DNA of 62,405 nt from a virus (Duplodnaviria > Caudoviricetes): positions 1 to 62,405 of IMG/VR virus record IMGVR_UViG_3300012665_000357, one strand, 5' to 3'. Position 1 is the stretch's first letter, and the number at the start of each line of letters is the position of its first letter. Of the stretch, positions 1 through 62,405 are shown one piece after another. The position numbers were made by a program, and so were the translations under genes. The notes under the pieces are model-generated. The model saw nothing but the letters and a program-made list of their open reading frames with translations. It did not search any database and was not told the DNA's origin.

Positions 1-36
1 AATATCAAACTACAACAAGAGTTTGCACCACGATGA
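1..36 (+). CDS. folE: C-terminal end of probable GTP cyclohydrolase I (partial)
   Basis: Frame 1 reads NIKLQQEFAPR-TGA, resembling phage FolE C-termini; QueE lies 2.2 kb downstream. Only 11 codons are visible. Confidence 0.55.
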   Translation, partial: NIKLQQEFAPR

Positions 37-146
37 AATACATTACCAACAAGTTCGACAGCGTTCGCTTGCCAGTTGAAGAGGGCTTGTTAGAGTGGTT
101 GCAGGCAAAATACCCTGCATCAAAATACTTTATTAAGGAGACCTAA
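33..146 (+). CDS. small hypothetical protein (37 aa)
   Basis: MKYITNKFDSVRLPVEEGLLEWLQAKYPASKYFIKET; ATGA overlap with the upstream stop and ends 1 nt before the next ATG; below the ORF-track cutoff. Confidence 0.65.
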   Translation: MKYITNKFDSVRLPVEEGLLEWLQAKYPASKYFIKET

Positions 147-147
147 A

Positions 148-561
148 ATGGCAACTTGGATACTTAAAACACTACATAAGAAAAATGCTGTTGAAAAACA
201 GTTCTGGTATAAAGACGGCAAAATTATTATTCGAGAAGAAGGATATCGTTGGGGTGAGTTTTATTGCGAAAGCGATGAACAACCAGAAATTGATTTAAAC
301 AATGCCGACGGTTATAATCTAAGCGAAAGCGACTACGATTGGGAACTAACAAGTCTCGATGATGGCTGTTGGTCCGATTGGACGTTTCCAGAAGATATAA
401 CAGAAGAAGAACAAGCAGAGATTGAGGCAGCTTGGGAAGAAGAATACTTTGAAGGTATGGAAGAATTAGGCTGGCGCCAGGATGATACAGAGTACATCTT
501 ACAAGGCCCGTTAGAGTTGTCAGACGAAGATGGTACCGTAATAGCACAAGGTGAAGAATAA
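148..561 (+). CDS. acidic hypothetical protein, paralog of 731..1219
   Basis: AAGGAG SD upstream; very D/E- and W-rich; shares YRWG and DEDGTVI motifs with 731..1219. Confidence 0.85.
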   Translation: MATWILKTLHKKNAVEKQFWYKDGKIIIREEGYRWGEFYCESDEQPEIDLNNADGYNLSESDYDWELTSLDDGCWSDWTFPEDITEEEQAEIEAAWEEEYFEGMEELGWRQDDTEYILQGPLELSDEDGTVIAQGEE

Positions 562-734
562 TGGATAAGTTTTTTGAATGGTTTGGTCGTAACCGTAAAA
601 CGATTGGCTATGTAGTTGGCGGTGCTAATCTAGGTTCAGGCATTGTGCAAATTGCTAGTGGAAGTTTTTGGCCTGGCATAGTATGGTTAATCTTAGGTGC
701 GTCAATTATATTAGACACAAGGATGTTCAAATGA
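561..734 (+). CDS. small membrane protein (57 aa)
   Basis: MDKFFEWFGRNRKTIGYVVGGANLGSGIVQIASGSFWPGIVWLILGASIILDTRMFK; TAATG and ATGA overlaps at its ends; two hydrophobic segments; missed by the ORF track. Confidence 0.7.
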   Translation: MDKFFEWFGRNRKTIGYVVGGANLGSGIVQIASGSFWPGIVWLILGASIILDTRMFK

Positions 735-1219
735 GTGTATATCTTATTAAACCTTTGGAAAAGAAAAGCATTGTCTATCATGTAGAAATGTATCGTAAGA
801 ACCCTGATGACAGCATCAGTTGGTTTAACATCGACGAAACCTATCGTTGGGGACAAGGATTCGTCGAAGGCGACTTAGATTGCAACCTTCCTTGGGAAGG
901 TGATACAGTCGCCTATGCTCGAACTGATTGTGGTTGGGGCTGCGAGTTTGATGACAGCGTCAGCGTTGAATGGGAGTTTAGCGATGACATTTCTGAACTT
1001 GAACAACAAGAACTCAAAGAACTCTACTATGAAGGCGGTGCAGGTTGGTTGTTTGACGGCGAGCATGATTGGGCAGAAGAAGATACCGCAGTACATATCA
1101 TTGCCCCATATCAAATTGATCTGTGTGACGAAGATGGCACAGTCATTGAAGAAAATGTTAAACTAAAATCTCGACCAGATCCAAGCAATACTTGGCCGTT
1201 CGGTAATTCAGATAAATGA
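731..1219 (+). CDS. acidic hypothetical protein, paralog of 148..561
   Basis: Start revised from 668 to ATG 731 (ATGA overlap; MSVYLIKPLEKKS aligns with MATWILKTLHKKN). Confidence 0.85.
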   Translation: MSVYLIKPLEKKSIVYHVEMYRKNPDDSISWFNIDETYRWGQGFVEGDLDCNLPWEGDTVAYARTDCGWGCEFDDSVSVEWEFSDDISELEQQELKELYYEGGAGWLFDGEHDWAEEDTAVHIIAPYQIDLCDEDGTVIEENVKLKSRPDPSNTWPFGNSDK

Positions 1220-1770
1220 AAGAAATAACAACTGCATCAAATAAAAAAATCTATATATACGACGATCTTTTTACATTTGCACAACGGAGTTTCTTTTATT
1301 CCTACTGTAGAAATTTGTCATTTAGATTAGGCGGTATAGATACTCCGCAAATCGAACACCAAAGTGATATAACTCTAATCTCACCATTAACTGAACACGA
1401 CGTTAGTCAATTAAAATTTTTTACATTGTTGCCTAAAGATGATATTATAACAGATATACTAGACAACTATAAAATAATTAATTATATGGTAAATTTGTCA
1501 ACACCAAGTGACAATTATCATGTACACGATGACTGCGGTGTAAAAGACGGTTTTACATTATTATATTATGTTAACATAGATTGGCGATTAGAATGGGCAG
1601 GCGAGACAGTCTTTTTAAATGACTTAGCAACTGATATAGAATATGTCAGCCCATATAAGCCCGGAAGAGTTATCCTGTTTAACGGATCTATACCGCACAT
1701 GATTAGAACTACAACACACAAATCAAATAATCTTAGATTTACATTTGCAGCTCGATTTGAAAGGAAATAA
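1216..1770 (+). CDS. 2OG-Fe(II) oxygenase
   Basis: HxD (HVHDD), W-x-G-E-T-x-F, PGRVILFNGSIPH distal His, distal Arg in RFTFA. Confidence 0.85.
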   Translation: MKEITTASNKKIYIYDDLFTFAQRSFFYSYCRNLSFRLGGIDTPQIEHQSDITLISPLTEHDVSQLKFFTLLPKDDIITDILDNYKIINYMVNLSTPSDNYHVHDDCGVKDGFTLLYYVNIDWRLEWAGETVFLNDLATDIEYVSPYKPGRVILFNGSIPHMIRTTTHKSNNLRFTFAARFERK

Positions 1771-1771
1771 T

Positions 1772-1987
1772 ATGAATTCAGTAGACATGGCAAATAATCT
1801 AATCTTTAGAGCAAAGAACTTAACTGAATTCACTGTTACTACTGAAGTACCAGATAAATTCCGTTTTAATGGTGAGATTCCATTTGACCTGCAGATTAAA
1901 GATAGTATAATAACAGCTAAGGTGTGGGCTGTAGACTTCGATGAGGCTGCAAAAAGATTAGATGATTTTTTAGGAACATGTAAATGA
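1772..1987 (+). CDS. hypothetical protein
   Basis: ATG 1772 after AAGGA SD; coupled to the next gene. Confidence 0.75.
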   Translation: MNSVDMANNLIFRAKNLTEFTVTTEVPDKFRFNGEIPFDLQIKDSIITAKVWAVDFDEAAKRLDDFLGTCK

Positions 1988-2280
1988 AATGGTTAAAGAA
2001 AGCATTATGGCGTTGGACTTACCAAGGTCGTGAGTTAGATGAAGAAACTGCCAAAACTTCTAGCGGTAGATTAATTAGTAGGGATGAAGAGGCAGTATGT
2101 AATGATGACCCTGTACTAAACTTTAAAGTCTACTCAGCAGTAGGTGGCAAGGTTGTAGAGTTTAGACGATATGATCGCAAGAGTGATCGCAATGACTCAA
2201 CAACTTACATTATTACTAATGATCAAGACTTTGGTGATCGCATTGCTAAGATTGCAACTATGGAAAAATTAAAATTATGA
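1984..2280 (+). CDS. hypothetical protein
   Basis: ATGA overlaps at both ends. Confidence 0.8.
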   Translation: MKWLKKALWRWTYQGRELDEETAKTSSGRLISRDEEAVCNDDPVLNFKVYSAVGGKVVEFRRYDRKSDRNDSTTYIITNDQDFGDRIAKIATMEKLKL

Positions 2281-3131
2281 GTAAAATTAAAATTGCAGAG
2301 CTGTTCTACAGCATACAAGGTGAAGGACGCTATATGGGTGTCCCAAGTGTGTTCCTTAGAACTTTCGGATGTAACTTTAAATGTGCAGGATTTGGTATGC
2401 CGCGTGGAGAAGTCAGTCACGAAGCAACAGACATTGCGGCCACACATACAATGATTACGCCGTTTGCAAAGTATGAAGACTTGCCATTAGTCAGCACAGG
2501 CTGTGACAGCTATGCTAGCTGGCATCCTGATTTTAAAGAGTTGTCGCCTATGCTTACAAGCGAAGCAATTACAGATCGTATTATGGAAATTCTTCCGCAG
2601 GATCATTGGAAGGACGAACATCTAGTTATTACAGGTGGAGAACCGTTGCTAGGTTGGCAACGTGCTTATCCAGACTTGATCAATAACACTAAGATGCGTG
2701 ACTTAAAAGAAATCACATTTGAAACAAATGGTACTCAGAAGCTTACACCGGAGTTTAAAGAATACTTGAGAAGATGGAATAGTGTAGTGGGCAGAGAACT
2801 TACATTTTCAGTAAGTGCTAAACTTCCGGCAAGTGGAGAGAAGTGGGAGGAAGCTATTTGTCCAGACGTAGTTTGCGAATACGAACAAGTTGGCACAGCA
2901 TACTTAAAGTTTGTCGTTGCAACAGAACAAGATATTGCAGATGCAGAATGTGCTGTAGGTGCGTTTCGTTCTGCAGGATTTAAAGGCCATGTATATCTAA
3001 TGCCAGTAGGCGGTGTAGAAAGTGTTTACATACTTAACGCAAAGAACGTAGCACTGGCGGCTATGAAGCGTGGATGGCGTTATAGTGACAGACTACAAGT
3101 GCCGTTGTTTAAAAATGAGTGGGGGACTTAA
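2277..3131 (+). CDS. queE: 7-carboxy-7-deazaguanine synthase QueE-like radical SAM protein
   Basis: ELFYSIQGEG..GVPSVFLRTFGCNFKC...GCDS, ITGGEPLL, FETNGT, YLMP, RLQV motifs typical of QueE. Confidence 0.88.
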   Translation: MSKIKIAELFYSIQGEGRYMGVPSVFLRTFGCNFKCAGFGMPRGEVSHEATDIAATHTMITPFAKYEDLPLVSTGCDSYASWHPDFKELSPMLTSEAITDRIMEILPQDHWKDEHLVITGGEPLLGWQRAYPDLINNTKMRDLKEITFETNGTQKLTPEFKEYLRRWNSVVGRELTFSVSAKLPASGEKWEEAICPDVVCEYEQVGTAYLKFVVATEQDIADAECAVGAFRSAGFKGHVYLMPVGGVESVYILNAKNVALAAMKRGWRYSDRLQVPLFKNEWGT

Positions 3132-3700
3132 TGCAATCGTGGCCTTTTAAATTAGATACCGCAATAAGCAGTTATGCTTACCGGAATAATGCATTTACAC
3201 CATTTGAGTGTCAACGTATTATCGACATTGGCAATAAAAAAGAACTTATTCCTGGTGTAATATTTGGCAGCTATCAGGATTATAGAAAAAGCGAAATAAG
3301 TTGGTTGTTCCCTAACGATGACTTAAAATGGGCATTTAAAAAAATAGAAAAAATTGTAACAGAACTTAATCAAAATTATTTTCAATTTGATCTATTTGGT
3401 ATGATTGAAGGATTTCAATTTACAAAATATTCAGCGCCGTCGGATTCTTTTAAACGACACATAGATGCTAAAGAAGGTATTAATGTTAGAAAATTGTCTG
3501 TGTCTGTACAATTATCAAATCCTAAAGATTATGTAGGAGGAGATTTGAATTTGTGGTCTTCAGATACGCCAATAACTGCAAATAAAGAACAAGGTTGTCT
3601 TATAGTGTTTCCTAGTTATATGTTACACGAAGTAACTCCTATAACTGAAGGTACTAGATATAGTTTAGTATCGTGGGTTACCGGATTACCATTTAAATGA
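3131..3700 (+). CDS. 2OG-Fe(II) oxygenase (PKHD/prolyl-hydroxylase-like)
   Basis: HID, RKLSVSVQLS..DYVGGDL, FPSYMLHEVTPITEGTRYSLVSW; ATG 3131 overlaps the queE stop. Confidence 0.9.
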   Translation: MQSWPFKLDTAISSYAYRNNAFTPFECQRIIDIGNKKELIPGVIFGSYQDYRKSEISWLFPNDDLKWAFKKIEKIVTELNQNYFQFDLFGMIEGFQFTKYSAPSDSFKRHIDAKEGINVRKLSVSVQLSNPKDYVGGDLNLWSSDTPITANKEQGCLIVFPSYMLHEVTPITEGTRYSLVSWVTGLPFK

Positions 3701-3713
3701 TTAAGGAAAAATT

Positions 3714-4166
3714 ATGATAACAGACTTTTTTAAAAAGATTACAGGTATTCAAGCAATTGAAAATGCCAAAATAAAAGCACGATCTGAAGCAGAGGCATTA
3801 CAAGCGGCAAGAGATAAAGCAATGGCAGAAACAGTTAAAGCACAAGAAGCAGAAGCACAGGCTAAGATGACGCCAAAAGAACGTGCCACAGCCAAAGGCG
3901 AACCATGGATTAGTGTATTAGATACTCATGTCAATAAAGATAATATTCGTAATGGCTTTTTTGAGCTTGACTGGAATGATCTATTTGTGTTACAATTGAA
4001 ACAAGCCGGATATGGATTTGATGGTGACCCGGACGAAGAGATTGTAGATCGTTGGTTCCGCGACATTGTCAGAAACATGCTAGGTGAAGAAGGACTGGAC
4101 CCTAGTAGAGGTGCTGGTTACATTAACGTAGTTCCAATTGCTAAAGGCAAATCAGAAGTTTCATGA
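3714..4166 (+). CDS. hypothetical protein
   Basis: AAGGA SD; N-terminal Ala/Lys coiled coil; coupled to rnh. Confidence 0.8.
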   Translation: MITDFFKKITGIQAIENAKIKARSEAEALQAARDKAMAETVKAQEAEAQAKMTPKERATAKGEPWISVLDTHVNKDNIRNGFFELDWNDLFVLQLKQAGYGFDGDPDEEIVDRWFRDIVRNMLGEEGLDPSRGAGYINVVPIAKGKSEVS

Positions 4167-5149
4167 CATATATTTTAGTTGATACTGCTAATACATTTTT
4201 CCGTGCTAGACACGTTGTTCGCGGTGACGCTGACATCAAGCTAGGCATGGCCCTTCACATTACTTTTAACAGTATTAAAAAAGCGTGGAATGATTTTGGC
4301 GGTACTCACGTGGTATTCTGTTTAGAAGGTAGATCGTGGCGCAAGGACTTTTACAAGCCTTATAAAGCTAATCGTGCAGAAACTCGTGCGGCTATGACTG
4401 TTAAGGAACAAGAAGAAGATAAACTCTTTTGGGAAACGTTTGATGCGTTTAAAGAGTTTGTTGAAACGAAGACTAACTGTACAGTATTGCAACATAAACA
4501 GTTAGAAGCTGATGATTTAATTGCTGGCTTTATTCAGATGCATCCTAATGACGATCATGTGATCATCTCGACAGACAGCGACTTCCATCAGCTGATTGCT
4601 CCCAATGTTAAACAATATAATGGTGTAGCAGATACACTTACTACTATCGAAGGTATCTTTGATAAGAAAGGTAAAAGTGTAATTGATAAGAAAACTAAAG
4701 AAGCTGTGGCAGCACCCAATCCACAATGGATCTTATTTGAGAAATGTATGCGTGGTGACAGTAGCGATAATGTCTTTAGTGCTTATCCGGGTGTTCGTAC
4801 TAAAGGTACAAAGAACAAAGTTGGCCTAACAGAAGCCTACGAAGATAAAGGCAAAAAAGGCTGGGCGTGGAATAACATCATGCTTCAGCGTTGGACCGAC
4901 CACGAAGGCGTCGAGCACAGAGTGTTAGACGATTATAATCGCAATGTTACTCTAGTAGATCTTACTGCACAGCCTGAAGATATTAGACAAATGATTACAA
5001 CAACTATAACAGAGAAAATTCAAGAGCCTAAGAATATTAGTCAAGTAGGAATTCGATTATTAAAGTTTTGTCAGCTATATGACATGAAAAAAATCATGGA
5101 CACTATACAAACTTATGCTGATCCATTTCAAGCAAGGTATGTAAAATGA
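4163..5149 (+). CDS. rnh: T4-type RNase H / 5'-3' exonuclease (FEN family)
   Basis: ILVD, SWRK..YKANR, LEADD, ISTDSDF.QL, GDSSDNV..PGV. Confidence 0.9.
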   Translation: MTYILVDTANTFFRARHVVRGDADIKLGMALHITFNSIKKAWNDFGGTHVVFCLEGRSWRKDFYKPYKANRAETRAAMTVKEQEEDKLFWETFDAFKEFVETKTNCTVLQHKQLEADDLIAGFIQMHPNDDHVIISTDSDFHQLIAPNVKQYNGVADTLTTIEGIFDKKGKSVIDKKTKEAVAAPNPQWILFEKCMRGDSSDNVFSAYPGVRTKGTKNKVGLTEAYEDKGKKGWAWNNIMLQRWTDHEGVEHRVLDDYNRNVTLVDLTAQPEDIRQMITTTITEKIQEPKNISQVGIRLLKFCQLYDMKKIMDTIQTYADPFQARYVK

Positions 5150-5685
5150 AAGTATGTCAATTTGATGATACCTGTCCTAATAAGACAGACAACTGTATGG
5201 AGATAGAAATGAATTTAAAAGCTAAACCTATTGTAGATGGTAAATTTTGGATTGTAGAAAATGCTGGAGAAAAAGTTGGTATTCTACATAAAAAAGAAAA
5301 TAACAAGTTTATGTTAAGCTCAAAAGACGGTGAACGTTATTTTACTAAAAAAGACGAACTTACAAAAGTATTCGGTAAAGATTTCTTTACATCAAAAATT
5401 AGTACAACTATTAGTAGTCAAGAAGTAAGAGAAGTATACGGTTATCCTGCACAATGTTATCCTTATAATCCAATTTTTGACGTAAAGAAAAAATTACCGC
5501 TGTTTACAAAATCAGGAGCGAGTAAAAGTCTTTACTGTGCAGGCTACTATGTAATTAAATTTGATAAAGGCTGGGTCAAGAGTTTTTGTCCTAAATTGAT
5601 TACCGTAGAAAGATACCCCACAAAGGGTCCGTTTAAAAGCGAACTTGAAATGAAACAGGTAATGTCAAATGTCAAATCCGATTAA
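5146..5685 (+). CDS. hypothetical protein
   Basis: ATGA-coupled ORF; alternative start at 5209 with GGAG SD. Confidence 0.8.
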   Translation: MKVCQFDDTCPNKTDNCMEIEMNLKAKPIVDGKFWIVENAGEKVGILHKKENNKFMLSSKDGERYFTKKDELTKVFGKDFFTSKISTTISSQEVREVYGYPAQCYPYNPIFDVKKKLPLFTKSGASKSLYCAGYYVIKFDKGWVKSFCPKLITVERYPTKGPFKSELEMKQVMSNVKSD

Positions 5686-5911
5686 TACAATACCAATACA
5701 ACAATTTATACAGCAAGTAAAGTCTGCCGATCTAGCACAACAACGAGAAATTAAGCTAGATATTAAAACTGCTAAATTACTAGCGTATTGTCTAGGAGAA
5801 ATTAACGCTAAACTCTTAGAAGATTACGATACGTTGTTAAAAAAATTACAGTCTAATTCAGGCGCTAGTGTTACTGTACAAATGGATGGTGGTGGATTTT
5901 CTACTAATTAA
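5669..5911 (+). CDS. hypothetical protein
   Basis: 80-aa ORF tiling the operon. Confidence 0.75.
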   Translation: MSNPINTIPIQQFIQQVKSADLAQQREIKLDIKTAKLLAYCLGEINAKLLEDYDTLLKKLQSNSGASVTVQMDGGGFSTN

Positions 5912-5913
5912 TT

Positions 5914-5948
5914 GATAAATATATGCGTACATAATAGGACGCATATAT
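5914..5948 (+). promoter_or_regulatory. putative late promoter (GATAAATA) with RBS/start-sequestering hairpin
   Basis: GATAAATA 5914-5921; perfect 10-bp stem ATATATGCGT (5919-5928)/ACGCATATAT (5939-5948) enclosing the SD and covering the AT of the start codon. Confidence 0.7.
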
Positions 5949-6231
5949 GTCAAGACCAAAGCCAAAAGTTCTGTTAGACTATGTTAACAAAAAGAACTAT
6001 AAAAGCGAACAGATTTTAGAAGCTGAAGCGATATGGGCTGTTTTCTATAAGAACGAGCCTTTTAATTTAAAATCCGCTAGTAGCATCACTAATTATCCAG
6101 GACCTAAATATAAGAAAGTATCATTTAGTAATCCTGGTCACGCACACAATCTTGCAAAAAAACTCAATCAAATGTTTAACTGCGAAGATTTTCAAGTAGT
6201 TAAGTTAACTAGCGGTGAAATCATCAAATGA
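5947..6231 (+). CDS. hypothetical protein (basic)
   Basis: AGGA SD; 94 aa. Confidence 0.85.
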   Translation: MSRPKPKVLLDYVNKKNYKSEQILEAEAIWAVFYKNEPFNLKSASSITNYPGPKYKKVSFSNPGHAHNLAKKLNQMFNCEDFQVVKLTSGEIIK

Positions 6232-6635
6232 TATCAAAAGAGACTTTTACTAAAATCTTTTTGCAACAAAAAGATAAAAGTATAGATAGTGCTAATATCA
6301 AGCATCATATGTACAAATGGTGGCAAAGTCATAGAAGCAAGGACGTAGGGGGACTGCGTCTAAGCGAAGAAGGGTTTGATTATTTGGTAAACGAATTGGA
6401 ACTACGTAGTTACGAGGTTCCGTTTACTGAGCCAATCGATCTAAGTCCCCAAACTATTATATTTTTTGATAGGACTATGGATTTTCCATATTACCTTACA
6501 AACCAAAGTATTACTGTATTTTCGGAAAGAAAATCATTTGAGCTTTACATGTTTTCGGACGACATTCGAAAATACGGTCTAGTCAAAGCTATGAATAACC
6601 AAAATAAAGACGCTCAAACGGACGAAAACTCCTAA
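6228..6635 (+). CDS. hypothetical protein
   Basis: ATGA overlap; 135 aa. Confidence 0.8.
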   Translation: MISKETFTKIFLQQKDKSIDSANIKHHMYKWWQSHRSKDVGGLRLSEEGFDYLVNELELRSYEVPFTEPIDLSPQTIIFFDRTMDFPYYLTNQSITVFSERKSFELYMFSDDIRKYGLVKAMNNQNKDAQTDENS

Positions 6636-6643
6636 AAAAACTG

Positions 6644-6672
6644 TTGACGGGGTAGCTGTTTACCTGTATAAT
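6644..6672 (+). promoter_or_regulatory. sigma70-type promoter
   Basis: TTGACG-17 nt-TATAAT with an A-tract upstream, intergenic before the AAA ATPase. Confidence 0.85.
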
Positions 6673-6719
6673 AGATACATAGACAGCAAACATTAACCCG
6701 CTTTAACTTAGGAGTTTAT

Positions 6720-7811
6720 ATGAGCGAAATTAGTTCTCGTACAGTTGGCCCAAAAGCCGCAAAGAAATCCCTGCGTCGTGCTTTTAAAGCCAATCGCCCT
6801 TTGTTCTTATGGGGCCCTCCAGGTATTGGTAAATCCGATATTGTTAAACAAATGGGCGAAGAATTAAACGCTCATGTTATTGACATTCGCTTGTCACTAT
6901 GGGATCCTACAGATATTAAAGGTATTCCGTTTTTTAATGCCACATCTAACAAGATGGAATGGGCTCCTCCTGTAGAATTGCCCGACGAGGCTATGGCCGC
7001 TCAACATGACAAGATCATCTTGTTTATGGACGAGATGAATTCAGCGGCTCCTGCTGTACAGGCAGCGGCTTATCAGTTGGTATTGAATCGTCGTGTTGGT
7101 ACTTACAAACTTCCAGACAATGTACACATTGTTGCCGCAGGTAACCGTGAAACTGACAAGGGTGTTACTTATCGTATGCCTGCTCCGTTGGCTAATCGTT
7201 TCGTACACTTAGAAATGAAAGTTGACTGGGAAGATTATTTTGGTTGGGCTGTTGACAACAAAATCCATAAGGACGTTGTTGGCTTCTTAACCTTCTCTAA
7301 GAAAGACCTGTACGACTTTGATCCTAAATCAGCATCACGTGCCTTTGCTACACCCCGTAGCTGGTCATTTGTATCTGAGTTGTTATTTGATGATGCAGAG
7401 GATACTGACACATTGACCGATTTGATCTCGGGTGCGGTCGGTGAGGGTTTAGCTGTTAAGTTTATGGCTCACCGCAAGATTAGCTCAAAGTTGCCTGATC
7501 CTACAGACATCTTAAACGGCAAGGTTAAGAAGATGGATACTAAAGAAATCAGTGCCATGTACTCCTTGACTGTGTCATTGTGCTACGAATTGAAAGATGC
7601 TAGCGACAAAAACGACAAGAAGTTTAACGACAAGGTCAATTACTTCTTCCAATTTATGATGGATAATTTTGAAACCGAATTGGTTGTTATGGGTACTAAA
7701 CTTGCTCTTACACAATACCAATTGCCATTGGATCCAGATGAGATCAAGTGCTTTGATGACTTCCATGCCAAATATGGTAAGTACATTGCGGCGGCTACAG
7801 AAAAGCGTTAA
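6720..7811 (+). CDS. MoxR-family AAA+ ATPase
   Basis: Walker A GPPGIGKS, Walker B ILFMDE, sensor AAGN, arginine finger PLANRF, TPRSW. Confidence 0.92.
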   Translation: MSEISSRTVGPKAAKKSLRRAFKANRPLFLWGPPGIGKSDIVKQMGEELNAHVIDIRLSLWDPTDIKGIPFFNATSNKMEWAPPVELPDEAMAAQHDKIILFMDEMNSAAPAVQAAAYQLVLNRRVGTYKLPDNVHIVAAGNRETDKGVTYRMPAPLANRFVHLEMKVDWEDYFGWAVDNKIHKDVVGFLTFSKKDLYDFDPKSASRAFATPRSWSFVSELLFDDAEDTDTLTDLISGAVGEGLAVKFMAHRKISSKLPDPTDILNGKVKKMDTKEISAMYSLTVSLCYELKDASDKNDKKFNDKVNYFFQFMMDNFETELVVMGTKLALTQYQLPLDPDEIKCFDDFHAKYGKYIAAATEKR

Positions 7812-7828
7812 TTAGTAGCCAAAGTCAA

Positions 7829-7857
7829 TTGACAGGACCTACGGGTCCTGTTATAAT
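7829..7857 (+). promoter_or_regulatory. consensus sigma70 promoter whose spacer forms a hairpin
   Basis: TTGACA-17 nt-TATAAT with TGn extended -10; ACAGGACC-TACG-GGTCCTGT at 7832-7851. Confidence 0.88.
7832..7856 (+). terminator. possible terminator/processing stem with C(UACG)G tetraloop
   Basis: 8-bp perfect stem 20 nt after the ATPase stop; only a weak U-tract follows. Confidence 0.4.
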
Positions 7858-7889
7858 ATATACATACAGTAAATATTTAGGAGCAGAAA

Positions 7890-9062
7890 ATGTCAAATTA
7901 TCTAGACCCAATTGTTGATAAAATTGTAGTCGCTCGTGTTGGCTTGCTATTGCGTCATCCGTTTTTTGGCAACATGGCTACACGCCTTAAGATTGAGGAC
8001 GCTACTGAGTGGTGTGCTACTGCCGCAACAGACGGACGTCACTTATATTACAATAGAGACTTTTTTGCAGACTTGTCTGTTAAACAGGTCGAGTTCGTTG
8101 TAGCACACGAAATTCTACATAACGTTTTTGAACACATGCTCCGTGTAGAAGGACGTGATCGCAAGATATGGAACATTGCCGCTGACTATTCGGTTAATGG
8201 TACATTAACTCGTGACCGCATTGGGGAAGCTCCTCCAAAGATTAAAATCTTCCACGACACTAATCACTACGGCAAAAGTTCAGAACAAATCTATGATGAG
8301 ATTTATGAGCAGTATGACGATGAAGAATTAGAAGCACTAGGCGAGCTGTTAGACGAACACATTGACTGGGAGAAAGAAGGCAAAAATGGTCAGCCTGCTT
8401 ACTCTAAAGAAGAACTCAAACAAATCCGTGATGAGATCAAAGAAGCTATGATGACAGCGGCTCAGGCAGCGGGTGCAGGAAATGTACCTGCAGAGATTGG
8501 TCGTATGATCAAAGAGCTTACAGAGCCTAAGATGAACTGGCGTGAAATTCTGCGTCAGCAAATTCAAAGTACTATTAAGAACGACTATACCTTTATGCGC
8601 CCTAACCGCAAGGGATGGCACATGACAGCAATTTTGCCAGGTACTAATTACGACGAGACAATTGACATCTGTATTGGTATTGACATGTCTGGTTCTATTG
8701 GTGACGATCAAGCTAAAGACTTTATTAGTGAGATCAAAGGCATTATGGACGAGTACAAAGAGTACAAGATTAAACTGTGGTGCTTTGACACAAAGGTCTA
8801 TAATGAACAAGACTTTGACGGTTACGGCGAAGACATTATGGAATACGAAGTTAAAGGTGGCGGTGGTACAGAATTTGATGCTAACTGGGACTACATGAAA
8901 CAGCATGATATTATGCCTAAAAAGTTTATCATGTTTACAGACGGTTACCCATATGGCTCATGGGGCGATGAGAACTACTGCGACACGTTCTTTGTGATCC
9001 ACGGTAACAACTCTATTGTTCCACCATTCGGTGCTCACGCATACTACGAGTTTAAGAATTAA
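7890..9062 (+). CDS. HExxH metallopeptidase-like + vWA domain protein (DUF2201-like), MoxR partner
   Basis: TAATDG, AHEILH, WNIAADY; C-terminal MIDAS DMSGS, GGGGTEF, FTDG. Confidence 0.88.
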   Translation: MSNYLDPIVDKIVVARVGLLLRHPFFGNMATRLKIEDATEWCATAATDGRHLYYNRDFFADLSVKQVEFVVAHEILHNVFEHMLRVEGRDRKIWNIAADYSVNGTLTRDRIGEAPPKIKIFHDTNHYGKSSEQIYDEIYEQYDDEELEALGELLDEHIDWEKEGKNGQPAYSKEELKQIRDEIKEAMMTAAQAAGAGNVPAEIGRMIKELTEPKMNWREILRQQIQSTIKNDYTFMRPNRKGWHMTAILPGTNYDETIDICIGIDMSGSIGDDQAKDFISEIKGIMDEYKEYKIKLWCFDTKVYNEQDFDGYGEDIMEYEVKGGGGTEFDANWDYMKQHDIMPKKFIMFTDGYPYGSWGDENYCDTFFVIHGNNSIVPPFGAHAYYEFKN

Positions 9063-9337
9063 TGAGTTTAAAAACCAATAAAGTTAATACACTTAATGCG
9101 CTGGATTTAAGAAAAGTTTTATTTCCAGCGCATCATTTTCACTATACTTTGTTATCAAAATACAATCCATCGTATCATAAACAACTTGATCAATGGATTT
9201 ATTCTAACTTAAATAGTCGTTATTACATAGGACAAGCAGTCGATTTAATAGACAATACTATTGTATTTGTTACTAAAATAGGATTTGAGCAAGAAAAAGA
9301 ACTTAGTTTCTTCAAACTTGCATGCCCACATTTGTAA
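9062..9337 (+). CDS. hypothetical protein
   Basis: TAATG overlap; 91 aa. Confidence 0.8.
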   Translation: MSLKTNKVNTLNALDLRKVLFPAHHFHYTLLSKYNPSYHKQLDQWIYSNLNSRYYIGQAVDLIDNTIVFVTKIGFEQEKELSFFKLACPHL

Positions 9338-9382
9338 ACTATGATAATTAATATACATATATAACTTATATAAGGAGACCAT

Positions 9383-9604
9383 ATGACCGAAGAAACTACA
9401 ACAGAAACTACAGCCGCTCCAGAAGCAGCCGCACAAGAAAGCACAGATTTAAACATTAATGATTTAAACTCTATGCGTATGATTATTGATCTAGCAAGTT
9501 CTAGAGGTGCATTTAAACCTGGAGAAATGGTTGTTGTTGGCCAAACATATAATAAATTAACAGCTTTTTTAAGTAGTGTTCAAAAGCAACAAGGAGCCCA
9601 GTAA
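9383..9604 (+). CDS. hypothetical protein
   Basis: AAGGAG SD; GATAATTA late-like motif at 9343-9350. Confidence 0.85.
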   Translation: MTEETTTETTAAPEAAAQESTDLNINDLNSMRMIIDLASSRGAFKPGEMVVVGQTYNKLTAFLSSVQKQQGAQ

Positions 9605-10212
9605 TGGCTGATATCAAACACGTTGGTAGAGTTAATACCACTGGACGTAAATGTATAGTTGTGTTCCGTACTTTGCCAGGTGATGCATTTAATGCATTAA
9701 TTGTTCCTACTGAACTTCTTAGTGATTCTTACCACGATGCGTTAATTAATTTTGTTGAGTCAACAGCAGGACAAGACGCATACGAACTAGGAGAAGCACT
9801 GGCTAGAGGATTGTTCCCAGACGGGAATAAAATGTTAGATGCATTGCACTTAACTGGAAGATTAGTTAAAATCCCTACAGACCAAATTGACATGATTCCA
9901 AATCCTAGCGTTCGTGTTAAGCTATCTGAATTAAATCAAATTATTGCCGAACAACGTGGAGTAAGTGTTCAAGACTTACCAGTTAAGCCGCCGGCTGGAA
10001 AAGAAGTGCCGCCTACAGCAAAAAAAGAAGCTGTACAAACTGAAATTAAAGAAGCTGTTAATACAACAACATCTTTAGATAATCTTACTCCAGAAGAGCA
10101 AGCTAAGAAGTTTCGCAGTGATGCAGATCGATTAAGCAAAGAGGCTGCGGCACTCAGACGTCAAGCTGAAGATTTAGTACCTACTAAAAAGAAGGCTATT
10201 ACCTCAGAGTGA
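9604..10212 (+). CDS. hypothetical protein
   Basis: GGAG SD, TAATG overlap; C-terminal coiled coil. Confidence 0.85.
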   Translation: MADIKHVGRVNTTGRKCIVVFRTLPGDAFNALIVPTELLSDSYHDALINFVESTAGQDAYELGEALARGLFPDGNKMLDALHLTGRLVKIPTDQIDMIPNPSVRVKLSELNQIIAEQRGVSVQDLPVKPPAGKEVPPTAKKEAVQTEIKEAVNTTTSLDNLTPEEQAKKFRSDADRLSKEAAALRRQAEDLVPTKKKAITSE

Positions 10213-10526
10213 CAAAAGGGAAAGTTTTTCCCAAAAACATTATAGATAAATGGCCTGAAGTTTTCGGCGAAGTCGAACTAAAGGTCATTCCTCTAAAATA
10301 CTTACATGCTGTACATATAACCTTTAAAGATAAAAAGGTTTGGGAAATAGATATTAAAAAGTCAGCAAGGGCAAACTGGGATGATTTTGAATCTCATCTT
10401 AAGGAACTTCTTGCCAACTATGAAGAACACATAGAAAACATAGATTTTCAATTAGATACTGAGCAAATTAAAAAAGACATAACAAAAATAACCAACAAAT
10501 TCTTAAAAAGAAAGACACTTAGATGA
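10209..10526 (+). CDS. hypothetical protein
   Basis: GTGA overlap; 105 aa. Confidence 0.75.
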   Translation: MTKGKVFPKNIIDKWPEVFGEVELKVIPLKYLHAVHITFKDKKVWEIDIKKSARANWDDFESHLKELLANYEEHIENIDFQLDTEQIKKDITKITNKFLKRKTLR

Positions 10527-11197
10527 AAGTTAAACTAGTATCACACTCACAACCAACAGACGAGTTTCGTCAACACAATGTTACAGATGCATTAGATCTT
10601 GTTGCGTATTGTGCTCGAGTAAGCAATCCTGCTAATCAGTTTAATACAGAAACAAGCGAAAAACTAATTAAATATTTGATTAAACATCAACACTGGTCAC
10701 CTCTTGAAATGGTCAGTGCTTGTATTGAAATTGAAACCACACGTGATATTGCTAGACAAATTCTACGTCATCGCAGCTTTAGTTTTCAAGAGTTTAGTCA
10801 ACGCTATGCTGACCCCACAGCAGAACTTGACGAAGCATTTGTATTGCGTGAGGCTAGATGGCAAGATACAAAAAATCGTCAGAATAGTGTAGAAGCAGAT
10901 ATGGATGACGAGGCACAAAAACTAATTGCCATCGAATGGGAACGTGCTCAGAAGCGAGTGTTGTTTTCTGTCAAACAAGAGTATGCGTGGGCTATCAAGA
11001 ACGGTATTGCTAAAGAACAAGCAAGAGCAGTACTGCCTGAAGGTCTTACAATTAGCCGTATGTATATGAATGGTACATTACGTAGTTGGATACACTACAT
11101 TGATCTACGTAAAGAAAACGGTACACAAAAAGAACACATGGAAATTGCGTTAGCGTGTGCTAAAATTATTGCAGAAATTTTTCCGCTAGATCGTTAA
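10523..11197 (+). CDS. thyX: flavin-dependent thymidylate synthase
   Basis: HWSPLE, signature RHRSFSFQEFSQRY, KEQARAVLP, TQKEH. Confidence 0.95.
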   Translation: MKVKLVSHSQPTDEFRQHNVTDALDLVAYCARVSNPANQFNTETSEKLIKYLIKHQHWSPLEMVSACIEIETTRDIARQILRHRSFSFQEFSQRYADPTAELDEAFVLREARWQDTKNRQNSVEADMDDEAQKLIAIEWERAQKRVLFSVKQEYAWAIKNGIAKEQARAVLPEGLTISRMYMNGTLRSWIHYIDLRKENGTQKEHMEIALACAKIIAEIFPLDR

Positions 11198-12363
11198 TTT
11201 TCAAAAGTCGTATCGCCCGGCCACAGAGGTAACTTTGTTCCGGGCGCTCTCTTGGGTATTTTACTATCAGCACTACTTACACAGCTATCGCTGATACAAG
11301 GCTTAGGCCCATCAAACAATTTAAATCCTGTCTCAATATTCCCTAGGGGAGAATCACCGCAACTGTAACTACGTTTAATACTGCCGTCGGGTTCGCGAAT
11401 AATAATTCCTCTATAACCGCTTGAACATTCCCAGTCTTTAAATTTGTTAAAATTAAACGCATTAAAACGTTCTGCTTGATCCATATACCAAATCTTATGT
11501 TCGCTATCTCTAAACTCTACTTGAAAGTGCTGTGGTACTTTACTCTGTGCCTCTTGATATATGGGATCGGGTGTTTTAAAGAACTTAGGTTCGGGTCTTT
11601 TTACCAGTTTGGCGAGTGCGCTTTTTGTCTCGGTAAACGCTCGTTGAGGCATACCGTTGTGTAGTCGCTTTAACATCTCAGGAGTATATCCATCTACTAC
11701 TCGACTGGCAGTAGGATCGCTTTGCGGTTTTAGTGTTACATTGATACCTTGATTGTGAAAGAAAAGTGCATTTTCAAAATCACGATCAAACCATTCAGGA
11801 ACCATAACTTGATTGATGGTTATTTGAACATCGTGTTTCTGACAAAGTATTAACTTGTCAGCAAATTCCTGCATCTTCTCAGGGGTGTCTACATGTTCTG
11901 TGTGCAGACTAGCAGTGATACTAGCACGATGAAACTTGCTTACAGCAGGGCAATACTTTTCTTCAAACCATTTAAGTGAGCGACTCATATTGCTGGTCAT
12001 GTGTACACTGGTATAATTTGTATTGTCTACATCATCATTTAAGTAATTAAGGATATCAATGTAACCAGGATGGAAGGTAGGCTCGCCGCCACTAAGACTA
12101 AAATGGAAACTATTAAAATTGCGTTCTCGGGCTTGTCGTTTGATTTCATCTATTGTACGTAAACACAGTTCTGTTGGTCTGTGGTCCTTGCTATCACTGC
12201 GGGCATAGGGCCAGCAATAGCTGCAACGGTAATTGCAGTAACGACCCAACAGCCAACTGACTGTAAAGAGATCTTTGTATAACATTGTACGTTGTCCTAC
12301 ACGAACAATATCATTGTAAGGTATTTGTGTGAAGTCATACGCTGACCAGCTTAAATCATTCAT
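11194..12363 (-). CDS. radical SAM protein (class C, C-terminal Cys cluster)
   Basis: CNYRCSYC, SGGEP, C-terminal WECSSG...SC...PCISDSC. Confidence 0.92.
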   Translation of the reverse strand: MNDLSWSAYDFTQIPYNDIVRVGQRTMLYKDLFTVSWLLGRYCNYRCSYCWPYARSDSKDHRPTELCLRTIDEIKRQARERNFNSFHFSLSGGEPTFHPGYIDILNYLNDDVDNTNYTSVHMTSNMSRSLKWFEEKYCPAVSKFHRASITASLHTEHVDTPEKMQEFADKLILCQKHDVQITINQVMVPEWFDRDFENALFFHNQGINVTLKPQSDPTASRVVDGYTPEMLKRLHNGMPQRAFTETKSALAKLVKRPEPKFFKTPDPIYQEAQSKVPQHFQVEFRDSEHKIWYMDQAERFNAFNFNKFKDWECSSGYRGIIIREPDGSIKRSYSCGDSPLGNIETGFKLFDGPKPCISDSCVSSADSKIPKRAPGTKLPLWPGDTTFEN

Positions 12364-12910
12364 AAGGTTGTTGTAGTGGATCTATACTAATTTCGTTAAT
12401 ACAGATATCGGCTGGTTGTTCTAATAACCACTTAATATATATCGCTGCTCTATCTATATCCAAACATTTTCTTGTAGGATGTTTTGATTGTACATTACTC
12501 AAACTACCAAAACTAACTAAGGTAATTTTAGGACCTTTATCCCAAACCCCATTCATGCCTAGTGTATTACAGTAGTCTCTTAATGCTTTCTTTTCTGCAT
12601 TGTATAACCAGGCGCCGCCTTTCTTTACACGATCGGTAGTAGACCCAATACAGATAATGTAAGGTCTGTGATTGTTCTCTGTACATTTTTTGTAAACTGC
12701 GTCTAATAACACCGTCTGATTGAATTTCCATAAAGCACTACAGTTAATAAAAACATTATATTCCAATGCTAAATCTGCCAATCTTTTTTGATCATCATTT
12801 GCTGTTAGATCAAAGCCTGTAGTTCGACTAGCAAAAAAAGCATCTGGGTACAGTTTAAATAATTCAGCAGCAAGGCCGTAATTTTTATTTCCTGCTACTA
12901 GTATTTTCAT
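12356..12910 (-). CDS. short-chain dehydrogenase/reductase-like protein
   Basis: N-terminal Rossmann-like KILVAG..YGL, VFINCS, IGS and YNAEK (YxxxK); start revised to ATG 12910. Confidence 0.75.
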   Translation of the reverse strand: MKILVAGNKNYGLAAELFKLYPDAFFASRTTGFDLTANDDQKRLADLALEYNVFINCSALWKFNQTVLLDAVYKKCTENNHRPYIICIGSTTDRVKKGGAWLYNAEKKALRDYCNTLGMNGVWDKGPKITLVSFGSLSNVQSKHPTRKCLDIDRAAIYIKWLLEQPADICINEISIDPLQQPYE

Positions 12911-12935
12911 TATTTGCAAATATAGTAAATTTGAT

Positions 12936-13565
12936 TTAAGGAGACAATGTAAATTTAATTTCTTTAAATTTTAAATCAGTAGTGTTTATCTGCATAAACT
13001 TTGCATTATTTCCGTTCAATTTCACGTAGCCCAAAGCTGCCAATCTTACTACACCATTCTTCAGATTATTTGTTTCAACATCGTTTAGCGGTTCTTGTAA
13101 AGTTCTGTCTTGATTTTTAATATTCCAATTCTTAGTCACGTTCCAATGTGATAGTGTTTTTAAATTCTGATCTATAGGATTTACATCAAATCTCAAAGTA
13201 GGTGTAGTAAATATTGCTGGACAGTTAAGTACATCTTGAATATCGGCTTCTAAGAAACAACCTTCTTCTTTTCCGTCATCGAAACATCTATAATTTTCTG
13301 AAAAGACAAAAATTATTTTAGAGTCTTCAAATCCAAAATTTTCAATTTTATTTGAATTTAAAACTGATAGATTTGAAGAAAGGTTAGATCCCTCTTCAAA
13401 CATTTTATAGAATACTTTCAACCACTCAATAGCTAGTCCATGATTATAGACTCTAAAACCTAAAATAATTTGATCTTTCGATTGATTTTCTAAATGAAAT
13501 TCTAGTTGGTTTCCTAGAGAAATTTCATCATCCCAATCTTTGTAATATCTTGAAGTATCAACCAT
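12936..13565 (-). CDS. hypothetical protein
   Basis: 209-aa ORF coupled within the operon. Confidence 0.7.
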   Translation of the reverse strand: MVDTSRYYKDWDDEISLGNQLEFHLENQSKDQIILGFRVYNHGLAIEWLKVFYKMFEEGSNLSSNLSVLNSNKIENFGFEDSKIIFVFSENYRCFDDGKEEGCFLEADIQDVLNCPAIFTTPTLRFDVNPIDQNLKTLSHWNVTKNWNIKNQDRTLQEPLNDVETNNLKNGVVRLAALGYVKLNGNNAKFMQINTTDLKFKEIKFTLSP

Positions 13566-14229
13566 AAGTACCGAACCCCCATTTTCTTTCTTGGCACCAC
13601 CAGCATTTCATACGTTTACAAGGTGTGTTGTAAACGTAAACATTATCGATTTCGCAACTTCTAGTTAGAGGAAAAATTTTATCAAAAACTCCCTCATTGT
13701 GATAGATGCTGGCAACTCCTTGTTTGTCAATATTAGAAAGAGGATTGTAACTACTTAAACTCCAGGTTGGGTGCGGTTGACCATTTGGTAAAGGATCTCT
13801 TTCTAGGTCTCTGCCAGGAATCATACATTCGGCAACATCAAAGGGAGGATTAGCGGTTACTCCCCAAACATGACAATCTATCATTTCTTCCACGTAAAGC
13901 CTTTTCAAATGTTCTCCTTGGGCAGAACGTATAGTTTTAGTTTCCATGTGAAATACGTAATGTTCTTCATAGAATGTATTTTTATCAATATCCAGTAAGT
14001 TAGCTACAGTATTTTTTATGTCAGTAGCTTTGATATACTGCCACGGTCTTGTTCTAACTATTCCAGTTATTGGAAAAATTTTAATATCTGGTCTTTCAGT
14101 TTTTTTATATTTTGACAAGAGATAAAACAGTAGAGCACTATCAATCCCTCCTGAAATTTTTATTCCAACTTTTTTAAAGTGTTCTGGGATTTCAAAATTA
14201 AAATCCCCCTGATTACATTTCACAAGCAT
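13558..14229 (-). CDS. QueC-like PP-loop ATP pyrophosphatase
   Basis: ISGGIDSA PP-loop; PL..DK..V, TRSC-x11-C-x4-C-x2-C putative Zn site followed by ER. Confidence 0.75.
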   Translation of the reverse strand: MLVKCNQGDFNFEIPEHFKKVGIKISGGIDSALLFYLLSKYKKTERPDIKIFPITGIVRTRPWQYIKATDIKNTVANLLDIDKNTFYEEHYVFHMETKTIRSAQGEHLKRLYVEEMIDCHVWGVTANPPFDVAECMIPGRDLERDPLPNGQPHPTWSLSSYNPLSNIDKQGVASIYHNEGVFDKIFPLTRSCEIDNVYVYNTPCKRMKCWWCQERKWGFGTYG

Positions 14230-14230
14230 G

Positions 14231-15421
14231 TTATATTTTCACCTTATTATGAATAACTCTGTTATTTAATCCGCATTTCTCGGCACACGTAGAAATTCGG
14301 CCATCTTCTATTTTTTTAATTTTCCAACTTTCGATAATGTCTCGAAAGTAACTGCTTTCCATTATATCTTTTATTGATCTACTGTCTGTAACTACAAGAT
14401 TGTCAAATCCTTGAACTTTTTCTACAATTTTTTTATATGATTCGTCAACTTGAATTACTCTTCCAGTTCTGCCACCGAGATAGCAGCAAGGAACTATTTC
14501 GCCCCTAGCAGTGATATAAATTTCATGTTTTTTCCAAACAGAGCATTCTATTGTAGCATTTTCTAATTGTTCTAGTGTGAATTCTTTGGGTTTAAAATCA
14601 CTAGCCGGTTCTAATGTATGTGTAGATTTTTTTGTTTTTAAATCGCTGACATTATATTTGAAATTGGCCGGAATTGTAATAGGTTGTGATTTATCCAAAG
14701 GGGTTGACATAAACAAAACGCCGGGCGGCGGACTAGATTTTCTTACAATTGTTTCTTCTAATTCTAATAACTTTTTTGTATTTTCTATATTTTCAACTGG
14801 CATAGAAATTGTATCGTTATTTTTTACAAATCTATTTGTAAGTTTAAAATTACATTCTTGAAATTCTAGTTCTTTTGCAAGTTTTTTTACTGCATCTTGT
14901 TGATGTTCGTTATGCTTGAATATTAAAAATTGCCATTTTGCGTGTCCACCTGCTTGAATAAAGGCTTTGACATTTTCCATTAACTTGTGCCATTGTACAT
15001 TTCTTCTGTACAAGTGATTGGTATCTTCTAATCCATCTATGCTAAAAGAAACAAATCTTTTATCCGAATTGCAAATTTGTGCCAGCTCTCTCCACCAGCT
15101 TTGCGATCGAACTCCTCCATTGGTACTGATTTCAAAACTAATATTAGGATTGCATTCTACTAGATATTTCAATTGATCTATTAATTCTTTAGCAGTAATG
15201 GGATCACCGACAACTCCGCAGAAGTTGATAAAATGTAATTGTTTGACAAACTCTGGAGGAAAAATTATCTTAAAATACTGTAAATCAATCACACTGTGTG
15301 TTAACTCGGGATTAGGTCTTGATCCTCTACCGCTAAATCTTGCACACATTGGACAAGCAGCATTACAGACTTCACTGACTTCCAGATGTATATGTCGCAC
15401 TTCAGAATAATCAAAAAACAT
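14231..15421 (-). CDS. radical SAM protein with C-terminal SPASM/twitch domain (class B)
   Basis: CNAACPMC, GDP, STNGG, SIDGLEDTNHLYR, C..PCC..CAEKC. Confidence 0.92.
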   Translation of the reverse strand: MFFDYSEVRHIHLEVSEVCNAACPMCARFSGRGSRPNPELTHSVIDLQYFKIIFPPEFVKQLHFINFCGVVGDPITAKELIDQLKYLVECNPNISFEISTNGGVRSQSWWRELAQICNSDKRFVSFSIDGLEDTNHLYRRNVQWHKLMENVKAFIQAGGHAKWQFLIFKHNEHQQDAVKKLAKELEFQECNFKLTNRFVKNNDTISMPVENIENTKKLLELEETIVRKSSPPPGVLFMSTPLDKSQPITIPANFKYNVSDLKTKKSTHTLEPASDFKPKEFTLEQLENATIECSVWKKHEIYITARGEIVPCCYLGGRTGRVIQVDESYKKIVEKVQGFDNLVVTDSRSIKDIMESSYFRDIIESWKIKKIEDGRISTCAEKCGLNNRVIHNKVKI

Positions 15422-15423
15422 AA

Positions 15424-16458
15424 TTAATCCTTAATTAACCAAAAATATTTCATATCTTTAACTTTTTTCACTGATATCTCTGGAGCACAATGACATCTTG
15501 TTATACCACAGATTACTGGCTCAACTGGTAATTCAAAATTTTGATCTTGTATATTTCCCAGTGATCCACCTTGTTGACAGTTACCTCTGTACACTGTTCC
15601 GTCCCACCATATGTGTAAATGATCTATTCCTGCCCAACAGGTCCATCCTAGAAAATTATTTTTTTCTGCACCTGAAATTTCATTTACGTGAACATTTTGT
15701 TTTTGTACTTCATCGTTTTCTTCAAAGAAAATAGTGGTGTTGGACAATTCGTTAGACTTGGCATTTGCTTCAACTGCTTCAAATTTAGAAGAAGTATCGG
15801 GAACAATACTTATACTATCCTTGCCTGGTTGATTTTTGAAAAACCATGTCAATTGTTGCTCGTCATATTCTAATCCGTTTCTATGAAGTGCGCCTTTATC
15901 TCGTATTCTTCTGAGTGTATACTTAATATTATTATTTTTATAAAATTCGATAGCTTCTTTACATGCTTCAAAATATTTAGAATGAAACATTACCTGTACT
16001 ATTAAATTTTTCCCCAACGGTTTATTATCATTTAATTCTTTAACTTTTGGTAAAAAATCAGAATTAGAAGCGTGTTCGAAATGTTGAGAGAATGTGTAAT
16101 TATTAACAAATTCCCATAAATCAAAAAAGTATTTTGTAGTTCTAGTTCCGTTAGTGGTAACAGATATTTTACGAATTCCTAAACCGGATAGATGTTTACA
16201 ATAGTCATAGAAACTGGGATTAACTGTTGGTTCTCCTCCGGTAAATCCTATTTTAATATTAGACGGTTCAAAGTTTTTTAAAAAAACCTTTGACGCATTT
16301 ATGAGACTATCTAAAGAAATGTGGGGACTAGAATTATCATGTATATCCGGTGTACAATAACTGCAATCATAATTGCAACGTTTACCTATAAACCAATCAA
16401 TAGTCAGCTTATTTTTTTCAAAAATTCTATCTATAGCAATTAATTCTTTGTCAACCAT
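15424..16458 (-). CDS. radical SAM protein (class C)
   Basis: CNYDCSYC, TGGEPT, TTNG, WTCWAG..GNC..ICGITRCHC. Confidence 0.92.
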   Translation of the reverse strand: MVDKELIAIDRIFEKNKLTIDWFIGKRCNYDCSYCTPDIHDNSSPHISLDSLINASKVFLKNFEPSNIKIGFTGGEPTVNPSFYDYCKHLSGLGIRKISVTTNGTRTTKYFFDLWEFVNNYTFSQHFEHASNSDFLPKVKELNDNKPLGKNLIVQVMFHSKYFEACKEAIEFYKNNNIKYTLRRIRDKGALHRNGLEYDEQQLTWFFKNQPGKDSISIVPDTSSKFEAVEANAKSNELSNTTIFFEENDEVQKQNVHVNEISGAEKNNFLGWTCWAGIDHLHIWWDGTVYRGNCQQGGSLGNIQDQNFELPVEPVICGITRCHCAPEISVKKVKDMKYFWLIKD

Positions 16459-17510
16459 TGTTCTTCAATCCTTTGATTATTTTTAGTTTCGAATTCTGTC
16501 CCACAGGTAATACCGCAAACAGAAAGTCGATCACTAGTTGTCCAACTTTTCACTAGATTTTCTTCAAACCAAGAGTGAGACATTATTTTTTCGAGAGTGT
16601 GAGTATGAAGATCATTGAAGTCTTCTCCGTACAATTTATAGAGATTTAAAGTTGAACTTTTTTCATTGCCATGCACATGTCCCATCCAGCAACATGGCCA
16701 AACCTTTCCTTGAAAATCTATATATAGCGATTTTTCTTTTTGAGTTTTGCAAGTGATTGCTGTCATTTTAATATAATTTTCAAAACTTCCATATTTCTTA
16801 ATAGCTCGATTTACATTTTCATCATGAATAGTTGCTTTGCGAGATTCTTTTATTATTTGATTTTTTTTATTTACTATAGATCTATCTACCATCATCATAA
16901 CACCAGCTGGTGGTGATTTAAACTCTATTTTTTCCTCTAGTCCAGTCAATACAAATCTACTGCTAACTTTGGTAGTAAATTTTTTAAATTTTAAATCTGT
17001 GGCTAATTTTTTTGCTTGTTCAACTTGATGTTCGTTGTGTTGAAAAATTAGAAAAGCCCACTCGGCTTGGCCTCCAGCATTTATAAAAGTTTTAACATTA
17101 GAAATGAGTTTATTCCAATTTACACCTACTCTATAAATATGATTTGTATCTTCAAGACCGTCAATTCCAAAAACAACACGAATTTTTCTTTCCCCCAATT
17201 GTCTCCAAAAGTCTGTGTCTCTTGCACCACCATTTGTATGCAAAGAAACATTGGGACATCCGTTGTCTACAAACCAGTCAACAAAATCTGCACAATGAGG
17301 GTGTGCAATAGGATCTCCGTAATTTCCACAACTGTACATATACTGCACGTTTTTAATAAGGTCTGGAGTAAACCATTCTTTAAAAGAATCCATACTTATC
17401 ATTTCTAAGGGTAGCGATGCGTTACCTGTTCTAGCACATTGCGGACAACGAGCATTGCAATAGCTGGTCCATTCGATATGCAACCGTTCGATTTTATCTA
17501 GATATTTCAT
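16440..17510 (-). CDS. radical SAM protein with C-terminal SPASM/twitch domain (class B)
   Basis: CNARCPQC, GNYGDP, HTNGG, IDGLEDTNHIYR, WPCCW, CGITCG. Confidence 0.92.
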   Translation of the reverse strand: MKYLDKIERLHIEWTSYCNARCPQCARTGNASLPLEMISMDSFKEWFTPDLIKNVQYMYSCGNYGDPIAHPHCADFVDWFVDNGCPNVSLHTNGGARDTDFWRQLGERKIRVVFGIDGLEDTNHIYRVGVNWNKLISNVKTFINAGGQAEWAFLIFQHNEHQVEQAKKLATDLKFKKFTTKVSSRFVLTGLEEKIEFKSPPAGVMMMVDRSIVNKKNQIIKESRKATIHDENVNRAIKKYGSFENYIKMTAITCKTQKEKSLYIDFQGKVWPCCWMGHVHGNEKSSTLNLYKLYGEDFNDLHTHTLEKIMSHSWFEENLVKSWTTSDRLSVCGITCGTEFETKNNQRIEEQWLTKN

Positions 17511-18736
17511 TTGTCAAATAATATTTTGTAAGATTCAGGGAAAGATGCTTCATAACTATTGTTTCTTCTTTGATCTAATTTAGATATTTGATCACGTAAA
17601 TTTAGTATAGTCTTTCTTTCTATTCCGTGAATATTTTGACAGCGTTGTCTTTCTATATCTCTATTAAGGTATCCCACAGCTTCTTTACAACAAACATGAT
17701 TCTGTATCGTGCTTGGTAGATTGTTGTAATAATCATTAATCTTATCTTTCATATGTTGAGGTAAATTATAAGCTGCAAAATAAGTTGGATCAAATAGAAA
17801 GTTTAAAGCTACAGTTCCGTAGGGTTCTAAACATTCAAGTATAGCAGGAACTTCCATGATATTTAAACTAGAAACTGTGATTAAAAATCTCATATCAAAA
17901 ACAAATTCTTGTTGCATTTTTAATTCTCTATATCTGTCCATATTTTTTAAGAAATTATTCCACTTACCTGGATATCGCATATATTCAAACTTGTCTCCTA
18001 TACCATCGATTGAAAATGTAATTTCAACCTGTTTAAAATGTTTCCAATAATTTATAAGATCTTGTTTATAGACAGTTCCGTTTGAATTATGAAAGAGATG
18101 AATATGTTTTGAGTAATTGTTCTTGACAAGATAATCTATATATCTATGATATAAATCATTTAACAACGGTTCGCCTCCAGACCAATCTATTCTACGTAGG
18201 TCTGGAGCCATTTTATGTAAGTCTTCTTCGATGATATCAGAAGTGTTGAAAGAAAACTTTTTCTGGTCTATTATAGGAATGTTTTCAAATTTATTCCATT
18301 CTTTTTCAATTTGATTGCTATTTCCAGGCCAACAATGTACACAGGCTAGATTACAAAGATTAGCAACACATAATTCAAGATGTCTTATTTTAGGATTTAA
18401 AATATTTTCTTCATTTATAAAATTTCGATATATGATGTTTTTATGGTTTCTAAGGCTAGTAATTCCTTTCGCTTCTTGTTTCCAACATGTGTCGCACGAT
18501 GAGATTTTTTTATTATCTAAAAAATCTTTCCTAATATCATTATAAAACTCGTCTGAGCTAGAATTAAAAATATCAGTAAACGTCTTTTCGTTAATATTTG
18601 AAGAGGTTGAATTTTGGTATTGATTATAATTAAAGTGACAACAGGGTGTTATTTGACCACTCCACTTGTTATTCACACTTAGAAAAGGCATAATACAAAA
18701 AGTATCCATGTCAATATTTTTACCGTTTATTTCCAT
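17507..18736 (-). CDS. radical SAM protein with N-terminal twitch-like domain (class A)
   Basis: FCIMPF..PCC..SCDTCW, then CNLACVHC, SGGEPL, FSIDG..EYMRYP. Confidence 0.92.
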   Translation of the reverse strand: MEINGKNIDMDTFCIMPFLSVNNKWSGQITPCCHFNYNQYQNSTSSNINEKTFTDIFNSSSDEFYNDIRKDFLDNKKISSCDTCWKQEAKGITSLRNHKNIIYRNFINEENILNPKIRHLELCVANLCNLACVHCWPGNSNQIEKEWNKFENIPIIDQKKFSFNTSDIIEEDLHKMAPDLRRIDWSGGEPLLNDLYHRYIDYLVKNNYSKHIHLFHNSNGTVYKQDLINYWKHFKQVEITFSIDGIGDKFEYMRYPGKWNNFLKNMDRYRELKMQQEFVFDMRFLITVSSLNIMEVPAILECLEPYGTVALNFLFDPTYFAAYNLPQHMKDKINDYYNNLPSTIQNHVCCKEAVGYLNRDIERQRCQNIHGIERKTILNLRDQISKLDQRRNNSYEASFPESYKILFDK

Positions 18737-18738
18737 AA

Positions 18739-20142
18739 TTAATTCCTAAATATATCTTTCATTTCTGCAAATGTATCATAGAACGATATTCCTCTATGGA
18801 CATCTATTTTTTCTAGATAGTCTTTCATCTCCGGCAATCTTCCACTCCAATCTTCTGACTTCATAAAGCTGATCATGCCGCGCAAACGTTTAACACCGTA
18901 ACCATTTGCTAGCCAACGTTCTTTACTTACTTTTCCTCTGTCTTTTTCAGATAGGCATAATTCCCAGTTTTCTTCAAACCAAGGAATAAACTCTTCGTAC
19001 TTACGTTCACACGCATCTTTGAACCATTGTGGCAATACCTTTACATTTAAGAACGCTGGCCAGTAGACAAAGTGATAATTGATACCTCCTGCTCCCAACG
19101 GCCACATATTAACTTTCTTAAAGTTCTGTTGTAGTTTCCATTTTAAGAAGTCTGGAATATAATATATGTTTAGGGCGTTTACTGCACAGGCAATAGTTAC
19201 TTCTACATTGTCTGTTGTTTGTTCATCAAGTATGCGGAACACTTCTTGTGTGCGCTCCCACTTACTAGGATAACGAATGTATTCATTCATAGCACCTATA
19301 CTGTCTACACTGTAGTGGAAACGCACAATTTTAAAGTGGCTCCATAACTCAAATAGATCTTCACGCCATTCAACTCCGTTGCTGTTATAACGAATCTCAA
19401 TGTCTTTAGCACGACCTTGACGAATAATCTCTTCTAGAATTTCATAGTGTTCGTCGATGATTAGTGGTTCGCCACCGGCAAAGTATACCTGTTGCATATG
19501 TGGAATTTGTTCATAGAACTGTTGCCAGAACACAGGATTTTGTTTGTGCCAGTTGTAGCTACTGCCGTTGATACTGCCCTTGTTGTCCCATTGCCAAATC
19601 TTCTTAACGCCTTCGTTTTCTAATGTGGGAAATACTTTCTGCCAATCTTTGATCCACCCACTGCTGTCGTGCGGACTGCACATGATACAGGCTAGTTGGC
19701 ACTTAGTGCCAAACCGCAGATCAATGTAGGCTAATTGTGGAGGAACACTGCCGTCTTCGTTAGTTTCATTAATCAACTTGTCTACGCTAACACGCTGACT
19801 CCAATACTCAGTTTCCCACATTCGTTTGCTATTATGCCCAGACGCTTCTTCTTTATAGCATTTAGTACAACTAGGCGGTTGTTCGCCTGCAAGCATCTGC
19901 TTACGAACATTCTTCATATAGTTGCTGTTCCAGGCTGTTTGAAAGTCTGTGTTATTGAGATTACTAGGAAGTCCCTCGTCATCTTTGAGCACACCAACTT
20001 GGGCACCTCCAAGTTTTTTATCGTTACTGGCTCCTACTCCGCTGGCGTTGGCTGTACAGCATACTCGCATACTGCCATCGGGGCGTGTGCTAAGATGTAC
20101 CCAAGGAAGGATACACCAAGTTTTTGAAGGATAGTTATTCAT
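18739..20142 (-). CDS. radical SAM protein with N-terminal twitch-like domain (class A)
   Basis: WCILPW..VCC..SCTKCY, then CQLACIMC, AGGEPL, EYIRYP; start revised to ATG 20142. Confidence 0.92.
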   Translation of the reverse strand: MNNYPSKTWCILPWVHLSTRPDGSMRVCCTANASGVGASNDKKLGGAQVGVLKDDEGLPSNLNNTDFQTAWNSNYMKNVRKQMLAGEQPPSCTKCYKEEASGHNSKRMWETEYWSQRVSVDKLINETNEDGSVPPQLAYIDLRFGTKCQLACIMCSPHDSSGWIKDWQKVFPTLENEGVKKIWQWDNKGSINGSSYNWHKQNPVFWQQFYEQIPHMQQVYFAGGEPLIIDEHYEILEEIIRQGRAKDIEIRYNSNGVEWREDLFELWSHFKIVRFHYSVDSIGAMNEYIRYPSKWERTQEVFRILDEQTTDNVEVTIACAVNALNIYYIPDFLKWKLQQNFKKVNMWPLGAGGINYHFVYWPAFLNVKVLPQWFKDACERKYEEFIPWFEENWELCLSEKDRGKVSKERWLANGYGVKRLRGMISFMKSEDWSGRLPEMKDYLEKIDVHRGISFYDTFAEMKDIFRN

Positions 20143-21454
20143 TAAATAATTCTGCGTATTGGGGGACAATTTCTAAAATTGATTGGTTACGAATTTCGTC
20201 TAGTTTCTTTGTATTTTTAATAAACGAACCCAGATGTTGTCCCAGATCTTCTTCGATCATATAATTTATGACTCCGTCTAGTACAGTAACTGCATTTTTA
20301 TAAATATGATCATCATATTTTTTAAACTGTTCTTTTTTATTTTCAAAGGTGATCTTTATATCGTTTTTTATGTGGTTAGGCAACATTCGAATATTTAAGC
20401 TCTGGGGGTGGTGTGCCACATGATGAGTAATTATTGGTTTTTTCTTACTGGAATTTATTTTCTTGTAATTTTGTTCTAGTTTCCATATCATAAAATCTGG
20501 AAGATGATAGACATTTAAAGCTGTGACTGTGTAAGCTAACCAAGCGTATACGTTTTCTGGAAGTTCGTCAATCTTCTTGAGATTTTTTTCTATCTGATTC
20601 CATTTAGCAGGATATCGTTGATATTCTAGAATCTTACCGTAGCCATCAACGCTTGCACCTATTCTTACTGCTTTGAACTTTTTCCAAAGTTCTAGTGCTC
20701 TAGGTTGAAGGCTTGTTATGTTTGTGTTGTATTCAAGGATTATTTTTTTAGCAACATCTGCCTGAATACACTTTTCAAGAAAGTCGTAATGACGTTCTAT
20801 CAGCATTGGTTCACCTCCGGCCATATAGACGTATTCTATTTGTTCTAAATTTTGTTCTATTTGATTCCAAAAAGAAGGACTATCATGCCAATCATAATCG
20901 TTATTTGCTGTTATCCATCTGTCTTTGTTGTTTTTAATCAACTTTACATCGCCGTGTGTATCTTTGTAGTCTGTTTTTCCAGACATCTCTACATAATCTT
21001 TATACCATGTGTGACTGTCTGTCGGCCCGCACATTCTACAGGCTAAGTTACAGAGATTTCCAAATCTCAAATCATAATAGATTGTAGGTACAAAATTAGT
21101 ATCTATACTTCCGTCATTGTTAGTTACATTTCTTGCCCAATCAATATTATATTGTTGACCCCAACTATCGTTTTCGTAGTTTCTTCTGCTGATCAGTTTT
21201 GCATTTTCTTCACTTTTACATCTTGCACATTCTTCGCTCCAGCGGCCATCCAGCATGTTCAATCTAACAGATTTAAGTAAATCTGCGTTTCGTGCCAAAG
21301 ACAGATCATCGACTCCAGCATTGAAACTTTCACCATCTGGATGTCTCACCACTCCTTGATTTTTAGTTACATTGGCCTGACAACATATTCTTATATCGCC
21401 ATTGTTTCTAACTGCTTGAAAAATCCAAGGTATAGGACAAAAAGTATCATTCAT
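20135..21454 (-). CDS. radical SAM protein with N-terminal twitch-like domain (class A)
   Basis: FCPIPW..ICC..ECARC, then CNLACRMC, AGGEPM, EYQRYP. Confidence 0.92.
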   Translation of the reverse strand: MNDTFCPIPWIFQAVRNNGDIRICCQANVTKNQGVVRHPDGESFNAGVDDLSLARNADLLKSVRLNMLDGRWSEECARCKSEENAKLISRRNYENDSWGQQYNIDWARNVTNNDGSIDTNFVPTIYYDLRFGNLCNLACRMCGPTDSHTWYKDYVEMSGKTDYKDTHGDVKLIKNNKDRWITANNDYDWHDSPSFWNQIEQNLEQIEYVYMAGGEPMLIERHYDFLEKCIQADVAKKIILEYNTNITSLQPRALELWKKFKAVRIGASVDGYGKILEYQRYPAKWNQIEKNLKKIDELPENVYAWLAYTVTALNVYHLPDFMIWKLEQNYKKINSSKKKPIITHHVAHHPQSLNIRMLPNHIKNDIKITFENKKEQFKKYDDHIYKNAVTVLDGVINYMIEEDLGQHLGSFIKNTKKLDEIRNQSILEIVPQYAELFNE

Positions 21455-21463
21455 TATATTATT

Positions 21464-22636
21464 CTATTTAAATTGTTCGCTAAATGCATCATATTTAGTG
21501 CCACATGTTTTAGCGCAGACTGCTAGTTTGCCATCAGCACAACTAGATTTCCCCCAACTATTGGGAATAACTTCTTGCATAAATTTTCCGTTAACAATGC
21601 TTTCTAAATTTAATTTAGTAGCATTAAGATTGTCTTTGCCAACTTGCTCTATTAAGTTCCATATTTGTCCACCTTTAGGAGTCCAATACCAAACATACAT
21701 TTGTCCAGCTGTCCAACAACAAGGTTGCACAATACCTTCTGCACTGATGTACAAACTTTTTTCTTCTGCAACTTTACACTTAATAGGAACTTCGTCCCAA
21801 TATTTTTCCATCGGTTTTTTCTTTGCAGTATCTGTGTGGAAGATCTGCGGGAATGTATAACCTTCTAAATCTTCTTGGCGGCTAGGAAGGAATTTAATAG
21901 GAACTTCTGATTTGGCAATTTTGCTAAGTTCTTCTAAAGCAGCATTTCGATATTTAGGATTAGTGGGTGCTTGTAATAATGTGGTTGCTATTCCTTTGCG
22001 ATTAGCAGCCTGATGCATTTCTTTAGTAACACCGCTAGCATTGCTAAAGAATCTAGCAGATTTTTTAAATTGAAATTTCTCAAATCCCATAGATTTTGAC
22101 AATGCTTCCGCGGCATCTACTTGATGTTCATTGTGAGCAAATACAATATAGTCCCATCTTGCTCTGCCGCCGGCGGCAATAAACGCAGATGCATTTTCCA
22201 TAATTTTAGACCAAACGGTATTTTGTCTATATAGATGATTAGTGTCTTCTAGTCCATCAATACTAAATGTAACATAACCTCTAGGACCTAATACTTGTGC
22301 AAGTGTTTTCCACCACTCAGGTTTCTTGGCAGAGCCGTTTGTCATCATGCTGAGATTCATTTTAGGATTGTGTTCTCTAAAATAAGCAAAGGCTTCTAAA
22401 GTATCTCTAGCAGCAATTGGATCTCCATAGTTGCCGCACATGTACATGCGATCTAATTGTGCTATAAAGTTAGACTTGAATATTTTCTTAATATCATCTA
22501 TAAAAAGCTCAGTACCCGGAACTTGCGGATTTTCTTGGCCGCCATTAATGTTACGAGCGCACATAGGACAGGCTGCATTACAGTTATCTGTAATTTCTAA
22601 GTGTACTGTCTTAATTTCATTATATGTGTATAACAT
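21464..22636 (-). CDS. radical SAM protein with C-terminal SPASM/twitch domain (class B)
   Basis: CNAACPMC, GNYGDP, SIDGLEDTNHLYR, QPCCW, CAKTCG. Confidence 0.92.
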   Translation of the reverse strand: MLYTYNEIKTVHLEITDNCNAACPMCARNINGGQENPQVPGTELFIDDIKKIFKSNFIAQLDRMYMCGNYGDPIAARDTLEAFAYFREHNPKMNLSMMTNGSAKKPEWWKTLAQVLGPRGYVTFSIDGLEDTNHLYRQNTVWSKIMENASAFIAAGGRARWDYIVFAHNEHQVDAAEALSKSMGFEKFQFKKSARFFSNASGVTKEMHQAANRKGIATTLLQAPTNPKYRNAALEELSKIAKSEVPIKFLPSRQEDLEGYTFPQIFHTDTAKKKPMEKYWDEVPIKCKVAEEKSLYISAEGIVQPCCWTAGQMYVWYWTPKGGQIWNLIEQVGKDNLNATKLNLESIVNGKFMQEVIPNSWGKSSCADGKLAVCAKTCGTKYDAFSEQFK

Positions 22637-22854
22637 TATTCTATTACTAATTTTATATCTTTGGCAGGGCCTACTCGACTAGGAAGGTCTCCGTATTTTT
22701 CTACATAATCTTTGATCACGGCCTTATACCAATTTTGACTATTATGATATGCCTGTACATTATACTTATAGATATTATTATTAGTAGCTTCCATTACCGT
22801 TAATGCTCTAGCTGCTTCTTTTTGCAGATCTCTTAGTTCTAAATCATCTATCAT
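22636..22854 (-). CDS. small hypothetical protein (72 aa)
   Basis: Coupled by ATGA and TAATG overlaps inside the rSAM operon. Confidence 0.8.
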   Translation of the reverse strand: MIDDLELRDLQKEAARALTVMEATNNNIYKYNVQAYHNSQNWYKAVIKDYVEKYGDLPSRVGPAKDIKLVIE

Positions 22855-23681
22855 GGTCTACCTATAAGCATAACACGCTTATAACCTTTTAATTGCAGCT
22901 CACCTTCATATAATACTTCTTTCATCGGAAACTTTTTCTTCATATGACTAACGCTGTGTACACAGTTAACATGACCATCACCATCAAACATATTATTACT
23001 TTGGATAGCAACAATAGGATTAGATTCTAATTGTTTAAATCTAATTTGATGAAACCATTCTTCTGACATGTGCTCGGCACTAGTATTGATGATTAAATTT
23101 GGAGTAAATTTTTCTGTAAATTTACTACTCTCTTTAAAGTTTTCAATTTCCCACTCATATCCATTTTGATGTAATGTTAAATTGTTAATATCTGCACAAA
23201 CTGCTTTTACTTTGTAATTATCAATGTCATTTATATTAAAAATATAGTCGCTAGCATTACAGGCGTCTTTATCTAATTCAACGTTTCGTAACTTACAATA
23301 TGTTAATCTTTTTTCGTAAATAGATTTTAATTGTCCATACCACCCAGCAAGAAAAACTATGTTATCGTAATGGTCGTTAATTCTTGCTAGTTCTTCAATT
23401 AACCATACTTTACTTTTAATTTGACTTCTGCTAAATGCATCATAGATGTGGGGGTTGTTTACCTTCTTTGTGTAATTAAAAATACTTCTAAAAATTTTAT
23501 CTTTGTTGTCTTGTTCATTTAAATGTTTGATACAATATTCAAGAATTGCAGTTTGTATGTCGTTGCTATCGAGAATTTTAACAAATTCTCTAAGAAACCT
23601 TGCTTGTTCTTCATTATCTTTAAATTTTAAATATTCTTCTAAACCAAAGAGTACTTCTCGTACACCGGAAGATTCTTTCAT
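22851..23681 (-). CDS. class I SAM-dependent methyltransferase-like protein
   Basis: Motif I-like IVFLAGWYG, acidic NVELD, ADIN, IINTSAEH; start revised to 23681 (ATGA overlap). Confidence 0.7.
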   Translation of the reverse strand: MKESSGVREVLFGLEEYLKFKDNEEQARFLREFVKILDSNDIQTAILEYCIKHLNEQDNKDKIFRSIFNYTKKVNNPHIYDAFSRSQIKSKVWLIEELARINDHYDNIVFLAGWYGQLKSIYEKRLTYCKLRNVELDKDACNASDYIFNINDIDNYKVKAVCADINNLTLHQNGYEWEIENFKESSKFTEKFTPNLIINTSAEHMSEEWFHQIRFKQLESNPIVAIQSNNMFDGDGHVNCVHSVSHMKKKFPMKEVLYEGELQLKGYKRVMLIGRP

Positions 23682-24358
23682 AGTTGTTCCTTGAATTTGC
23701 TGTCTAACCATTCAAAGTCATTGATTAACTTTAATGCTTCTAAATTTCGTTTATTTTTAATGCCATACTTAGAACCTGCAATGGCCCCTTTAATAGCATA
23801 TTCTCCGTAGGGTTTATCTGCCCCCAATTGACACCATGCTTGTAGTCTTTTCGAAGTCTCGTCTGTTACTTGTCTATCAATAATTCGACTACTCAATTTA
23901 ACGCACTCTCTAAATGCGCTTTTCCAAGTATTAAACGGATCAGTATTAAACGTGTTAATATTGCTTACTTGATCAAGTGCTTTAAATTTTTTACTAATAC
24001 TAGTAGTCATATCTGTATTACTAGTATCCATATTAATAGTCATTTTTCTTGGGAATAGTTTTACGCCGCCGTTGCCGTATTCTAATCCGTTAACAGGATT
24101 ACAACTCCTCCATACATGCACTACGTCTAAATCCCAACTAGACACAATATGATCAAATTTGAATGTATCAACAACTTCAGCATCTCCGTCAACTATCCAA
24201 AACATCTTTGTCATGCATTGTTCTGCTGCTTTTATATGAGCCTGATGGATTCCCTTTACGCCATGCACACGTTTAGCTAATGGAAATCTGTCTGTTAATT
24301 TACGCCAGTTTTCGTCTGCATTTATTTCTTGATAACTTATAAAAACAATATCATACAT
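23678..24358 (-). CDS. GT-A-fold glycosyltransferase-like protein, paralog of 25568..26497
   Basis: DIVFISY.E, KRVHGV.G...AH, DxD in WIVDGD, YGNGGVK, W...FRE.VK. Confidence 0.7.
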   Translation of the reverse strand: MYDIVFISYQEINADENWRKLTDRFPLAKRVHGVKGIHQAHIKAAEQCMTKMFWIVDGDAEVVDTFKFDHIVSSWDLDVVHVWRSCNPVNGLEYGNGGVKLFPRKMTINMDTSNTDMTTSISKKFKALDQVSNINTFNTDPFNTWKSAFRECVKLSSRIIDRQVTDETSKRLQAWCQLGADKPYGEYAIKGAIAGSKYGIKNKRNLEALKLINDFEWLDSKFKEQL

Positions 24359-25571
24359 TTTTTAAAACATCCTGTAGTTCTGGAATAACAGTGTAGGTAT
24401 TTTCATTTCTTAGTTCGTCTAATTTAGCCGTTAAATCTATAAATCTCTTTTTAGCTTCGCTATCATGTGGCAAAGAAAGCTGCTGTATTATATAAGAAAA
24501 ACTATCACTTAGATCAACTGCATACAATGTTTTCATTTCTTCAATAAACGCTAAAAGATCTTTTGCAATTTTTTCTTTAAACAAGTCACTTAGTATAGAC
24601 ACATGATAATGTTTAGGGTATTCTAATAAATTTATAAAAAAGTTTTTATAGTTGTGTTCTTTAGTAATAATACCAATACTAATCAAACGTTGAATAATAT
24701 CAGGCAATCTAAAAACATTCATTGCACCCACTGTTATACCCGGAGCCATATAAACACCTAGCTCTTTAACAGTTAGTAAATTTTCTTCTACTTGTTCCCA
24801 TACTGTGCCTTTGCGTATTAATTCTGCACGATCACCTATCTCATCAATACTAGGCCAAATTTCAACTTTGTCTTTAGCCCATTTTTTCCAATAGTCTAGT
24901 ACATTCTTACCTTTATGTTCTAAAGTAGACATGTTAGTATTATATTGAATTCTAACATTAAATCTCTCATGCTTGTAAAGAAGATCTAATATCGTATAAT
25001 GTTCATCCATTAATAAAGGTTCGCCGCCAGCAAAATAAATTTTTTCAACTTCGTGTATATGAGACAATAAAAAATCTAATTTGTTTTGTCCTTGTACCGA
25101 ATTAATGGTTAATATTTTATCTTGATCGTTATCGCCGTACAGTTTTTTATTATCTGGCAACCAGGCAGAACTGTACTTGGGACCGCAACTTCTACATCTA
25201 AAATTACAAATATTACTAAATCTAAAATCCCAGTATTTTAATTCTAATTTATCACAATGGCCATCTTCTTTTGTAATATCTTTTATTTCAGTTAACTTAG
25301 ACGGAAAATATCTATTTTGATGGATCCTATTACTAATACCAGTTGCAGCTTCTTTATTAAAACATTTAGAACACGGCTTAGGTTGCACACCTTGCATCAT
25401 TTCTCTGCGAAGGCGTTTCATATTTTCACTGTTCCAAATATCTTCTATTGAATCCGTATTAAGATCGCCTGCCCAATATTCGTGTGCAGAAATCATGCAG
25501 CAGGGATTAACTTTGCCGTCAGGATCAAAGTTAAGATGCAACCAAGGAATTACACAAAGTGTGTTACTCAT
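24351..25571 (-). CDS. radical SAM protein with N-terminal twitch-like domain (class A)
   Basis: LCVIPW..PCC..PCSKCF, then CNFRCRSC, AGGEPL. Confidence 0.92.
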   Translation of the reverse strand: MSNTLCVIPWLHLNFDPDGKVNPCCMISAHEYWAGDLNTDSIEDIWNSENMKRLRREMMQGVQPKPCSKCFNKEAATGISNRIHQNRYFPSKLTEIKDITKEDGHCDKLELKYWDFRFSNICNFRCRSCGPKYSSAWLPDNKKLYGDNDQDKILTINSVQGQNKLDFLLSHIHEVEKIYFAGGEPLLMDEHYTILDLLYKHERFNVRIQYNTNMSTLEHKGKNVLDYWKKWAKDKVEIWPSIDEIGDRAELIRKGTVWEQVEENLLTVKELGVYMAPGITVGAMNVFRLPDIIQRLISIGIITKEHNYKNFFINLLEYPKHYHVSILSDLFKEKIAKDLLAFIEEMKTLYAVDLSDSFSYIIQQLSLPHDSEAKKRFIDLTAKLDELRNENTYTVIPELQDVLKNV

Positions 25572-26497
25572 TCTGGGTCAATTATTCCTTGAGGTGTTCT
25601 TACTGGGTTTTTATACACTTCTTTAAAAAATTTACTCTGTTCTGCAGATAATACCTGTGCTACAGGTAACCCTAGATCATTGCCTAACATAGATCCTAAC
25701 TCTGTACACTTTTCTAAAATGTTATCATTATTGACGGTTGGCTCAACAGTCGTTTTCCATAAGTTGTTTAGATACGTAAAGTCTCGAACATTAACATAAT
25801 CCCAATCAGTAAGATTAGTCATCTGACATCCAAGTCTTGCACCATACATTGCCCATAATCCGTTATCAACATCTGCGCCGATACTCATCCAAATTAACAG
25901 TCTATGATAATTTTTCCAATGTAGATCAGTTGACAGTTTGCTAACGTCGGGTAGTTTAACTCCGCGATCTAAACTCATCTTTACACCTTCGCGGAATCCT
26001 GCCCTCCAGGCTTGCCACGGAGTAGCATTATTATAAACATCACTATAACAGCCGTTCATTTGAATGTAGTTAATATCCCAACAAAAATCAACCTGGCTAT
26101 GTGGATTAGTAGGATCGGCATTTTCGTGAGTTTTCATATCTAAAACAAACTGTGTCGGCCAACATTTGATTCCGCCGTTACCATATAATAAACCATTGAT
26201 AACATTGTGTCCACACCAAGAAATCACCGAACCTGAAAGGTCTTGCAGTTCTTCAAACTTAAGGACTTGATTTACAAAGTCAGGTCTTACAATGTTATCA
26301 CCGTCAATTGTAATAAATCTTTCTGTATCTGCAAGACGAGCACAGGCTTTATGTGCAGCATCACTACCTTCAACACCGTGTACACGTTTGGCCCAAGGTA
26401 CCTTAGTTAATAGGTCAGCATAATTTTTTTCAGCATTTGGCTCGTCATAGCTGAGGTAAACAATATCATAATCAATAATATTAATAGCTTTAGACAT
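25568..26497 (-). CDS. GT-A-fold glycosyltransferase-like protein
   Basis: DIVYLSYDE, KRVHGVEG..AH, DxD in TIDGD, YGNGGIK, AWRAGFREGVK. Confidence 0.7.
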   Translation of the reverse strand: MSKAINIIDYDIVYLSYDEPNAEKNYADLLTKVPWAKRVHGVEGSDAAHKACARLADTERFITIDGDNIVRPDFVNQVLKFEELQDLSGSVISWCGHNVINGLLYGNGGIKCWPTQFVLDMKTHENADPTNPHSQVDFCWDINYIQMNGCYSDVYNNATPWQAWRAGFREGVKMSLDRGVKLPDVSKLSTDLHWKNYHRLLIWMSIGADVDNGLWAMYGARLGCQMTNLTDWDYVNVRDFTYLNNLWKTTVEPTVNNDNILEKCTELGSMLGNDLGLPVAQVLSAEQSKFFKEVYKNPVRTPQGIIDPE

Positions 26498-27095
26498 TTA
26501 ATAGTTTCCCATAAGAATTAAAAGTTTTAAGAGTAGTAATGTCAACACAATCTAAATCATTTTCATATTGAGAAGAAAACAATGTCGAGTATCCTGTAAC
26601 AAGTTGATCTAGTGTACATTCTATTGTGTTTAATAAAAAATTAGGGTTATCTTTTAACGAGACATAAAATTTTATAGATTGATGTAAGTTATCAGTGTCA
26701 ATTTTATCTTTACCAGTATCCGTTAGTACAAACTTCCAAAGAGTATGTTTAACATCTTGTAAAATTAATAAATCAACACTATGTGTAGATTCTATTGTTG
26801 GGATAAAGAACAGCCCTTTGGCAACTGTTATATGTTTATGCTTTTCAATAAATGTAGCAGTAGTTAACCCCGGGTTTTTTATTTTAAAAGAAGAAACGTT
26901 TTTCTTACCTGAAATAAAATCTTCAACTAATTTTCCATTTACTTCTATAAAAGAATAGTTAGTATTTTTTTCTCTAACAATAGATACAATAGAACCGTCT
27001 GTTTCGTAATGAATATAAAACTTAGTCGATAGATTAGAAACTGCTGCAGCCTTATCTAATTCTTCTTGACTTAAATATTCTATCTCTTCAGACAT
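26490..27095 (-). CDS. hypothetical protein
   Basis: 201-aa ORF with 8-nt overlaps on both sides. Confidence 0.8.
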   Translation of the reverse strand: MSEEIEYLSQEELDKAAAVSNLSTKFYIHYETDGSIVSIVREKNTNYSFIEVNGKLVEDFISGKKNVSSFKIKNPGLTTATFIEKHKHITVAKGLFFIPTIESTHSVDLLILQDVKHTLWKFVLTDTGKDKIDTDNLHQSIKFYVSLKDNPNFLLNTIECTLDQLVTGYSTLFSSQYENDLDCVDITTLKTFNSYGKLLNV

Positions 27096-27924
27096 TTGCT
27101 TGTTCCAATTTAGTTATAATGTCGTCTGTTAAAAACTCATCTTCAGTATAGTGGAAAACTCCAGTTTGTAAACAATTAGAAATTGTTAACTGTAAATTAC
27201 TATTAAAGGTTATAGTAGTATTATTAGTCCATTTATCTGGCACATGACTCCATTTTTGTAATGCTGGTTTCATATGTGTAAAACTAGGCGACAATGCGTC
27301 TACTGTACATTCTGATTCAGAATCTAATATCTTAACTGCAATAGCAGAAGATACATCCATACTACAAAATCCTTGATTTTTAACAGGTGCATACTTATTA
27401 TAACATAATTTCCAATTTTTAACAACCAGTTCTAACCATTTATAAAATTCAAATGCTTTTTTAGTTTTTTTAAAATAGTGTAACCCAAAATAAATGTTAG
27501 GTAGCTCGTTAGATGTAAACATTTTTCTATAATGATCGTCTGTTATAGTATTTCCACGATAATCAATAACTGAACTAGTAAACATTAAGTCAGTTTTTTC
27601 TAAAAAATCCCACCAATGATCATTAGACGTTAGTACTAACATATCGGTATCATAGACAATGTTGTGTTTAAAGGGAGTAACATAAATTAACTTCCATCGA
27701 TTTTCAATTTTCCATACACTATCTTTGGCAGAATCATTCCACGGAATCTTAACTATGTGATCAAATGCATTGTTGTACTCGAACGGCACTTCATCGTTAG
27801 TAACTATGCAAGTTTGATTATGTTGATTGTTAGCTTTAATAGATAAAGCAAGTGCATAGGCTTGACGAACATAATTAATATCTCCGTTTTGAGCTAAAAA
27901 TAGATGGCCCCTGTCTAATGTCAT
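27088..27924 (-). CDS. glycosyltransferase-like protein (GT-A, GT8/mannosyltransferase-like)
   Basis: G.L..AQN...YV..A..LA.SIK, TPF..IVYDTDML (DxD), FTHMK, FHY. Confidence 0.72.
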   Translation of the reverse strand: MTLDRGHLFLAQNGDINYVRQAYALALSIKANNQHNQTCIVTNDEVPFEYNNAFDHIVKIPWNDSAKDSVWKIENRWKLIYVTPFKHNIVYDTDMLVLTSNDHWWDFLEKTDLMFTSSVIDYRGNTITDDHYRKMFTSNELPNIYFGLHYFKKTKKAFEFYKWLELVVKNWKLCYNKYAPVKNQGFCSMDVSSAIAVKILDSESECTVDALSPSFTHMKPALQKWSHVPDKWTNNTTITFNSNLQLTISNCLQTGVFHYTEDEFLTDDIITKLEQANV

Positions 27925-28754
27925 AGCACCCTCATTATACTTTGTTTATTCATAATGTGTACATCTATGTTATCTGTTTTTAACAATGTATATTCCCCTA
28001 ATGCATTTTGTTTTTCTATTAAAAATGTGCAGGCATTGTTTTGATGTTTAAACAATAGGTCTCGGTCAAGTGTAAAATACATGTTTCCGGGAACAGTTCC
28101 TATAAACTTTTCACAAGAGTATCCATTTAAAATATGTATAGCAATACTAAAAGCAAAATCATTTCGATACGTAGGTGTATCAATGTCATAAAGAACTCTA
28201 TAATAGTTCCAATTATTTTTTACAAATGCAATTAATTCAAAAAATAATTTTGAATAAGTTGTTTTTTTAAAATAAAAAACTGTTGCCCAATAGAATGGGA
28301 TAGAAGTGTTACTGATATAAGTAAATTCAGACGACTTTCTCCAACCTGATAAGTCTACTGCTTCTTTAAATAACGCAATTTCTTGATCTAATTTAAAAAG
28401 ATTCAATAAGTAGTCGCTGTTTAAAATATAGTCAACATCAATAACTAGTGTTTCGTCGTAAGGAGTTAACTCATACACATTAGATCTTGTAGAATTTTTC
28501 CAAGGAACTAATTCATAGTGTAACGACCCGTCATAAAATCTTTTTTTCTGTGTAGTATTGTCTAAACTTGAAATTATGTTGTCAAATAGTGCAACATCGT
28601 CTGGGTAAGTTTTATTAAGCCAGTCCGAACTATCAGTAACCAATGTTACTGGTAAGTTTAAATGCTCTTTAATTAGTTTTGTTGATTTGATTGCTAAACC
28701 AACGTAGTCAACAAGTGCATTATTATACGCAAATAATACTACACCTTTAGTCAT
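27921..28754 (-). CDS. glycosyltransferase-like protein, paralog of 27088..27924
   Basis: GVVLFAYNN..DY..LA, LPVTLVTD, TPYDETLVIDVD (DxD), RNDFAFSIA, HIMNK. Confidence 0.72.
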   Translation of the reverse strand: MTKGVVLFAYNNALVDYVGLAIKSTKLIKEHLNLPVTLVTDSSDWLNKTYPDDVALFDNIISSLDNTTQKKRFYDGSLHYELVPWKNSTRSNVYELTPYDETLVIDVDYILNSDYLLNLFKLDQEIALFKEAVDLSGWRKSSEFTYISNTSIPFYWATVFYFKKTTYSKLFFELIAFVKNNWNYYRVLYDIDTPTYRNDFAFSIAIHILNGYSCEKFIGTVPGNMYFTLDRDLLFKHQNNACTFLIEKQNALGEYTLLKTDNIDVHIMNKQSIMRVL

Positions 28755-29101
28755 AGATCAAGAATACTTGCGATATTTCTACTTTTCTTAACAGCTTCAT
28801 ACTTGGTGTAGTACGTGTTAGCTGCCTGAGTGTATAGATCAAGAAGATTTTCTAAAAAAGTCTTCAAGTTGTCTATGTTAATGGGCAAATTGTTGTCATC
28901 AACTATGACAACATTCTCAATATACTCCATAGTAACTAGTGACTGCACAAACGAAACAGTTTCTCTAGTAACTTTAAATGTACCACCATTATAAAAATAG
29001 AACAAGTTTTGTTCGTATTCTTCTTTCAATGCACGTTTTTGATTAGCTAACGTTGTCATTAGGTTAGCAGTTTCAAGGGCTTTTTCTAAAATTGGATCCA
29101 A
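28751..29101 (-). CDS. hypothetical protein, first gene of the rSAM/GT operon
   Basis: TTG start with AAGGAG SD (29107-29112); weak resemblance to tail-fibre-associated small proteins. Confidence 0.75.
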   Translation of the reverse strand: MDPILEKALETANLMTTLANQKRALKEEYEQNLFYFYNGGTFKVTRETVSFVQSLVTMEYIENVVIVDDNNLPINIDNLKTFLENLLDLYTQAANTYYTKYEAVKKSRNIASILDL

Positions 29102-29106
29102 GACGA

Positions 29107-29138
29107 CTCCTTAACTACAATTATGTATTGTAGTTATC
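29107..29138 (-). promoter_or_regulatory. putative late promoter (GATAACTA) plus 10-bp hairpin abutting the SD
   Basis: Minus strand reads GATAACTACAAT-ACATA-ATTGTAGTTA-AGGAG; arms at 29112-29121 and 29127-29136. Confidence 0.55.
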
Positions 29139-29157
29139 TTTTTAAAAAAAGAAGAAG

Positions 29158-30063
29158 TTACATTCCGGTAGAATTACCGGTTGGACCTGTAACAGAGACG
29201 TTTGACCCTTGAGGGCGAAACTGCTGTGCTGTGCTAGTTAATATACCAGGAACTGGTTCGTCAATGCCACCGCTTGCATCGTCTTTAAATTGAATTGTAA
29301 AGGTAATTGTAGTTGGACTAGATACCGAATCAACTCTTGCATTAATGACATAAGAATTCAAACTGTAAGAACCGCCAGGTGCTGGTTTATTATACACTTG
29401 TTGGTCACTAGTTGTTAGGTCATAAAATCCAATTGCTGTTCCTGTTCCGGGCGAAACAGCTCCAGATACTGTTCCCGTCGATGTTTGGTTTAGAAAAATA
29501 GTACCCATATCACTTAACATGTTAGTCCAAGTTGTAATTTTAGAAGAACTACCGGGATAACTACTGTCAGGATCCGAAGGATTATTTGCTCTACTAGCAG
29601 ACATTCTTATTTGGCCACCAGCATTAAAGAAATATCTTGCCTGTAATGCTGACGCAAAAGTCACTGTCACTGTATTTGTTACTGTACCGCTCCAGGTAGT
29701 AGTACGCTGTCTTGAAGCAACTGGTTCAACTCCGCCTTCTAATGTGCCTATGTTAAAAGAGTTTGATGCTGCTGTAGCAGTTACACTTGCATACTGTGCC
29801 CGTGTTGCTTCAGAAATAACTAAAGTGTTAACAGGAACTGTTAAACTAGCACTTTCATTATTACCAGTTTGATGTTGCCTAGCTTTTAAAATATCAGTTC
29901 TTAAATTATTCCACTGTGTAACACTCATGACACTTGCTTGTGTCACCTGTGAGCTAGCAAGTGCTTGTCCGTACCCCGTTGCACTAGTACCCATAACTAG
30001 ATCAATTGCAGATTGAATACTATTATAGTCTGCCGCGGTAATTAATGTTCCTACGCCTGCCAT
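29158..30063 (-). CDS. virion structural protein (tail/baseplate associated)
   Basis: S/T/G-rich beta-type composition; ARYFFNAGGQIR motif; last gene of the structural block. Confidence 0.7.
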   Translation of the reverse strand: MAGVGTLITAADYNSIQSAIDLVMGTSATGYGQALASSQVTQASVMSVTQWNNLRTDILKARQHQTGNNESASLTVPVNTLVISEATRAQYASVTATAASNSFNIGTLEGGVEPVASRQRTTTWSGTVTNTVTVTFASALQARYFFNAGGQIRMSASRANNPSDPDSSYPGSSSKITTWTNMLSDMGTIFLNQTSTGTVSGAVSPGTGTAIGFYDLTTSDQQVYNKPAPGGSYSLNSYVINARVDSVSSPTTITFTIQFKDDASGGIDEPVPGILTSTAQQFRPQGSNVSVTGPTGNSTGM

Positions 30064-30072
30064 GCTATTTCC

Positions 30073-31602
30073 TTAGATGATGATTGCTTCTACTAATTTA
30101 GTATTAACATCGTTGTTTGATTCTAATGCAATTGCAAAAGCGTCTGTATTATTACCAAATGCTGCTTGAGCAGTGCCGTTTGCGCCTGCAATTAATTTTT
30201 GTCCTTTAAGAACTGAGCCAGTAACTTTAACTGGAACACGCCCTTTAAGTGCAATGTAGGTGCCGCCTTCTAATTCGCTATTCATCATGTAAGCTGGTTT
30301 ACCAGAAACTGGTCCAACTGCACGGAAGCCTGGCTGGCATGGTGTAACTTCTTTGTCGCCGCCAACCATTAATACTGTGCCAATTTCATATTCTGCATCA
30401 GCAAGATATTTTTCTGCCAAGTCAGCGTACTGTGCTGCTGTTGCTGTACCAACAAAGTAAGTTGCTTTTAATGCTCCGCCACCGTAGGTTGGTTCTGCTG
30501 AATCTGTTCTAATAGCAACTGTATTATTTCCAGAAGCAACACTGGCTGTTCTATAACTGCCGGCTACATTTAAACTGTCAGCTTGCGTTGCAGTGCCTTC
30601 AAATGAGGTAGCATAGACTGTCTTAAATTTAGCGTTTGCTGCACCTAGATAAATTTTATCATTATCGGCTGTTGCAGGTTTAACATAACCAAAATTAGAA
30701 GTTGCGCTAATGTTTAAAGGATAAAATGTTGTACTGCCGTCTGTTACTTTAAAACTAATTACACCGTTTGGTAATTGATTTGCAAGCGTAGGAGTCGTCC
30801 CGCTAACAACACTAAATCTAATATCGGCGTCATTGCCCATAACAAACCCAGAATCATCAAATGTTACGCCGCCTGAGAAAGCAGAACTACCAGCCCTAAT
30901 GTACGACGATGATGGATAAAAAACTCCACCATCTACCATACCGTTTGAAGCTTTAACTGTTCCCCATATGCTGTAATCTGATGCAGAAATACCGGCAGTA
31001 GTTGTATAAGCTAATGTTATACCTTTCTTAATAACATACGGAGAATTAAATCCGTCAATGCTGTTTAATGTTGAATTAAGAGTAAATGTATCATCATTTG
31101 AAATAATATAAATTGTTGCATCGTCTACTATAGCTTCAATAATTGCATGCGAGTTACCTAGTATATCTTTTACACTGCGTGAACGCATCTGAGTAGTACC
31201 TTGGCCAGATACTCCTTGTGGACCAACTAAGATAAATTCATTATCTGCAGTATTCCAAACATAAAGTTGGTTATTGATATTATCAAACCAAAAATCGCCA
31301 GTGGCTAGTCCGGTTGGGGAACTAGCACTTACTTCGGCACCACCTGTGGTTTTCCACTGTGATCCGTTGTAAAATTTTAACTTTTTTAGTCCGGAATCGT
31401 ACCAAATCTGACCACTAATAGGGCGGGGAGGTTGTCCTAGTCCTGAAAAGTTTTCTAGGAGATGTACAAAATTCTCATTTTGAAGTTCTCCGTATCCGGC
31501 ATAATTTTTGCCAACTAGTTTAATGTCTAGTTGACTGTTAACTGTCCCGTCTTCTACGGTGATAGTTGTTGTTTCGCTATATCTATTAATGCTATACGGC
31601 AT
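30073..31602 (-). CDS. tail fibre-like protein with C-terminal autocleaving chaperone-like domain
   Basis: Shared N-terminal GKNY.GYGE..NENF.HLLENF domain; C-terminal YADLAEKY...ALKGRVPVKV resembles Peptidase_G2-type intramolecular chaperones. Confidence 0.7.
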   Translation of the reverse strand: MPYSINRYSETTTITVEDGTVNSQLDIKLVGKNYAGYGELQNENFVHLLENFSGLGQPPRPISGQIWYDSGLKKLKFYNGSQWKTTGGAEVSASSPTGLATGDFWFDNINNQLYVWNTADNEFILVGPQGVSGQGTTQMRSRSVKDILGNSHAIIEAIVDDATIYIISNDDTFTLNSTLNSIDGFNSPYVIKKGITLAYTTTAGISASDYSIWGTVKASNGMVDGGVFYPSSSYIRAGSSAFSGGVTFDDSGFVMGNDADIRFSVVSGTTPTLANQLPNGVISFKVTDGSTTFYPLNISATSNFGYVKPATADNDKIYLGAANAKFKTVYATSFEGTATQADSLNVAGSYRTASVASGNNTVAIRTDSAEPTYGGGALKATYFVGTATAAQYADLAEKYLADAEYEIGTVLMVGGDKEVTPCQPGFRAVGPVSGKPAYMMNSELEGGTYIALKGRVPVKVTGSVLKGQKLIAGANGTAQAAFGNNTDAFAIALESNNDVNTKLVEAIII

Positions 31603-31622
31603 CGTTAACCCCTTAACTTAAG

Positions 31623-31630
31623 TATTTATC
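31623..31630 (-). promoter_or_regulatory. putative late promoter GATAAATA
   Basis: Plus-strand TATTTATC about 20 nt upstream of the 31602 start. Confidence 0.6.
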
Positions 31631-31631
31631 G

Positions 31632-33440
31632 TTATACACTACTTACCAAATCTGTGTCAAAAGCCCAAACAGGCCCAGCATTTACTATAAATCTTTTTAA
31701 AGATCTTGTAACTGTTACTGTCCCGTTACCAGCATTAATAGTGCCAACACTAAAATCTTGTAACACGCTTTGATTTTCAGTTCCGCCTGCTTTGTCCACA
31801 GCTACATAACTTTTAGAAATTGTACCACTATAATTAATAGCCGAGTACGCAACTACTTGTTGTGTGCAATGTACATACGCATAGGTTCCGACGTCAAAAT
31901 TGCCAGCTATGGCAATATCCCCTAATACCAATGCTATTTGGCTATTAGTTAATCCTGTAATATCTAGACTTAGACCAATTGATCTTCCGTTTACTAACGA
32001 ATCTACGTATGTTTTAGTAGTTGCATCAGTTCCGGTTGTCGGTGTTGCTAGATTTGTAATCCGTTTAGAACTCACATTAACTGTGCCAGTTCCTTGTGGT
32101 TCTAAAGTTATACTTCCATTACTATTTGGGTTTGCTAATTTGCTACCGGTAACTGCTAAATTAGCTACATTTAAAGATATTAGTGTTCCTACACTAGTTA
32201 AATTAGATGTAGTTACCGACGAGCCCAATGTTGTGCTATTTAATACAGAGACATTATTAATTTTATACGACTTACCGGCAGCAATATTCCAATGTTCAGT
32301 AGTATTAAAATTAGTTGTTGATTCTTGCCATAAAACACTGTGATCAGTAGTACCCTTAACTATAAAGCCGCCGCCGTCAGCATATCCGTCACTAACTGTA
32401 CTATCACTAGGTTTTGCTAATTCGATTACCTTATCTGCAATAGTTAAATTTACAGTATCTACTGTAGTTGCTGCTCCTTCAACTAACAAGCTACCTGTAA
32501 TTCTTACATCACCGGTAACATCAAGATTATATTCTGGACTTCCGTTAAAAATTCCTACTCTTTCAGTTATTGCTTTAACTGTAATAGCATCACGTATTCC
32601 TAAACTATTTTTTATTTTAAACTTAAAATCTTGTCCCGAGGTATTACTTACCATCTCAGCAGATGTATTGTTAACTCTAAATTCTGTATTTTGTGCTGGA
32701 CCAATAACTAACGGTGTTGTGTTTTGTATAGTAACAGTTCCTATTGTATTAGTATTGGTTTCTGTGCTCATAAAACTTGTTGTAGTTTTGATGGCGCCTG
32801 ACGGACTGACTAGAGCATCTGCCTTAGTTGCAGTGCCGTGCCATTTTAAACTTGATACATTTGCTGTATTAAATCCAACACTAATATTTCCTGTAAACAA
32901 CGAAGCATCTAACCCCACGGGAGTAAATGCTGTTTTACTAAAAATTCCTAACAATGTGTCTGCACAATACAAATTAACTACTGTATGTATAACACCGTTT
33001 GTATCTGTTAAAGACGAAACAATTTGGCCAGACATTCCCTGTATAAAAGAGTATGCTGGTCCAGCGAGTATACGAGTAGTAGTATCAACATAAAAATACA
33101 TTTGTTGATTTGTACTGTCAATCCATAAGTCGCCTTGTACAGGATTAGTCGGGGGAGATGTTGAAACTACAGGACCACCTGCAACTCTAAATCCGCTGCC
33201 GTCATATACTTTTAATCTATTCTCACTGCTGTCAAACCAAATTTGTCCAGAAATAGGATTGTTAGGCGCAGATGTTGCAGAAAAGTTTTCTAAAAGTTTA
33301 ACAAAATTTTCATTTAGGTATTCGCCGTAGTTGGAGACATTTTTAGCAACTAATGTCAAATCGGTCGCTGTTTGGTCAATTGTTCCATCTAGTAAATCAA
33401 TTAGTAATGTGCCGTCAGTTTTATTAATCGAATATGACAT
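31632..33440 (-). CDS. tail fibre-like protein
   Basis: Same N-terminal NENFVKLLENF...GQIWFD domain; T/G/S/V-rich; RITNLATPT...DATTKTYVD fibre motif. Confidence 0.75.
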   Translation of the reverse strand: MSYSINKTDGTLLIDLLDGTIDQTATDLTLVAKNVSNYGEYLNENFVKLLENFSATSAPNNPISGQIWFDSSENRLKVYDGSGFRVAGGPVVSTSPPTNPVQGDLWIDSTNQQMYFYVDTTTRILAGPAYSFIQGMSGQIVSSLTDTNGVIHTVVNLYCADTLLGIFSKTAFTPVGLDASLFTGNISVGFNTANVSSLKWHGTATKADALVSPSGAIKTTTSFMSTETNTNTIGTVTIQNTTPLVIGPAQNTEFRVNNTSAEMVSNTSGQDFKFKIKNSLGIRDAITVKAITERVGIFNGSPEYNLDVTGDVRITGSLLVEGAATTVDTVNLTIADKVIELAKPSDSTVSDGYADGGGFIVKGTTDHSVLWQESTTNFNTTEHWNIAAGKSYKINNVSVLNSTTLGSSVTTSNLTSVGTLISLNVANLAVTGSKLANPNSNGSITLEPQGTGTVNVSSKRITNLATPTTGTDATTKTYVDSLVNGRSIGLSLDITGLTNSQIALVLGDIAIAGNFDVGTYAYVHCTQQVVAYSAINYSGTISKSYVAVDKAGGTENQSVLQDFSVGTINAGNGTVTVTRSLKRFIVNAGPVWAFDTDLVSSV

Positions 33441-35561
33441 TTAGATGCTACCTGTAAATATAATATAGTTTATTGTTAAGTAAGGATTCATTACGTTAAC
33501 AGGAGTGCTTAGTGAAATAGTTCCACCTAGTGTATCTACCCCGCCACTGTTAGGCAAATATTGCCCAGTATCAGTAACGCTTGGACCAAGGCCAGTATGC
33601 GGTACTGCATCACCGTCTGGGATTGGGGAACCTGCACCAAATGCCACATTACGCATTGCATAGTATTGGCTTCCGGCACTTCCTTGCATATCATGTGTGT
33701 GATCTGGTAAGTTAGCAGTTGATAATGTTTTTTCTTCTGAGCCAGAATTTAATCCTACAGTGTCTGCCGTCACATCTGTCACTCTATCAGCCGGGCCACC
33801 GCCAGCATCAATACTAGCACCTAAAGGAGTAGTAACAAAGTTACCGTTATCCATGTTGTCTCTACCAAGTGCAAATCTTCCTCTTAAGTCAGGCAATGCA
33901 AATGTGCCGCTTCCTTGTAACAAACTTATATCTTTATAAGTATACTGCAATACTGCAAACAAATCAGGATATAACGCAATACGTTGCTCACTGCCGTCAC
34001 ATAGCAAGTATCCTGGAGGCAATGTAATTCCTGCAAACGGAAAAACTGCACCTGCAGGCACTGTAGGAATATTTGAAACAAATGTACTCTTAGAAGTTTT
34101 TCTTAAACCCCCTAAGCTAGGACGATAGACTAGCAACACATCAGTTGCTTCAGAATTAGTAATTTCTGTTTTTGTATCAATAAAGTCAGGACTAATAGTT
34201 GACGCAAATGTAGCAAATCCGCTACCGCTTTGTCCGTCAAAGCTAATTGCATTGCTAGCTACATCTCCGGTAATTTGGAACGTTGTAGCACTAGCTAATT
34301 TCGAAGCTGAGCCAGAAATATTGCCAGTCAATGCTCCTACAAAACTACCAGTAAATGTTGTGCTGATTACTTCATCAGCATAAATCTTTCTCCATGCAAC
34401 TCCGCCAGATAATGGATTACTTCCTAAATTATATGTATTGTTAGCTGCTGGTAAAATATCGTTTGTAGTTAACGTGCCGTTTATATTGGCACCTGTTCCA
34501 ACATGCAGAGTTTTAGTAATGCTTACTCCGCCTGCTGTTTTTAAACTGCCTGTAACTAAATCAGTAGCATCGCTTGTGCCAGTTATAACAACAGAATCAT
34601 TAGTTTTAATTTTTCCGTTAACATCTAAACTTTCTTCTGGATTAGTTTTATTAATACCAACATTAGTACTGCTGTCAACTCTAATAACTGTTGAAGCTAC
34701 TCCAGCATTGTTAACCCTAATATCAATATTTGAACCACTGGTCTTATGATAAAGTACTGCAGCACCTAAAGAGTTAGTTAACGATGTTGCTAGATCAGCA
34801 CCGACCGAAATGCCCGAATCATTACGAATGTTAATTCCAAAGTTGGAATTACTTGTAGTATCACTTCTTAAAAAATTAGCTGCTGCCACTGTAGTTGTTC
34901 CAACTACTAGTGCATTAGATTTTTCTGCTGTGCCCCATAATTTATTCGGAGCACTATTACTGTTAAAATCTCTTGATGATATGTTGATGCCTTGATTTAT
35001 TACTTCAAACCCACTATAAGTTATCTTTGGAATAAATGCATCTTTGCTTATAATTGCAACACGTTCATCTGACGAAAAGAAAGAAATAACATTATGCTCA
35101 ATGTTACTAGTATCTGTAATTATTTCTGACTCAGGACCTGTTCGTAATCCTGCACTAAATTGCGGACCTACTACAATCCAAGTTGATCCTGTAAATAAAT
35201 TTAATTGCTGAGTATCTGTATTAACCCACAAGTCACCTTGTTGCGGAGTAGTAGGCTGCGCTGCGCTCTTTTTAATACCGCCGGCTGGTACAAATACTCC
35301 AGTAGCATCAGCCACTTTAAGTTGATTAACTCCGGGGGTTGTATCATACCATAGCTGTCCTTCAACTGGATTATCTGGCTGATTAGGTCCTGCAAAATTC
35401 TCTAACAAGTGTAGGAAATTTTCAGCAACATATGCTGCATAACCTTGATAGTTTTTTCCTACAAATGTAACGCCTAGTCGTTGATCTACTGTAGAATCCC
35501 CAACATCAATATCTTGTTTTAAGACATTACCTTCTTCTGTGTATTTTACGGTATACGGCAT
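33441..35561 (-). CDS. tail fibre/baseplate protein with phage tail-collar domain (T4 gp10/gp12-like)
   Basis: PAGAVFPFAG..PPGYLLCDGS..FALPDLRGRF collar; LPDHTH metal motif; NPYLTINYII. Confidence 0.85.
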   Translation of the reverse strand: MPYTVKYTEEGNVLKQDIDVGDSTVDQRLGVTFVGKNYQGYAAYVAENFLHLLENFAGPNQPDNPVEGQLWYDTTPGVNQLKVADATGVFVPAGGIKKSAAQPTTPQQGDLWVNTDTQQLNLFTGSTWIVVGPQFSAGLRTGPESEIITDTSNIEHNVISFFSSDERVAIISKDAFIPKITYSGFEVINQGINISSRDFNSNSAPNKLWGTAEKSNALVVGTTTVAAANFLRSDTTSNSNFGINIRNDSGISVGADLATSLTNSLGAAVLYHKTSGSNIDIRVNNAGVASTVIRVDSSTNVGINKTNPEESLDVNGKIKTNDSVVITGTSDATDLVTGSLKTAGGVSITKTLHVGTGANINGTLTTNDILPAANNTYNLGSNPLSGGVAWRKIYADEVISTTFTGSFVGALTGNISGSASKLASATTFQITGDVASNAISFDGQSGSGFATFASTISPDFIDTKTEITNSEATDVLLVYRPSLGGLRKTSKSTFVSNIPTVPAGAVFPFAGITLPPGYLLCDGSEQRIALYPDLFAVLQYTYKDISLLQGSGTFALPDLRGRFALGRDNMDNGNFVTTPLGASIDAGGGPADRVTDVTADTVGLNSGSEEKTLSTANLPDHTHDMQGSAGSQYYAMRNVAFGAGSPIPDGDAVPHTGLGPSVTDTGQYLPNSGGVDTLGGTISLSTPVNVMNPYLTINYIIFTGSI

Positions 35562-35563
35562 TC

Positions 35564-36172
35564 TTAGATCTCACTTAAACCAGTTAAACTTTGTATCCTT
35601 ACAGTATAATCAATTTGAATTAATCTGTTAAGGGACTTTTGTACAGGGTGGAAAATAACATGAGTCAACAATCTTCCCTCACCCGATGGGCTATAGGCTT
35701 TAAGCCCTAGTTCGTCAAAAACATAGTTGCTTTGATTGTCTGTAGTATTGTCAAATGCTTCTTGGCCAGCTGGCTCGCCGTAATCTAGTAAGCAAGTTAT
35801 AAACACATCTGTGTAATTTGTACCGGTGACATGTCTAGTTTCAATTTTGTTTCTTACAGGATCGACGTTAGTTACAGAATTATCATCAACTACTTTTACA
35901 TAAGTTTCGTTATACAAGCTGGCACTAGTACCAGTTGAGTTAGGAGTCAAATATGTAATAATGCCTGTAGGATCAACAGTGGTGCCGCCATTACCAAATG
36001 ACATACTGTAAATAAATCCCTGTCCAGCATTAGCAATGCTTTCAGCAAGACTTATACTCATATTTTCGTAATGAATTGCGTTACGCTTATTAATATATAC
36101 TTCCCCAGATGCTGGGTCATGTATTTTAATATGTCCTTCTACGTGGATTCCTGATAGATCTTTGCTCTGCAT
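35564..36172 (-). CDS. virion structural protein (baseplate-associated)
   Basis: Position between the giant wedge protein and the fibres; FDELGL..LLTHVIFHPVQKS; preceded by a TGATAAATA motif. Confidence 0.65.
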   Translation of the reverse strand: MQSKDLSGIHVEGHIKIHDPASGEVYINKRNAIHYENMSISLAESIANAGQGFIYSMSFGNGGTTVDPTGIITYLTPNSTGTSASLYNETYVKVVDDNSVTNVDPVRNKIETRHVTGTNYTDVFITCLLDYGEPAGQEAFDNTTDNQSNYVFDELGLKAYSPSGEGRLLTHVIFHPVQKSLNRLIQIDYTVRIQSLTGLSEI

Positions 36173-36191
36173 AGGTGCTCTCTTTATTGTG

Positions 36192-36199
36192 TATTTATC
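36192..36199 (-). promoter_or_regulatory. putative late promoter GATAAATA
   Basis: Plus-strand TATTTATC 20 nt upstream of 36172; overlaps an imperfect inverted repeat at 36196-36217. Confidence 0.6.
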
Positions 36200-36234
36200 A
36201 GGTATAATTATCTGATAGTTTTATACATTTTGGC

Positions 36235-39200
36235 TCAATATTTATTAGTAGCTGGCTGGTTCTTTAAAAACATTGCTATGTTATTTTCAGAACCTGCTAG
36301 ACTCTTACCTGTATCGTTCCATACCTTTCCTATTTTCTTAACAACCGTGATTTTAATTCCCGGTTCAATTAATACAGTAGGATCAATTGTGATAGTGTTA
36401 GACGAAGAATCAACTTCAAACTGTGCAAGATGCTCAACATCGCCTTCTGGACTATACGGTGCAACACTCACGTTGTGCATAAAATATGCTTCTTTTTTTA
36501 GTCTATAGCCACCTACAAACACTTCAACGTCGTTGATACCGGGCGCATAATTCAAAGAAAATGTAGTACTACTTCCGTCATAGATAAACGTTTCTGACAC
36601 ATATTCGTCTTTATAAGGAATAGTCTCAGTTACTCCGATATCAGTTACAAATTTTCCAACAATGTGTACTGTTGGAATACCAGTGCCTAACGTTCCCCTG
36701 CGAAGTTGTCTTAATACATTACCATCTTTTTGCAAGTATTCGATACGTTCTCCGTTGATCTCAACAACTCCGGGAATATTTCTGCTAATATTTGGTTCTG
36801 TAAAGACACTGCCGTCATGCACTGAGATTTCAGTATCATTCCAATTTAAGTTAGATGTTAACACAGATTGTTTGTCTTTGTTTAATCTCTTATAGTGTAC
36901 TCTGTTTAATATATCTTTAAACTGCATATAAGAAATCCCAGGCAATGTAATATCACTGCTGAAGGCGTATATTTGAACTACATCCGTGCTTAACAAAGTG
37001 TCATACAATTTAACAGTTTTAAAATCGTCCATTAGGGAATACTCAAAACTATGACGCAACAACTGACCGTTTTTAATTACCCAAACATAGCTATCAGCGA
37101 TAACTGATTTTTCTAGTTTTATAAATCCACCTTTTTTCTTTGTGAATCTATAGTAATCAACAGTTCCGGGTGTAAGAGTAACAGCAGGAGTAAATGTATC
37201 TTTTGTTCTTTGAATTGCTAATACATTATGATTATAGAAACTTGTTATTTCAAACTCAGTATTGGCAGGATACAATGTGTTAAATGTAATTAAATTACTA
37301 GAAATTGTAAAATCTGATCCTGTTACTACAGAGATACATAGTGCGGCTCCAGCAACATATACATCTTCTGAAATTGTTACAGAAATAACACTCATATCTA
37401 GTGTGTAGTCTGCTCCTGAATTTAAAAGTTCGCCGTTAACAAACACTCTAATATCTGCAGAATCAACTATAAACGGAGCAAACTTATGTTGCGGTAAGTC
37501 ATATGTGTATTCGTTATCTGTTAGTGTATAATATTCAGAATTAACGCTTTTAAGAATTGTTTGTCCTTGTCTAACAATAACACTAGAGCCTAACGGTAAG
37601 TTAACTCCTACTGTATTAGCCAACGAATATGTATAACTTGATCCGTCAGTAATAACTGTTTCTGTACGAACAATACTAGTAGTTTGATCTTCAGTTAAGG
37701 AACTAGTTAAGATATAATTAATAACTTGACTGTCAGTTGGCGGAGTAGTAAATCTAATACCGGCATGTCCTTTGTAAGCATACGAGTCATCTGTTTCAAA
37801 TATCTCATAGATTGCAATCCCAGGATCAACTGTATTTTCCCCAAGTGATGCTTGAATACCGTTTACTAATACAATGCTGTTTAGTGTATCTACATATCTA
37901 GCATTTGTTATAAACTCAAGAGTATTGTTATCTCCAACAAAGTAGTCAAGGTCTAGCACATCAGTTCCGTTGAATCCAAAACTAATAACACTTACTAGTC
38001 CTGTTGGTGCAACATTTAATTCGACTTCCATTTGCTGCCAGTTAATCGAGTAATCTATATCTAATTTCTTTATTTGATTGCCCACTCTAACAATGACCGC
38101 TTGTCTACTGTTTGGATATTGTCCGATATCAAACGTAGTAATAGCACCGTCTCCTAAATAATTTCTATAAATTATTTTAGCACTTCCATTTGTAGGAGCA
38201 CTAAAAACTTTAATTGCTAGAGTATCTTGTACTTGGCCAGGAACTACTTCTTCAGGAGCATGGCTATTGGCTGCGGTTATTAGCCCATCACCGTCTAATA
38301 TAATGTCGTCAGCTGCTAACCCTGTTGCAGTAGTGTAGCCTAAATTCCCGCCTGTTAGAGATGTATCAAGTTCAGATCCACTTGGAACAAAGCTGCCGTC
38401 ACTAGTTGACTTTCTAAAGATAACTTTGTCTCTTTCTAAAATTATAATACGAGCACTAGGCAAAGTAATAGAATTTGCAGTGCCATTACCTACAAATGTA
38501 TTCATCACAGTGTTATCAGGAGCAATAACTCTGCCGTTGGGTTGAATTGTTGACCCGTCGTAGTCGTCGTAATACGGATCGTCTACACGCACTCCAGGGA
38601 GATATTTGTTAGATCCTTCATCAAATCTTGAAACGTAGATGTTAATTTCTTGATTTATAGCAGGTGCATATCCTAACGAGAATGTGTATTGACCATTAAA
38701 CGCAATAATAATTGTGTCATCAAACAACGGGTCAAAGCTATCCCAGTTGTCAGTAAACCAAGGTAAACTATCCCATCCCCCGTTAATTCCAAATCCTAGA
38801 CCAGTAACACTTACACCACCGTAGTCGACTCCTAACATTAGTTGGGAGAAGTCTTTTCCTAGTTGTCCAGTAGTTGGAGCATAATAGTGCTGTATTCTAT
38901 CAGTTGCTGACAGGTGATCAAAGTTTTTAGTATACGTTACACTAATTATTTCGCCCACTGCAGGTGCTGTTGCAAATGTTATAGATCCAGAATAACTAGT
39001 AAATCCTTTAGTTGTTGATGTTTTTACAATTAATGCAAAATCGTCTTTTAATACGTCCTGGCCGCCAACTGTGACTACTGGCGTGTTAGTTTTAACATCG
39101 GGACTGAACTTTAAAGGAAACTGTGATCTAGATCCTGTTCCAACTAACACTGAGTTAGTTGTGTTATCTTCTGTTATCTCTAAATCAACTATGCTGTAAG

Positions 39201-42200
39201 TTTTAGACAGACGATCAAATCTCATTCCAATTTTAGTTGAACGTACTACTTCACTTTCAATAATCGCCACTGCTGAGGCTGCAATTCCAGATTCACTTAA
39301 TCCACCGTCTAATCGAATAGTTGGAGCTTTTAAATATCCAGTTCCGGCATTAACTATTAAAATTCTGTTAACTCTTCCTGACGACACATAAGCAAATGCT
39401 TCAGCACCGCTACCAAAGCCGCCTTCAAATATTACCCTAGGATTAGAAATATAGCCAGATCCGCCGTTGGCGATTTCAATTGAGGAGATTTTAAATCCTA
39501 CATGGTCAAACCAGTGTTTCCAAGGATATGATAATACTGCACCAGTATTAGCAGTTATATTTCCAGATTCGTCTACAATAACTTTAATTGTTTCTAGTTT
39601 TCCAGCAATGACTGCAGTTTGTAAATCAAAATCTGTTACAGAAGATTGAGAATAATCAATGCTATTATATGTACTAACGTACTCTCTTATTTTAGTTCTA
39701 TAAGGTTTTACTTCGTTAATATAATCTTCAAAATTTTCTAAGTTATCGTTATTATATGTAACTTTTTGTGTCAATGCACCAACATTGTGTTTAGCTTTTA
39801 CAAAACTGGTTTTCATAATCCAGTCAACAAATGTTTGTTCATGCAAGACATATCGCAAGCTAATAAAGAATAATTTAATATATTCTAAACGAAGATTATC
39901 TATAAAGATGCTATTCTTTAATGCTTCTAAAATATAACGCAACTCTACAGATGCAGTGTTATCATACACATCGCCGTCAAATTGCGGGCCATCATAACCT
40001 AAAGTACTTGAAATAAAATTATATAGTGTTGATGCAAATTGAATTGTTCCATTTTGTCTGCCAATAACTTTATAATTTACCGTGTAATCAATAGTATCAA
40101 CATTGGCAATTTTTTCTAATAGCAACCAGCCGCCTGTTCCTACTGACAATACTTTTACTGTCTCGCCTATACTTGCTTCAAGTACTGCAATTTGATATGT
40201 TCCACTTACTAGATGATCTATCTTAGTAAATTGATTATACCCGTTTGCATACCAATCAATGTAATTCCAAAACTTGGTTACATCATATGCTTGATTTTTT
40301 GTTCTTGTCCAATTAAATTTGTTAGCATTCCATTCATATATGCTCCACTTGTTTAGTGCTTCGGAGTCAGCAGCAACTAATACAGAATATGATCTAATAG
40401 CAAATGTAGTATCTTCTAAATAACCTTCACCACTGTTTATAATTTGAACACCTGTAACTTTACCTTGAGTGTTAATTACAGTTTTAACTACGGCATTTTT
40501 TCCGCTGCCAGTAACAGAAATGTAAGGTGCATTTTTATAACCTAAACCTTGATTTAAGATTGTTGCGCCGATAATTCTACCGTCAATAATAACCGGAGAC
40601 AATATTGCTGTTGTTAATCCTGATGTTCCTATAAATCTCAGCTCTGAATCTGTATCTATTTTAGAATCATATAGACCTTTAATTTCAGAAGGAGTTGGTT
40701 CTAATGTAAGCAGTGTTGACAAATCAAAGTCATCTGTAATTAAATTAGTTTTAAGAACTCCGTTTGCATGATCTATGATCTGTTTAAGAGCTTCAAACCT
40801 GTTAACAAACATTCCCTGACGAGGTCTAGATTCGATACCGTATCTATTTTTAACTGGTAAAAGAATATCCGGCACTACTCTATTGTTAACATCTTTCCCT
40901 ACTAAGCTATCGACCCATTTATTTTCAAGTTCGTAAGGTATAACAGCAGTATCTGTTTCGCTGATAATTTTCCAATGCGTATGTGCATTGAGTTCTTTAT
41001 TATTAACTATCCAATATTGTACAGTTAGTACAACATCTCTATCTTTTAATAGTTGTTCAACATTGTATAAACTAAAACTATTGCTACTAGTAAATGCAAT
41101 AAACTGATACCCTTCAGTTTTAGGATTTGAAATTAAATCAGCAACATCCATTGAGCTAATAACTCTTCCTGCTACATTAGGAATTATAGTTTTATTCTTT
41201 ACCCAAAAGTAATAGGTATTTTTAAAAGTCTGAGTAATGCTGTCGTATCGACGTTTAATGCTATATGCATTATCTCCGTACTTACTCAAGCCGCTAATTC
41301 CTTGTACTAACCCAGCTTCAGTGTCTGCTAGTTTATCCCAAGCACTAGGTAATATTTTAGATTCTACCCATTCGTAAACATCAATACTAGAAGTATCATA
41401 TAACGAATTCCAATTGGTATTTCTGTAAACTACATCACTACTGTTACTCTCAACAAACTTAGCTCTTGTTAGATCCCACCATAGTTGGCCAACGCTTTCA
41501 GCAGTCCAGTCCATCCCTGTATCAACTACTACGTCAGTGTCAGTGCCTTTGATACTATAAACAGCCGGGTCGTAATACGTTTTGTATTTTAATTCTTGAT
41601 CAGCTACGCCGGGAATCTTTCCCTGAATTGGGTCTACAATATCTAAGTATGTTATTAATTTAGATGTAGTTTTATCATACAAAAATGCTTTTTTAATTTT
41701 GTCAACATTAACTTTATTAATTTCAGTATGATCTTGTGTCCAGCTAAATGTGTTTTTCTTTTTAGTGTAACTAAACACTATGCCTGATTGATTTGCCAAA
41801 TACGAGCTGTTAGGTGCACTGGTGACAACAATATTCTTACCAACGCTAAGTGTTGCAGAATATCCTGCAGCAGTAGAACCGTCATGCTCTAACGATTCTG
41901 CATATATGTAATTTTCATTGTATCTATCAAATATGTCAATTCTTCCTGAATTAATAGTAATGTCATTTAATCTTAGTAATCTATTATCAAATGTAGTTGC
42001 CGTCTCATCAAATGTAGTTTTTAAGGAACTATCACCGTTAACACTAGATACTACTAGTGTTCGAGAATCATTCATAAATTTAACTTGATGTCCAAATTTT
42101 TCGCCTTGTTCTTTGGATATACTAGTAATAACTTGGTGCTCATTAAACACGTTATTAGTATTTTTAAATATAACAACTTTGCCTTGGTCGCCATTGTCTA

Positions 42201-45200
42201 CATCAGCAAGTGTTGTTCCCACCGCAAGATGCGCACCATCTGAAGAAATGTCAACGCTTTCTCCAAATTTTTCACCTACGTTAACAGATGCTAAATTTGC
42301 AGACAGTGTATTTGTTAGGTCGTAGCTATCACCGTCATAGTTATAAACAAATACCTTTCCTGTAGACCTTTCTAAATTATCCGATAGTAAAGTCCAGTTA
42401 GCTGGATTGAATGCGCCAGGCGGAACAATGTCTAATAGTAAATTATACTTGTAATAGCCAGTGGCATAAAACACAACATCATTTATATCATATTCAAATG
42501 AGGTATTGTAAATTCCTTTGTAATTATTGTAATTTAATTGGTCTGCATTTGGGGCGGCCACAACAATGTATGTGCCGTCTGACGATAATGCAATGTCGTG
42601 TCCAAACAGATCGCCTTGGAGTATTGTTTCTACATTATCGTTTCTAGTAAATTCAGAATATAATGTTGTTGCATCCGATGTAATTTGTTTAGGAAAATAT
42701 CCTAAAATATTTTTATCAGAAATGACTTCCCAGTCTGAACTACCAAATGCACCAGGTGCCTGTGTGCCAACTGCCTTGTAAAGTTCGTAATTATAAAATA
42801 CAATATCATTTGCGTAATACTGAATTAACGAGTTAAAAATTCCTCGATAATTTCTATCATAGTCCATGCGCCACTCAGTAGCAGTATCAACAATAGTATA
42901 TCTATAAAGATAAACTCTACCCTGATTAGAATTGTAACCAGGACTAGAAATAGCCATTATATATTCGCTACCAGATTTTGCTATTTCAACAACTGAACCA
43001 AATTGCTCATTACTGACAGGTTCGGGACTTACAAAAAATGCAACAGGACTGTACTGTAATGTATCATCTCTTTCGTATAAACATATCATACCTTGAGAAG
43101 ACGGGCCAGTAGTGCCAATTGTTGTAGCAGATATTAAATTAGCTGGTTGCCAATCTAAACTAAATTGATCAATTGTTGAGTCAGACGACACTGCATCCCT
43201 AACTGCTTGCCAATGTGTATTATTAATCTTTACAATACTGTTGATAGCATAAGTTGTACTAGGAACAAAATCACCTTCGTACAGTGTTTTAACACCTGAG
43301 GCCATCGGAGCACTAATTGCTAACCATCTTTCGTCTGCAGAGAATGATAAGCATGCACCAAAGCTATCATTTAAGTCAGTGGCTAATCCGGTTGGTGCAG
43401 AAATTTCTTGTCTAAAACCCCAAACAGATTCTGCTGCTTCTTTTAGATATATGCCGACTGTATCTGCTGATGTTTTCACAGCTAGTGTTTTACCGGTATT
43501 TGCCACAGCAACAGCTTTTCCAAAATTCTGATTAGCAGTCGGTAACAACTGTGTAACCACAGTTGAGTTGTATACCGGAGAATTTTTCCATATAGCCCAT
43601 TTGCCTTGACCATTGTTGTCAGTCCAAATTAACTCATTTACCTTTAGGTCTGTAGTAATAACATTATTTGCATTGTCAATAGAATCTAATCGAACTGGTG
43701 TAAATTTAAATGTTAAAATTTGACTGCTATCTTCAAATGCACTCCATTGTAATTTTGGAATAGTTATATTAATATCAGCTAGACGTACACTAGAAATTGT
43801 ATGGAATCCTTGAATATTTGCAGCATTAACTATTCCAATAATACTGCCAGCAATTAGATCTGCATCAGGAATTCTGTCAAAGTTAATTGTTAGTTTACCA
43901 GACGTAGTATTATAATCAACTGAATGCACCTTTGCAGTAGTTCTACTAAATCGATAAACATTCCATGAACGACCTTCGAACGCTGTCCACACATAGTCGC
44001 CGTCTTTAAATGTAAGAATATCTTTTGTTGTTATTTCAGAAAGAACATCAACATGTTCTAATACATCAGAATACCTTACATAACCAGGAGTTCTTAAAAA
44101 ACTATTGTTATTAGCAACAACAGGCCATGGACTGTTATTATAGTCTGCAGGTTTAATATAAACATCTGATGGCGATTGTCTGATTACAAAATCTACAATA
44201 GATTGATCAACAGTTTGTACTAACTCATAAGGTTGCGGATTAACTTTAAATTTAGTTTGATCTAAAATAATTTCAATTTCTTCAAAAGAATCACTTGCAC
44301 CATACTCGCCTACTCGCAATGCCCATTCTTCATTAAATGTTAAACTTTCTTGATTGTCTGCACTTAGTACATCGAATAATTTGTTAAGTACGTTTTGTGT
44401 GCCTTTTTCTTGAATCATTCCTTGATAAAATTTATATTCACTAACTTCATCTTTAATAATATTTTCAAGATACTGACGCTTTTGATATCCGATCAAATGT
44501 TGTGCAAATTTTTGTTGCTGCACGTCAAAGTTATCAGTATCTAAATCGTAAAAGTCTCTAAACTGTTCTGTTTTATAATCTAAATTAGGAAGCAGTTTAG
44601 ATGTAGGTTTTTCTTTTAGCATTATCCAGTCTTCTGCTTTAAAGACATCTATGCCAGGAAGGAATGACTTTGCTGAGTAGTAAAACTCTTTATGTTTTAC
44701 AACATCGCCTAGTGCATAATCCGTCCACGCAGACCATTGACTAACCGTAGCGGCATCAAACACAAATCCTGGAATATCAAATCCCCCGTTCCAGTTTTGT
44801 GTGATAAATCCAGCAATTTTAATTCGTTCTTGTCTATAGCCTGTTTCGGGATCATATATTGTATCGTTGAACAATGTTGAATTATCGATCACAACAACGT
44901 GTTCTTTTTGTATTAGATAAAACGTTGCACCGTAAATACCGTGATTTGTATTTTTAGATCTAACACTAAACAAAGAATCTTCTCTAGCAATACTAGTAAA
45001 TTCCGGTTCTAATTTTTGACCGTCTTCTCTAAATAAATTGTAGCCATAAAATAAATCTTTTATGTCGTTAACTGTGGCTAGATTAAGTGCTAAAGAAAGA
45101 GAATACGCACTGGGGCTCAGTGCAATTATTGAACCTAGTTTCCAATTTTGTGTAGTCCAGAATAAAAACTCATTAATAGTAGTTTCCCAATTGTATACTA

Positions 45201-48200
45201 CACCCTGTGTATTGTTAAAGTCCTCAAAGGTAAATCCTTGATCTTTAAGATACTCACCGTACCCTTGTATAAACTCAACAACTTCTTGCGCAGTTGCTAG
45301 TGTTTTTCCGTAAGGTAATGTCAAAACATTTCGACGATTCCACCCTTTTCTTAACTCAACAGTACGGCCGCCAGTAACTGGAAGCTCTGGTAACTTAGCA
45401 AATTTATTAACATCAAAAGAATTTATAGATGTATGAGAAACAGTTGTTCGGAAATATTGATTTAAATTTTTGACTATAGATCCTACTACATAATTTTTAT
45501 TAGGTTGCCATAGAGTAAAAGAATCACTAACTCCACCAACTGTGATAACTCTATCAGTTAGTTGATAGTCATAGTAATTAAAATACGGCTCATCTAGATT
45601 GTAGCCTTTAATCTCAAACCCAATATCTACCTTTGTTATTAATAGTCCACTATAAGATAATTTTTTAATAGGAGATGAGGTGTTTAAAACTATGTTGTAA
45701 TTTTCTTCTGGGACATATACACTCCCGGCTGCTGTGGGAGATTTTGAATCTAACAATAATTTAAATTTAGCCTTTGAAGTAAATCCACCGAGACGATTGA
45801 TTAAATTATTAGTTAAAGAAGTTAAATCAGTTTGATACTCGTCATGTAATGTTGTAGTATCTGTAGTAAGGAAATCAATAATGTAATTAACTAACCCGCT
45901 AGTAAAAATTCTAGCTGTACTTGAAGAGTTAGAAGGCAATACAATATCAGATAATTTTAATCTTAAATTTGTATCTTTATAAACAGTCTGATTATTGTTA
46001 TTTTTTATAATTCGACTTCTATCAAAACAAGTTCCTAATATTTTATTAGGAGACATTAATAATAAAGTTTTAATAACTGCAAACGGATAAAGACTAGAAC
46101 GTCTCCACGCAGCTTCAACTGGTCCAGAGTCGCCAAATACAAAATCTTTTTTAACGTCTGATCCAATTAATCCCCTTGCTAGATTAGCTTCGAGCGGACT
46201 TAATAATTTTCCGTCTCCGTCTACAGGCACAAAAGTTTTTAAGAAAGGTCTAACAAACTTAGTATTTCTAACTATAGGTTTTCCGGGTTCTCTAATAATG
46301 CCGTCTGCTAGGTCTTCCCATAATAGTAAGTTATCACTAGTGTACGGTGCTGTGCCGTAGACGGTTTCCCACCAAGTTGGTTTAATAGTGTACCCGAGCA
46401 TTTCCCAAGGAGTAATATGTGGGCGGTCTGTATCTAACAACCATGTGTATACGCCTCTCCAGTATCCGGGCACTTCTGTACCGTCCGGAGCTTGTTGTCC
46501 AATATAGTTGTAAGTAAAATAATTTGTACTGTCAAAATTTATACCTTTTGTATAATCTTGAGTCAGCTGATTTGCCCAATAAAAGAATGATGAAGATAGT
46601 ATCTTATCAAACTCTTGTTTAGAGTAATCTGTTGTTCTGTTATTTCCAGGAATGTGATCAAAAATATCAAATACATTAGAAGTATAGTTAATTTTGATAT
46701 TGTTAAAAATACGTTTTTCAAGTTCTAATAATAACTCGTCTCGATAATCACCGTAGGCAACAACGATGCTGCCATCGTGGCCTTGAATTACATTAGTTGG
46801 CTCAATAAATGTGTCATCTAAATACATCGTAGGAGGAAACTTGGGCCATAGTCCTAATTTAGTAGGTGTAGACGGAATAAAACATCCGTCAGTTGACTCA
46901 TATTCGTATACTTCAATTAAGTCGCCCACACTCAATGTTGCTGATATATCAACAAATCCCTCTTGATTGAATGTGTAATCAATGCCGTGTGATAACTGAA
47001 TACCGTTAAGATATACATTAACTGATTTATTGCTTAACGTGCTCATATCGAACACGTTAGTGATAGGATATGTAGAAATCCTTGAATCTAACACTGTATA
47101 TTCAATTTTATTTGCAGCCTTATATCCTACCATATCTGACAAATAGTAAGGAAATGTAGAAGAATTATTTTGATTAATTAAAGATAATACGTAATCAACG
47201 TGTCGCTTAGTATCAGTGTCTATTCCAGAATTTTCTGCTACTTGTAAGAAGTAACGTTTAAATGTTGCGTAATCTTCTCTAGCACTATCAATTGATTTAA
47301 TTATATTTGCAGTTTGGCCAGTAATATGATATAGACTCATATTCAACGGGCCGCTATGTTGAACAAACTTTGTACCGTATTGAGAAATTGGTCCTACATC
47401 TCTTAAATTACTTTGCCCGGGAAATGCTCCTGAAAAAGAATTTAGATTATCAATGATTGAATCAACATGATCAATAACTTGGCCTAATGTAAAAGAATCA
47501 ATATCATTGTTTAAAGGATTGTTTTGTAAGTTAACAGGAATTTCATAATAGCCGTTATTGTTTTTTTCTTGTTTAGAAAAACACTTTAGTGTTACTACAT
47601 CAGTTAGTAACACATCAATAGTTAAGACAACCATCTTATATGTCAAAGTAGTAACAACATTAAATTTAGATTTTTCTAATCGTTTACCGTTAATGTAAAC
47701 ACGAACTTCCAAGTCGTCTAGTAACAATACGTTATCATACACGTCTATTGGAAAATTGTTAACTAGATTAGAATTTTTATAGATTCTAACAATAGGTTGG
47801 TAGTACGCACTGTTGTTTGTTATCCAACCGTTAGTGTACGATATAAAATTATACCCTTGACTCTTTTTTAAGAACCCGGTATTTGTTGTTTTTGTTAAGA
47901 CATTTTCTAAATTCTTGTACGAGAAAGAATCTTTTAATAAGTTAAATTCAAAAACTATATCACCAATGTTGCTGATATTTTTATACGACAATGCAAACCC
48001 TAACTCAGCATCTGCAGTGCTAGTTCCTCTTTTGTAGGAGAAGATCTTGTTACCAGTAAAGGTAGATCCGTCGTAAGTACCTGTATTAGAAAAACTTATA
48101 TTGTTATCATCAAACAGATCAAACAACGGGTCTTGATTAACACTAGTTTTAGACTGAGCAGCTTTCCAAGAATTTGCAGCCTCGTCAAACCAGAACATTG

Positions 48201-49803
48201 ACCCTTGATTAGCTACTCCAAAGTTTACTAAAATCACTTCGCCATCAACTGGCAAGCTATCTGTTTCTTCAACTAATGTAAGCTGGCGACGGGTACCGTC
48301 ACCTATTTGAACTGTTATAAATTTAGTTCTAAATATTCTATTCTTAACAAGTAAATCTGTATCAGCAGTAAACAATATACGCATACCGTTTACTAGTTGA
48401 ACTCCGTCTATATTATAGCCAAGGCTACCTTCTATAGTTGAAAATACATCAGATGTAAATGTATCTATTAAATCAACATTAGCTTTAGCCTGTACCCCAA
48501 AGTTATGTAATTTAATACCTGCATTAAATTCAATAATAGGTCTTTTTGCTCGTGCTGTTTGATCAAGGCTAGGTATTTTATTATTAAATGCTGCGGAAGT
48601 TTTTATAACATCTGCGTGAACCCATCTGTTATATCTACTCCACGGATTTTTATCATTACTAGCTCGGGCTATTGTAATATAATCTTTTTTAGTTGAGTAA
48701 GACAATGCATCACTAAACGGTAAATTATCAAAAGGTGTGTCATCAAATAATACCGCAACTTCTGACGAATACGGACTAATAACCACTAGGTCATCTTTGT
48801 TTATAAGTTGAATAGACGATCCAACTCCTTCTACGTACCACTCGCCTGCCCCATAAACAGTCGGCGTTACTTGGCCAGTAAAAGACACTTTCATCCCGTT
48901 ACTTAATGCAGTACCGTCTGGCAGCACATAGGATCTTTTTCCTATAACATCAGCATTAATATCTAAAAAAGTATTTTCTGTTATGTCTAAAATTTGAATC
49001 ACGCCGCCGGTGTTTACATCATTTTCGCTTACATAATATAGAACATCTGGGGTATCTTCAGTTACAACAAAAGTGATATTTCCTGATTCAACGGCCGATC
49101 CGGCAACATTATCAGTGTAACGATCTACGCTACCGGTTATTCTAGTTGTCTTGATACTAATAGGATGTCCAGGGGTTGTTATATCAAATACGTAAGTTTG
49201 TCCCCTAAATAACGTTAATGTTGGGTTTCTAGTTAATCCGTCTGGATTGAGCAATAATGCTGTATTGTCGCCTTCGTCAACTGTGGTAATAGTATAAGTT
49301 GTTTCAATAGCTAACTGTTGTCCGGGAATATTGATTGTATCAGGGCCGTAAGGTAACCAATAGTACTGTTGGAAGTTTACAAATTTATCCCAGTCAATCT
49401 GTGGATTCCAAGAATAGAATTCTTGTTTATTAAGTCTTTCTTCGTTGTTAGTTATACCGCCAAGTGTTTTAATTTGATTAGTATAGTCGATATAATCTTT
49501 TAGAAAAGTAACATTACCAAGATAGTCTTTAATTATAGCTGCAGGTTCTAATTGATAAGACTGTCTGTCAGCGTCGGTGGCTTCTAAGAAAATATCTGGT
49601 CCAACTGACGCCTTAGCATTTTGTCTACCTATGTAACCGTTAATCTTTTTAACTGTGCCAGACTGTGTTAATTGGTCAACTGTTGCTTGTAAGAATTTTT
49701 TATTAGAATCAGTTCTATAAAATCTAGGTAATAATCGTGCAGATTCTCTACTAGATTTGCCAGTAGGAACCCCATATTCGTTTTGATTATTATCGTATGC
49801 CAT
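36235..49803 (-). CDS. giant (4522 aa) baseplate/virion structural protein, in the T4 gp7 position
   Basis: Uninterrupted 13.6-kb ORF directly after the gp6-like gene; FG-GAP-like propeller repeats, aromatic CBM-like repeats, G.GY..P beta repeats, V.VNG...DY Ig-like repeats. Confidence 0.85.
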   Translation of the reverse strand: MAYDNNQNEYGVPTGKSSRESARLLPRFYRTDSNKKFLQATVDQLTQSGTVKKINGYIGRQNAKASVGPDIFLEATDADRQSYQLEPAAIIKDYLGNVTFLKDYIDYTNQIKTLGGITNNEERLNKQEFYSWNPQIDWDKFVNFQQYYWLPYGPDTINIPGQQLAIETTYTITTVDEGDNTALLLNPDGLTRNPTLTLFRGQTYVFDITTPGHPISIKTTRITGSVDRYTDNVAGSAVESGNITFVVTEDTPDVLYYVSENDVNTGGVIQILDITENTFLDINADVIGKRSYVLPDGTALSNGMKVSFTGQVTPTVYGAGEWYVEGVGSSIQLINKDDLVVISPYSSEVAVLFDDTPFDNLPFSDALSYSTKKDYITIARASNDKNPWSRYNRWVHADVIKTSAAFNNKIPSLDQTARAKRPIIEFNAGIKLHNFGVQAKANVDLIDTFTSDVFSTIEGSLGYNIDGVQLVNGMRILFTADTDLLVKNRIFRTKFITVQIGDGTRRQLTLVEETDSLPVDGEVILVNFGVANQGSMFWFDEAANSWKAAQSKTSVNQDPLFDLFDDNNISFSNTGTYDGSTFTGNKIFSYKRGTSTADAELGFALSYKNISNIGDIVFEFNLLKDSFSYKNLENVLTKTTNTGFLKKSQGYNFISYTNGWITNNSAYYQPIVRIYKNSNLVNNFPIDVYDNVLLLDDLEVRVYINGKRLEKSKFNVVTTLTYKMVVLTIDVLLTDVVTLKCFSKQEKNNNGYYEIPVNLQNNPLNNDIDSFTLGQVIDHVDSIIDNLNSFSGAFPGQSNLRDVGPISQYGTKFVQHSGPLNMSLYHITGQTANIIKSIDSAREDYATFKRYFLQVAENSGIDTDTKRHVDYVLSLINQNNSSTFPYYLSDMVGYKAANKIEYTVLDSRISTYPITNVFDMSTLSNKSVNVYLNGIQLSHGIDYTFNQEGFVDISATLSVGDLIEVYEYESTDGCFIPSTPTKLGLWPKFPPTMYLDDTFIEPTNVIQGHDGSIVVAYGDYRDELLLELEKRIFNNIKINYTSNVFDIFDHIPGNNRTTDYSKQEFDKILSSSFFYWANQLTQDYTKGINFDSTNYFTYNYIGQQAPDGTEVPGYWRGVYTWLLDTDRPHITPWEMLGYTIKPTWWETVYGTAPYTSDNLLLWEDLADGIIREPGKPIVRNTKFVRPFLKTFVPVDGDGKLLSPLEANLARGLIGSDVKKDFVFGDSGPVEAAWRRSSLYPFAVIKTLLLMSPNKILGTCFDRSRIIKNNNNQTVYKDTNLRLKLSDIVLPSNSSSTARIFTSGLVNYIIDFLTTDTTTLHDEYQTDLTSLTNNLINRLGGFTSKAKFKLLLDSKSPTAAGSVYVPEENYNIVLNTSSPIKKLSYSGLLITKVDIGFEIKGYNLDEPYFNYYDYQLTDRVITVGGVSDSFTLWQPNKNYVVGSIVKNLNQYFRTTVSHTSINSFDVNKFAKLPELPVTGGRTVELRKGWNRRNVLTLPYGKTLATAQEVVEFIQGYGEYLKDQGFTFEDFNNTQGVVYNWETTINEFLFWTTQNWKLGSIIALSPSAYSLSLALNLATVNDIKDLFYGYNLFREDGQKLEPEFTSIAREDSLFSVRSKNTNHGIYGATFYLIQKEHVVVIDNSTLFNDTIYDPETGYRQERIKIAGFITQNWNGGFDIPGFVFDAATVSQWSAWTDYALGDVVKHKEFYYSAKSFLPGIDVFKAEDWIMLKEKPTSKLLPNLDYKTEQFRDFYDLDTDNFDVQQQKFAQHLIGYQKRQYLENIIKDEVSEYKFYQGMIQEKGTQNVLNKLFDVLSADNQESLTFNEEWALRVGEYGASDSFEEIEIILDQTKFKVNPQPYELVQTVDQSIVDFVIRQSPSDVYIKPADYNNSPWPVVANNNSFLRTPGYVRYSDVLEHVDVLSEITTKDILTFKDGDYVWTAFEGRSWNVYRFSRTTAKVHSVDYNTTSGKLTINFDRIPDADLIAGSIIGIVNAANIQGFHTISSVRLADINITIPKLQWSAFEDSSQILTFKFTPVRLDSIDNANNVITTDLKVNELIWTDNNGQGKWAIWKNSPVYNSTVVTQLLPTANQNFGKAVAVANTGKTLAVKTSADTVGIYLKEAAESVWGFRQEISAPTGLATDLNDSFGACLSFSADERWLAISAPMASGVKTLYEGDFVPSTTYAINSIVKINNTHWQAVRDAVSSDSTIDQFSLDWQPANLISATTIGTTGPSSQGMICLYERDDTLQYSPVAFFVSPEPVSNEQFGSVVEIAKSGSEYIMAISSPGYNSNQGRVYLYRYTIVDTATEWRMDYDRNYRGIFNSLIQYYANDIVFYNYELYKAVGTQAPGAFGSSDWEVISDKNILGYFPKQITSDATTLYSEFTRNDNVETILQGDLFGHDIALSSDGTYIVVAAPNADQLNYNNYKGIYNTSFEYDINDVVFYATGYYKYNLLLDIVPPGAFNPANWTLLSDNLERSTGKVFVYNYDGDSYDLTNTLSANLASVNVGEKFGESVDISSDGAHLAVGTTLADVDNGDQGKVVIFKNTNNVFNEHQVITSISKEQGEKFGHQVKFMNDSRTLVVSSVNGDSSLKTTFDETATTFDNRLLRLNDITINSGRIDIFDRYNENYIYAESLEHDGSTAAGYSATLSVGKNIVVTSAPNSSYLANQSGIVFSYTKKKNTFSWTQDHTEINKVNVDKIKKAFLYDKTTSKLITYLDIVDPIQGKIPGVADQELKYKTYYDPAVYSIKGTDTDVVVDTGMDWTAESVGQLWWDLTRAKFVESNSSDVVYRNTNWNSLYDTSSIDVYEWVESKILPSAWDKLADTEAGLVQGISGLSKYGDNAYSIKRRYDSITQTFKNTYYFWVKNKTIIPNVAGRVISSMDVADLISNPKTEGYQFIAFTSSNSFSLYNVEQLLKDRDVVLTVQYWIVNNKELNAHTHWKIISETDTAVIPYELENKWVDSLVGKDVNNRVVPDILLPVKNRYGIESRPRQGMFVNRFEALKQIIDHANGVLKTNLITDDFDLSTLLTLEPTPSEIKGLYDSKIDTDSELRFIGTSGLTTAILSPVIIDGRIIGATILNQGLGYKNAPYISVTGSGKNAVVKTVINTQGKVTGVQIINSGEGYLEDTTFAIRSYSVLVAADSEALNKWSIYEWNANKFNWTRTKNQAYDVTKFWNYIDWYANGYNQFTKIDHLVSGTYQIAVLEASIGETVKVLSVGTGGWLLLEKIANVDTIDYTVNYKVIGRQNGTIQFASTLYNFISSTLGYDGPQFDGDVYDNTASVELRYILEALKNSIFIDNLRLEYIKLFFISLRYVLHEQTFVDWIMKTSFVKAKHNVGALTQKVTYNNDNLENFEDYINEVKPYRTKIREYVSTYNSIDYSQSSVTDFDLQTAVIAGKLETIKVIVDESGNITANTGAVLSYPWKHWFDHVGFKISSIEIANGGSGYISNPRVIFEGGFGSGAEAFAYVSSGRVNRILIVNAGTGYLKAPTIRLDGGLSESGIAASAVAIIESEVVRSTKIGMRFDRLSKTYSIVDLEITEDNTTNSVLVGTGSRSQFPLKFSPDVKTNTPVVTVGGQDVLKDDFALIVKTSTTKGFTSYSGSITFATAPAVGEIISVTYTKNFDHLSATDRIQHYYAPTTGQLGKDFSQLMLGVDYGGVSVTGLGFGINGGWDSLPWFTDNWDSFDPLFDDTIIIAFNGQYTFSLGYAPAINQEINIYVSRFDEGSNKYLPGVRVDDPYYDDYDGSTIQPNGRVIAPDNTVMNTFVGNGTANSITLPSARIIILERDKVIFRKSTSDGSFVPSGSELDTSLTGGNLGYTTATGLAADDIILDGDGLITAANSHAPEEVVPGQVQDTLAIKVFSAPTNGSAKIIYRNYLGDGAITTFDIGQYPNSRQAVIVRVGNQIKKLDIDYSINWQQMEVELNVAPTGLVSVISFGFNGTDVLDLDYFVGDNNTLEFITNARYVDTLNSIVLVNGIQASLGENTVDPGIAIYEIFETDDSYAYKGHAGIRFTTPPTDSQVINYILTSSLTEDQTTSIVRTETVITDGSSYTYSLANTVGVNLPLGSSVIVRQGQTILKSVNSEYYTLTDNEYTYDLPQHKFAPFIVDSADIRVFVNGELLNSGADYTLDMSVISVTISEDVYVAGAALCISVVTGSDFTISSNLITFNTLYPANTEFEITSFYNHNVLAIQRTKDTFTPAVTLTPGTVDYYRFTKKKGGFIKLEKSVIADSYVWVIKNGQLLRHSFEYSLMDDFKTVKLYDTLLSTDVVQIYAFSSDITLPGISYMQFKDILNRVHYKRLNKDKQSVLTSNLNWNDTEISVHDGSVFTEPNISRNIPGVVEINGERIEYLQKDGNVLRQLRRGTLGTGIPTVHIVGKFVTDIGVTETIPYKDEYVSETFIYDGSSTTFSLNYAPGINDVEVFVGGYRLKKEAYFMHNVSVAPYSPEGDVEHLAQFEVDSSSNTITIDPTVLIEPGIKITVVKKIGKVWNDTGKSLAGSENNIAMFLKNQPATNKY

Positions 49804-52800
49804 TAATTACTCCCTGTACTAGATACATTCTGCTGTGCTAATATTACGGATTCTGCTGCAATGTTGCCTAAACTCTTAATGTTGCTTGATGATATGTTTG
49901 AAATAATTTCTATGTTATCCACAGTACAACCGCTAATAAAAATTTGATCTTTTTCTGCTGCAATCTCGTATAAGCTACCAAAAGATAAGTTAGCTTGAGT
50001 TGGGACTATAATAAAATTTACAATGTATGGTGACACGCTATTCATTACATACGCAGCTAACTCTGAGAAATAAAATTTATCTCCAAACTCCCAATTTTCT
50101 AAACTGAAGAATTCGTTAATTGCAATTAATACTCGTGTTTTAGTATCATTGTCACTGACAACTTGCTCAGAGTTTTTAACTACTTTAAAAGTTGCTCTAA
50201 CATCGGCACTAGCTGTTGTCCCAAATAACACTTTATATTTTACCGGGTGATATATAACCTCATCACTTATTGATTTAATTTTATTAAGTTCCGGTGATAA
50301 CAAATTATATAAATTGTCACTGCTAGGCGGTAGTGGCTCAGTAGAAAGTGTGCCGTCTAACCATTGACGGTATTTTGTGTCATATTCTTTAGTTAAAACA
50401 AATACATCAATTAAATTAGTTAGACCCGGATCAATTCGAGTCTCGTAATCTGCATTATGGATATATTGAAATTTAATGCCATCTCTACCAACATAGACTT
50501 TATAATTTAAACTAGGTACCAATATTGCATTTGTTAAATTTAATCTTTTAACAACATTAGTATTAACAAAATAAAAATATTGTCCGTCAGTATAATTTAA
50601 GAAAGATCCTACTAACGATTCTGACTGTAAAATTTTTACAATTTCTGTATCGTTATTAATATATCGATAGTCTTCTTGATTTTGACTTACTGTATACTTT
50701 TCTAATACAATATATTTGTCTTTTACATCAGCGGTTTCATTAGCTGGATCAACTATTAAATCAAATAGATCTGGATTATCAATAACTCCGTCATCGTCTG
50801 TATCGCTAAATGTTATTTGAATTTTTTTAGTGTCAATATACCCGTCAAGGCCTTTAAATTCTTCAGATATTTCCCAATCTAAATCATAGGTAAAAGGCGT
50901 TAGTACAAAAGGTTTATTGTTTATACTTAAAATTTTAATTTTGTCTTTTACAACAGTGTTGGATCTAGTGTCATAGATTTTGTCAGACGAATCAAAATAA
51001 AATCTAATCTGTGCATCACTTTCAAAAATGTATCTAAGTTCTCTACTAGTAACAGTATAAAACTCGCTGTCGGTTGTGAATAGTAATAACCAACTTTGAT
51101 CTTGTTTTTGATTTGTCTTATCGCCTTGCTTGCCTAAACTAAATGCATCAACTATATTCAAATTAGATTCAAAAATGATTACCCATTGTTTAGTAACATT
51201 GTTATATCGTAATCCGAAAGGTTTGTTTGAAAATATAAGATCAACCATAGTTGCTACTGTAGAGTCACTTATTGTATTTCTATATATAGGAATAATTTGA
51301 GTTACTAACGCACCGTCAGGAATTTTTTCGTTTACAATAATTGGGCCGTTGCCAGAATCTAAAACACCGGTGCCGTTACTTGTGCCATCACCGGATACAG
51401 ATACTATTTTTGCCCAAATAACTGTAGTTGATCCGATCACTGACGGGATACCATATGTTAATCTGTTAGAGTTATTTTGATCAAAGTATTGCCCAAGTGG
51501 TGCAGTAAATTTAATTAAAGACCCTGATTCGACATATTTTAAATCAGTGCTAGTAGTACTGCCCACTTTGTAAGGGAGAGTAGGCTCGCCAATATACCCA
51601 GTTGATTGATTACTGTCAGTGGTAATTTCTTGCCATGTAATTCCTAAAGGAGCAGTATCAATTTTACTAAAATTAGAATAATAAAAATTTCTAAGAGAAT
51701 CTTTTTCCAACAGTGCATATATTTCATTATAGATAACTGCTTGGATGTCAGTTCTTGTTGCATAAGAAAATCTAAAACTATTGTTAAATTCTTCTTTGTA
51801 TATTACACCGTCGTCTGAAAATAAATTTGTTTTAGAATATTTTCCTGTTGGGTCAACTAGATCAAAATATCTACTTATACCGCTTGAACTACGATTAACT
51901 GCCTTGACCTTAACTATAGTTTGATTAACACTTAAGGGATTAATATTGTAATCCTCGCCGGTGATCATTCTATTTTGAGTATAGTAGGTAGCGGGAGCGT
52001 TATTTTTAATTGAATCGTTTGTTTCTGCAGGAGATGAGTTTGATACAGAAGTCTGTAGTGCTAGGGTAACTGTTAACACTTCTGCTTGTCCCACATTACT
52101 AACGTAAGGAATTTCAACAGCAATATTTCTAATATCTCTAGGATTGATTGTATAGCTTAATCCATTACTAACTCTATAGTAAACTCTAAATTGTCCTTCA
52201 GGTAAGTTTCCAAATGTACCGTCACTAAATGCTAGACTTACTCTATCTCCTGTACGAGTAACAACACTATAGAAGTTTTTAATTTGTTTGTTTAAACTAT
52301 TGTAAATTACATTGTTTCCTTCTACGCTAGAAACTTGTGCCCAAAGCTCACTTTCTAATCCGTTGTTATCTACACGATATAACCAGAGGTCGCTGTTGTT
52401 AATATTAACTGCATCTAAATCAACTATCTCATTAGTACTAGGCTGAGATACTGTAAATGTTCCTTGATTCAAAGAACCTTGTTTAAAATTTAAGAAAAAT
52501 CCGTTACTTCCGCTGCCTGCGCCCTTGCCGTCATTGCGGTATATAAATGATAACTTGTTACCTACTGCAGGGGGTTCTTCATAAATTTCATCTTTACCGG
52601 TAAAGGTAGTTGATGTAACTTCAAAATTAATATTTCTTCCGTCTATTAATTTTGAAAAAGAATAAACAGGAACATTTAAATTTGATGCTTGAAAACGATA
52701 TTGTTCAGTAGGAAGACCATAAATTATACCTTTATCGTCAGGATTTCCAAACTGTCCCGTTGTTGCTAATGCTGAATTAATAACATTTATAAATTGATCG

Positions 52801-53258
52801 TACCAGTTGGTATTAGTAGTACTGTTCCACTGAATAACTTGTCCAGAGAGATTCTTCCCGTTACTGTCTAATACATTTTGTGTTGTAACTACGCTTTGAA
52901 ATTTTAATAATCCACTAGCAGCAATGTTGCGTTTTGCATTATAGCTTAACAGTCTTGCTAGACGTAGTACACTTTCTCGGCGTTCTGCTAATTCTAAAAA
53001 GTTTTCACGTGCATTTAAGTCAATTCTAAAGCTAATGCTTTGTCCTAAAAATGCAATTAAATCAATGAGCGCAAGATATTCGCTACTTTCAATATAGTCG
53101 TTATAATCTTCTGGGTAATTTTCTCTAATGTAGCTGATCATTACACGACGTAAATTTTCAAAATCATAGCTTTGAAAATCTGCATTGCGGAAACTTTGAT
53201 AGATTCGTTTCCAGTCCTCTGCTACTAGTAGTCTATTTTGTCTATCTGTTGCTGACAT
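49803..53258 (-). CDS. baseplate wedge protein (T4 gp6-like)
   Basis: DFENLR...YNDYIESS...ENFLELAERRESVLRLARLLSYNAKR; QNRMITGEDY. Confidence 0.85.
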   Translation of the reverse strand: MSATDRQNRLLVAEDWKRIYQSFRNADFQSYDFENLRRVMISYIRENYPEDYNDYIESSEYLALIDLIAFLGQSISFRIDLNARENFLELAERRESVLRLARLLSYNAKRNIAASGLLKFQSVVTTQNVLDSNGKNLSGQVIQWNSTTNTNWYDQFINVINSALATTGQFGNPDDKGIIYGLPTEQYRFQASNLNVPVYSFSKLIDGRNINFEVTSTTFTGKDEIYEEPPAVGNKLSFIYRNDGKGAGSGSNGFFLNFKQGSLNQGTFTVSQPSTNEIVDLDAVNINNSDLWLYRVDNNGLESELWAQVSSVEGNNVIYNSLNKQIKNFYSVVTRTGDRVSLAFSDGTFGNLPEGQFRVYYRVSNGLSYTINPRDIRNIAVEIPYVSNVGQAEVLTVTLALQTSVSNSSPAETNDSIKNNAPATYYTQNRMITGEDYNINPLSVNQTIVKVKAVNRSSSGISRYFDLVDPTGKYSKTNLFSDDGVIYKEEFNNSFRFSYATRTDIQAVIYNEIYALLEKDSLRNFYYSNFSKIDTAPLGITWQEITTDSNQSTGYIGEPTLPYKVGSTTSTDLKYVESGSLIKFTAPLGQYFDQNNSNRLTYGIPSVIGSTTVIWAKIVSVSGDGTSNGTGVLDSGNGPIIVNEKIPDGALVTQIIPIYRNTISDSTVATMVDLIFSNKPFGLRYNNVTKQWVIIFESNLNIVDAFSLGKQGDKTNQKQDQSWLLLFTTDSEFYTVTSRELRYIFESDAQIRFYFDSSDKIYDTRSNTVVKDKIKILSINNKPFVLTPFTYDLDWEISEEFKGLDGYIDTKKIQITFSDTDDDGVIDNPDLFDLIVDPANETADVKDKYIVLEKYTVSQNQEDYRYINNDTEIVKILQSESLVGSFLNYTDGQYFYFVNTNVVKRLNLTNAILVPSLNYKVYVGRDGIKFQYIHNADYETRIDPGLTNLIDVFVLTKEYDTKYRQWLDGTLSTEPLPPSSDNLYNLLSPELNKIKSISDEVIYHPVKYKVLFGTTASADVRATFKVVKNSEQVVSDNDTKTRVLIAINEFFSLENWEFGDKFYFSELAAYVMNSVSPYIVNFIIVPTQANLSFGSLYEIAAEKDQIFISGCTVDNIEIISNISSSNIKSLGNIAAESVILAQQNVSSTGSN

Positions 53259-53285
53259 ATCTGCATCCTATATCAGATATTTATT
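53257..53285 (-). promoter_or_regulatory. putative late promoter (AATAAATA) with SD/start-sequestering hairpin
   Basis: 7-bp stem 53257-53263/53274-53280 with a 10-nt loop containing AGGA; covers the AT of the start codon. Confidence 0.65.
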
Positions 53286-53305
53286 GGAATTAATAATCTG
53301 GGTGT

Positions 53306-53749
53306 TTAATTAATTAGACCGTTATTTTGATCAAATGCCAGTTGTATAGATTCAGAAATATTGTAAGGAAGATAAGTCAACACACATTCAATTTGTATGC
53401 CGCTTTCGTAGCTAGTAACAATAACTTGATCTGCCCGTACTCGAGGATCGTAATTGATAATGTTTTCAACATCTTTAACAATTAGTTCTTTTATATTTTC
53501 AGTTAACGGTTCAAACAGTGTATCCCAAATAATAGTACCAAACTCTGGCTGTAGTAATCGTTCCCCTTGACGTATATGAAAATGATTTATAATGTCTTGT
53601 TTGATCAATGGCAGGTCATAAAGAGAAAACCCTTCACTAGTAGTATTGACTGTGCTAAATCCTCTGTAGGTTCTAGTAGACGGTAACTCTTGAGCATTTT
53701 TAGGCCCAGGGACTGTTAGAGTTTCGTATAATGTGTTAGTAATTGCCAT
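53306..53749 (-). CDS. baseplate wedge subunit (T4 gp25-like)
   Basis: LIKQDIINHF..GERL.QPEFGT.IWD.LFEP...DPRV. Confidence 0.9.
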   Translation of the reverse strand: MAITNTLYETLTVPGPKNAQELPSTRTYRGFSTVNTTSEGFSLYDLPLIKQDIINHFHIRQGERLLQPEFGTIIWDTLFEPLTENIKELIVKDVENIINYDPRVRADQVIVTSYESGIQIECVLTYLPYNISESIQLAFDQNNGLIN

Positions 53750-53762
53750 AATTTATTGCTCC

Positions 53763-55391
53763 TTAGGTACCTTTAATTTTTGCAAAAGTATCGGTTGTTG
53801 TTGAGTATTCTTTCCACGATGTAGGTACTTCTATATCGCTGCCTGCTTCTCTGTCTGTTTTTTCTGCTTTAAAACTAATAGGGTCTAAATTTTCGTGGTG
53901 TGGCCACGGCTCGTGCGTTGGTATGCGCAACATGATACTAGTAATTCCGTTTTCTGTATCGATAGGATTAACAAACGTTGATAATGCTTCCGGGGGTGTG
54001 GCAGTAGTTGCTTTTGCTGCTGATTCTGCACTTGGCCCATTCATATGAATTATTGACGCTTCTTCAAAGTGATTGCCACCGGAGTTTATGTTTGTATTTC
54101 CGCCCGTTGTAAAATTATTATTTCCACTTGATTTTAAGTTAAAGTCTCCATCAGAGAACAACTTAGAAGTTCCGGATGTGTTTATATCCAAATCGCCTTT
54201 AGTTGTAATTAACTGATTGCCAGTAACTACTATGTTCTGATTACCTGCTACAGATATAGTCCTATCACCGTCAACTATTAAATTAAAGTTTTCACCTACT
54301 TCTTGCTGAAATCTGTTTGCAACTTTTAAATTAAAATTGCGCCCAACTTCAATGTTAAAATCTCTATCAGCATAAAAATTAAAATCTTGTTTAGTGCGCA
54401 CACTGATACTATCTTCAGCAAAAATATCTATCTTACCATCGCTTGACAATTCTATCCATGCTGTTCCACGGGCATTGCCAATGTAGATTAAATCTTCGCT
54501 ATTATGTAAAAGAATTTGATGACCTGTTCTAGTGCGTATTCTTACCAATTCGTTGTGTGGAATAGTTTTATCACCCGATGGCACTTCTCCTTCGGTCAAC
54601 GCTTCTAAAGCTTCGTATTCTGGAGGACCTTCACTAGGTGATGTTAGCCTAATAAATTTGTCATCACCGTCATCCATTACAAACGTAGTGCCGCCAAGTC
54701 TACTAACAAATGCACTAGTTGTTTCAGACTCTGCTTTACCTACATTTCCTTGTTTGGCGTTTTCTTGTTTATCTACCGGTCCAGGTGTAGATATACCAAA
54801 TACTGCGCTCGGCCATTCTCTTCTTGCGCTACTAGTAGTAATGCCTCTAATGTCATCTTCAATTAATCCTTGATTAGTTAACACTGTTTTTAGAGGATGT
54901 ATCGGTTTATAAATTTGTTCAGGGTCACTGATTGCAATATCGTTTGCATTTCTATTAAATTCTGCGGTTGGGGATCTACCAGATTCTTCGTTTGAATCTG
55001 TGGCAGCTAGTCCCGGAACCATAAAATTCATGAACTCGTCTTGTACACACCCCATCCAATAACCTTTAGTTGTGTCTCCCTCTACAAAAATAACCATGAC
55101 AATTCCGCCTACATCGGGAGGGATAAACCACATTCCGTAACTCTTTTGACTGTCGTTATAGGTATTTTCGTTTCCTAGAAATTCTGCACTAGTTACTCCG
55201 TAAAACGGATTTAAGTATTTGACCTGAAACACTTGTCCTGATGCTTTACTGTCACTTCCTGATTTTCCTAGCAACTCAACTTCTAAACTTCCCATATATT
55301 TGGAATCTAGATGACTGACAATTTTAGCAAGGAATGGTCCAGGATTTGATAAAAATCCTTCTTCTGCTGATCTACGTTGTTCTACTGACAT
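53763..55391 (-). CDS. baseplate central spike (T4 gp5/VgrG-like)
   Basis: N-terminal OB-fold (GMWFIPPDVG..V.V.FVEGD..GYW.G), RTRTGHQI, beta-helix repeats, C-terminal PTHEPWPHH; no lysozyme motif recognised. Confidence 0.85.
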   Translation of the reverse strand: MSVEQRRSAEEGFLSNPGPFLAKIVSHLDSKYMGSLEVELLGKSGSDSKASGQVFQVKYLNPFYGVTSAEFLGNENTYNDSQKSYGMWFIPPDVGGIVMVIFVEGDTTKGYWMGCVQDEFMNFMVPGLAATDSNEESGRSPTAEFNRNANDIAISDPEQIYKPIHPLKTVLTNQGLIEDDIRGITTSSARREWPSAVFGISTPGPVDKQENAKQGNVGKAESETTSAFVSRLGGTTFVMDDGDDKFIRLTSPSEGPPEYEALEALTEGEVPSGDKTIPHNELVRIRTRTGHQILLHNSEDLIYIGNARGTAWIELSSDGKIDIFAEDSISVRTKQDFNFYADRDFNIEVGRNFNLKVANRFQQEVGENFNLIVDGDRTISVAGNQNIVVTGNQLITTKGDLDINTSGTSKLFSDGDFNLKSSGNNNFTTGGNTNINSGGNHFEEASIIHMNGPSAESAAKATTATPPEALSTFVNPIDTENGITSIMLRIPTHEPWPHHENLDPISFKAEKTDREAGSDIEVPTSWKEYSTTTDTFAKIKGT

Positions 55392-55392
55392 G

Positions 55393-57753
55393 TTATGCTC
55401 CCGCTGCTATAGCTTGCGCAGCTGTCAGGTTTCCAGGAGACTGAAAAGAAGATAAGCTAGTTGACTCACCTTCAACTTCTTGTAATAGACGTCTATTCAT
55501 CTTGATCGTTTGTATAAATTTTCCATTACTAAATTTAGAGTCTATTTCAAGAACTTGATATAGTCCACTAAAATCTTTAACTAACTCTGTTGGACCAAAG
55601 CTCATAGTGCCTGCTTGTTGGTCGACATCTAATGGTGTTCTAAAATTAACAATTACATCAACCTCACCGTTTTGATAATTCATAGATCCGTCACCATTTA
55701 AATTAATAAGATCAGTAATAGGAGCAGTATAATTACCAACACCGCTATCTGTTATATAATAAGGATCGCCAAGAATAGTCATGTTTAGTTCTATCATGTC
55801 TGCACCATTAGTCATGGCATCATGAAACTGTCGAGCAACTCGTACTGCTTGTGTCTCTACGCCTCCGCCGCCTCCACCATCGGTTCTATTTTTTATTGTC
55901 ATTGGTCTATTTTTAGTTCCCGCAGATCCAGTTGCAGGAACCGCGGTTCCATATATTTCAGCTTGCTGGGCTTCAAATCGTGCATTTTCCGAAGCTGCTA
56001 CTGTTGACTCTTCGTCTATATCTCCACTAGTATTTTCTTTTGTTTTCTCGCTTTCGGTATTAACGTAATTATCAGCTGCAAATGATTGATAGAAGCCAGC
56101 CTGGAATGTTATGTCAAAGTCTAAAATATCTAAATTTTTACCTGTGTAGATATAATTGTACTCTTTAATAGCTTCTTCTTTAAGCGCAGCATATCCTTTA
56201 GGTTTACTATTTGCTTTTGTTATTCTACTAGAATGTGCCAAATAAGGTATAATTCTAAAAACAACTAATCTTGGTTTGTCGCCTGTTTTTTTAAGATTAG
56301 CTTCGGAGTCAATATTATAAACTTGAGTTTCAATCTTAAACCAAGGTATCATACCTCGCTTATCAACTTGGCTAGGAGACAATGCTTGTCTGCAATAGTC
56401 GCTTTGTAATATTACTTGGTTAATTGCATTGGTAATATTAGAGCCTTGGGCAAATCTAAAATCACTTTTACTAGGGTCAACTGTTAGGTCACCCCTTTTC
56501 CATATTCCAGTAGCTTCGTCATAAACTACATTGTCTTTACCAAACGGAGTATCACCTTTTCGTTCGTAACTAAATCCCATTTTAGCGGCGCCTATGGCAT
56601 TTAAGTCATCTGTTTTTTGTTCAAATCCTTTATCTGGACTACTTTTAGAAACTTTTAAACGAGTTTCAATTGTAGAATTAGATGCGGCTGCTGGACTAGT
56701 AGTTGCGGTTTTGTTAGATGCGCTGTCACCTGTGACATTTCCAGTTGCTATATCCGAAGGGAACAAGATTAATATCTCGTCCGGAACAGCCACGCTACCT
56801 TGTTTAACTTCACTTTTTAGTCTATCATTAACAACTTTTTGTAAACTTTTTTCACCTGTTTGTAACATTTCTTGTACAGAAGATCCTGAAATATTAACTG
56901 GAGTTTTTAATGTAGTGTACACTTCACTAAAGGCTTGTTCATTCCACGGATATGCTCCGATGGTGTACATACTACCTTTTCCAGTTACTCGCATTGATAC
57001 TTCTAAAATTTTGATAGGAATATATTTTTTAGATCCGGGTATTACATAGTCTTTACCGTTGACATCCCATCCTTTAAATTCAATAGTTAACAAGTAAGGT
57101 GCAGTTAAGTATGTCTGTTCATTGCCCGTACTCTTGGCTGCAATTTGCATGGCTTCCATAAACCCGCCCATACTATAGGGTTCAGTAACCATAAAATTTA
57201 ATCCAGTTGCATTAGTATTGCCGGTGGCTTTGTCCATTCCTACTGTGCTGTTTATAGTTAAATCGTCTAAGAAAAAATCAAATTTGCCGCTGGGGTTTCC
57301 GGGCATGCCGTAGGGTGTAGCAACTCTATCATTAGGGTTAAGACTAGCACTTTTTAAAATAGTAACTCCTGTTTTACCTTGTCTATAAGTTTCGTCAGGA
57401 AAGTTAACTTGGTAGTCAGTTAATACACTTAATGAGAAAATACAATTATATGCAGTATAATAGTTTAACGGATTTCCAAAAGGTGGTTTAAGATTAGTTG
57501 AAATCTTTGTTTGATTTGCAGTATTAAACGCTTGGATGTTTTTTAAATCAGTTAGCTGTACTAATCTACTAACATCTTGTACAGCATTAGATACTTTACC
57601 CACTGCTTGAGTAATTTCTTGTCCTGCTATTTTATTAATTGCTCCGGAGACAGCACTAACTGCACTAGTAGATAAATTTTTAGCTAGACTAGTATCAGAT
57701 ATAACTTTTTTGGCGCTGTTAATTGCGTTCGTTGCTTGATCTAGAAGACCCAT
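55393..57753 (-). CDS. baseplate hub protein (gp27-like)
   Basis: Synteny upstream of the spike; ILGDPY, FSGLYQV..I.S.FSNGKF.Q.I hub-type C-terminus. Confidence 0.7.
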   Translation of the reverse strand: MGLLDQATNAINSAKKVISDTSLAKNLSTSAVSAVSGAINKIAGQEITQAVGKVSNAVQDVSRLVQLTDLKNIQAFNTANQTKISTNLKPPFGNPLNYYTAYNCIFSLSVLTDYQVNFPDETYRQGKTGVTILKSASLNPNDRVATPYGMPGNPSGKFDFFLDDLTINSTVGMDKATGNTNATGLNFMVTEPYSMGGFMEAMQIAAKSTGNEQTYLTAPYLLTIEFKGWDVNGKDYVIPGSKKYIPIKILEVSMRVTGKGSMYTIGAYPWNEQAFSEVYTTLKTPVNISGSSVQEMLQTGEKSLQKVVNDRLKSEVKQGSVAVPDEILILFPSDIATGNVTGDSASNKTATTSPAAASNSTIETRLKVSKSSPDKGFEQKTDDLNAIGAAKMGFSYERKGDTPFGKDNVVYDEATGIWKRGDLTVDPSKSDFRFAQGSNITNAINQVILQSDYCRQALSPSQVDKRGMIPWFKIETQVYNIDSEANLKKTGDKPRLVVFRIIPYLAHSSRITKANSKPKGYAALKEEAIKEYNYIYTGKNLDILDFDITFQAGFYQSFAADNYVNTESEKTKENTSGDIDEESTVAASENARFEAQQAEIYGTAVPATGSAGTKNRPMTIKNRTDGGGGGGVETQAVRVARQFHDAMTNGADMIELNMTILGDPYYITDSGVGNYTAPITDLINLNGDGSMNYQNGEVDVIVNFRTPLDVDQQAGTMSFGPTELVKDFSGLYQVLEIDSKFSNGKFIQTIKMNRRLLQEVEGESTSLSSFQSPGNLTAAQAIAAGA

Positions 57754-57754
57754 T

Positions 57755-58054
57755 TTATATTCCTAATACTTGTTTAAGACTACTGGCTTTAGGTATATAG
57801 ATTTGCTTACCGGGAACAAAATCAAAAATAGGATCTTGTATGACATCTAAATTTCTTTGAATAAAAACCCACCACAATTTAGATTCTTTGTACAAATCGT
57901 ATGCTAATAGATCCGGTCTATATGTATATTGAGGTTCTATTGTATAAAGGTAATCATCAGACTCGGCACTGACCGGTCTAATAGAAAGCACATCAAGATA
58001 ATTTTGAACTACTCGTGTAGTATGCCAAGGGCTTGTACTAGTGTATATTGCCAT
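57755..58054 (-). CDS. baseplate wedge protein (gp53/LysM-like)
   Basis: YRPDLLAYDLY...LWWVF...N......IYIP. Confidence 0.8.
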   Translation of the reverse strand: MAIYTSTSPWHTTRVVQNYLDVLSIRPVSAESDDYLYTIEPQYTYRPDLLAYDLYKESKLWWVFIQRNLDVIQDPIFDFVPGKQIYIPKASSLKQVLGI

Positions 58055-59082
58055 TATAGATATCCTACTCCAGAGTTTACGTATTCGCCTTTAACAAATT
58101 TTTGTAAACTAAATTGTCTTATGCTTTCTCTACTGTAAATTGGAGTTACAGTAATACTAATATCACTTTTAACTGGCACATAAGATGCAGCGCCGTTACC
58201 TCCTCCTGCAAGGCCTGAAGAATTTAAAAATTGTTTGCCCATATTAATAGCATCTCCAATATTACCTGCAACCTTTGCTGCCTTTGCCAGGCCTGACGAG
58301 AATGGAGCAACTAGGCCTGCTATTTTTCCTGCATCAGTTAGTATGCTTGTTAGGTCAGTACTGGCGCCGCCAGCGGCTGCTACTCCTACATTTGTGCCAA
58401 TGTAATCTACGTTATTTGGTAATTCAATACTAAAACTATTAACGACTACAGGAACATTTTTAAAAACATAATCTCCGTATCCACTTAGTCTTAAAATTAT
58501 AGGCGGATTACCTGCAGGATTATCTGTGCCAGTAAACATCTTAGTAACTGACCTTAAAAAGTGTACCACTCCTAACCAGTAGGCAGCATCGTATTGTGTT
58601 TCTACATTAAATGATCCTCTGATAACTATTTGTGAAGGTGTAGAACTATCGTACGATGTAAAGCCATAGTTTTGATGTGTAATCGGTGTTGTTTGCCAAC
58701 CTGCAGATCCTGCCATTGTTATAGTCGGTGTAAAAGGAAATATTAGGCCTCCTGTTTTTATTAACGGAGCAAGAGCAGGACTTTCATCAAAGAATGTACC
58801 AGTTGGCATAGCTAGTCGGACTCTCCAATCAGGTGCTGCTCCTCCCCATTGTGCAGATGAGTTAGTAACCTTGCCAGATCCTTCACCGCCCGGTGGTAAT
58901 GATATCGATCGGATTACGGAGATCAGTCCAAAGGGATTAGATAAATTATTAAGCGTATTACTTAATTTACCGGCCAATCCTGCTGCTCCGCCTAATGCAC
59001 CAAGGCCTTGTTGTACAGCAGAACCTATTTGTTGCTGGGCACTGGCAACTGCTCCACTAATTTGACTAAAGTTCACTGGCAT
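58054..59082 (-). CDS. baseplate/tail-tube initiator-like protein (gp48/gp54-like)
   Basis: FPFTPTI, PPII.RLSGYG.YVFKNVPVVV.SF tube-fold motifs; first gene of the baseplate block. Confidence 0.6.
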   Translation of the reverse strand: MPVNFSQISGAVASAQQQIGSAVQQGLGALGGAAGLAGKLSNTLNNLSNPFGLISVIRSISLPPGGEGSGKVTNSSAQWGGAAPDWRVRLAMPTGTFFDESPALAPLIKTGGLIFPFTPTITMAGSAGWQTTPITHQNYGFTSYDSSTPSQIVIRGSFNVETQYDAAYWLGVVHFLRSVTKMFTGTDNPAGNPPIILRLSGYGDYVFKNVPVVVNSFSIELPNNVDYIGTNVGVAAAGGASTDLTSILTDAGKIAGLVAPFSSGLAKAAKVAGNIGDAINMGKQFLNSSGLAGGGNGAASYVPVKSDISITVTPIYSRESIRQFSLQKFVKGEYVNSGVGYL

Positions 59083-59112
59083 AATATTTGGCGTTCCTTT
59101 TTAAATATTTAG
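59083..59112 (-). promoter_or_regulatory. putative late promoter (CTAAATA) with weak SD-enclosing hairpin
   Basis: Arms 59083-59089/59103-59109 (AU-only) flank AAGGA; back-to-back with the sigma70 promoter of gp55. Confidence 0.5.
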
Positions 59113-59141
59113 TTGACAAAATTAAGTGTATACTTTATAAT
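59113..59141 (+). promoter_or_regulatory. consensus sigma70 promoter
   Basis: TTGACA-17 nt-TATAAT upstream of the gp55-like gene. Confidence 0.88.
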
Positions 59142-59162
59142 GTAGCAAGGACCTTATAATAT

Positions 59163-59987
59163 ATGACAAAAGTTAACTACTTAAACAACAAAGACATTTT
59201 AGAAGAAATACACAGATCAAAAAATACATTCTGTTCATACACCGATGCAAAATATCATCAATACGATCTTATCTTGCCCAACGTTGATAAAATCAATATT
59301 CGTACTATAGCAGAAGCTAAACGGGCACAAGCTAAACGTCAAGGAGATGCAGAATACCAAAGACGTAAAGCACTAGGGGAAAAAGTCAAGCAAGCGGATA
59401 CAGAAGTTGACTATAAAAAGATTCAAAAAACTGATGTAGTGTTCCGTATTATGACGTTTGATCATATTCCACTAAACAGTACACGTAAGAAAAATCCAAA
59501 AAGTCTAGCGGATCATAGAGATAAAGTTAACTTTCCCCCGTTCCAGCATTGGAAGTTTGACGAGAATGATATCTTAGTTTGTGTTGGAAAGTCGCATTGG
59601 AAGGGCGACTTAGAAAAAGGCAAGTTTGATAAAGATTACGGGCAGATTACGCCTACGTTAGCCCGGATGTTTTTAAAATTATGTGAGCGTTATGCTACCC
59701 GTGGTAATGTTCGTGGTTATACGTACAATGACGAAATGCGTGGGCAGGCTATTCTACAGTTAACACAAATTGGTCTGCAGTTTGATGAATCAAAATCAAA
59801 CAATCCGTTTGCTTATTATACTGCTGCCGTTACTAATAGTTTTGTTAGAGTAATTAATGTAGAAAAACGTAATCAAATGATTCGAGACGATCTACTTGAA
59901 ATTAACGGAATGAATCCAAGTTACACTAGAATGGGTGAGGGAGAGCATGCCGCCGCTGTCAAAAGATTTGACGAAACTACTGATTGA
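59163..59987 (+). CDS. late-transcription sigma factor (T4 gp55-like)
   Basis: NYLNNKD; N.RGYTY.DEM...A; FDESKSNNPFAYYT....NSF.R....EK; adjacent to gp47/gp46 as in T4-like phages. Confidence 0.85.
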   Translation: MTKVNYLNNKDILEEIHRSKNTFCSYTDAKYHQYDLILPNVDKINIRTIAEAKRAQAKRQGDAEYQRRKALGEKVKQADTEVDYKKIQKTDVVFRIMTFDHIPLNSTRKKNPKSLADHRDKVNFPPFQHWKFDENDILVCVGKSHWKGDLEKGKFDKDYGQITPTLARMFLKLCERYATRGNVRGYTYNDEMRGQAILQLTQIGLQFDESKSNNPFAYYTAAVTNSFVRVINVEKRNQMIRDDLLEINGMNPSYTRMGEGEHAAAVKRFDETTD

Positions 59988-60012
59988 CCTGTAGCGGTAA
60001 AACAACTATAAT
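59984..60012 (+). promoter_or_regulatory. sigma70-type promoter
   Basis: TTGACC-17 nt-TATAAT, overlapping the gp55 stop and upstream of gp47. Confidence 0.8.
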
Positions 60013-60032
60013 AGTCTAACGGAGATAATATA

Positions 60033-61046
60033 TTGAGTAATCTTTTTAAACGAGTGGCTTGCTTTACGGACATACACTTTGGATTAAAGTCTAACAGTCA
60101 AGTACACAATCAAGATTGTGAAGACTTTGTCGATTGGTATATTGCCAAAGCTAAAGAGAACGGATGTGATACAGGAATCTTTATGGGAGACTGGCATCAC
60201 AATCGTAACAGTCTTAACATTACCACTATGGATTATAGTCTCAGGGCTTTAGAAAAACTCGGAGCTGCTTTTGATCAGTTTTTCTTTTTTCCAGGGAATC
60301 ACGATCTTTATTATAAAGACAAGCGAGATATCCACTCAGTAGAGTTTGGCAAATACATTCCTGGCATTACTGTGGTACATAAACCTATGACCGTTGGTGA
60401 TGTTACCTTGTGCCCGTGGCTTGTGGGCGACGAATGGCGTACTGTGGGCAAGCAAGGCGGCAAGTATATCTTTGGTCACTTTGAATTGCCTAGCTTCTTT
60501 ATGAATGCTATGGTACAGATGCCAGATCATGGCGAGATTAGCCTTGACAGCTTTAAAGGTTATGAGATGGGATTCAGTGGACACTTCCACAAACGTCAAC
60601 AACAGCGCAATATGATCTATATTGGCAATGCATTCCCACATAACTATGCAGATAACTGGGACGATGATCGCGGAATGATGGTACTCGAGTGGGGAGGTGA
60701 GCCTGAATATCACACATGGCCTATGCAACCTACATTCCGCACGGTAAAACTAAGCGAACTAATTGACAACGCAGACACAATTATTAAACCTAACCAACAT
60801 CTACGTGTTAGTTTAGACATTGATATCAGTTATGAAGAAGCTAGTTTTATCAAAGAGAAGTTTATGGCAGACTATGCGATACGTGAACTAACGCTTATTC
60901 CAGAAAAGAAAGATATTGAGATTAACACAGATATTGATATTCAAGCATTTGAAAGTGTAGATCAAATTGTCTCCAATCAACTTGTTAATATTGAAAGTGA
61001 TACTTTCGATAAAAAGATCCTGTTGGAGATTTATAATAGCCTATGA
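60033..61046 (+). CDS. recombination endonuclease subunit (T4 gp47 / Mre11-SbcD-like)
   Basis: Metallophosphoesterase motifs DIH, GD, GNHD, GH, SGHFH; TTG start with GGAG SD. Confidence 0.92.
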   Translation: MSNLFKRVACFTDIHFGLKSNSQVHNQDCEDFVDWYIAKAKENGCDTGIFMGDWHHNRNSLNITTMDYSLRALEKLGAAFDQFFFFPGNHDLYYKDKRDIHSVEFGKYIPGITVVHKPMTVGDVTLCPWLVGDEWRTVGKQGGKYIFGHFELPSFFMNAMVQMPDHGEISLDSFKGYEMGFSGHFHKRQQQRNMIYIGNAFPHNYADNWDDDRGMMVLEWGGEPEYHTWPMQPTFRTVKLSELIDNADTIIKPNQHLRVSLDIDISYEEASFIKEKFMADYAIRELTLIPEKKDIEINTDIDIQAFESVDQIVSNQLVNIESDTFDKKILLEIYNSL

Positions 61047-62405
61047 TTAAAATTAAAGATTTAACAGTTAAAAACTTTATGAGCGTGGGTAATCAAACCC
61101 AGGCTGTGAACTTTTGCAGAGAACAACTAACACTGGTGCTAGGTGAGAACTTAGACCAAGGTGGAGATGACAGCGGATCACGTAATGGTACAGGTAAAAC
61201 TACCATTGTTAATGCACTGAGCTTTGCATTGTACGGCACTGCTCTTACAAACATTAAGAAAGACAACTTAATTAACAAGATTAACAATAAGAACATGCTG
61301 GTTACCTTGACTTTTGACAAGGACGGTAACAATTATAAGATTGAACGTGGGCGCAAACCCGCAATCATGAAGTTCTATGTTAACAATCAAGAGCAGAGCG
61401 CAGAGACAACTGATGATAGTCAGGGTGACATGCGCGAAACGCAAAAGGATATTGACGAGTTGTTAGGTATGAGCCATGACATGTTTAAACACATTGTTGC
61501 TCTTAACACCTATACAGAACCGTTTCTCAGCTTAAAAGCCAATGAACAACGTGAGATCATTGAGCAGTTGTTAGGTATTACTCTGTTATCAGAGAAAGCA
61601 GACACGCTTAAAGAACAGATTAGACTAACAAAAGAAAATATCTTTCAAGAATCTGCAGATATTGAAGCTGCTAAGAAGTCTAACGATAAAATTCAGATTA
61701 GTATTACAGGTTTAGAAACTAGACAGTCAGCTTGGTATGCGCAACAGAAAACAGACTGTGTAAGGATTGCAGATTCAATTACGGAACTACAGAGTGTTGA
61801 CATTGAACGAGAGTTAACACAACATGCCAAGTTAAAACAGTACGAAGAGCATGCTGCCAAGATTAAAAGTCTTAACAAAGAAAAGTCAACACTTGAAACT
61901 GCTGTAATACAAGCAGATAAAAGTGTAACCAAGTACACAAAAGAACTAGAACAGTTAAAGAACAAGACTTGTCCTGCGTGTGAGCAAGGTTTACATACAC
62001 ACAAGCACGAAGAAATGTCTGCAACTGCTGAGAAAAATCTAGCAGATGCTATGATTTATCTACAAGGTGTTAGCGACAGCTATGCCAGTGTCATGCAAGA
62101 GTTAGAAACTATTGGTGACATCAATGGAAGACCGCAAACTTATTATGACACTGTTGAAGAAGCACTCAAACATCAGAACAATCTTGCCAGTTTAGAAACT
62201 GCATTAGCTAATAGACAACAAGAAACAGATCCTTATCAAGAACAAATTGATGATCTTAGACACACTGCTATTCAAGAAATATCTTGGGATAATGTTAACT
62301 TGTTGAATACTATGAAGGATCATCAAGAGTTCTTGTTAAAGTTGTTGACTAATAAGGATTCGTTTATTCGTAAGAAGATCATAGATCAAAACCTTGCCTA
62401 CTTGA
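61043..62405 (+). CDS. recombination ATPase subunit (T4 gp46 / Rad50-SbcC-like), runs off the window end
   Basis: Not in the ORF track; MIKIKDLTVKNFMSVGN..., Walker A NGTGKTT, coiled coil, zinc hook CPAC near 61970. Confidence 0.92.
   Translation, partial: MIKIKDLTVKNFMSVGNQTQAVNFCREQLTLVLGENLDQGGDDSGSRNGTGKTTIVNALSFALYGTALTNIKKDNLINKINNKNMLVTLTFDKDGNNYKIERGRKPAIMKFYVNNQEQSAETTDDSQGDMRETQKDIDELLGMSHDMFKHIVALNTYTEPFLSLKANEQREIIEQLLGITLLSEKADTLKEQIRLTKENIFQESADIEAAKKSNDKIQISITGLETRQSAWYAQQKTDCVRIADSITELQSVDIERELTQHAKLKQYEEHAAKIKSLNKEKSTLETAVIQADKSVTKYTKELEQLKNKTCPACEQGLHTHKHEEMSATAEKNLADAMIYLQGVSDSYASVMQELETIGDINGRPQTYYDTVEEALKHQNNLASLETALANRQQETDPYQEQIDDLRHTAIQEISWDNVNLLNTMKDHQEFLLKLLTNKDSFIRKKIIDQNLAYL

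Follow-up and report, generated by a model that had tools for sequence, protein, structure and literature searches.

What does a phage make with a long run of radical SAM and glycosyltransferase-like genes appended to its tail fiber genes? The question is raised by a 62,405-nucleotide stretch of viral DNA (IMG/VR record IMGVR_UViG_3300012665_000357; hereafter, the window), which is a fragment of the genome of an uncultured Rak2-like jumbo myovirus. From position 29101 to 11194, 20 minus-strand ORFs (g1 to g20; Table 1) follow each other with overlaps of 1–35 nt or gaps of 1–16 nt, confirming the tight, co-oriented arrangement described in the initial annotation, and the operon indeed begins 56 nt past the preceding gene, up1. 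The encoded proteins include nine radical SAM enzymes, two GT8-like and two GT2-like proteins of the GT-A type, an SDR, a PP-loop protein and a possible methyltransferase; g1, g4, g9 and g18 are unassigned, in agreement with the original count of four unknowns. Because no 19-residue window in any of the 20 proteins reaches a mean Kyte-Doolittle hydropathy of 1.6, all of them look soluble. At the distal end, g20 and the convergent gene thyX overlap by 4 nt at their stops. On the opposite strand, the window has genes for a 2OG-Fe oxygenase and a QueE-like radical SAM protein.

Table 1. Features of the operon and of the adjoining fiber module, with the evidence for each
Feature	Position	Strand	Description	Evidence
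Tail fiber-type genes (three)	30073-31602, 31632-33440, 33441-35561	-	Shared N-terminal domain	PHROG tail fiber and tail protein matches
up1	29158..30063	-	301 aa, 27% Ser+Thr, no Cys	AF2 model, pLDDT 88.8
56-nt gap ahead of g1	29102..29157	-		AT-rich hairpin; Shine-Dalgarno AAGGAG before TTG start
g1	28751..29101	-	116 aa, always with up1/g2/g3	No family match above cut-off (Pfam, NCBIfam, PHROG)
g2	27921-28754	-	GT8-like	Alignment, profile search
g3	27088-27924	-	GT8-like	Alignment, profile search
g4	26490..27095	-	201 aa, poorly conserved	No family match (Pfam, NCBIfam, PHROG)
g5	25568..26497	-	309 aa, GT2-like GT-A	Paralogy with g7
g6	24351..25571	-	N-terminal twitch class (NF033640), strain-specific cassette	371.6 bits
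g7	23678..24358	-	226 aa, GT2-like GT-A, core gene	AF2 model (pLDDT 89.7), Foldseek
g8	22851..23711	-	286 aa, core gene, possible class I methyltransferase-like	Atlas cluster
g9	22636..22854	-	72 aa, no Cys, between g8 and g10	Alignment
g10	21464..22636	-	C-terminal SPASM-like Cys cluster, core gene	Radical_SAM, 40.2 bits
g11	20135..21454	-	NF033640 class, cassette	367.2 bits
g12	18739..20169	-	NF033640 class, core gene	425.4 bits
g13; g14 and g16; g15	within strain-specific middle, 12936..18736	-	Radical SAM: NF033640; C-SPASM; g20 class	Family matches
g17	within 12936..18736	-	PP-loop with C-terminal Cys cluster	Invariant SGGxDS; C192, C204, C209 and C212 invariant
g18	within 12936..18736	-		No relative found
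g19	12356..12919	-	187 aa, SDR-like, conserved 3' end	Profile to PDB SDRs, E 8.4e-6
g20	11194..12363	-	Third radical SAM class, core gene	Radical_SAM, 48.7 bits

A late-promoter-like motif had been placed at the head of the operon, and this claim did not withstand our searches. Both occurrences of the T4-type TATAAATA lie on the other strand, and the exact GATAAATA, which precedes two fiber-module genes (one copy, at 31623-31630, just upstream of the gene at 30073-31602), was not found before g1; a one-mismatch form is present there, with the chance expectation exceeding the observed count. The companion claim, that the head carries no sigma-70 promoter, holds for the 56-nt gap, where no sigma-70-like site was found, although one 10/12 match lies inside the gene upstream of the operon. 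The 71-nt stretch that spans the gap (29095-29165) folds with −14.3 kcal/mol (z −2.74; 1 of 200 shuffles was as good).

The four DxD proteins are supported as glycosyltransferase-like by fold and distant similarity, although none of g2, g3, g5 and g7 matched a glycosyltransferase HMM in Pfam, NCBIfam or PHROG. The possibility, raised in the initial annotation, that these proteins lack a GT-A fold is contradicted for g7 by its model, for which every PDB match listed by Foldseek has this fold (E about 1e-4), with moderate TM scores of 0.32–0.41; the listed matches are glycosyltransferases or a sugar nucleotidyltransferase. The g7 protein has 4448 relatives, all unnamed and without a Pfam assignment, and its D57 and D59 are invariant. 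The g5 protein is 35% identical to g7 across 254 residues, both with a DGD motif, and a fused g5-g7 homologue from a Bdellovibrionales MAG passes PF00535 (29.8 bits; cut-off 23.3). The distant paralogues g2 and g3 share an invariant DxD (D92 and D94; alignment A2), their profile matches glycogenin across the N-terminal 90 residues (E 0.0015–0.03), and the named Atlas clusters closest to them are those of nucleotide-diphospho-sugar transferase and GT8.

The nine CxxxCxxC proteins were recovered as initially described, and eight pass Pfam Radical_SAM, the exception being g14, which reaches 22.1 bits where 29.5 are required. Auxiliary-cluster domains of the SPASM/twitch type were found in seven of the nine. 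These enzymes fall into three old classes. The first (g6, g11, g12 and g13) passes NCBIfam NF033640 over the full length, with 288–425 bits against a cut-off of 170, and combines an N-terminal Cys cluster with the CxxxCxxC motif that follows it. The second, C-SPASM, consists of g10, g14 and g16, and the third of g15 and g20; the SPASM score of g10 (16.7 bits) is under the Pfam cut-off. Against PDB sequences, g12 and g20 gave no significant match to any solved radical SAM enzyme, and g10 matched NifB only, in the core region alone. Judging from sequence, the operon enzymes appear to be without a close characterized relative.

Among the remaining genes, the SDR assignment is supported by the profile match of g19 and its invariant S93, Y106 and K110. 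The PP-loop ATPase is backed by the invariant motif of g17 but only by weak profile matches (E 0.06 and above), and the proposed methyltransferase is a lead: g8, present in 50 of the 58 loci, matches one Atlas cluster in which 21% of the members carry Methyltransf_31 (score 0.96) but has no match in Pfam or PDB sequences. The core gene g10 is found in 56 of the 58 viral loci, g9 in 40, g1 in 13 (as well as in 7 of 31 genome-contig loci and in phage RsoM2USA) and g4 in 11, with identities of 24–39% for the latter; g18 had no match in the 58 viral and 31 genome-contig loci. Conservation of g9 is even (76% mean column identity, 25 invariant columns), and it was not matched in the chromosomal Bdellovibrionota loci L066, L069, L070, L072, L074, L075, L092, L093 and L095.

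Upstream of the operon, the three fiber-type products have N-termini that are 30–43% identical. The up1 model consists of three helices and a beta-sandwich; it has no match in the PDB (best E 0.019) and three structural matches elsewhere, all to uncharacterized viral proteins. The same domain is also fused within proteins of 634–1975 aa with Ig-like, fn3 or TIG-type Pfam accessions. In 18 of 21 loci, bacterial loci among them, the gene immediately preceding g1 encodes an up1 homologue, and one such pair occurs on a Bdellovibrionales contig with pheST, rimM and trmD in its flanks. We consider up1 the best candidate acceptor; it may be an adhesin-type acceptor or partner of the module.

The linkage to fiber genes, which the initial annotation had suggested be checked in relatives, persists. 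The ends of the island are conserved and its middle part is exchangeable: at the DNA level, the six closest loci contain nothing that matches g6, g11 or g13-g18. In four of five large relatives, the island lies 29–46 kb downstream of a baseplate wedge gene, on the same strand, and the fifth relative, a fragment of 56% completeness, gave no match to the wedge. Among 50,697 phage records, only that of the cultured Ralstonia phage RsoM2USA (MG752970) has g3, g7 or up1 matches. Its ORF347-355, downstream of wedge, giant-protein and fiber genes, include homologues of up1 (within ORF355), g1, g2, g3, g5, g6, g7 and g8 in the same order and with 22–47% identity, the g1 homologue coming right behind the fiber gene ORF355. 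In contrast to the island studied here, this locus lacks g9, g10, g19, g20 and the long radical SAM array, and its ORFs are all annotated as hypothetical; one more NF033640-like gene is located elsewhere in the genome. According to the excerpted report on this phage, a GDP-mannose 4,6-dehydratase lies three genes upstream of ORF355, and ORF355 is not among the virion proteins listed there, which come from the most abundant gel bands only (PMC8504454). Accessory ORFs of related islands (93 representatives) matched only 23 Pfam families, among them two cytidylyltransferases, one UDP-glucose/GDP-mannose dehydrogenase, one mannose-6-phosphate-isomerase-type protein, one asparagine-synthase-type amidotransferase and two Asp/Asn beta-hydroxylases, enzymes with protein substrates. 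For the related jumbo phage XacN1, in which we found no homologue of g3, g7 or up1, at least two virion glycoproteins have been reported in the part of the source considered (PMC5852040).

The chromosomes of predatory Bdellovibrionota bear the same core, with identities of 44–49% for g10, 56–60% for g12 and 56–64% for g20, without a virion, and therefore the pathway is not inherently tied to virions. Homologues of g8, g5 and g7 in a closed Bacteriovoracaceae chromosome adjoin four GT2 genes, one for an FAD oxidoreductase and one for a PMT_2-type GT-C, and the cluster continues with g11, g12, g20, g10, g19, g14 and g15 homologues. In a closed Bdellovibrionales chromosome, secY/adk lie on one side of g10, g20, g7 and g12 and fatty-acid genes on the other, and the flanking ORFs that were scanned include no additional glycosyltransferase. 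In two closed Bdellovibrionota chromosomes, six other NF033640 loci have 27 immediate neighbors, and among the 25 of 36 neighbor families listed, there is no glycosyltransferase or sugar-nucleotide enzyme.

The best, if tentative, reading of these observations is sugar building and radical tailoring on a fiber-associated protein. The virion glyco-decoration proposed initially gains from the glycosyltransferase folds, the fiber linkage, the sugar-related accessory genes and the glycan context of one bacterial cluster, whereas the virion-free core, the non-glycan neighborhoods of other NF033640 loci, the failure to find a late promoter at the operon head and the lack of g3, g7 and up1 homologues in XacN1 weigh against it. 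The island would be a modular build-then-edit sugar pathway at the end of the tail fiber operon. Under this model, the soluble GT-A-type proteins g2, g3, g5 and g7 would act in the cytoplasm, using nucleotide-sugar donors to glycosylate an acceptor, for which the Ser/Thr-rich beta-sandwich protein up1 or the fibers are the best candidates. The fixed trio g10, g12 and g20, one per class, would abstract hydrogen atoms from the sugar to epimerize, oxidize, dehydrate or alkylate it, with the SDR g19, the methyltransferase-like g8 and the small subunit g9 acting alongside. The swappable cassettes g6, g11, g13-g16 and the PP-loop protein g17 might then introduce strain-specific edits, varying the surface chemistry of the host-recognition apparatus. 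The analysis establishes which genes are present, their folds and synteny, the turnover of the cassettes and the existence of bacterial counterparts; sugar substrate, acceptor, expression timing and every reaction in this scheme are what we infer.

Alternatively, although we regard this as unlikely, the enzymes could remodel the host envelope by altering O-antigen or capsule precursors at the inner membrane face and thereby prevent superinfection or facilitate release. Soluble or peripheral O-antigen transferases are common, and the membrane GT-C of the Bacteriovoracaceae cluster implies that the bacterial product is exported. For glycosyltransferases in pelagimyophage host-recognition clusters, this is the published reading, with O-chain modification favored in the portion of the text drawn upon (PMC7029224). 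However, the phage operon encodes no flippase, GT-C, acyltransferase or other membrane protein and is the distal part of a fiber operon, with the up1-g1-g2-g3 adjacency in 18 of 21 loci; moreover, Ralstonia and the unknown aquatic hosts would need a shared lipid-linked acceptor.

Less probable still is radical chemistry on side chains of a fiber-associated or other protein or peptide (crosslinks, epimerization or oxidation, as in RiPP or anSME systems), with sugars added to the matured protein or the transferases serving a separate function. SPASM/twitch enzymes act more often on peptides, and such domains are present in seven of the nine enzymes here; the beta-hydroxylases among the accessory genes point the same way, as does the g7-g8-g9-g10 layout (transferase, methyltransferase-like, small protein, radical SAM/SPASM), which is reminiscent of mycofactocin clusters. 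Furthermore, in a closed Bacteriovoracaceae chromosome, one NF033640 copy is directly downstream of an MNIO (PF05114) gene, and a DUF2063 match was tallied among the neighbors of the six other loci; together, the two would make a RiPP-type pair, but the MNIO adjacency comes from a single genome. The operon contains no Cys-rich or leader/core-type peptide and, in Pfam and NCBIfam scans, no peptidase, RRE match or transporter, and the evenly conserved g9 is unmatched in chromosomal cores that keep g10, g12 and g20. A product made off protein, through DNA hypermodification or as a diffusible small molecule or cofactor, is very unlikely: the transferases are soluble, the g17 layout is QueC-like, the QueE-like protein and oxygenase are encoded on the other strand and minimal bacterial clusters have no evident acceptor gene, but the island lacks nucleotide-metabolism, DNA-binding and transglycosylase genes (Pfam/NCBIfam scans) as well as exporter or resistance genes, thyX belongs to a separate, conserved module, and position and up1 linkage point to the fiber module.

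Sugar building and radical tailoring of a fiber-associated protein, the reading that we prefer, can be compared with several known systems. NF033640 (N_Twi_rSAM, twitch domain-containing radical SAM protein) is an uncharacterized family with no known reaction, for which a literature search by family names found no paper; g6, g11, g12 and g13 match it over the full length, but in the operon these four paralogues, only 25–32% identical, occur together with radical SAM enzymes of two further classes. BtrN and its relatives are twitch/SPASM radical SAM enzymes that tailor sugars and cyclitols in aminoglycoside pathways. As in the operon, a radical SAM core is joined to an auxiliary-cluster domain, and transferases and dehydrogenases belong to the same pathway; in contrast, g12 and g20 have no significant sequence match among solved radical SAM enzymes, g10 matches only the core of NifB, and the auxiliary domain of the NF033640 class is N-terminal. 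Virion glycosylation by virus-encoded transferases occurs in some mycobacteriophages. Chlorovirus PBCV-1 A64R (PDB 2p6w, 2p72, 2p73), a soluble viral GT-A protein among the listed structural matches of g7, has a role in virus-encoded virion-protein glycosylation, as stated in the excerpted source (PMC5852040). Unlike the island, for which virion glycosylation is a candidate role, these two systems consist of transferases only, with no radical SAM tailoring. A parallel in layout is the host-recognition cluster of pelagimyophages and cyanomyophages, a hypervariable island in the structural region where, in the part of the study considered, fiber genes, GT8-type genes and radical SAM cassettes turn over between close relatives (Zaragoza-Solas et al. 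2020, PMC7029224). That cluster, however, lies between vrlC and gp14 in T4-like phages of about 150 kb, whereas the island described here belongs to a Rak2-like jumbo phage and has fixed ends and a defined core in common with bacteria.

The three classes of radical SAM enzymes described here belong to a compact operon (g1 to g20) whose 20 co-oriented genes, as read in the initial annotation, form one minus-strand block with junctions that either overlap by 1-35 nt or leave a gap of at most 16 nt. The coordinates also bear out the 56-nt gap that had been placed between g1 and the preceding gene, up1, which encodes a 301-aa Ser/Thr-rich protein. None of the 20 operon proteins contains a membrane-helix-type hydrophobic stretch. 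The reported count of nine radical SAM enzymes, an unusually heavy investment in oxygen-sensitive chemistry for a single phage operon, holds as well: all nine carry CxxxCxxC, and eight pass the cut-off of the Pfam Radical_SAM model (PF04055). The exception is g14, at 22.1 bits (cut-off 29.5), which is nevertheless 32-34% identical to g10 and g16.

Similarity between the three classes is undetectable or marginal. The first class consists of full-length members of the NCBIfam family NF033640 (N_Twi_rSAM; curated cut-off 170 bits), namely g6 (371.6 bits), g11 (367.2), g12 (425.4) and g13 (288.4), which cover model positions 1-398 and have an auxiliary Cys domain, with the pattern C-x17-CC-x41-62-CxxC, on the N-terminal side of the radical SAM core. 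The other five radical SAM proteins, at 31-58 bits, are not members of this family, which is the main one in the operon and has no known reaction. The second class (g10, g14 and g16) has a SPASM-like cluster at the C-terminus, and the third comprises g15 and g20. The SPASM model (PF13186, cut-off 21.5 bits) is passed by g6 (51.4 bits), g13 (29.4), g12 (23.9) and g16 (23.8), is missed by g14 (19.2) and g10 (16.7), and has no match in g11, g15 or g20. Because identity inside each class is just 23-34%, these genes appear to be old paralogues rather than recent duplicates. Sequence or profile searches of the PDB yielded nothing useful for g12 or g20. Outside the island, the window carries a tenth radical SAM gene, which is QueE-like (phrog_2076, E 2.7e-50). 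It shares an overlap with a 2OG-Fe(II) oxygenase gene and may be part of a nucleotide pathway such as that of 7-deazaguanine.

Coordinates of the operon, its surroundings and the loci discussed (positions in the window unless a locus is named)
Feature	Position	Strand	Remark
QueE-like radical SAM gene overlapping 2OG-Fe(II) oxygenase gene	2277-3700	+	outside the island
Exact GATAAATA site	5914-5921	+	short intergenic stretch
Terminator-like hairpin	11186-11171	-	just within thyX
Overlap of g20 and thyX stop codons	11194-11197		g20 (-), thyX (+)
Operon g1-g20	29101-11194	-	20 genes
Double hairpin	29095-29165	-	71 nt
Gap between up1 and g1	29102-29157		56 nt
up1	29158-30063	-	candidate acceptor
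Fibre-type genes	30073-35561	-	three genes
Exact GATAAATA site	31623-31630	-	in fibre module
Exact GATAAATA site	36192-36199	-	in fibre module
4522-aa ORF	36235-49803	-	between wedge and fibre genes
gp55-like sigma factor gene	59163-59987
Tandem up1 copies	L016:647-2544		related phage
Tandem up1 copies	L023:136-1923		related phage
Tandem up1 copies	L046:543-2462		related phage
MNIO/DUF692 and NF033640 genes	L098:8064-11702	-	Bacteriovoracaceae chromosome

No family in Pfam, NCBIfam or PHROGs matches g1-g5, g7-g9 or g17-g19, and structural and profile comparisons point to four putative GT-A-type proteins among them. The AlphaFold model of g7 (pLDDT 89.7) has 42 PDB matches at E <=0.001, and all of those listed have the GT-A fold (WrtF, RmlT, PBCV-1 A64R, ArnC, SunS, TarS/TarP and the nucleotidyltransferase HddC), with moderate strength (E about 1e-4, TM 0.32-0.41); D57 and D59 of its DGD motif are invariant. 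A sequence or profile search of the PDB with g7 returned nothing useful, and its family comprises 4448 unnamed proteins without a Pfam domain, most of them 57-77% identical. The protein g5 is a paralogue of g7 (35% identical); Pfam PF00535 matches neither protein of the window, and a fused g5-g7 bacterial homologue reaches 29.8 bits against its cut-off of 23.3. The proteins g2 and g3 are distant paralogues of each other with an invariant DxD, and their joint profile matches glycogenin (GT8) over 90 residues with E 0.0015. Neither is matched by the GT8 model PF01501 at E <=0.01; their closest named Atlas clusters, nucleotide-diphospho-sugar transferases, provide a lead only.

The proposed SDR, g19, is supported: S93, Y106, K110 and G10 are invariant and G15 nearly so, and its profile matches 26 PDB chains, nearly all of them SDRs (best E 8.4e-6). 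It has no Pfam match and, at 187 aa, is unusually short. For g17, which had been called a PP-loop ATPase, the SGGxDS motif is invariant in 24 sequences, but it has no Pfam or NCBIfam match, and its profile matches to LarE, NAD synthetase, TtuA and asparagine synthetase are weak (E 0.06-0.5, motif region alone); four invariant Cys lie at its C-terminus. The methyltransferase claimed for g8 is a lead only, from one Atlas cluster in which 21% of the members carry Methyltransf_31, but finds no match in Pfam, NCBIfam or PDB profile searches. A small protein, g9 (72 aa, no Cys), shows strong and even conservation; a PDB search with it returned only engineered repeat proteins and antibody chains, which we judged spurious. 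We considered g9 as a RiPP precursor and rejected it because it is so evenly conserved and is unmatched in the bacterial cores. Relatives of g18 were found in none of the 58 viral and 31 genome-contig loci.

Besides baseplate proteins (wedge, hub and gp25-like), three fibre-type proteins and gp47, the window encodes a gp55-like late sigma factor and contains a 4522-aa ORF. Its wedge protein shares 33-36% identity with the counterparts in Rak2-like jumbo phages, among them Atu_ph07, SCTP-2 and RaK2. The 4522-aa ORF lies where Ralstonia phage RsoM2USA has a 2541-aa structural protein that is found in virions. The IMG/VR record of the source genome consists of the window alone, and IMG/VR relatives reach 382-400 kb. 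The linkage of the island to structural genes proposed in the initial annotation extends to these relatives: in four of the five large ones, the island and the wedge gene share a strand, with the island 29-46 kb farther downstream, and the fifth, a 56%-complete fragment, gave no wedge match.

When the entire island was compared by megablast with 50,697 phage records, no match was obtained. Gene content was compared over 58 IMG/VR loci recovered with g12. In these loci, each of which ends about 10 kb either side of g12 so that absence can reflect the locus ends, we found g10 in 56, g8 in 50, g7 in 45, g9 in 40, g20 in 39, g19 in 23, g5 in 20, and g1, g2 and g3 in 13-15. Most of them end too near the island for the HMM of the fibre N-terminal domain to be informative. 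The order is constant: fibres, one or two copies of up1, g1-g5, g7-g10, a variable array of radical SAM and PP-loop genes, g19 and g20, followed by a convergent replication-side module. In the window, the stop codons of g20 and the convergent thyX overlap by 4 nt, leaving no spacer between the modules, and a terminator-like hairpin lies just within thyX. The number of radical SAM genes per viral fragment has a median of 8 and ranges from 2 to 12. In DNA comparisons, the nearest loci match the window at 67-88% across g2-g3, g5, g7-g10, g12, g19-g20 and thyX, and do not match it across g6, g11 and g13-g18, which indicates that about 8.5 kb of the island consists of strain-specific cassettes.

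In a representative set of 93 accessory ORFs from the viral islands, Pfam matched only 23 families. Sugar-nucleotide enzymes are present but few (two cytidylyltransferases, one UDP-glucose/GDP-mannose dehydrogenase, one mannose-6-phosphate-isomerase-type protein and one asparagine-synthase-type amidotransferase); further ORFs encode seven more radical SAM proteins, two Asp/Asn beta-hydroxylases, two FkbM methyltransferases and two nitroreductases. One accessory gene of related islands (alignment A6) belongs to the PNP_UDP_1 phosphorylase family (E 5e-22). Our guess is that its product is of the MTA/SAH-nucleosidase type, in which case it could clear 5'-deoxyadenosine, an inhibitory by-product of radical SAM enzymes.

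The late-promoter-like motif reported at the head of the operon is not supported. The T4-type TATAAATA occurs twice in the window (11 expected), both times within the operon on the plus strand, that is, the wrong one. Exact GATAAATA occurs three times (5.6 expected), always in short intergenic stretches just 5' of genes and twice in the fibre module, and may be the late-promoter core for the gp55-like sigma factor. Only a one-mismatch form of GATAAATA, no better than chance, precedes g1, and such forms are rarer across the window than expected (76 against 131), so that the operon head has no supported promoter of its own. A terminator scan found 10 sites against 9.5 expected, and thus no internal terminator. 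We infer that the operon is transcribed by read-through from the fibre genes. An AT-rich double hairpin (-14.3 kcal/mol, z -2.74) forms in the folded stretch that contains the gap before g1. It covers part of the g1 Shine-Dalgarno sequence and may determine how much enzyme is made relative to fibre.

The candidate acceptor is up1, which lies between the fibre genes and g1. The protein contains 27% Ser+Thr and no Cys, and its model (pLDDT 88.8, pTM 0.87) combines three helices with a beta-sandwich; PDB searches gave no match, with three uncharacterised viral matches only. Larger proteins, of 634-1975 aa, also contain this domain, and precomputed Pfam annotation gives some of them additional domains that we take to be Ig-like, fn3, TIG and phage fibre adhesin domains. 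Three related phages have two diverged copies of up1 in tandem. Of the 21 loci that bear g1, 18 have an up1-like gene immediately upstream of it (10 of 13 viral, RsoM2USA, and all seven genome-contig loci). No other observation argues as strongly as this adjacency, which a bacterial chromosome retains, for action of the g1-g5 part on or together with a protein of the adhesin type.

Among the 50,697 GenBank phage records, RsoM2USA alone has matches to g3, g7 or up1. Its ORF354-347 correspond, in the same order, to g1, g2, g3, an unmatched gene in the place of g4, g5, g6, g7 and g8, and directly follow ORF355, in which a fibre N-terminal domain is joined to a full up1 domain. In the cited portions of the published description of this phage, ORF358 is listed as GDP-mannose 4,6-dehydratase, and only the most abundant bands of virion proteins were identified (PMC8504454). 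Because this phage is cultured, the acceptor and the first steps are directly testable.

Counterparts of the island exist in bacteria. A g7 profile search of bacterial and archaeal genome records recovered 31 loci, many of which are probably mis-binned phage and several chromosomal. On a closed 2.2-Mb Bdellovibrionales chromosome, homologues of g10, g20, g7 and g12 (44-56% identical), with an MBL-fold gene between g20 and g7, lie between secY/adk and fatty-acid genes. A Bdellovibrionales contig carries up1, g1, g2, g3, an unmatched gene, g5, two g6-like genes and g15, as well as g20, a fused g5-g7 and g12, in a block that borders on pheST, rimM, trmD and rnhB. The cluster on a closed 2.9-Mb Bacteriovoracaceae chromosome comprises g8, g5, g7, four GT2 genes (two of them strong matches, E 1e-25 and 9e-33), an FAD oxidoreductase and a PMT_2-type GT-C, followed by two g11-like genes, g12, g20, g10, g19, two g10-like genes, g14, g15 and another NF033640 gene. 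NF033640 is greatly expanded in five Bdellovibrionota genomes (G001, with locus L066, and G002-G005, with L069, L070, L072 and L074), each of which has many copies above the cut-off, including tandem arrays of four. In 14 control genomes, no match exceeded it.

Taking these lines of evidence into account, we tentatively favour, as the most likely mechanism, one in which the four predicted GT-A proteins would add sugars to a fibre-associated protein, after which radical, redox, methyl and amide edits would follow. A broader and rather unlikely extension is that jumbo phages and predatory Bdellovibrionota share a radical-SAM glycan-editing toolkit, consisting of one GT-A, one enzyme per radical SAM class and swappable cassettes, that would diversify the chemistry rather than the sequence of prey-recognition adhesin-type proteins; were it correct, NF033640 enzymes would carry out radical reactions of a new class, with protein-linked sugars as substrates. 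Evidence against the sugar reading includes the scarcity of accessory sugar-nucleotide enzymes and the non-glycan neighbours of further NF033640 loci. Among the 27 immediate neighbours of six such loci on two closed chromosomes, the 25 families listed of 36 include no glycosyltransferase or sugar-nucleotide enzyme; mreB, a DNA methylase, peptidases and an aminotransferase are among these neighbours. The idea that all Bdellovibrionota copies reside in glycan loci was rejected on these neighbours.

Remodelling of the host envelope, which is the reading given to similar clusters in the cited part of a published study (PMC7029224), is unlikely here, given the adjacency of up1 and g1. Radical chemistry directly on protein appears quite unlikely. 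In its favour, on a closed Bacteriovoracaceae chromosome (L098), a confirmed MNIO/DUF692 gene (PF05114) is separated by a single 265-aa ORF from an NF033640 gene downstream of it, and this RiPP-type context may be a peptide-modifying operon that uses NF033640 enzymes; a DUF2063 match was tallied over the whole neighbour set of the further loci, with no single gene attached. The phage operon itself does not have the make-up of a RiPP cluster (a leader/core precursor, a recognition element and a maturase beside them): g9 is the sole small ORF among ORFs of at least 60 aa, and no operon protein matches RRE or peptidase families. A DNA or small-molecule product is very unlikely, the up1-g1 linkage pointing to the fibre module.

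If, as the favoured sugar-editing mechanism would have it, the product decorates the fibre apparatus, the host range of a widespread group of aquatic jumbo phages would depend on enzyme cassettes besides fibre sequence, and the same cassette logic would extend to predatory bacteria. Our literature search on NF033640, or on radical SAM enzymes with glycosyltransferases in jumbo phages, found no paper on this system. In the sections cited, virion glycoproteins are reported for the related jumbo phage XacN1 (PMC5852040), and a 2020 study (PMC7029224) already described phage host-recognition clusters with GT8 genes and radical SAM cassettes. What goes beyond these sections is the definition of a core, its occurrence in predatory bacteria and the linkage to up1. 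In content and cassette turnover, the island resembles the host recognition cluster of T4-like marine myophages, which lies between vrlC and gp14; unlike the T4-like cyano- and pelagimyophages that carry this cluster, the phage analyzed here has a Rak2-like backbone.
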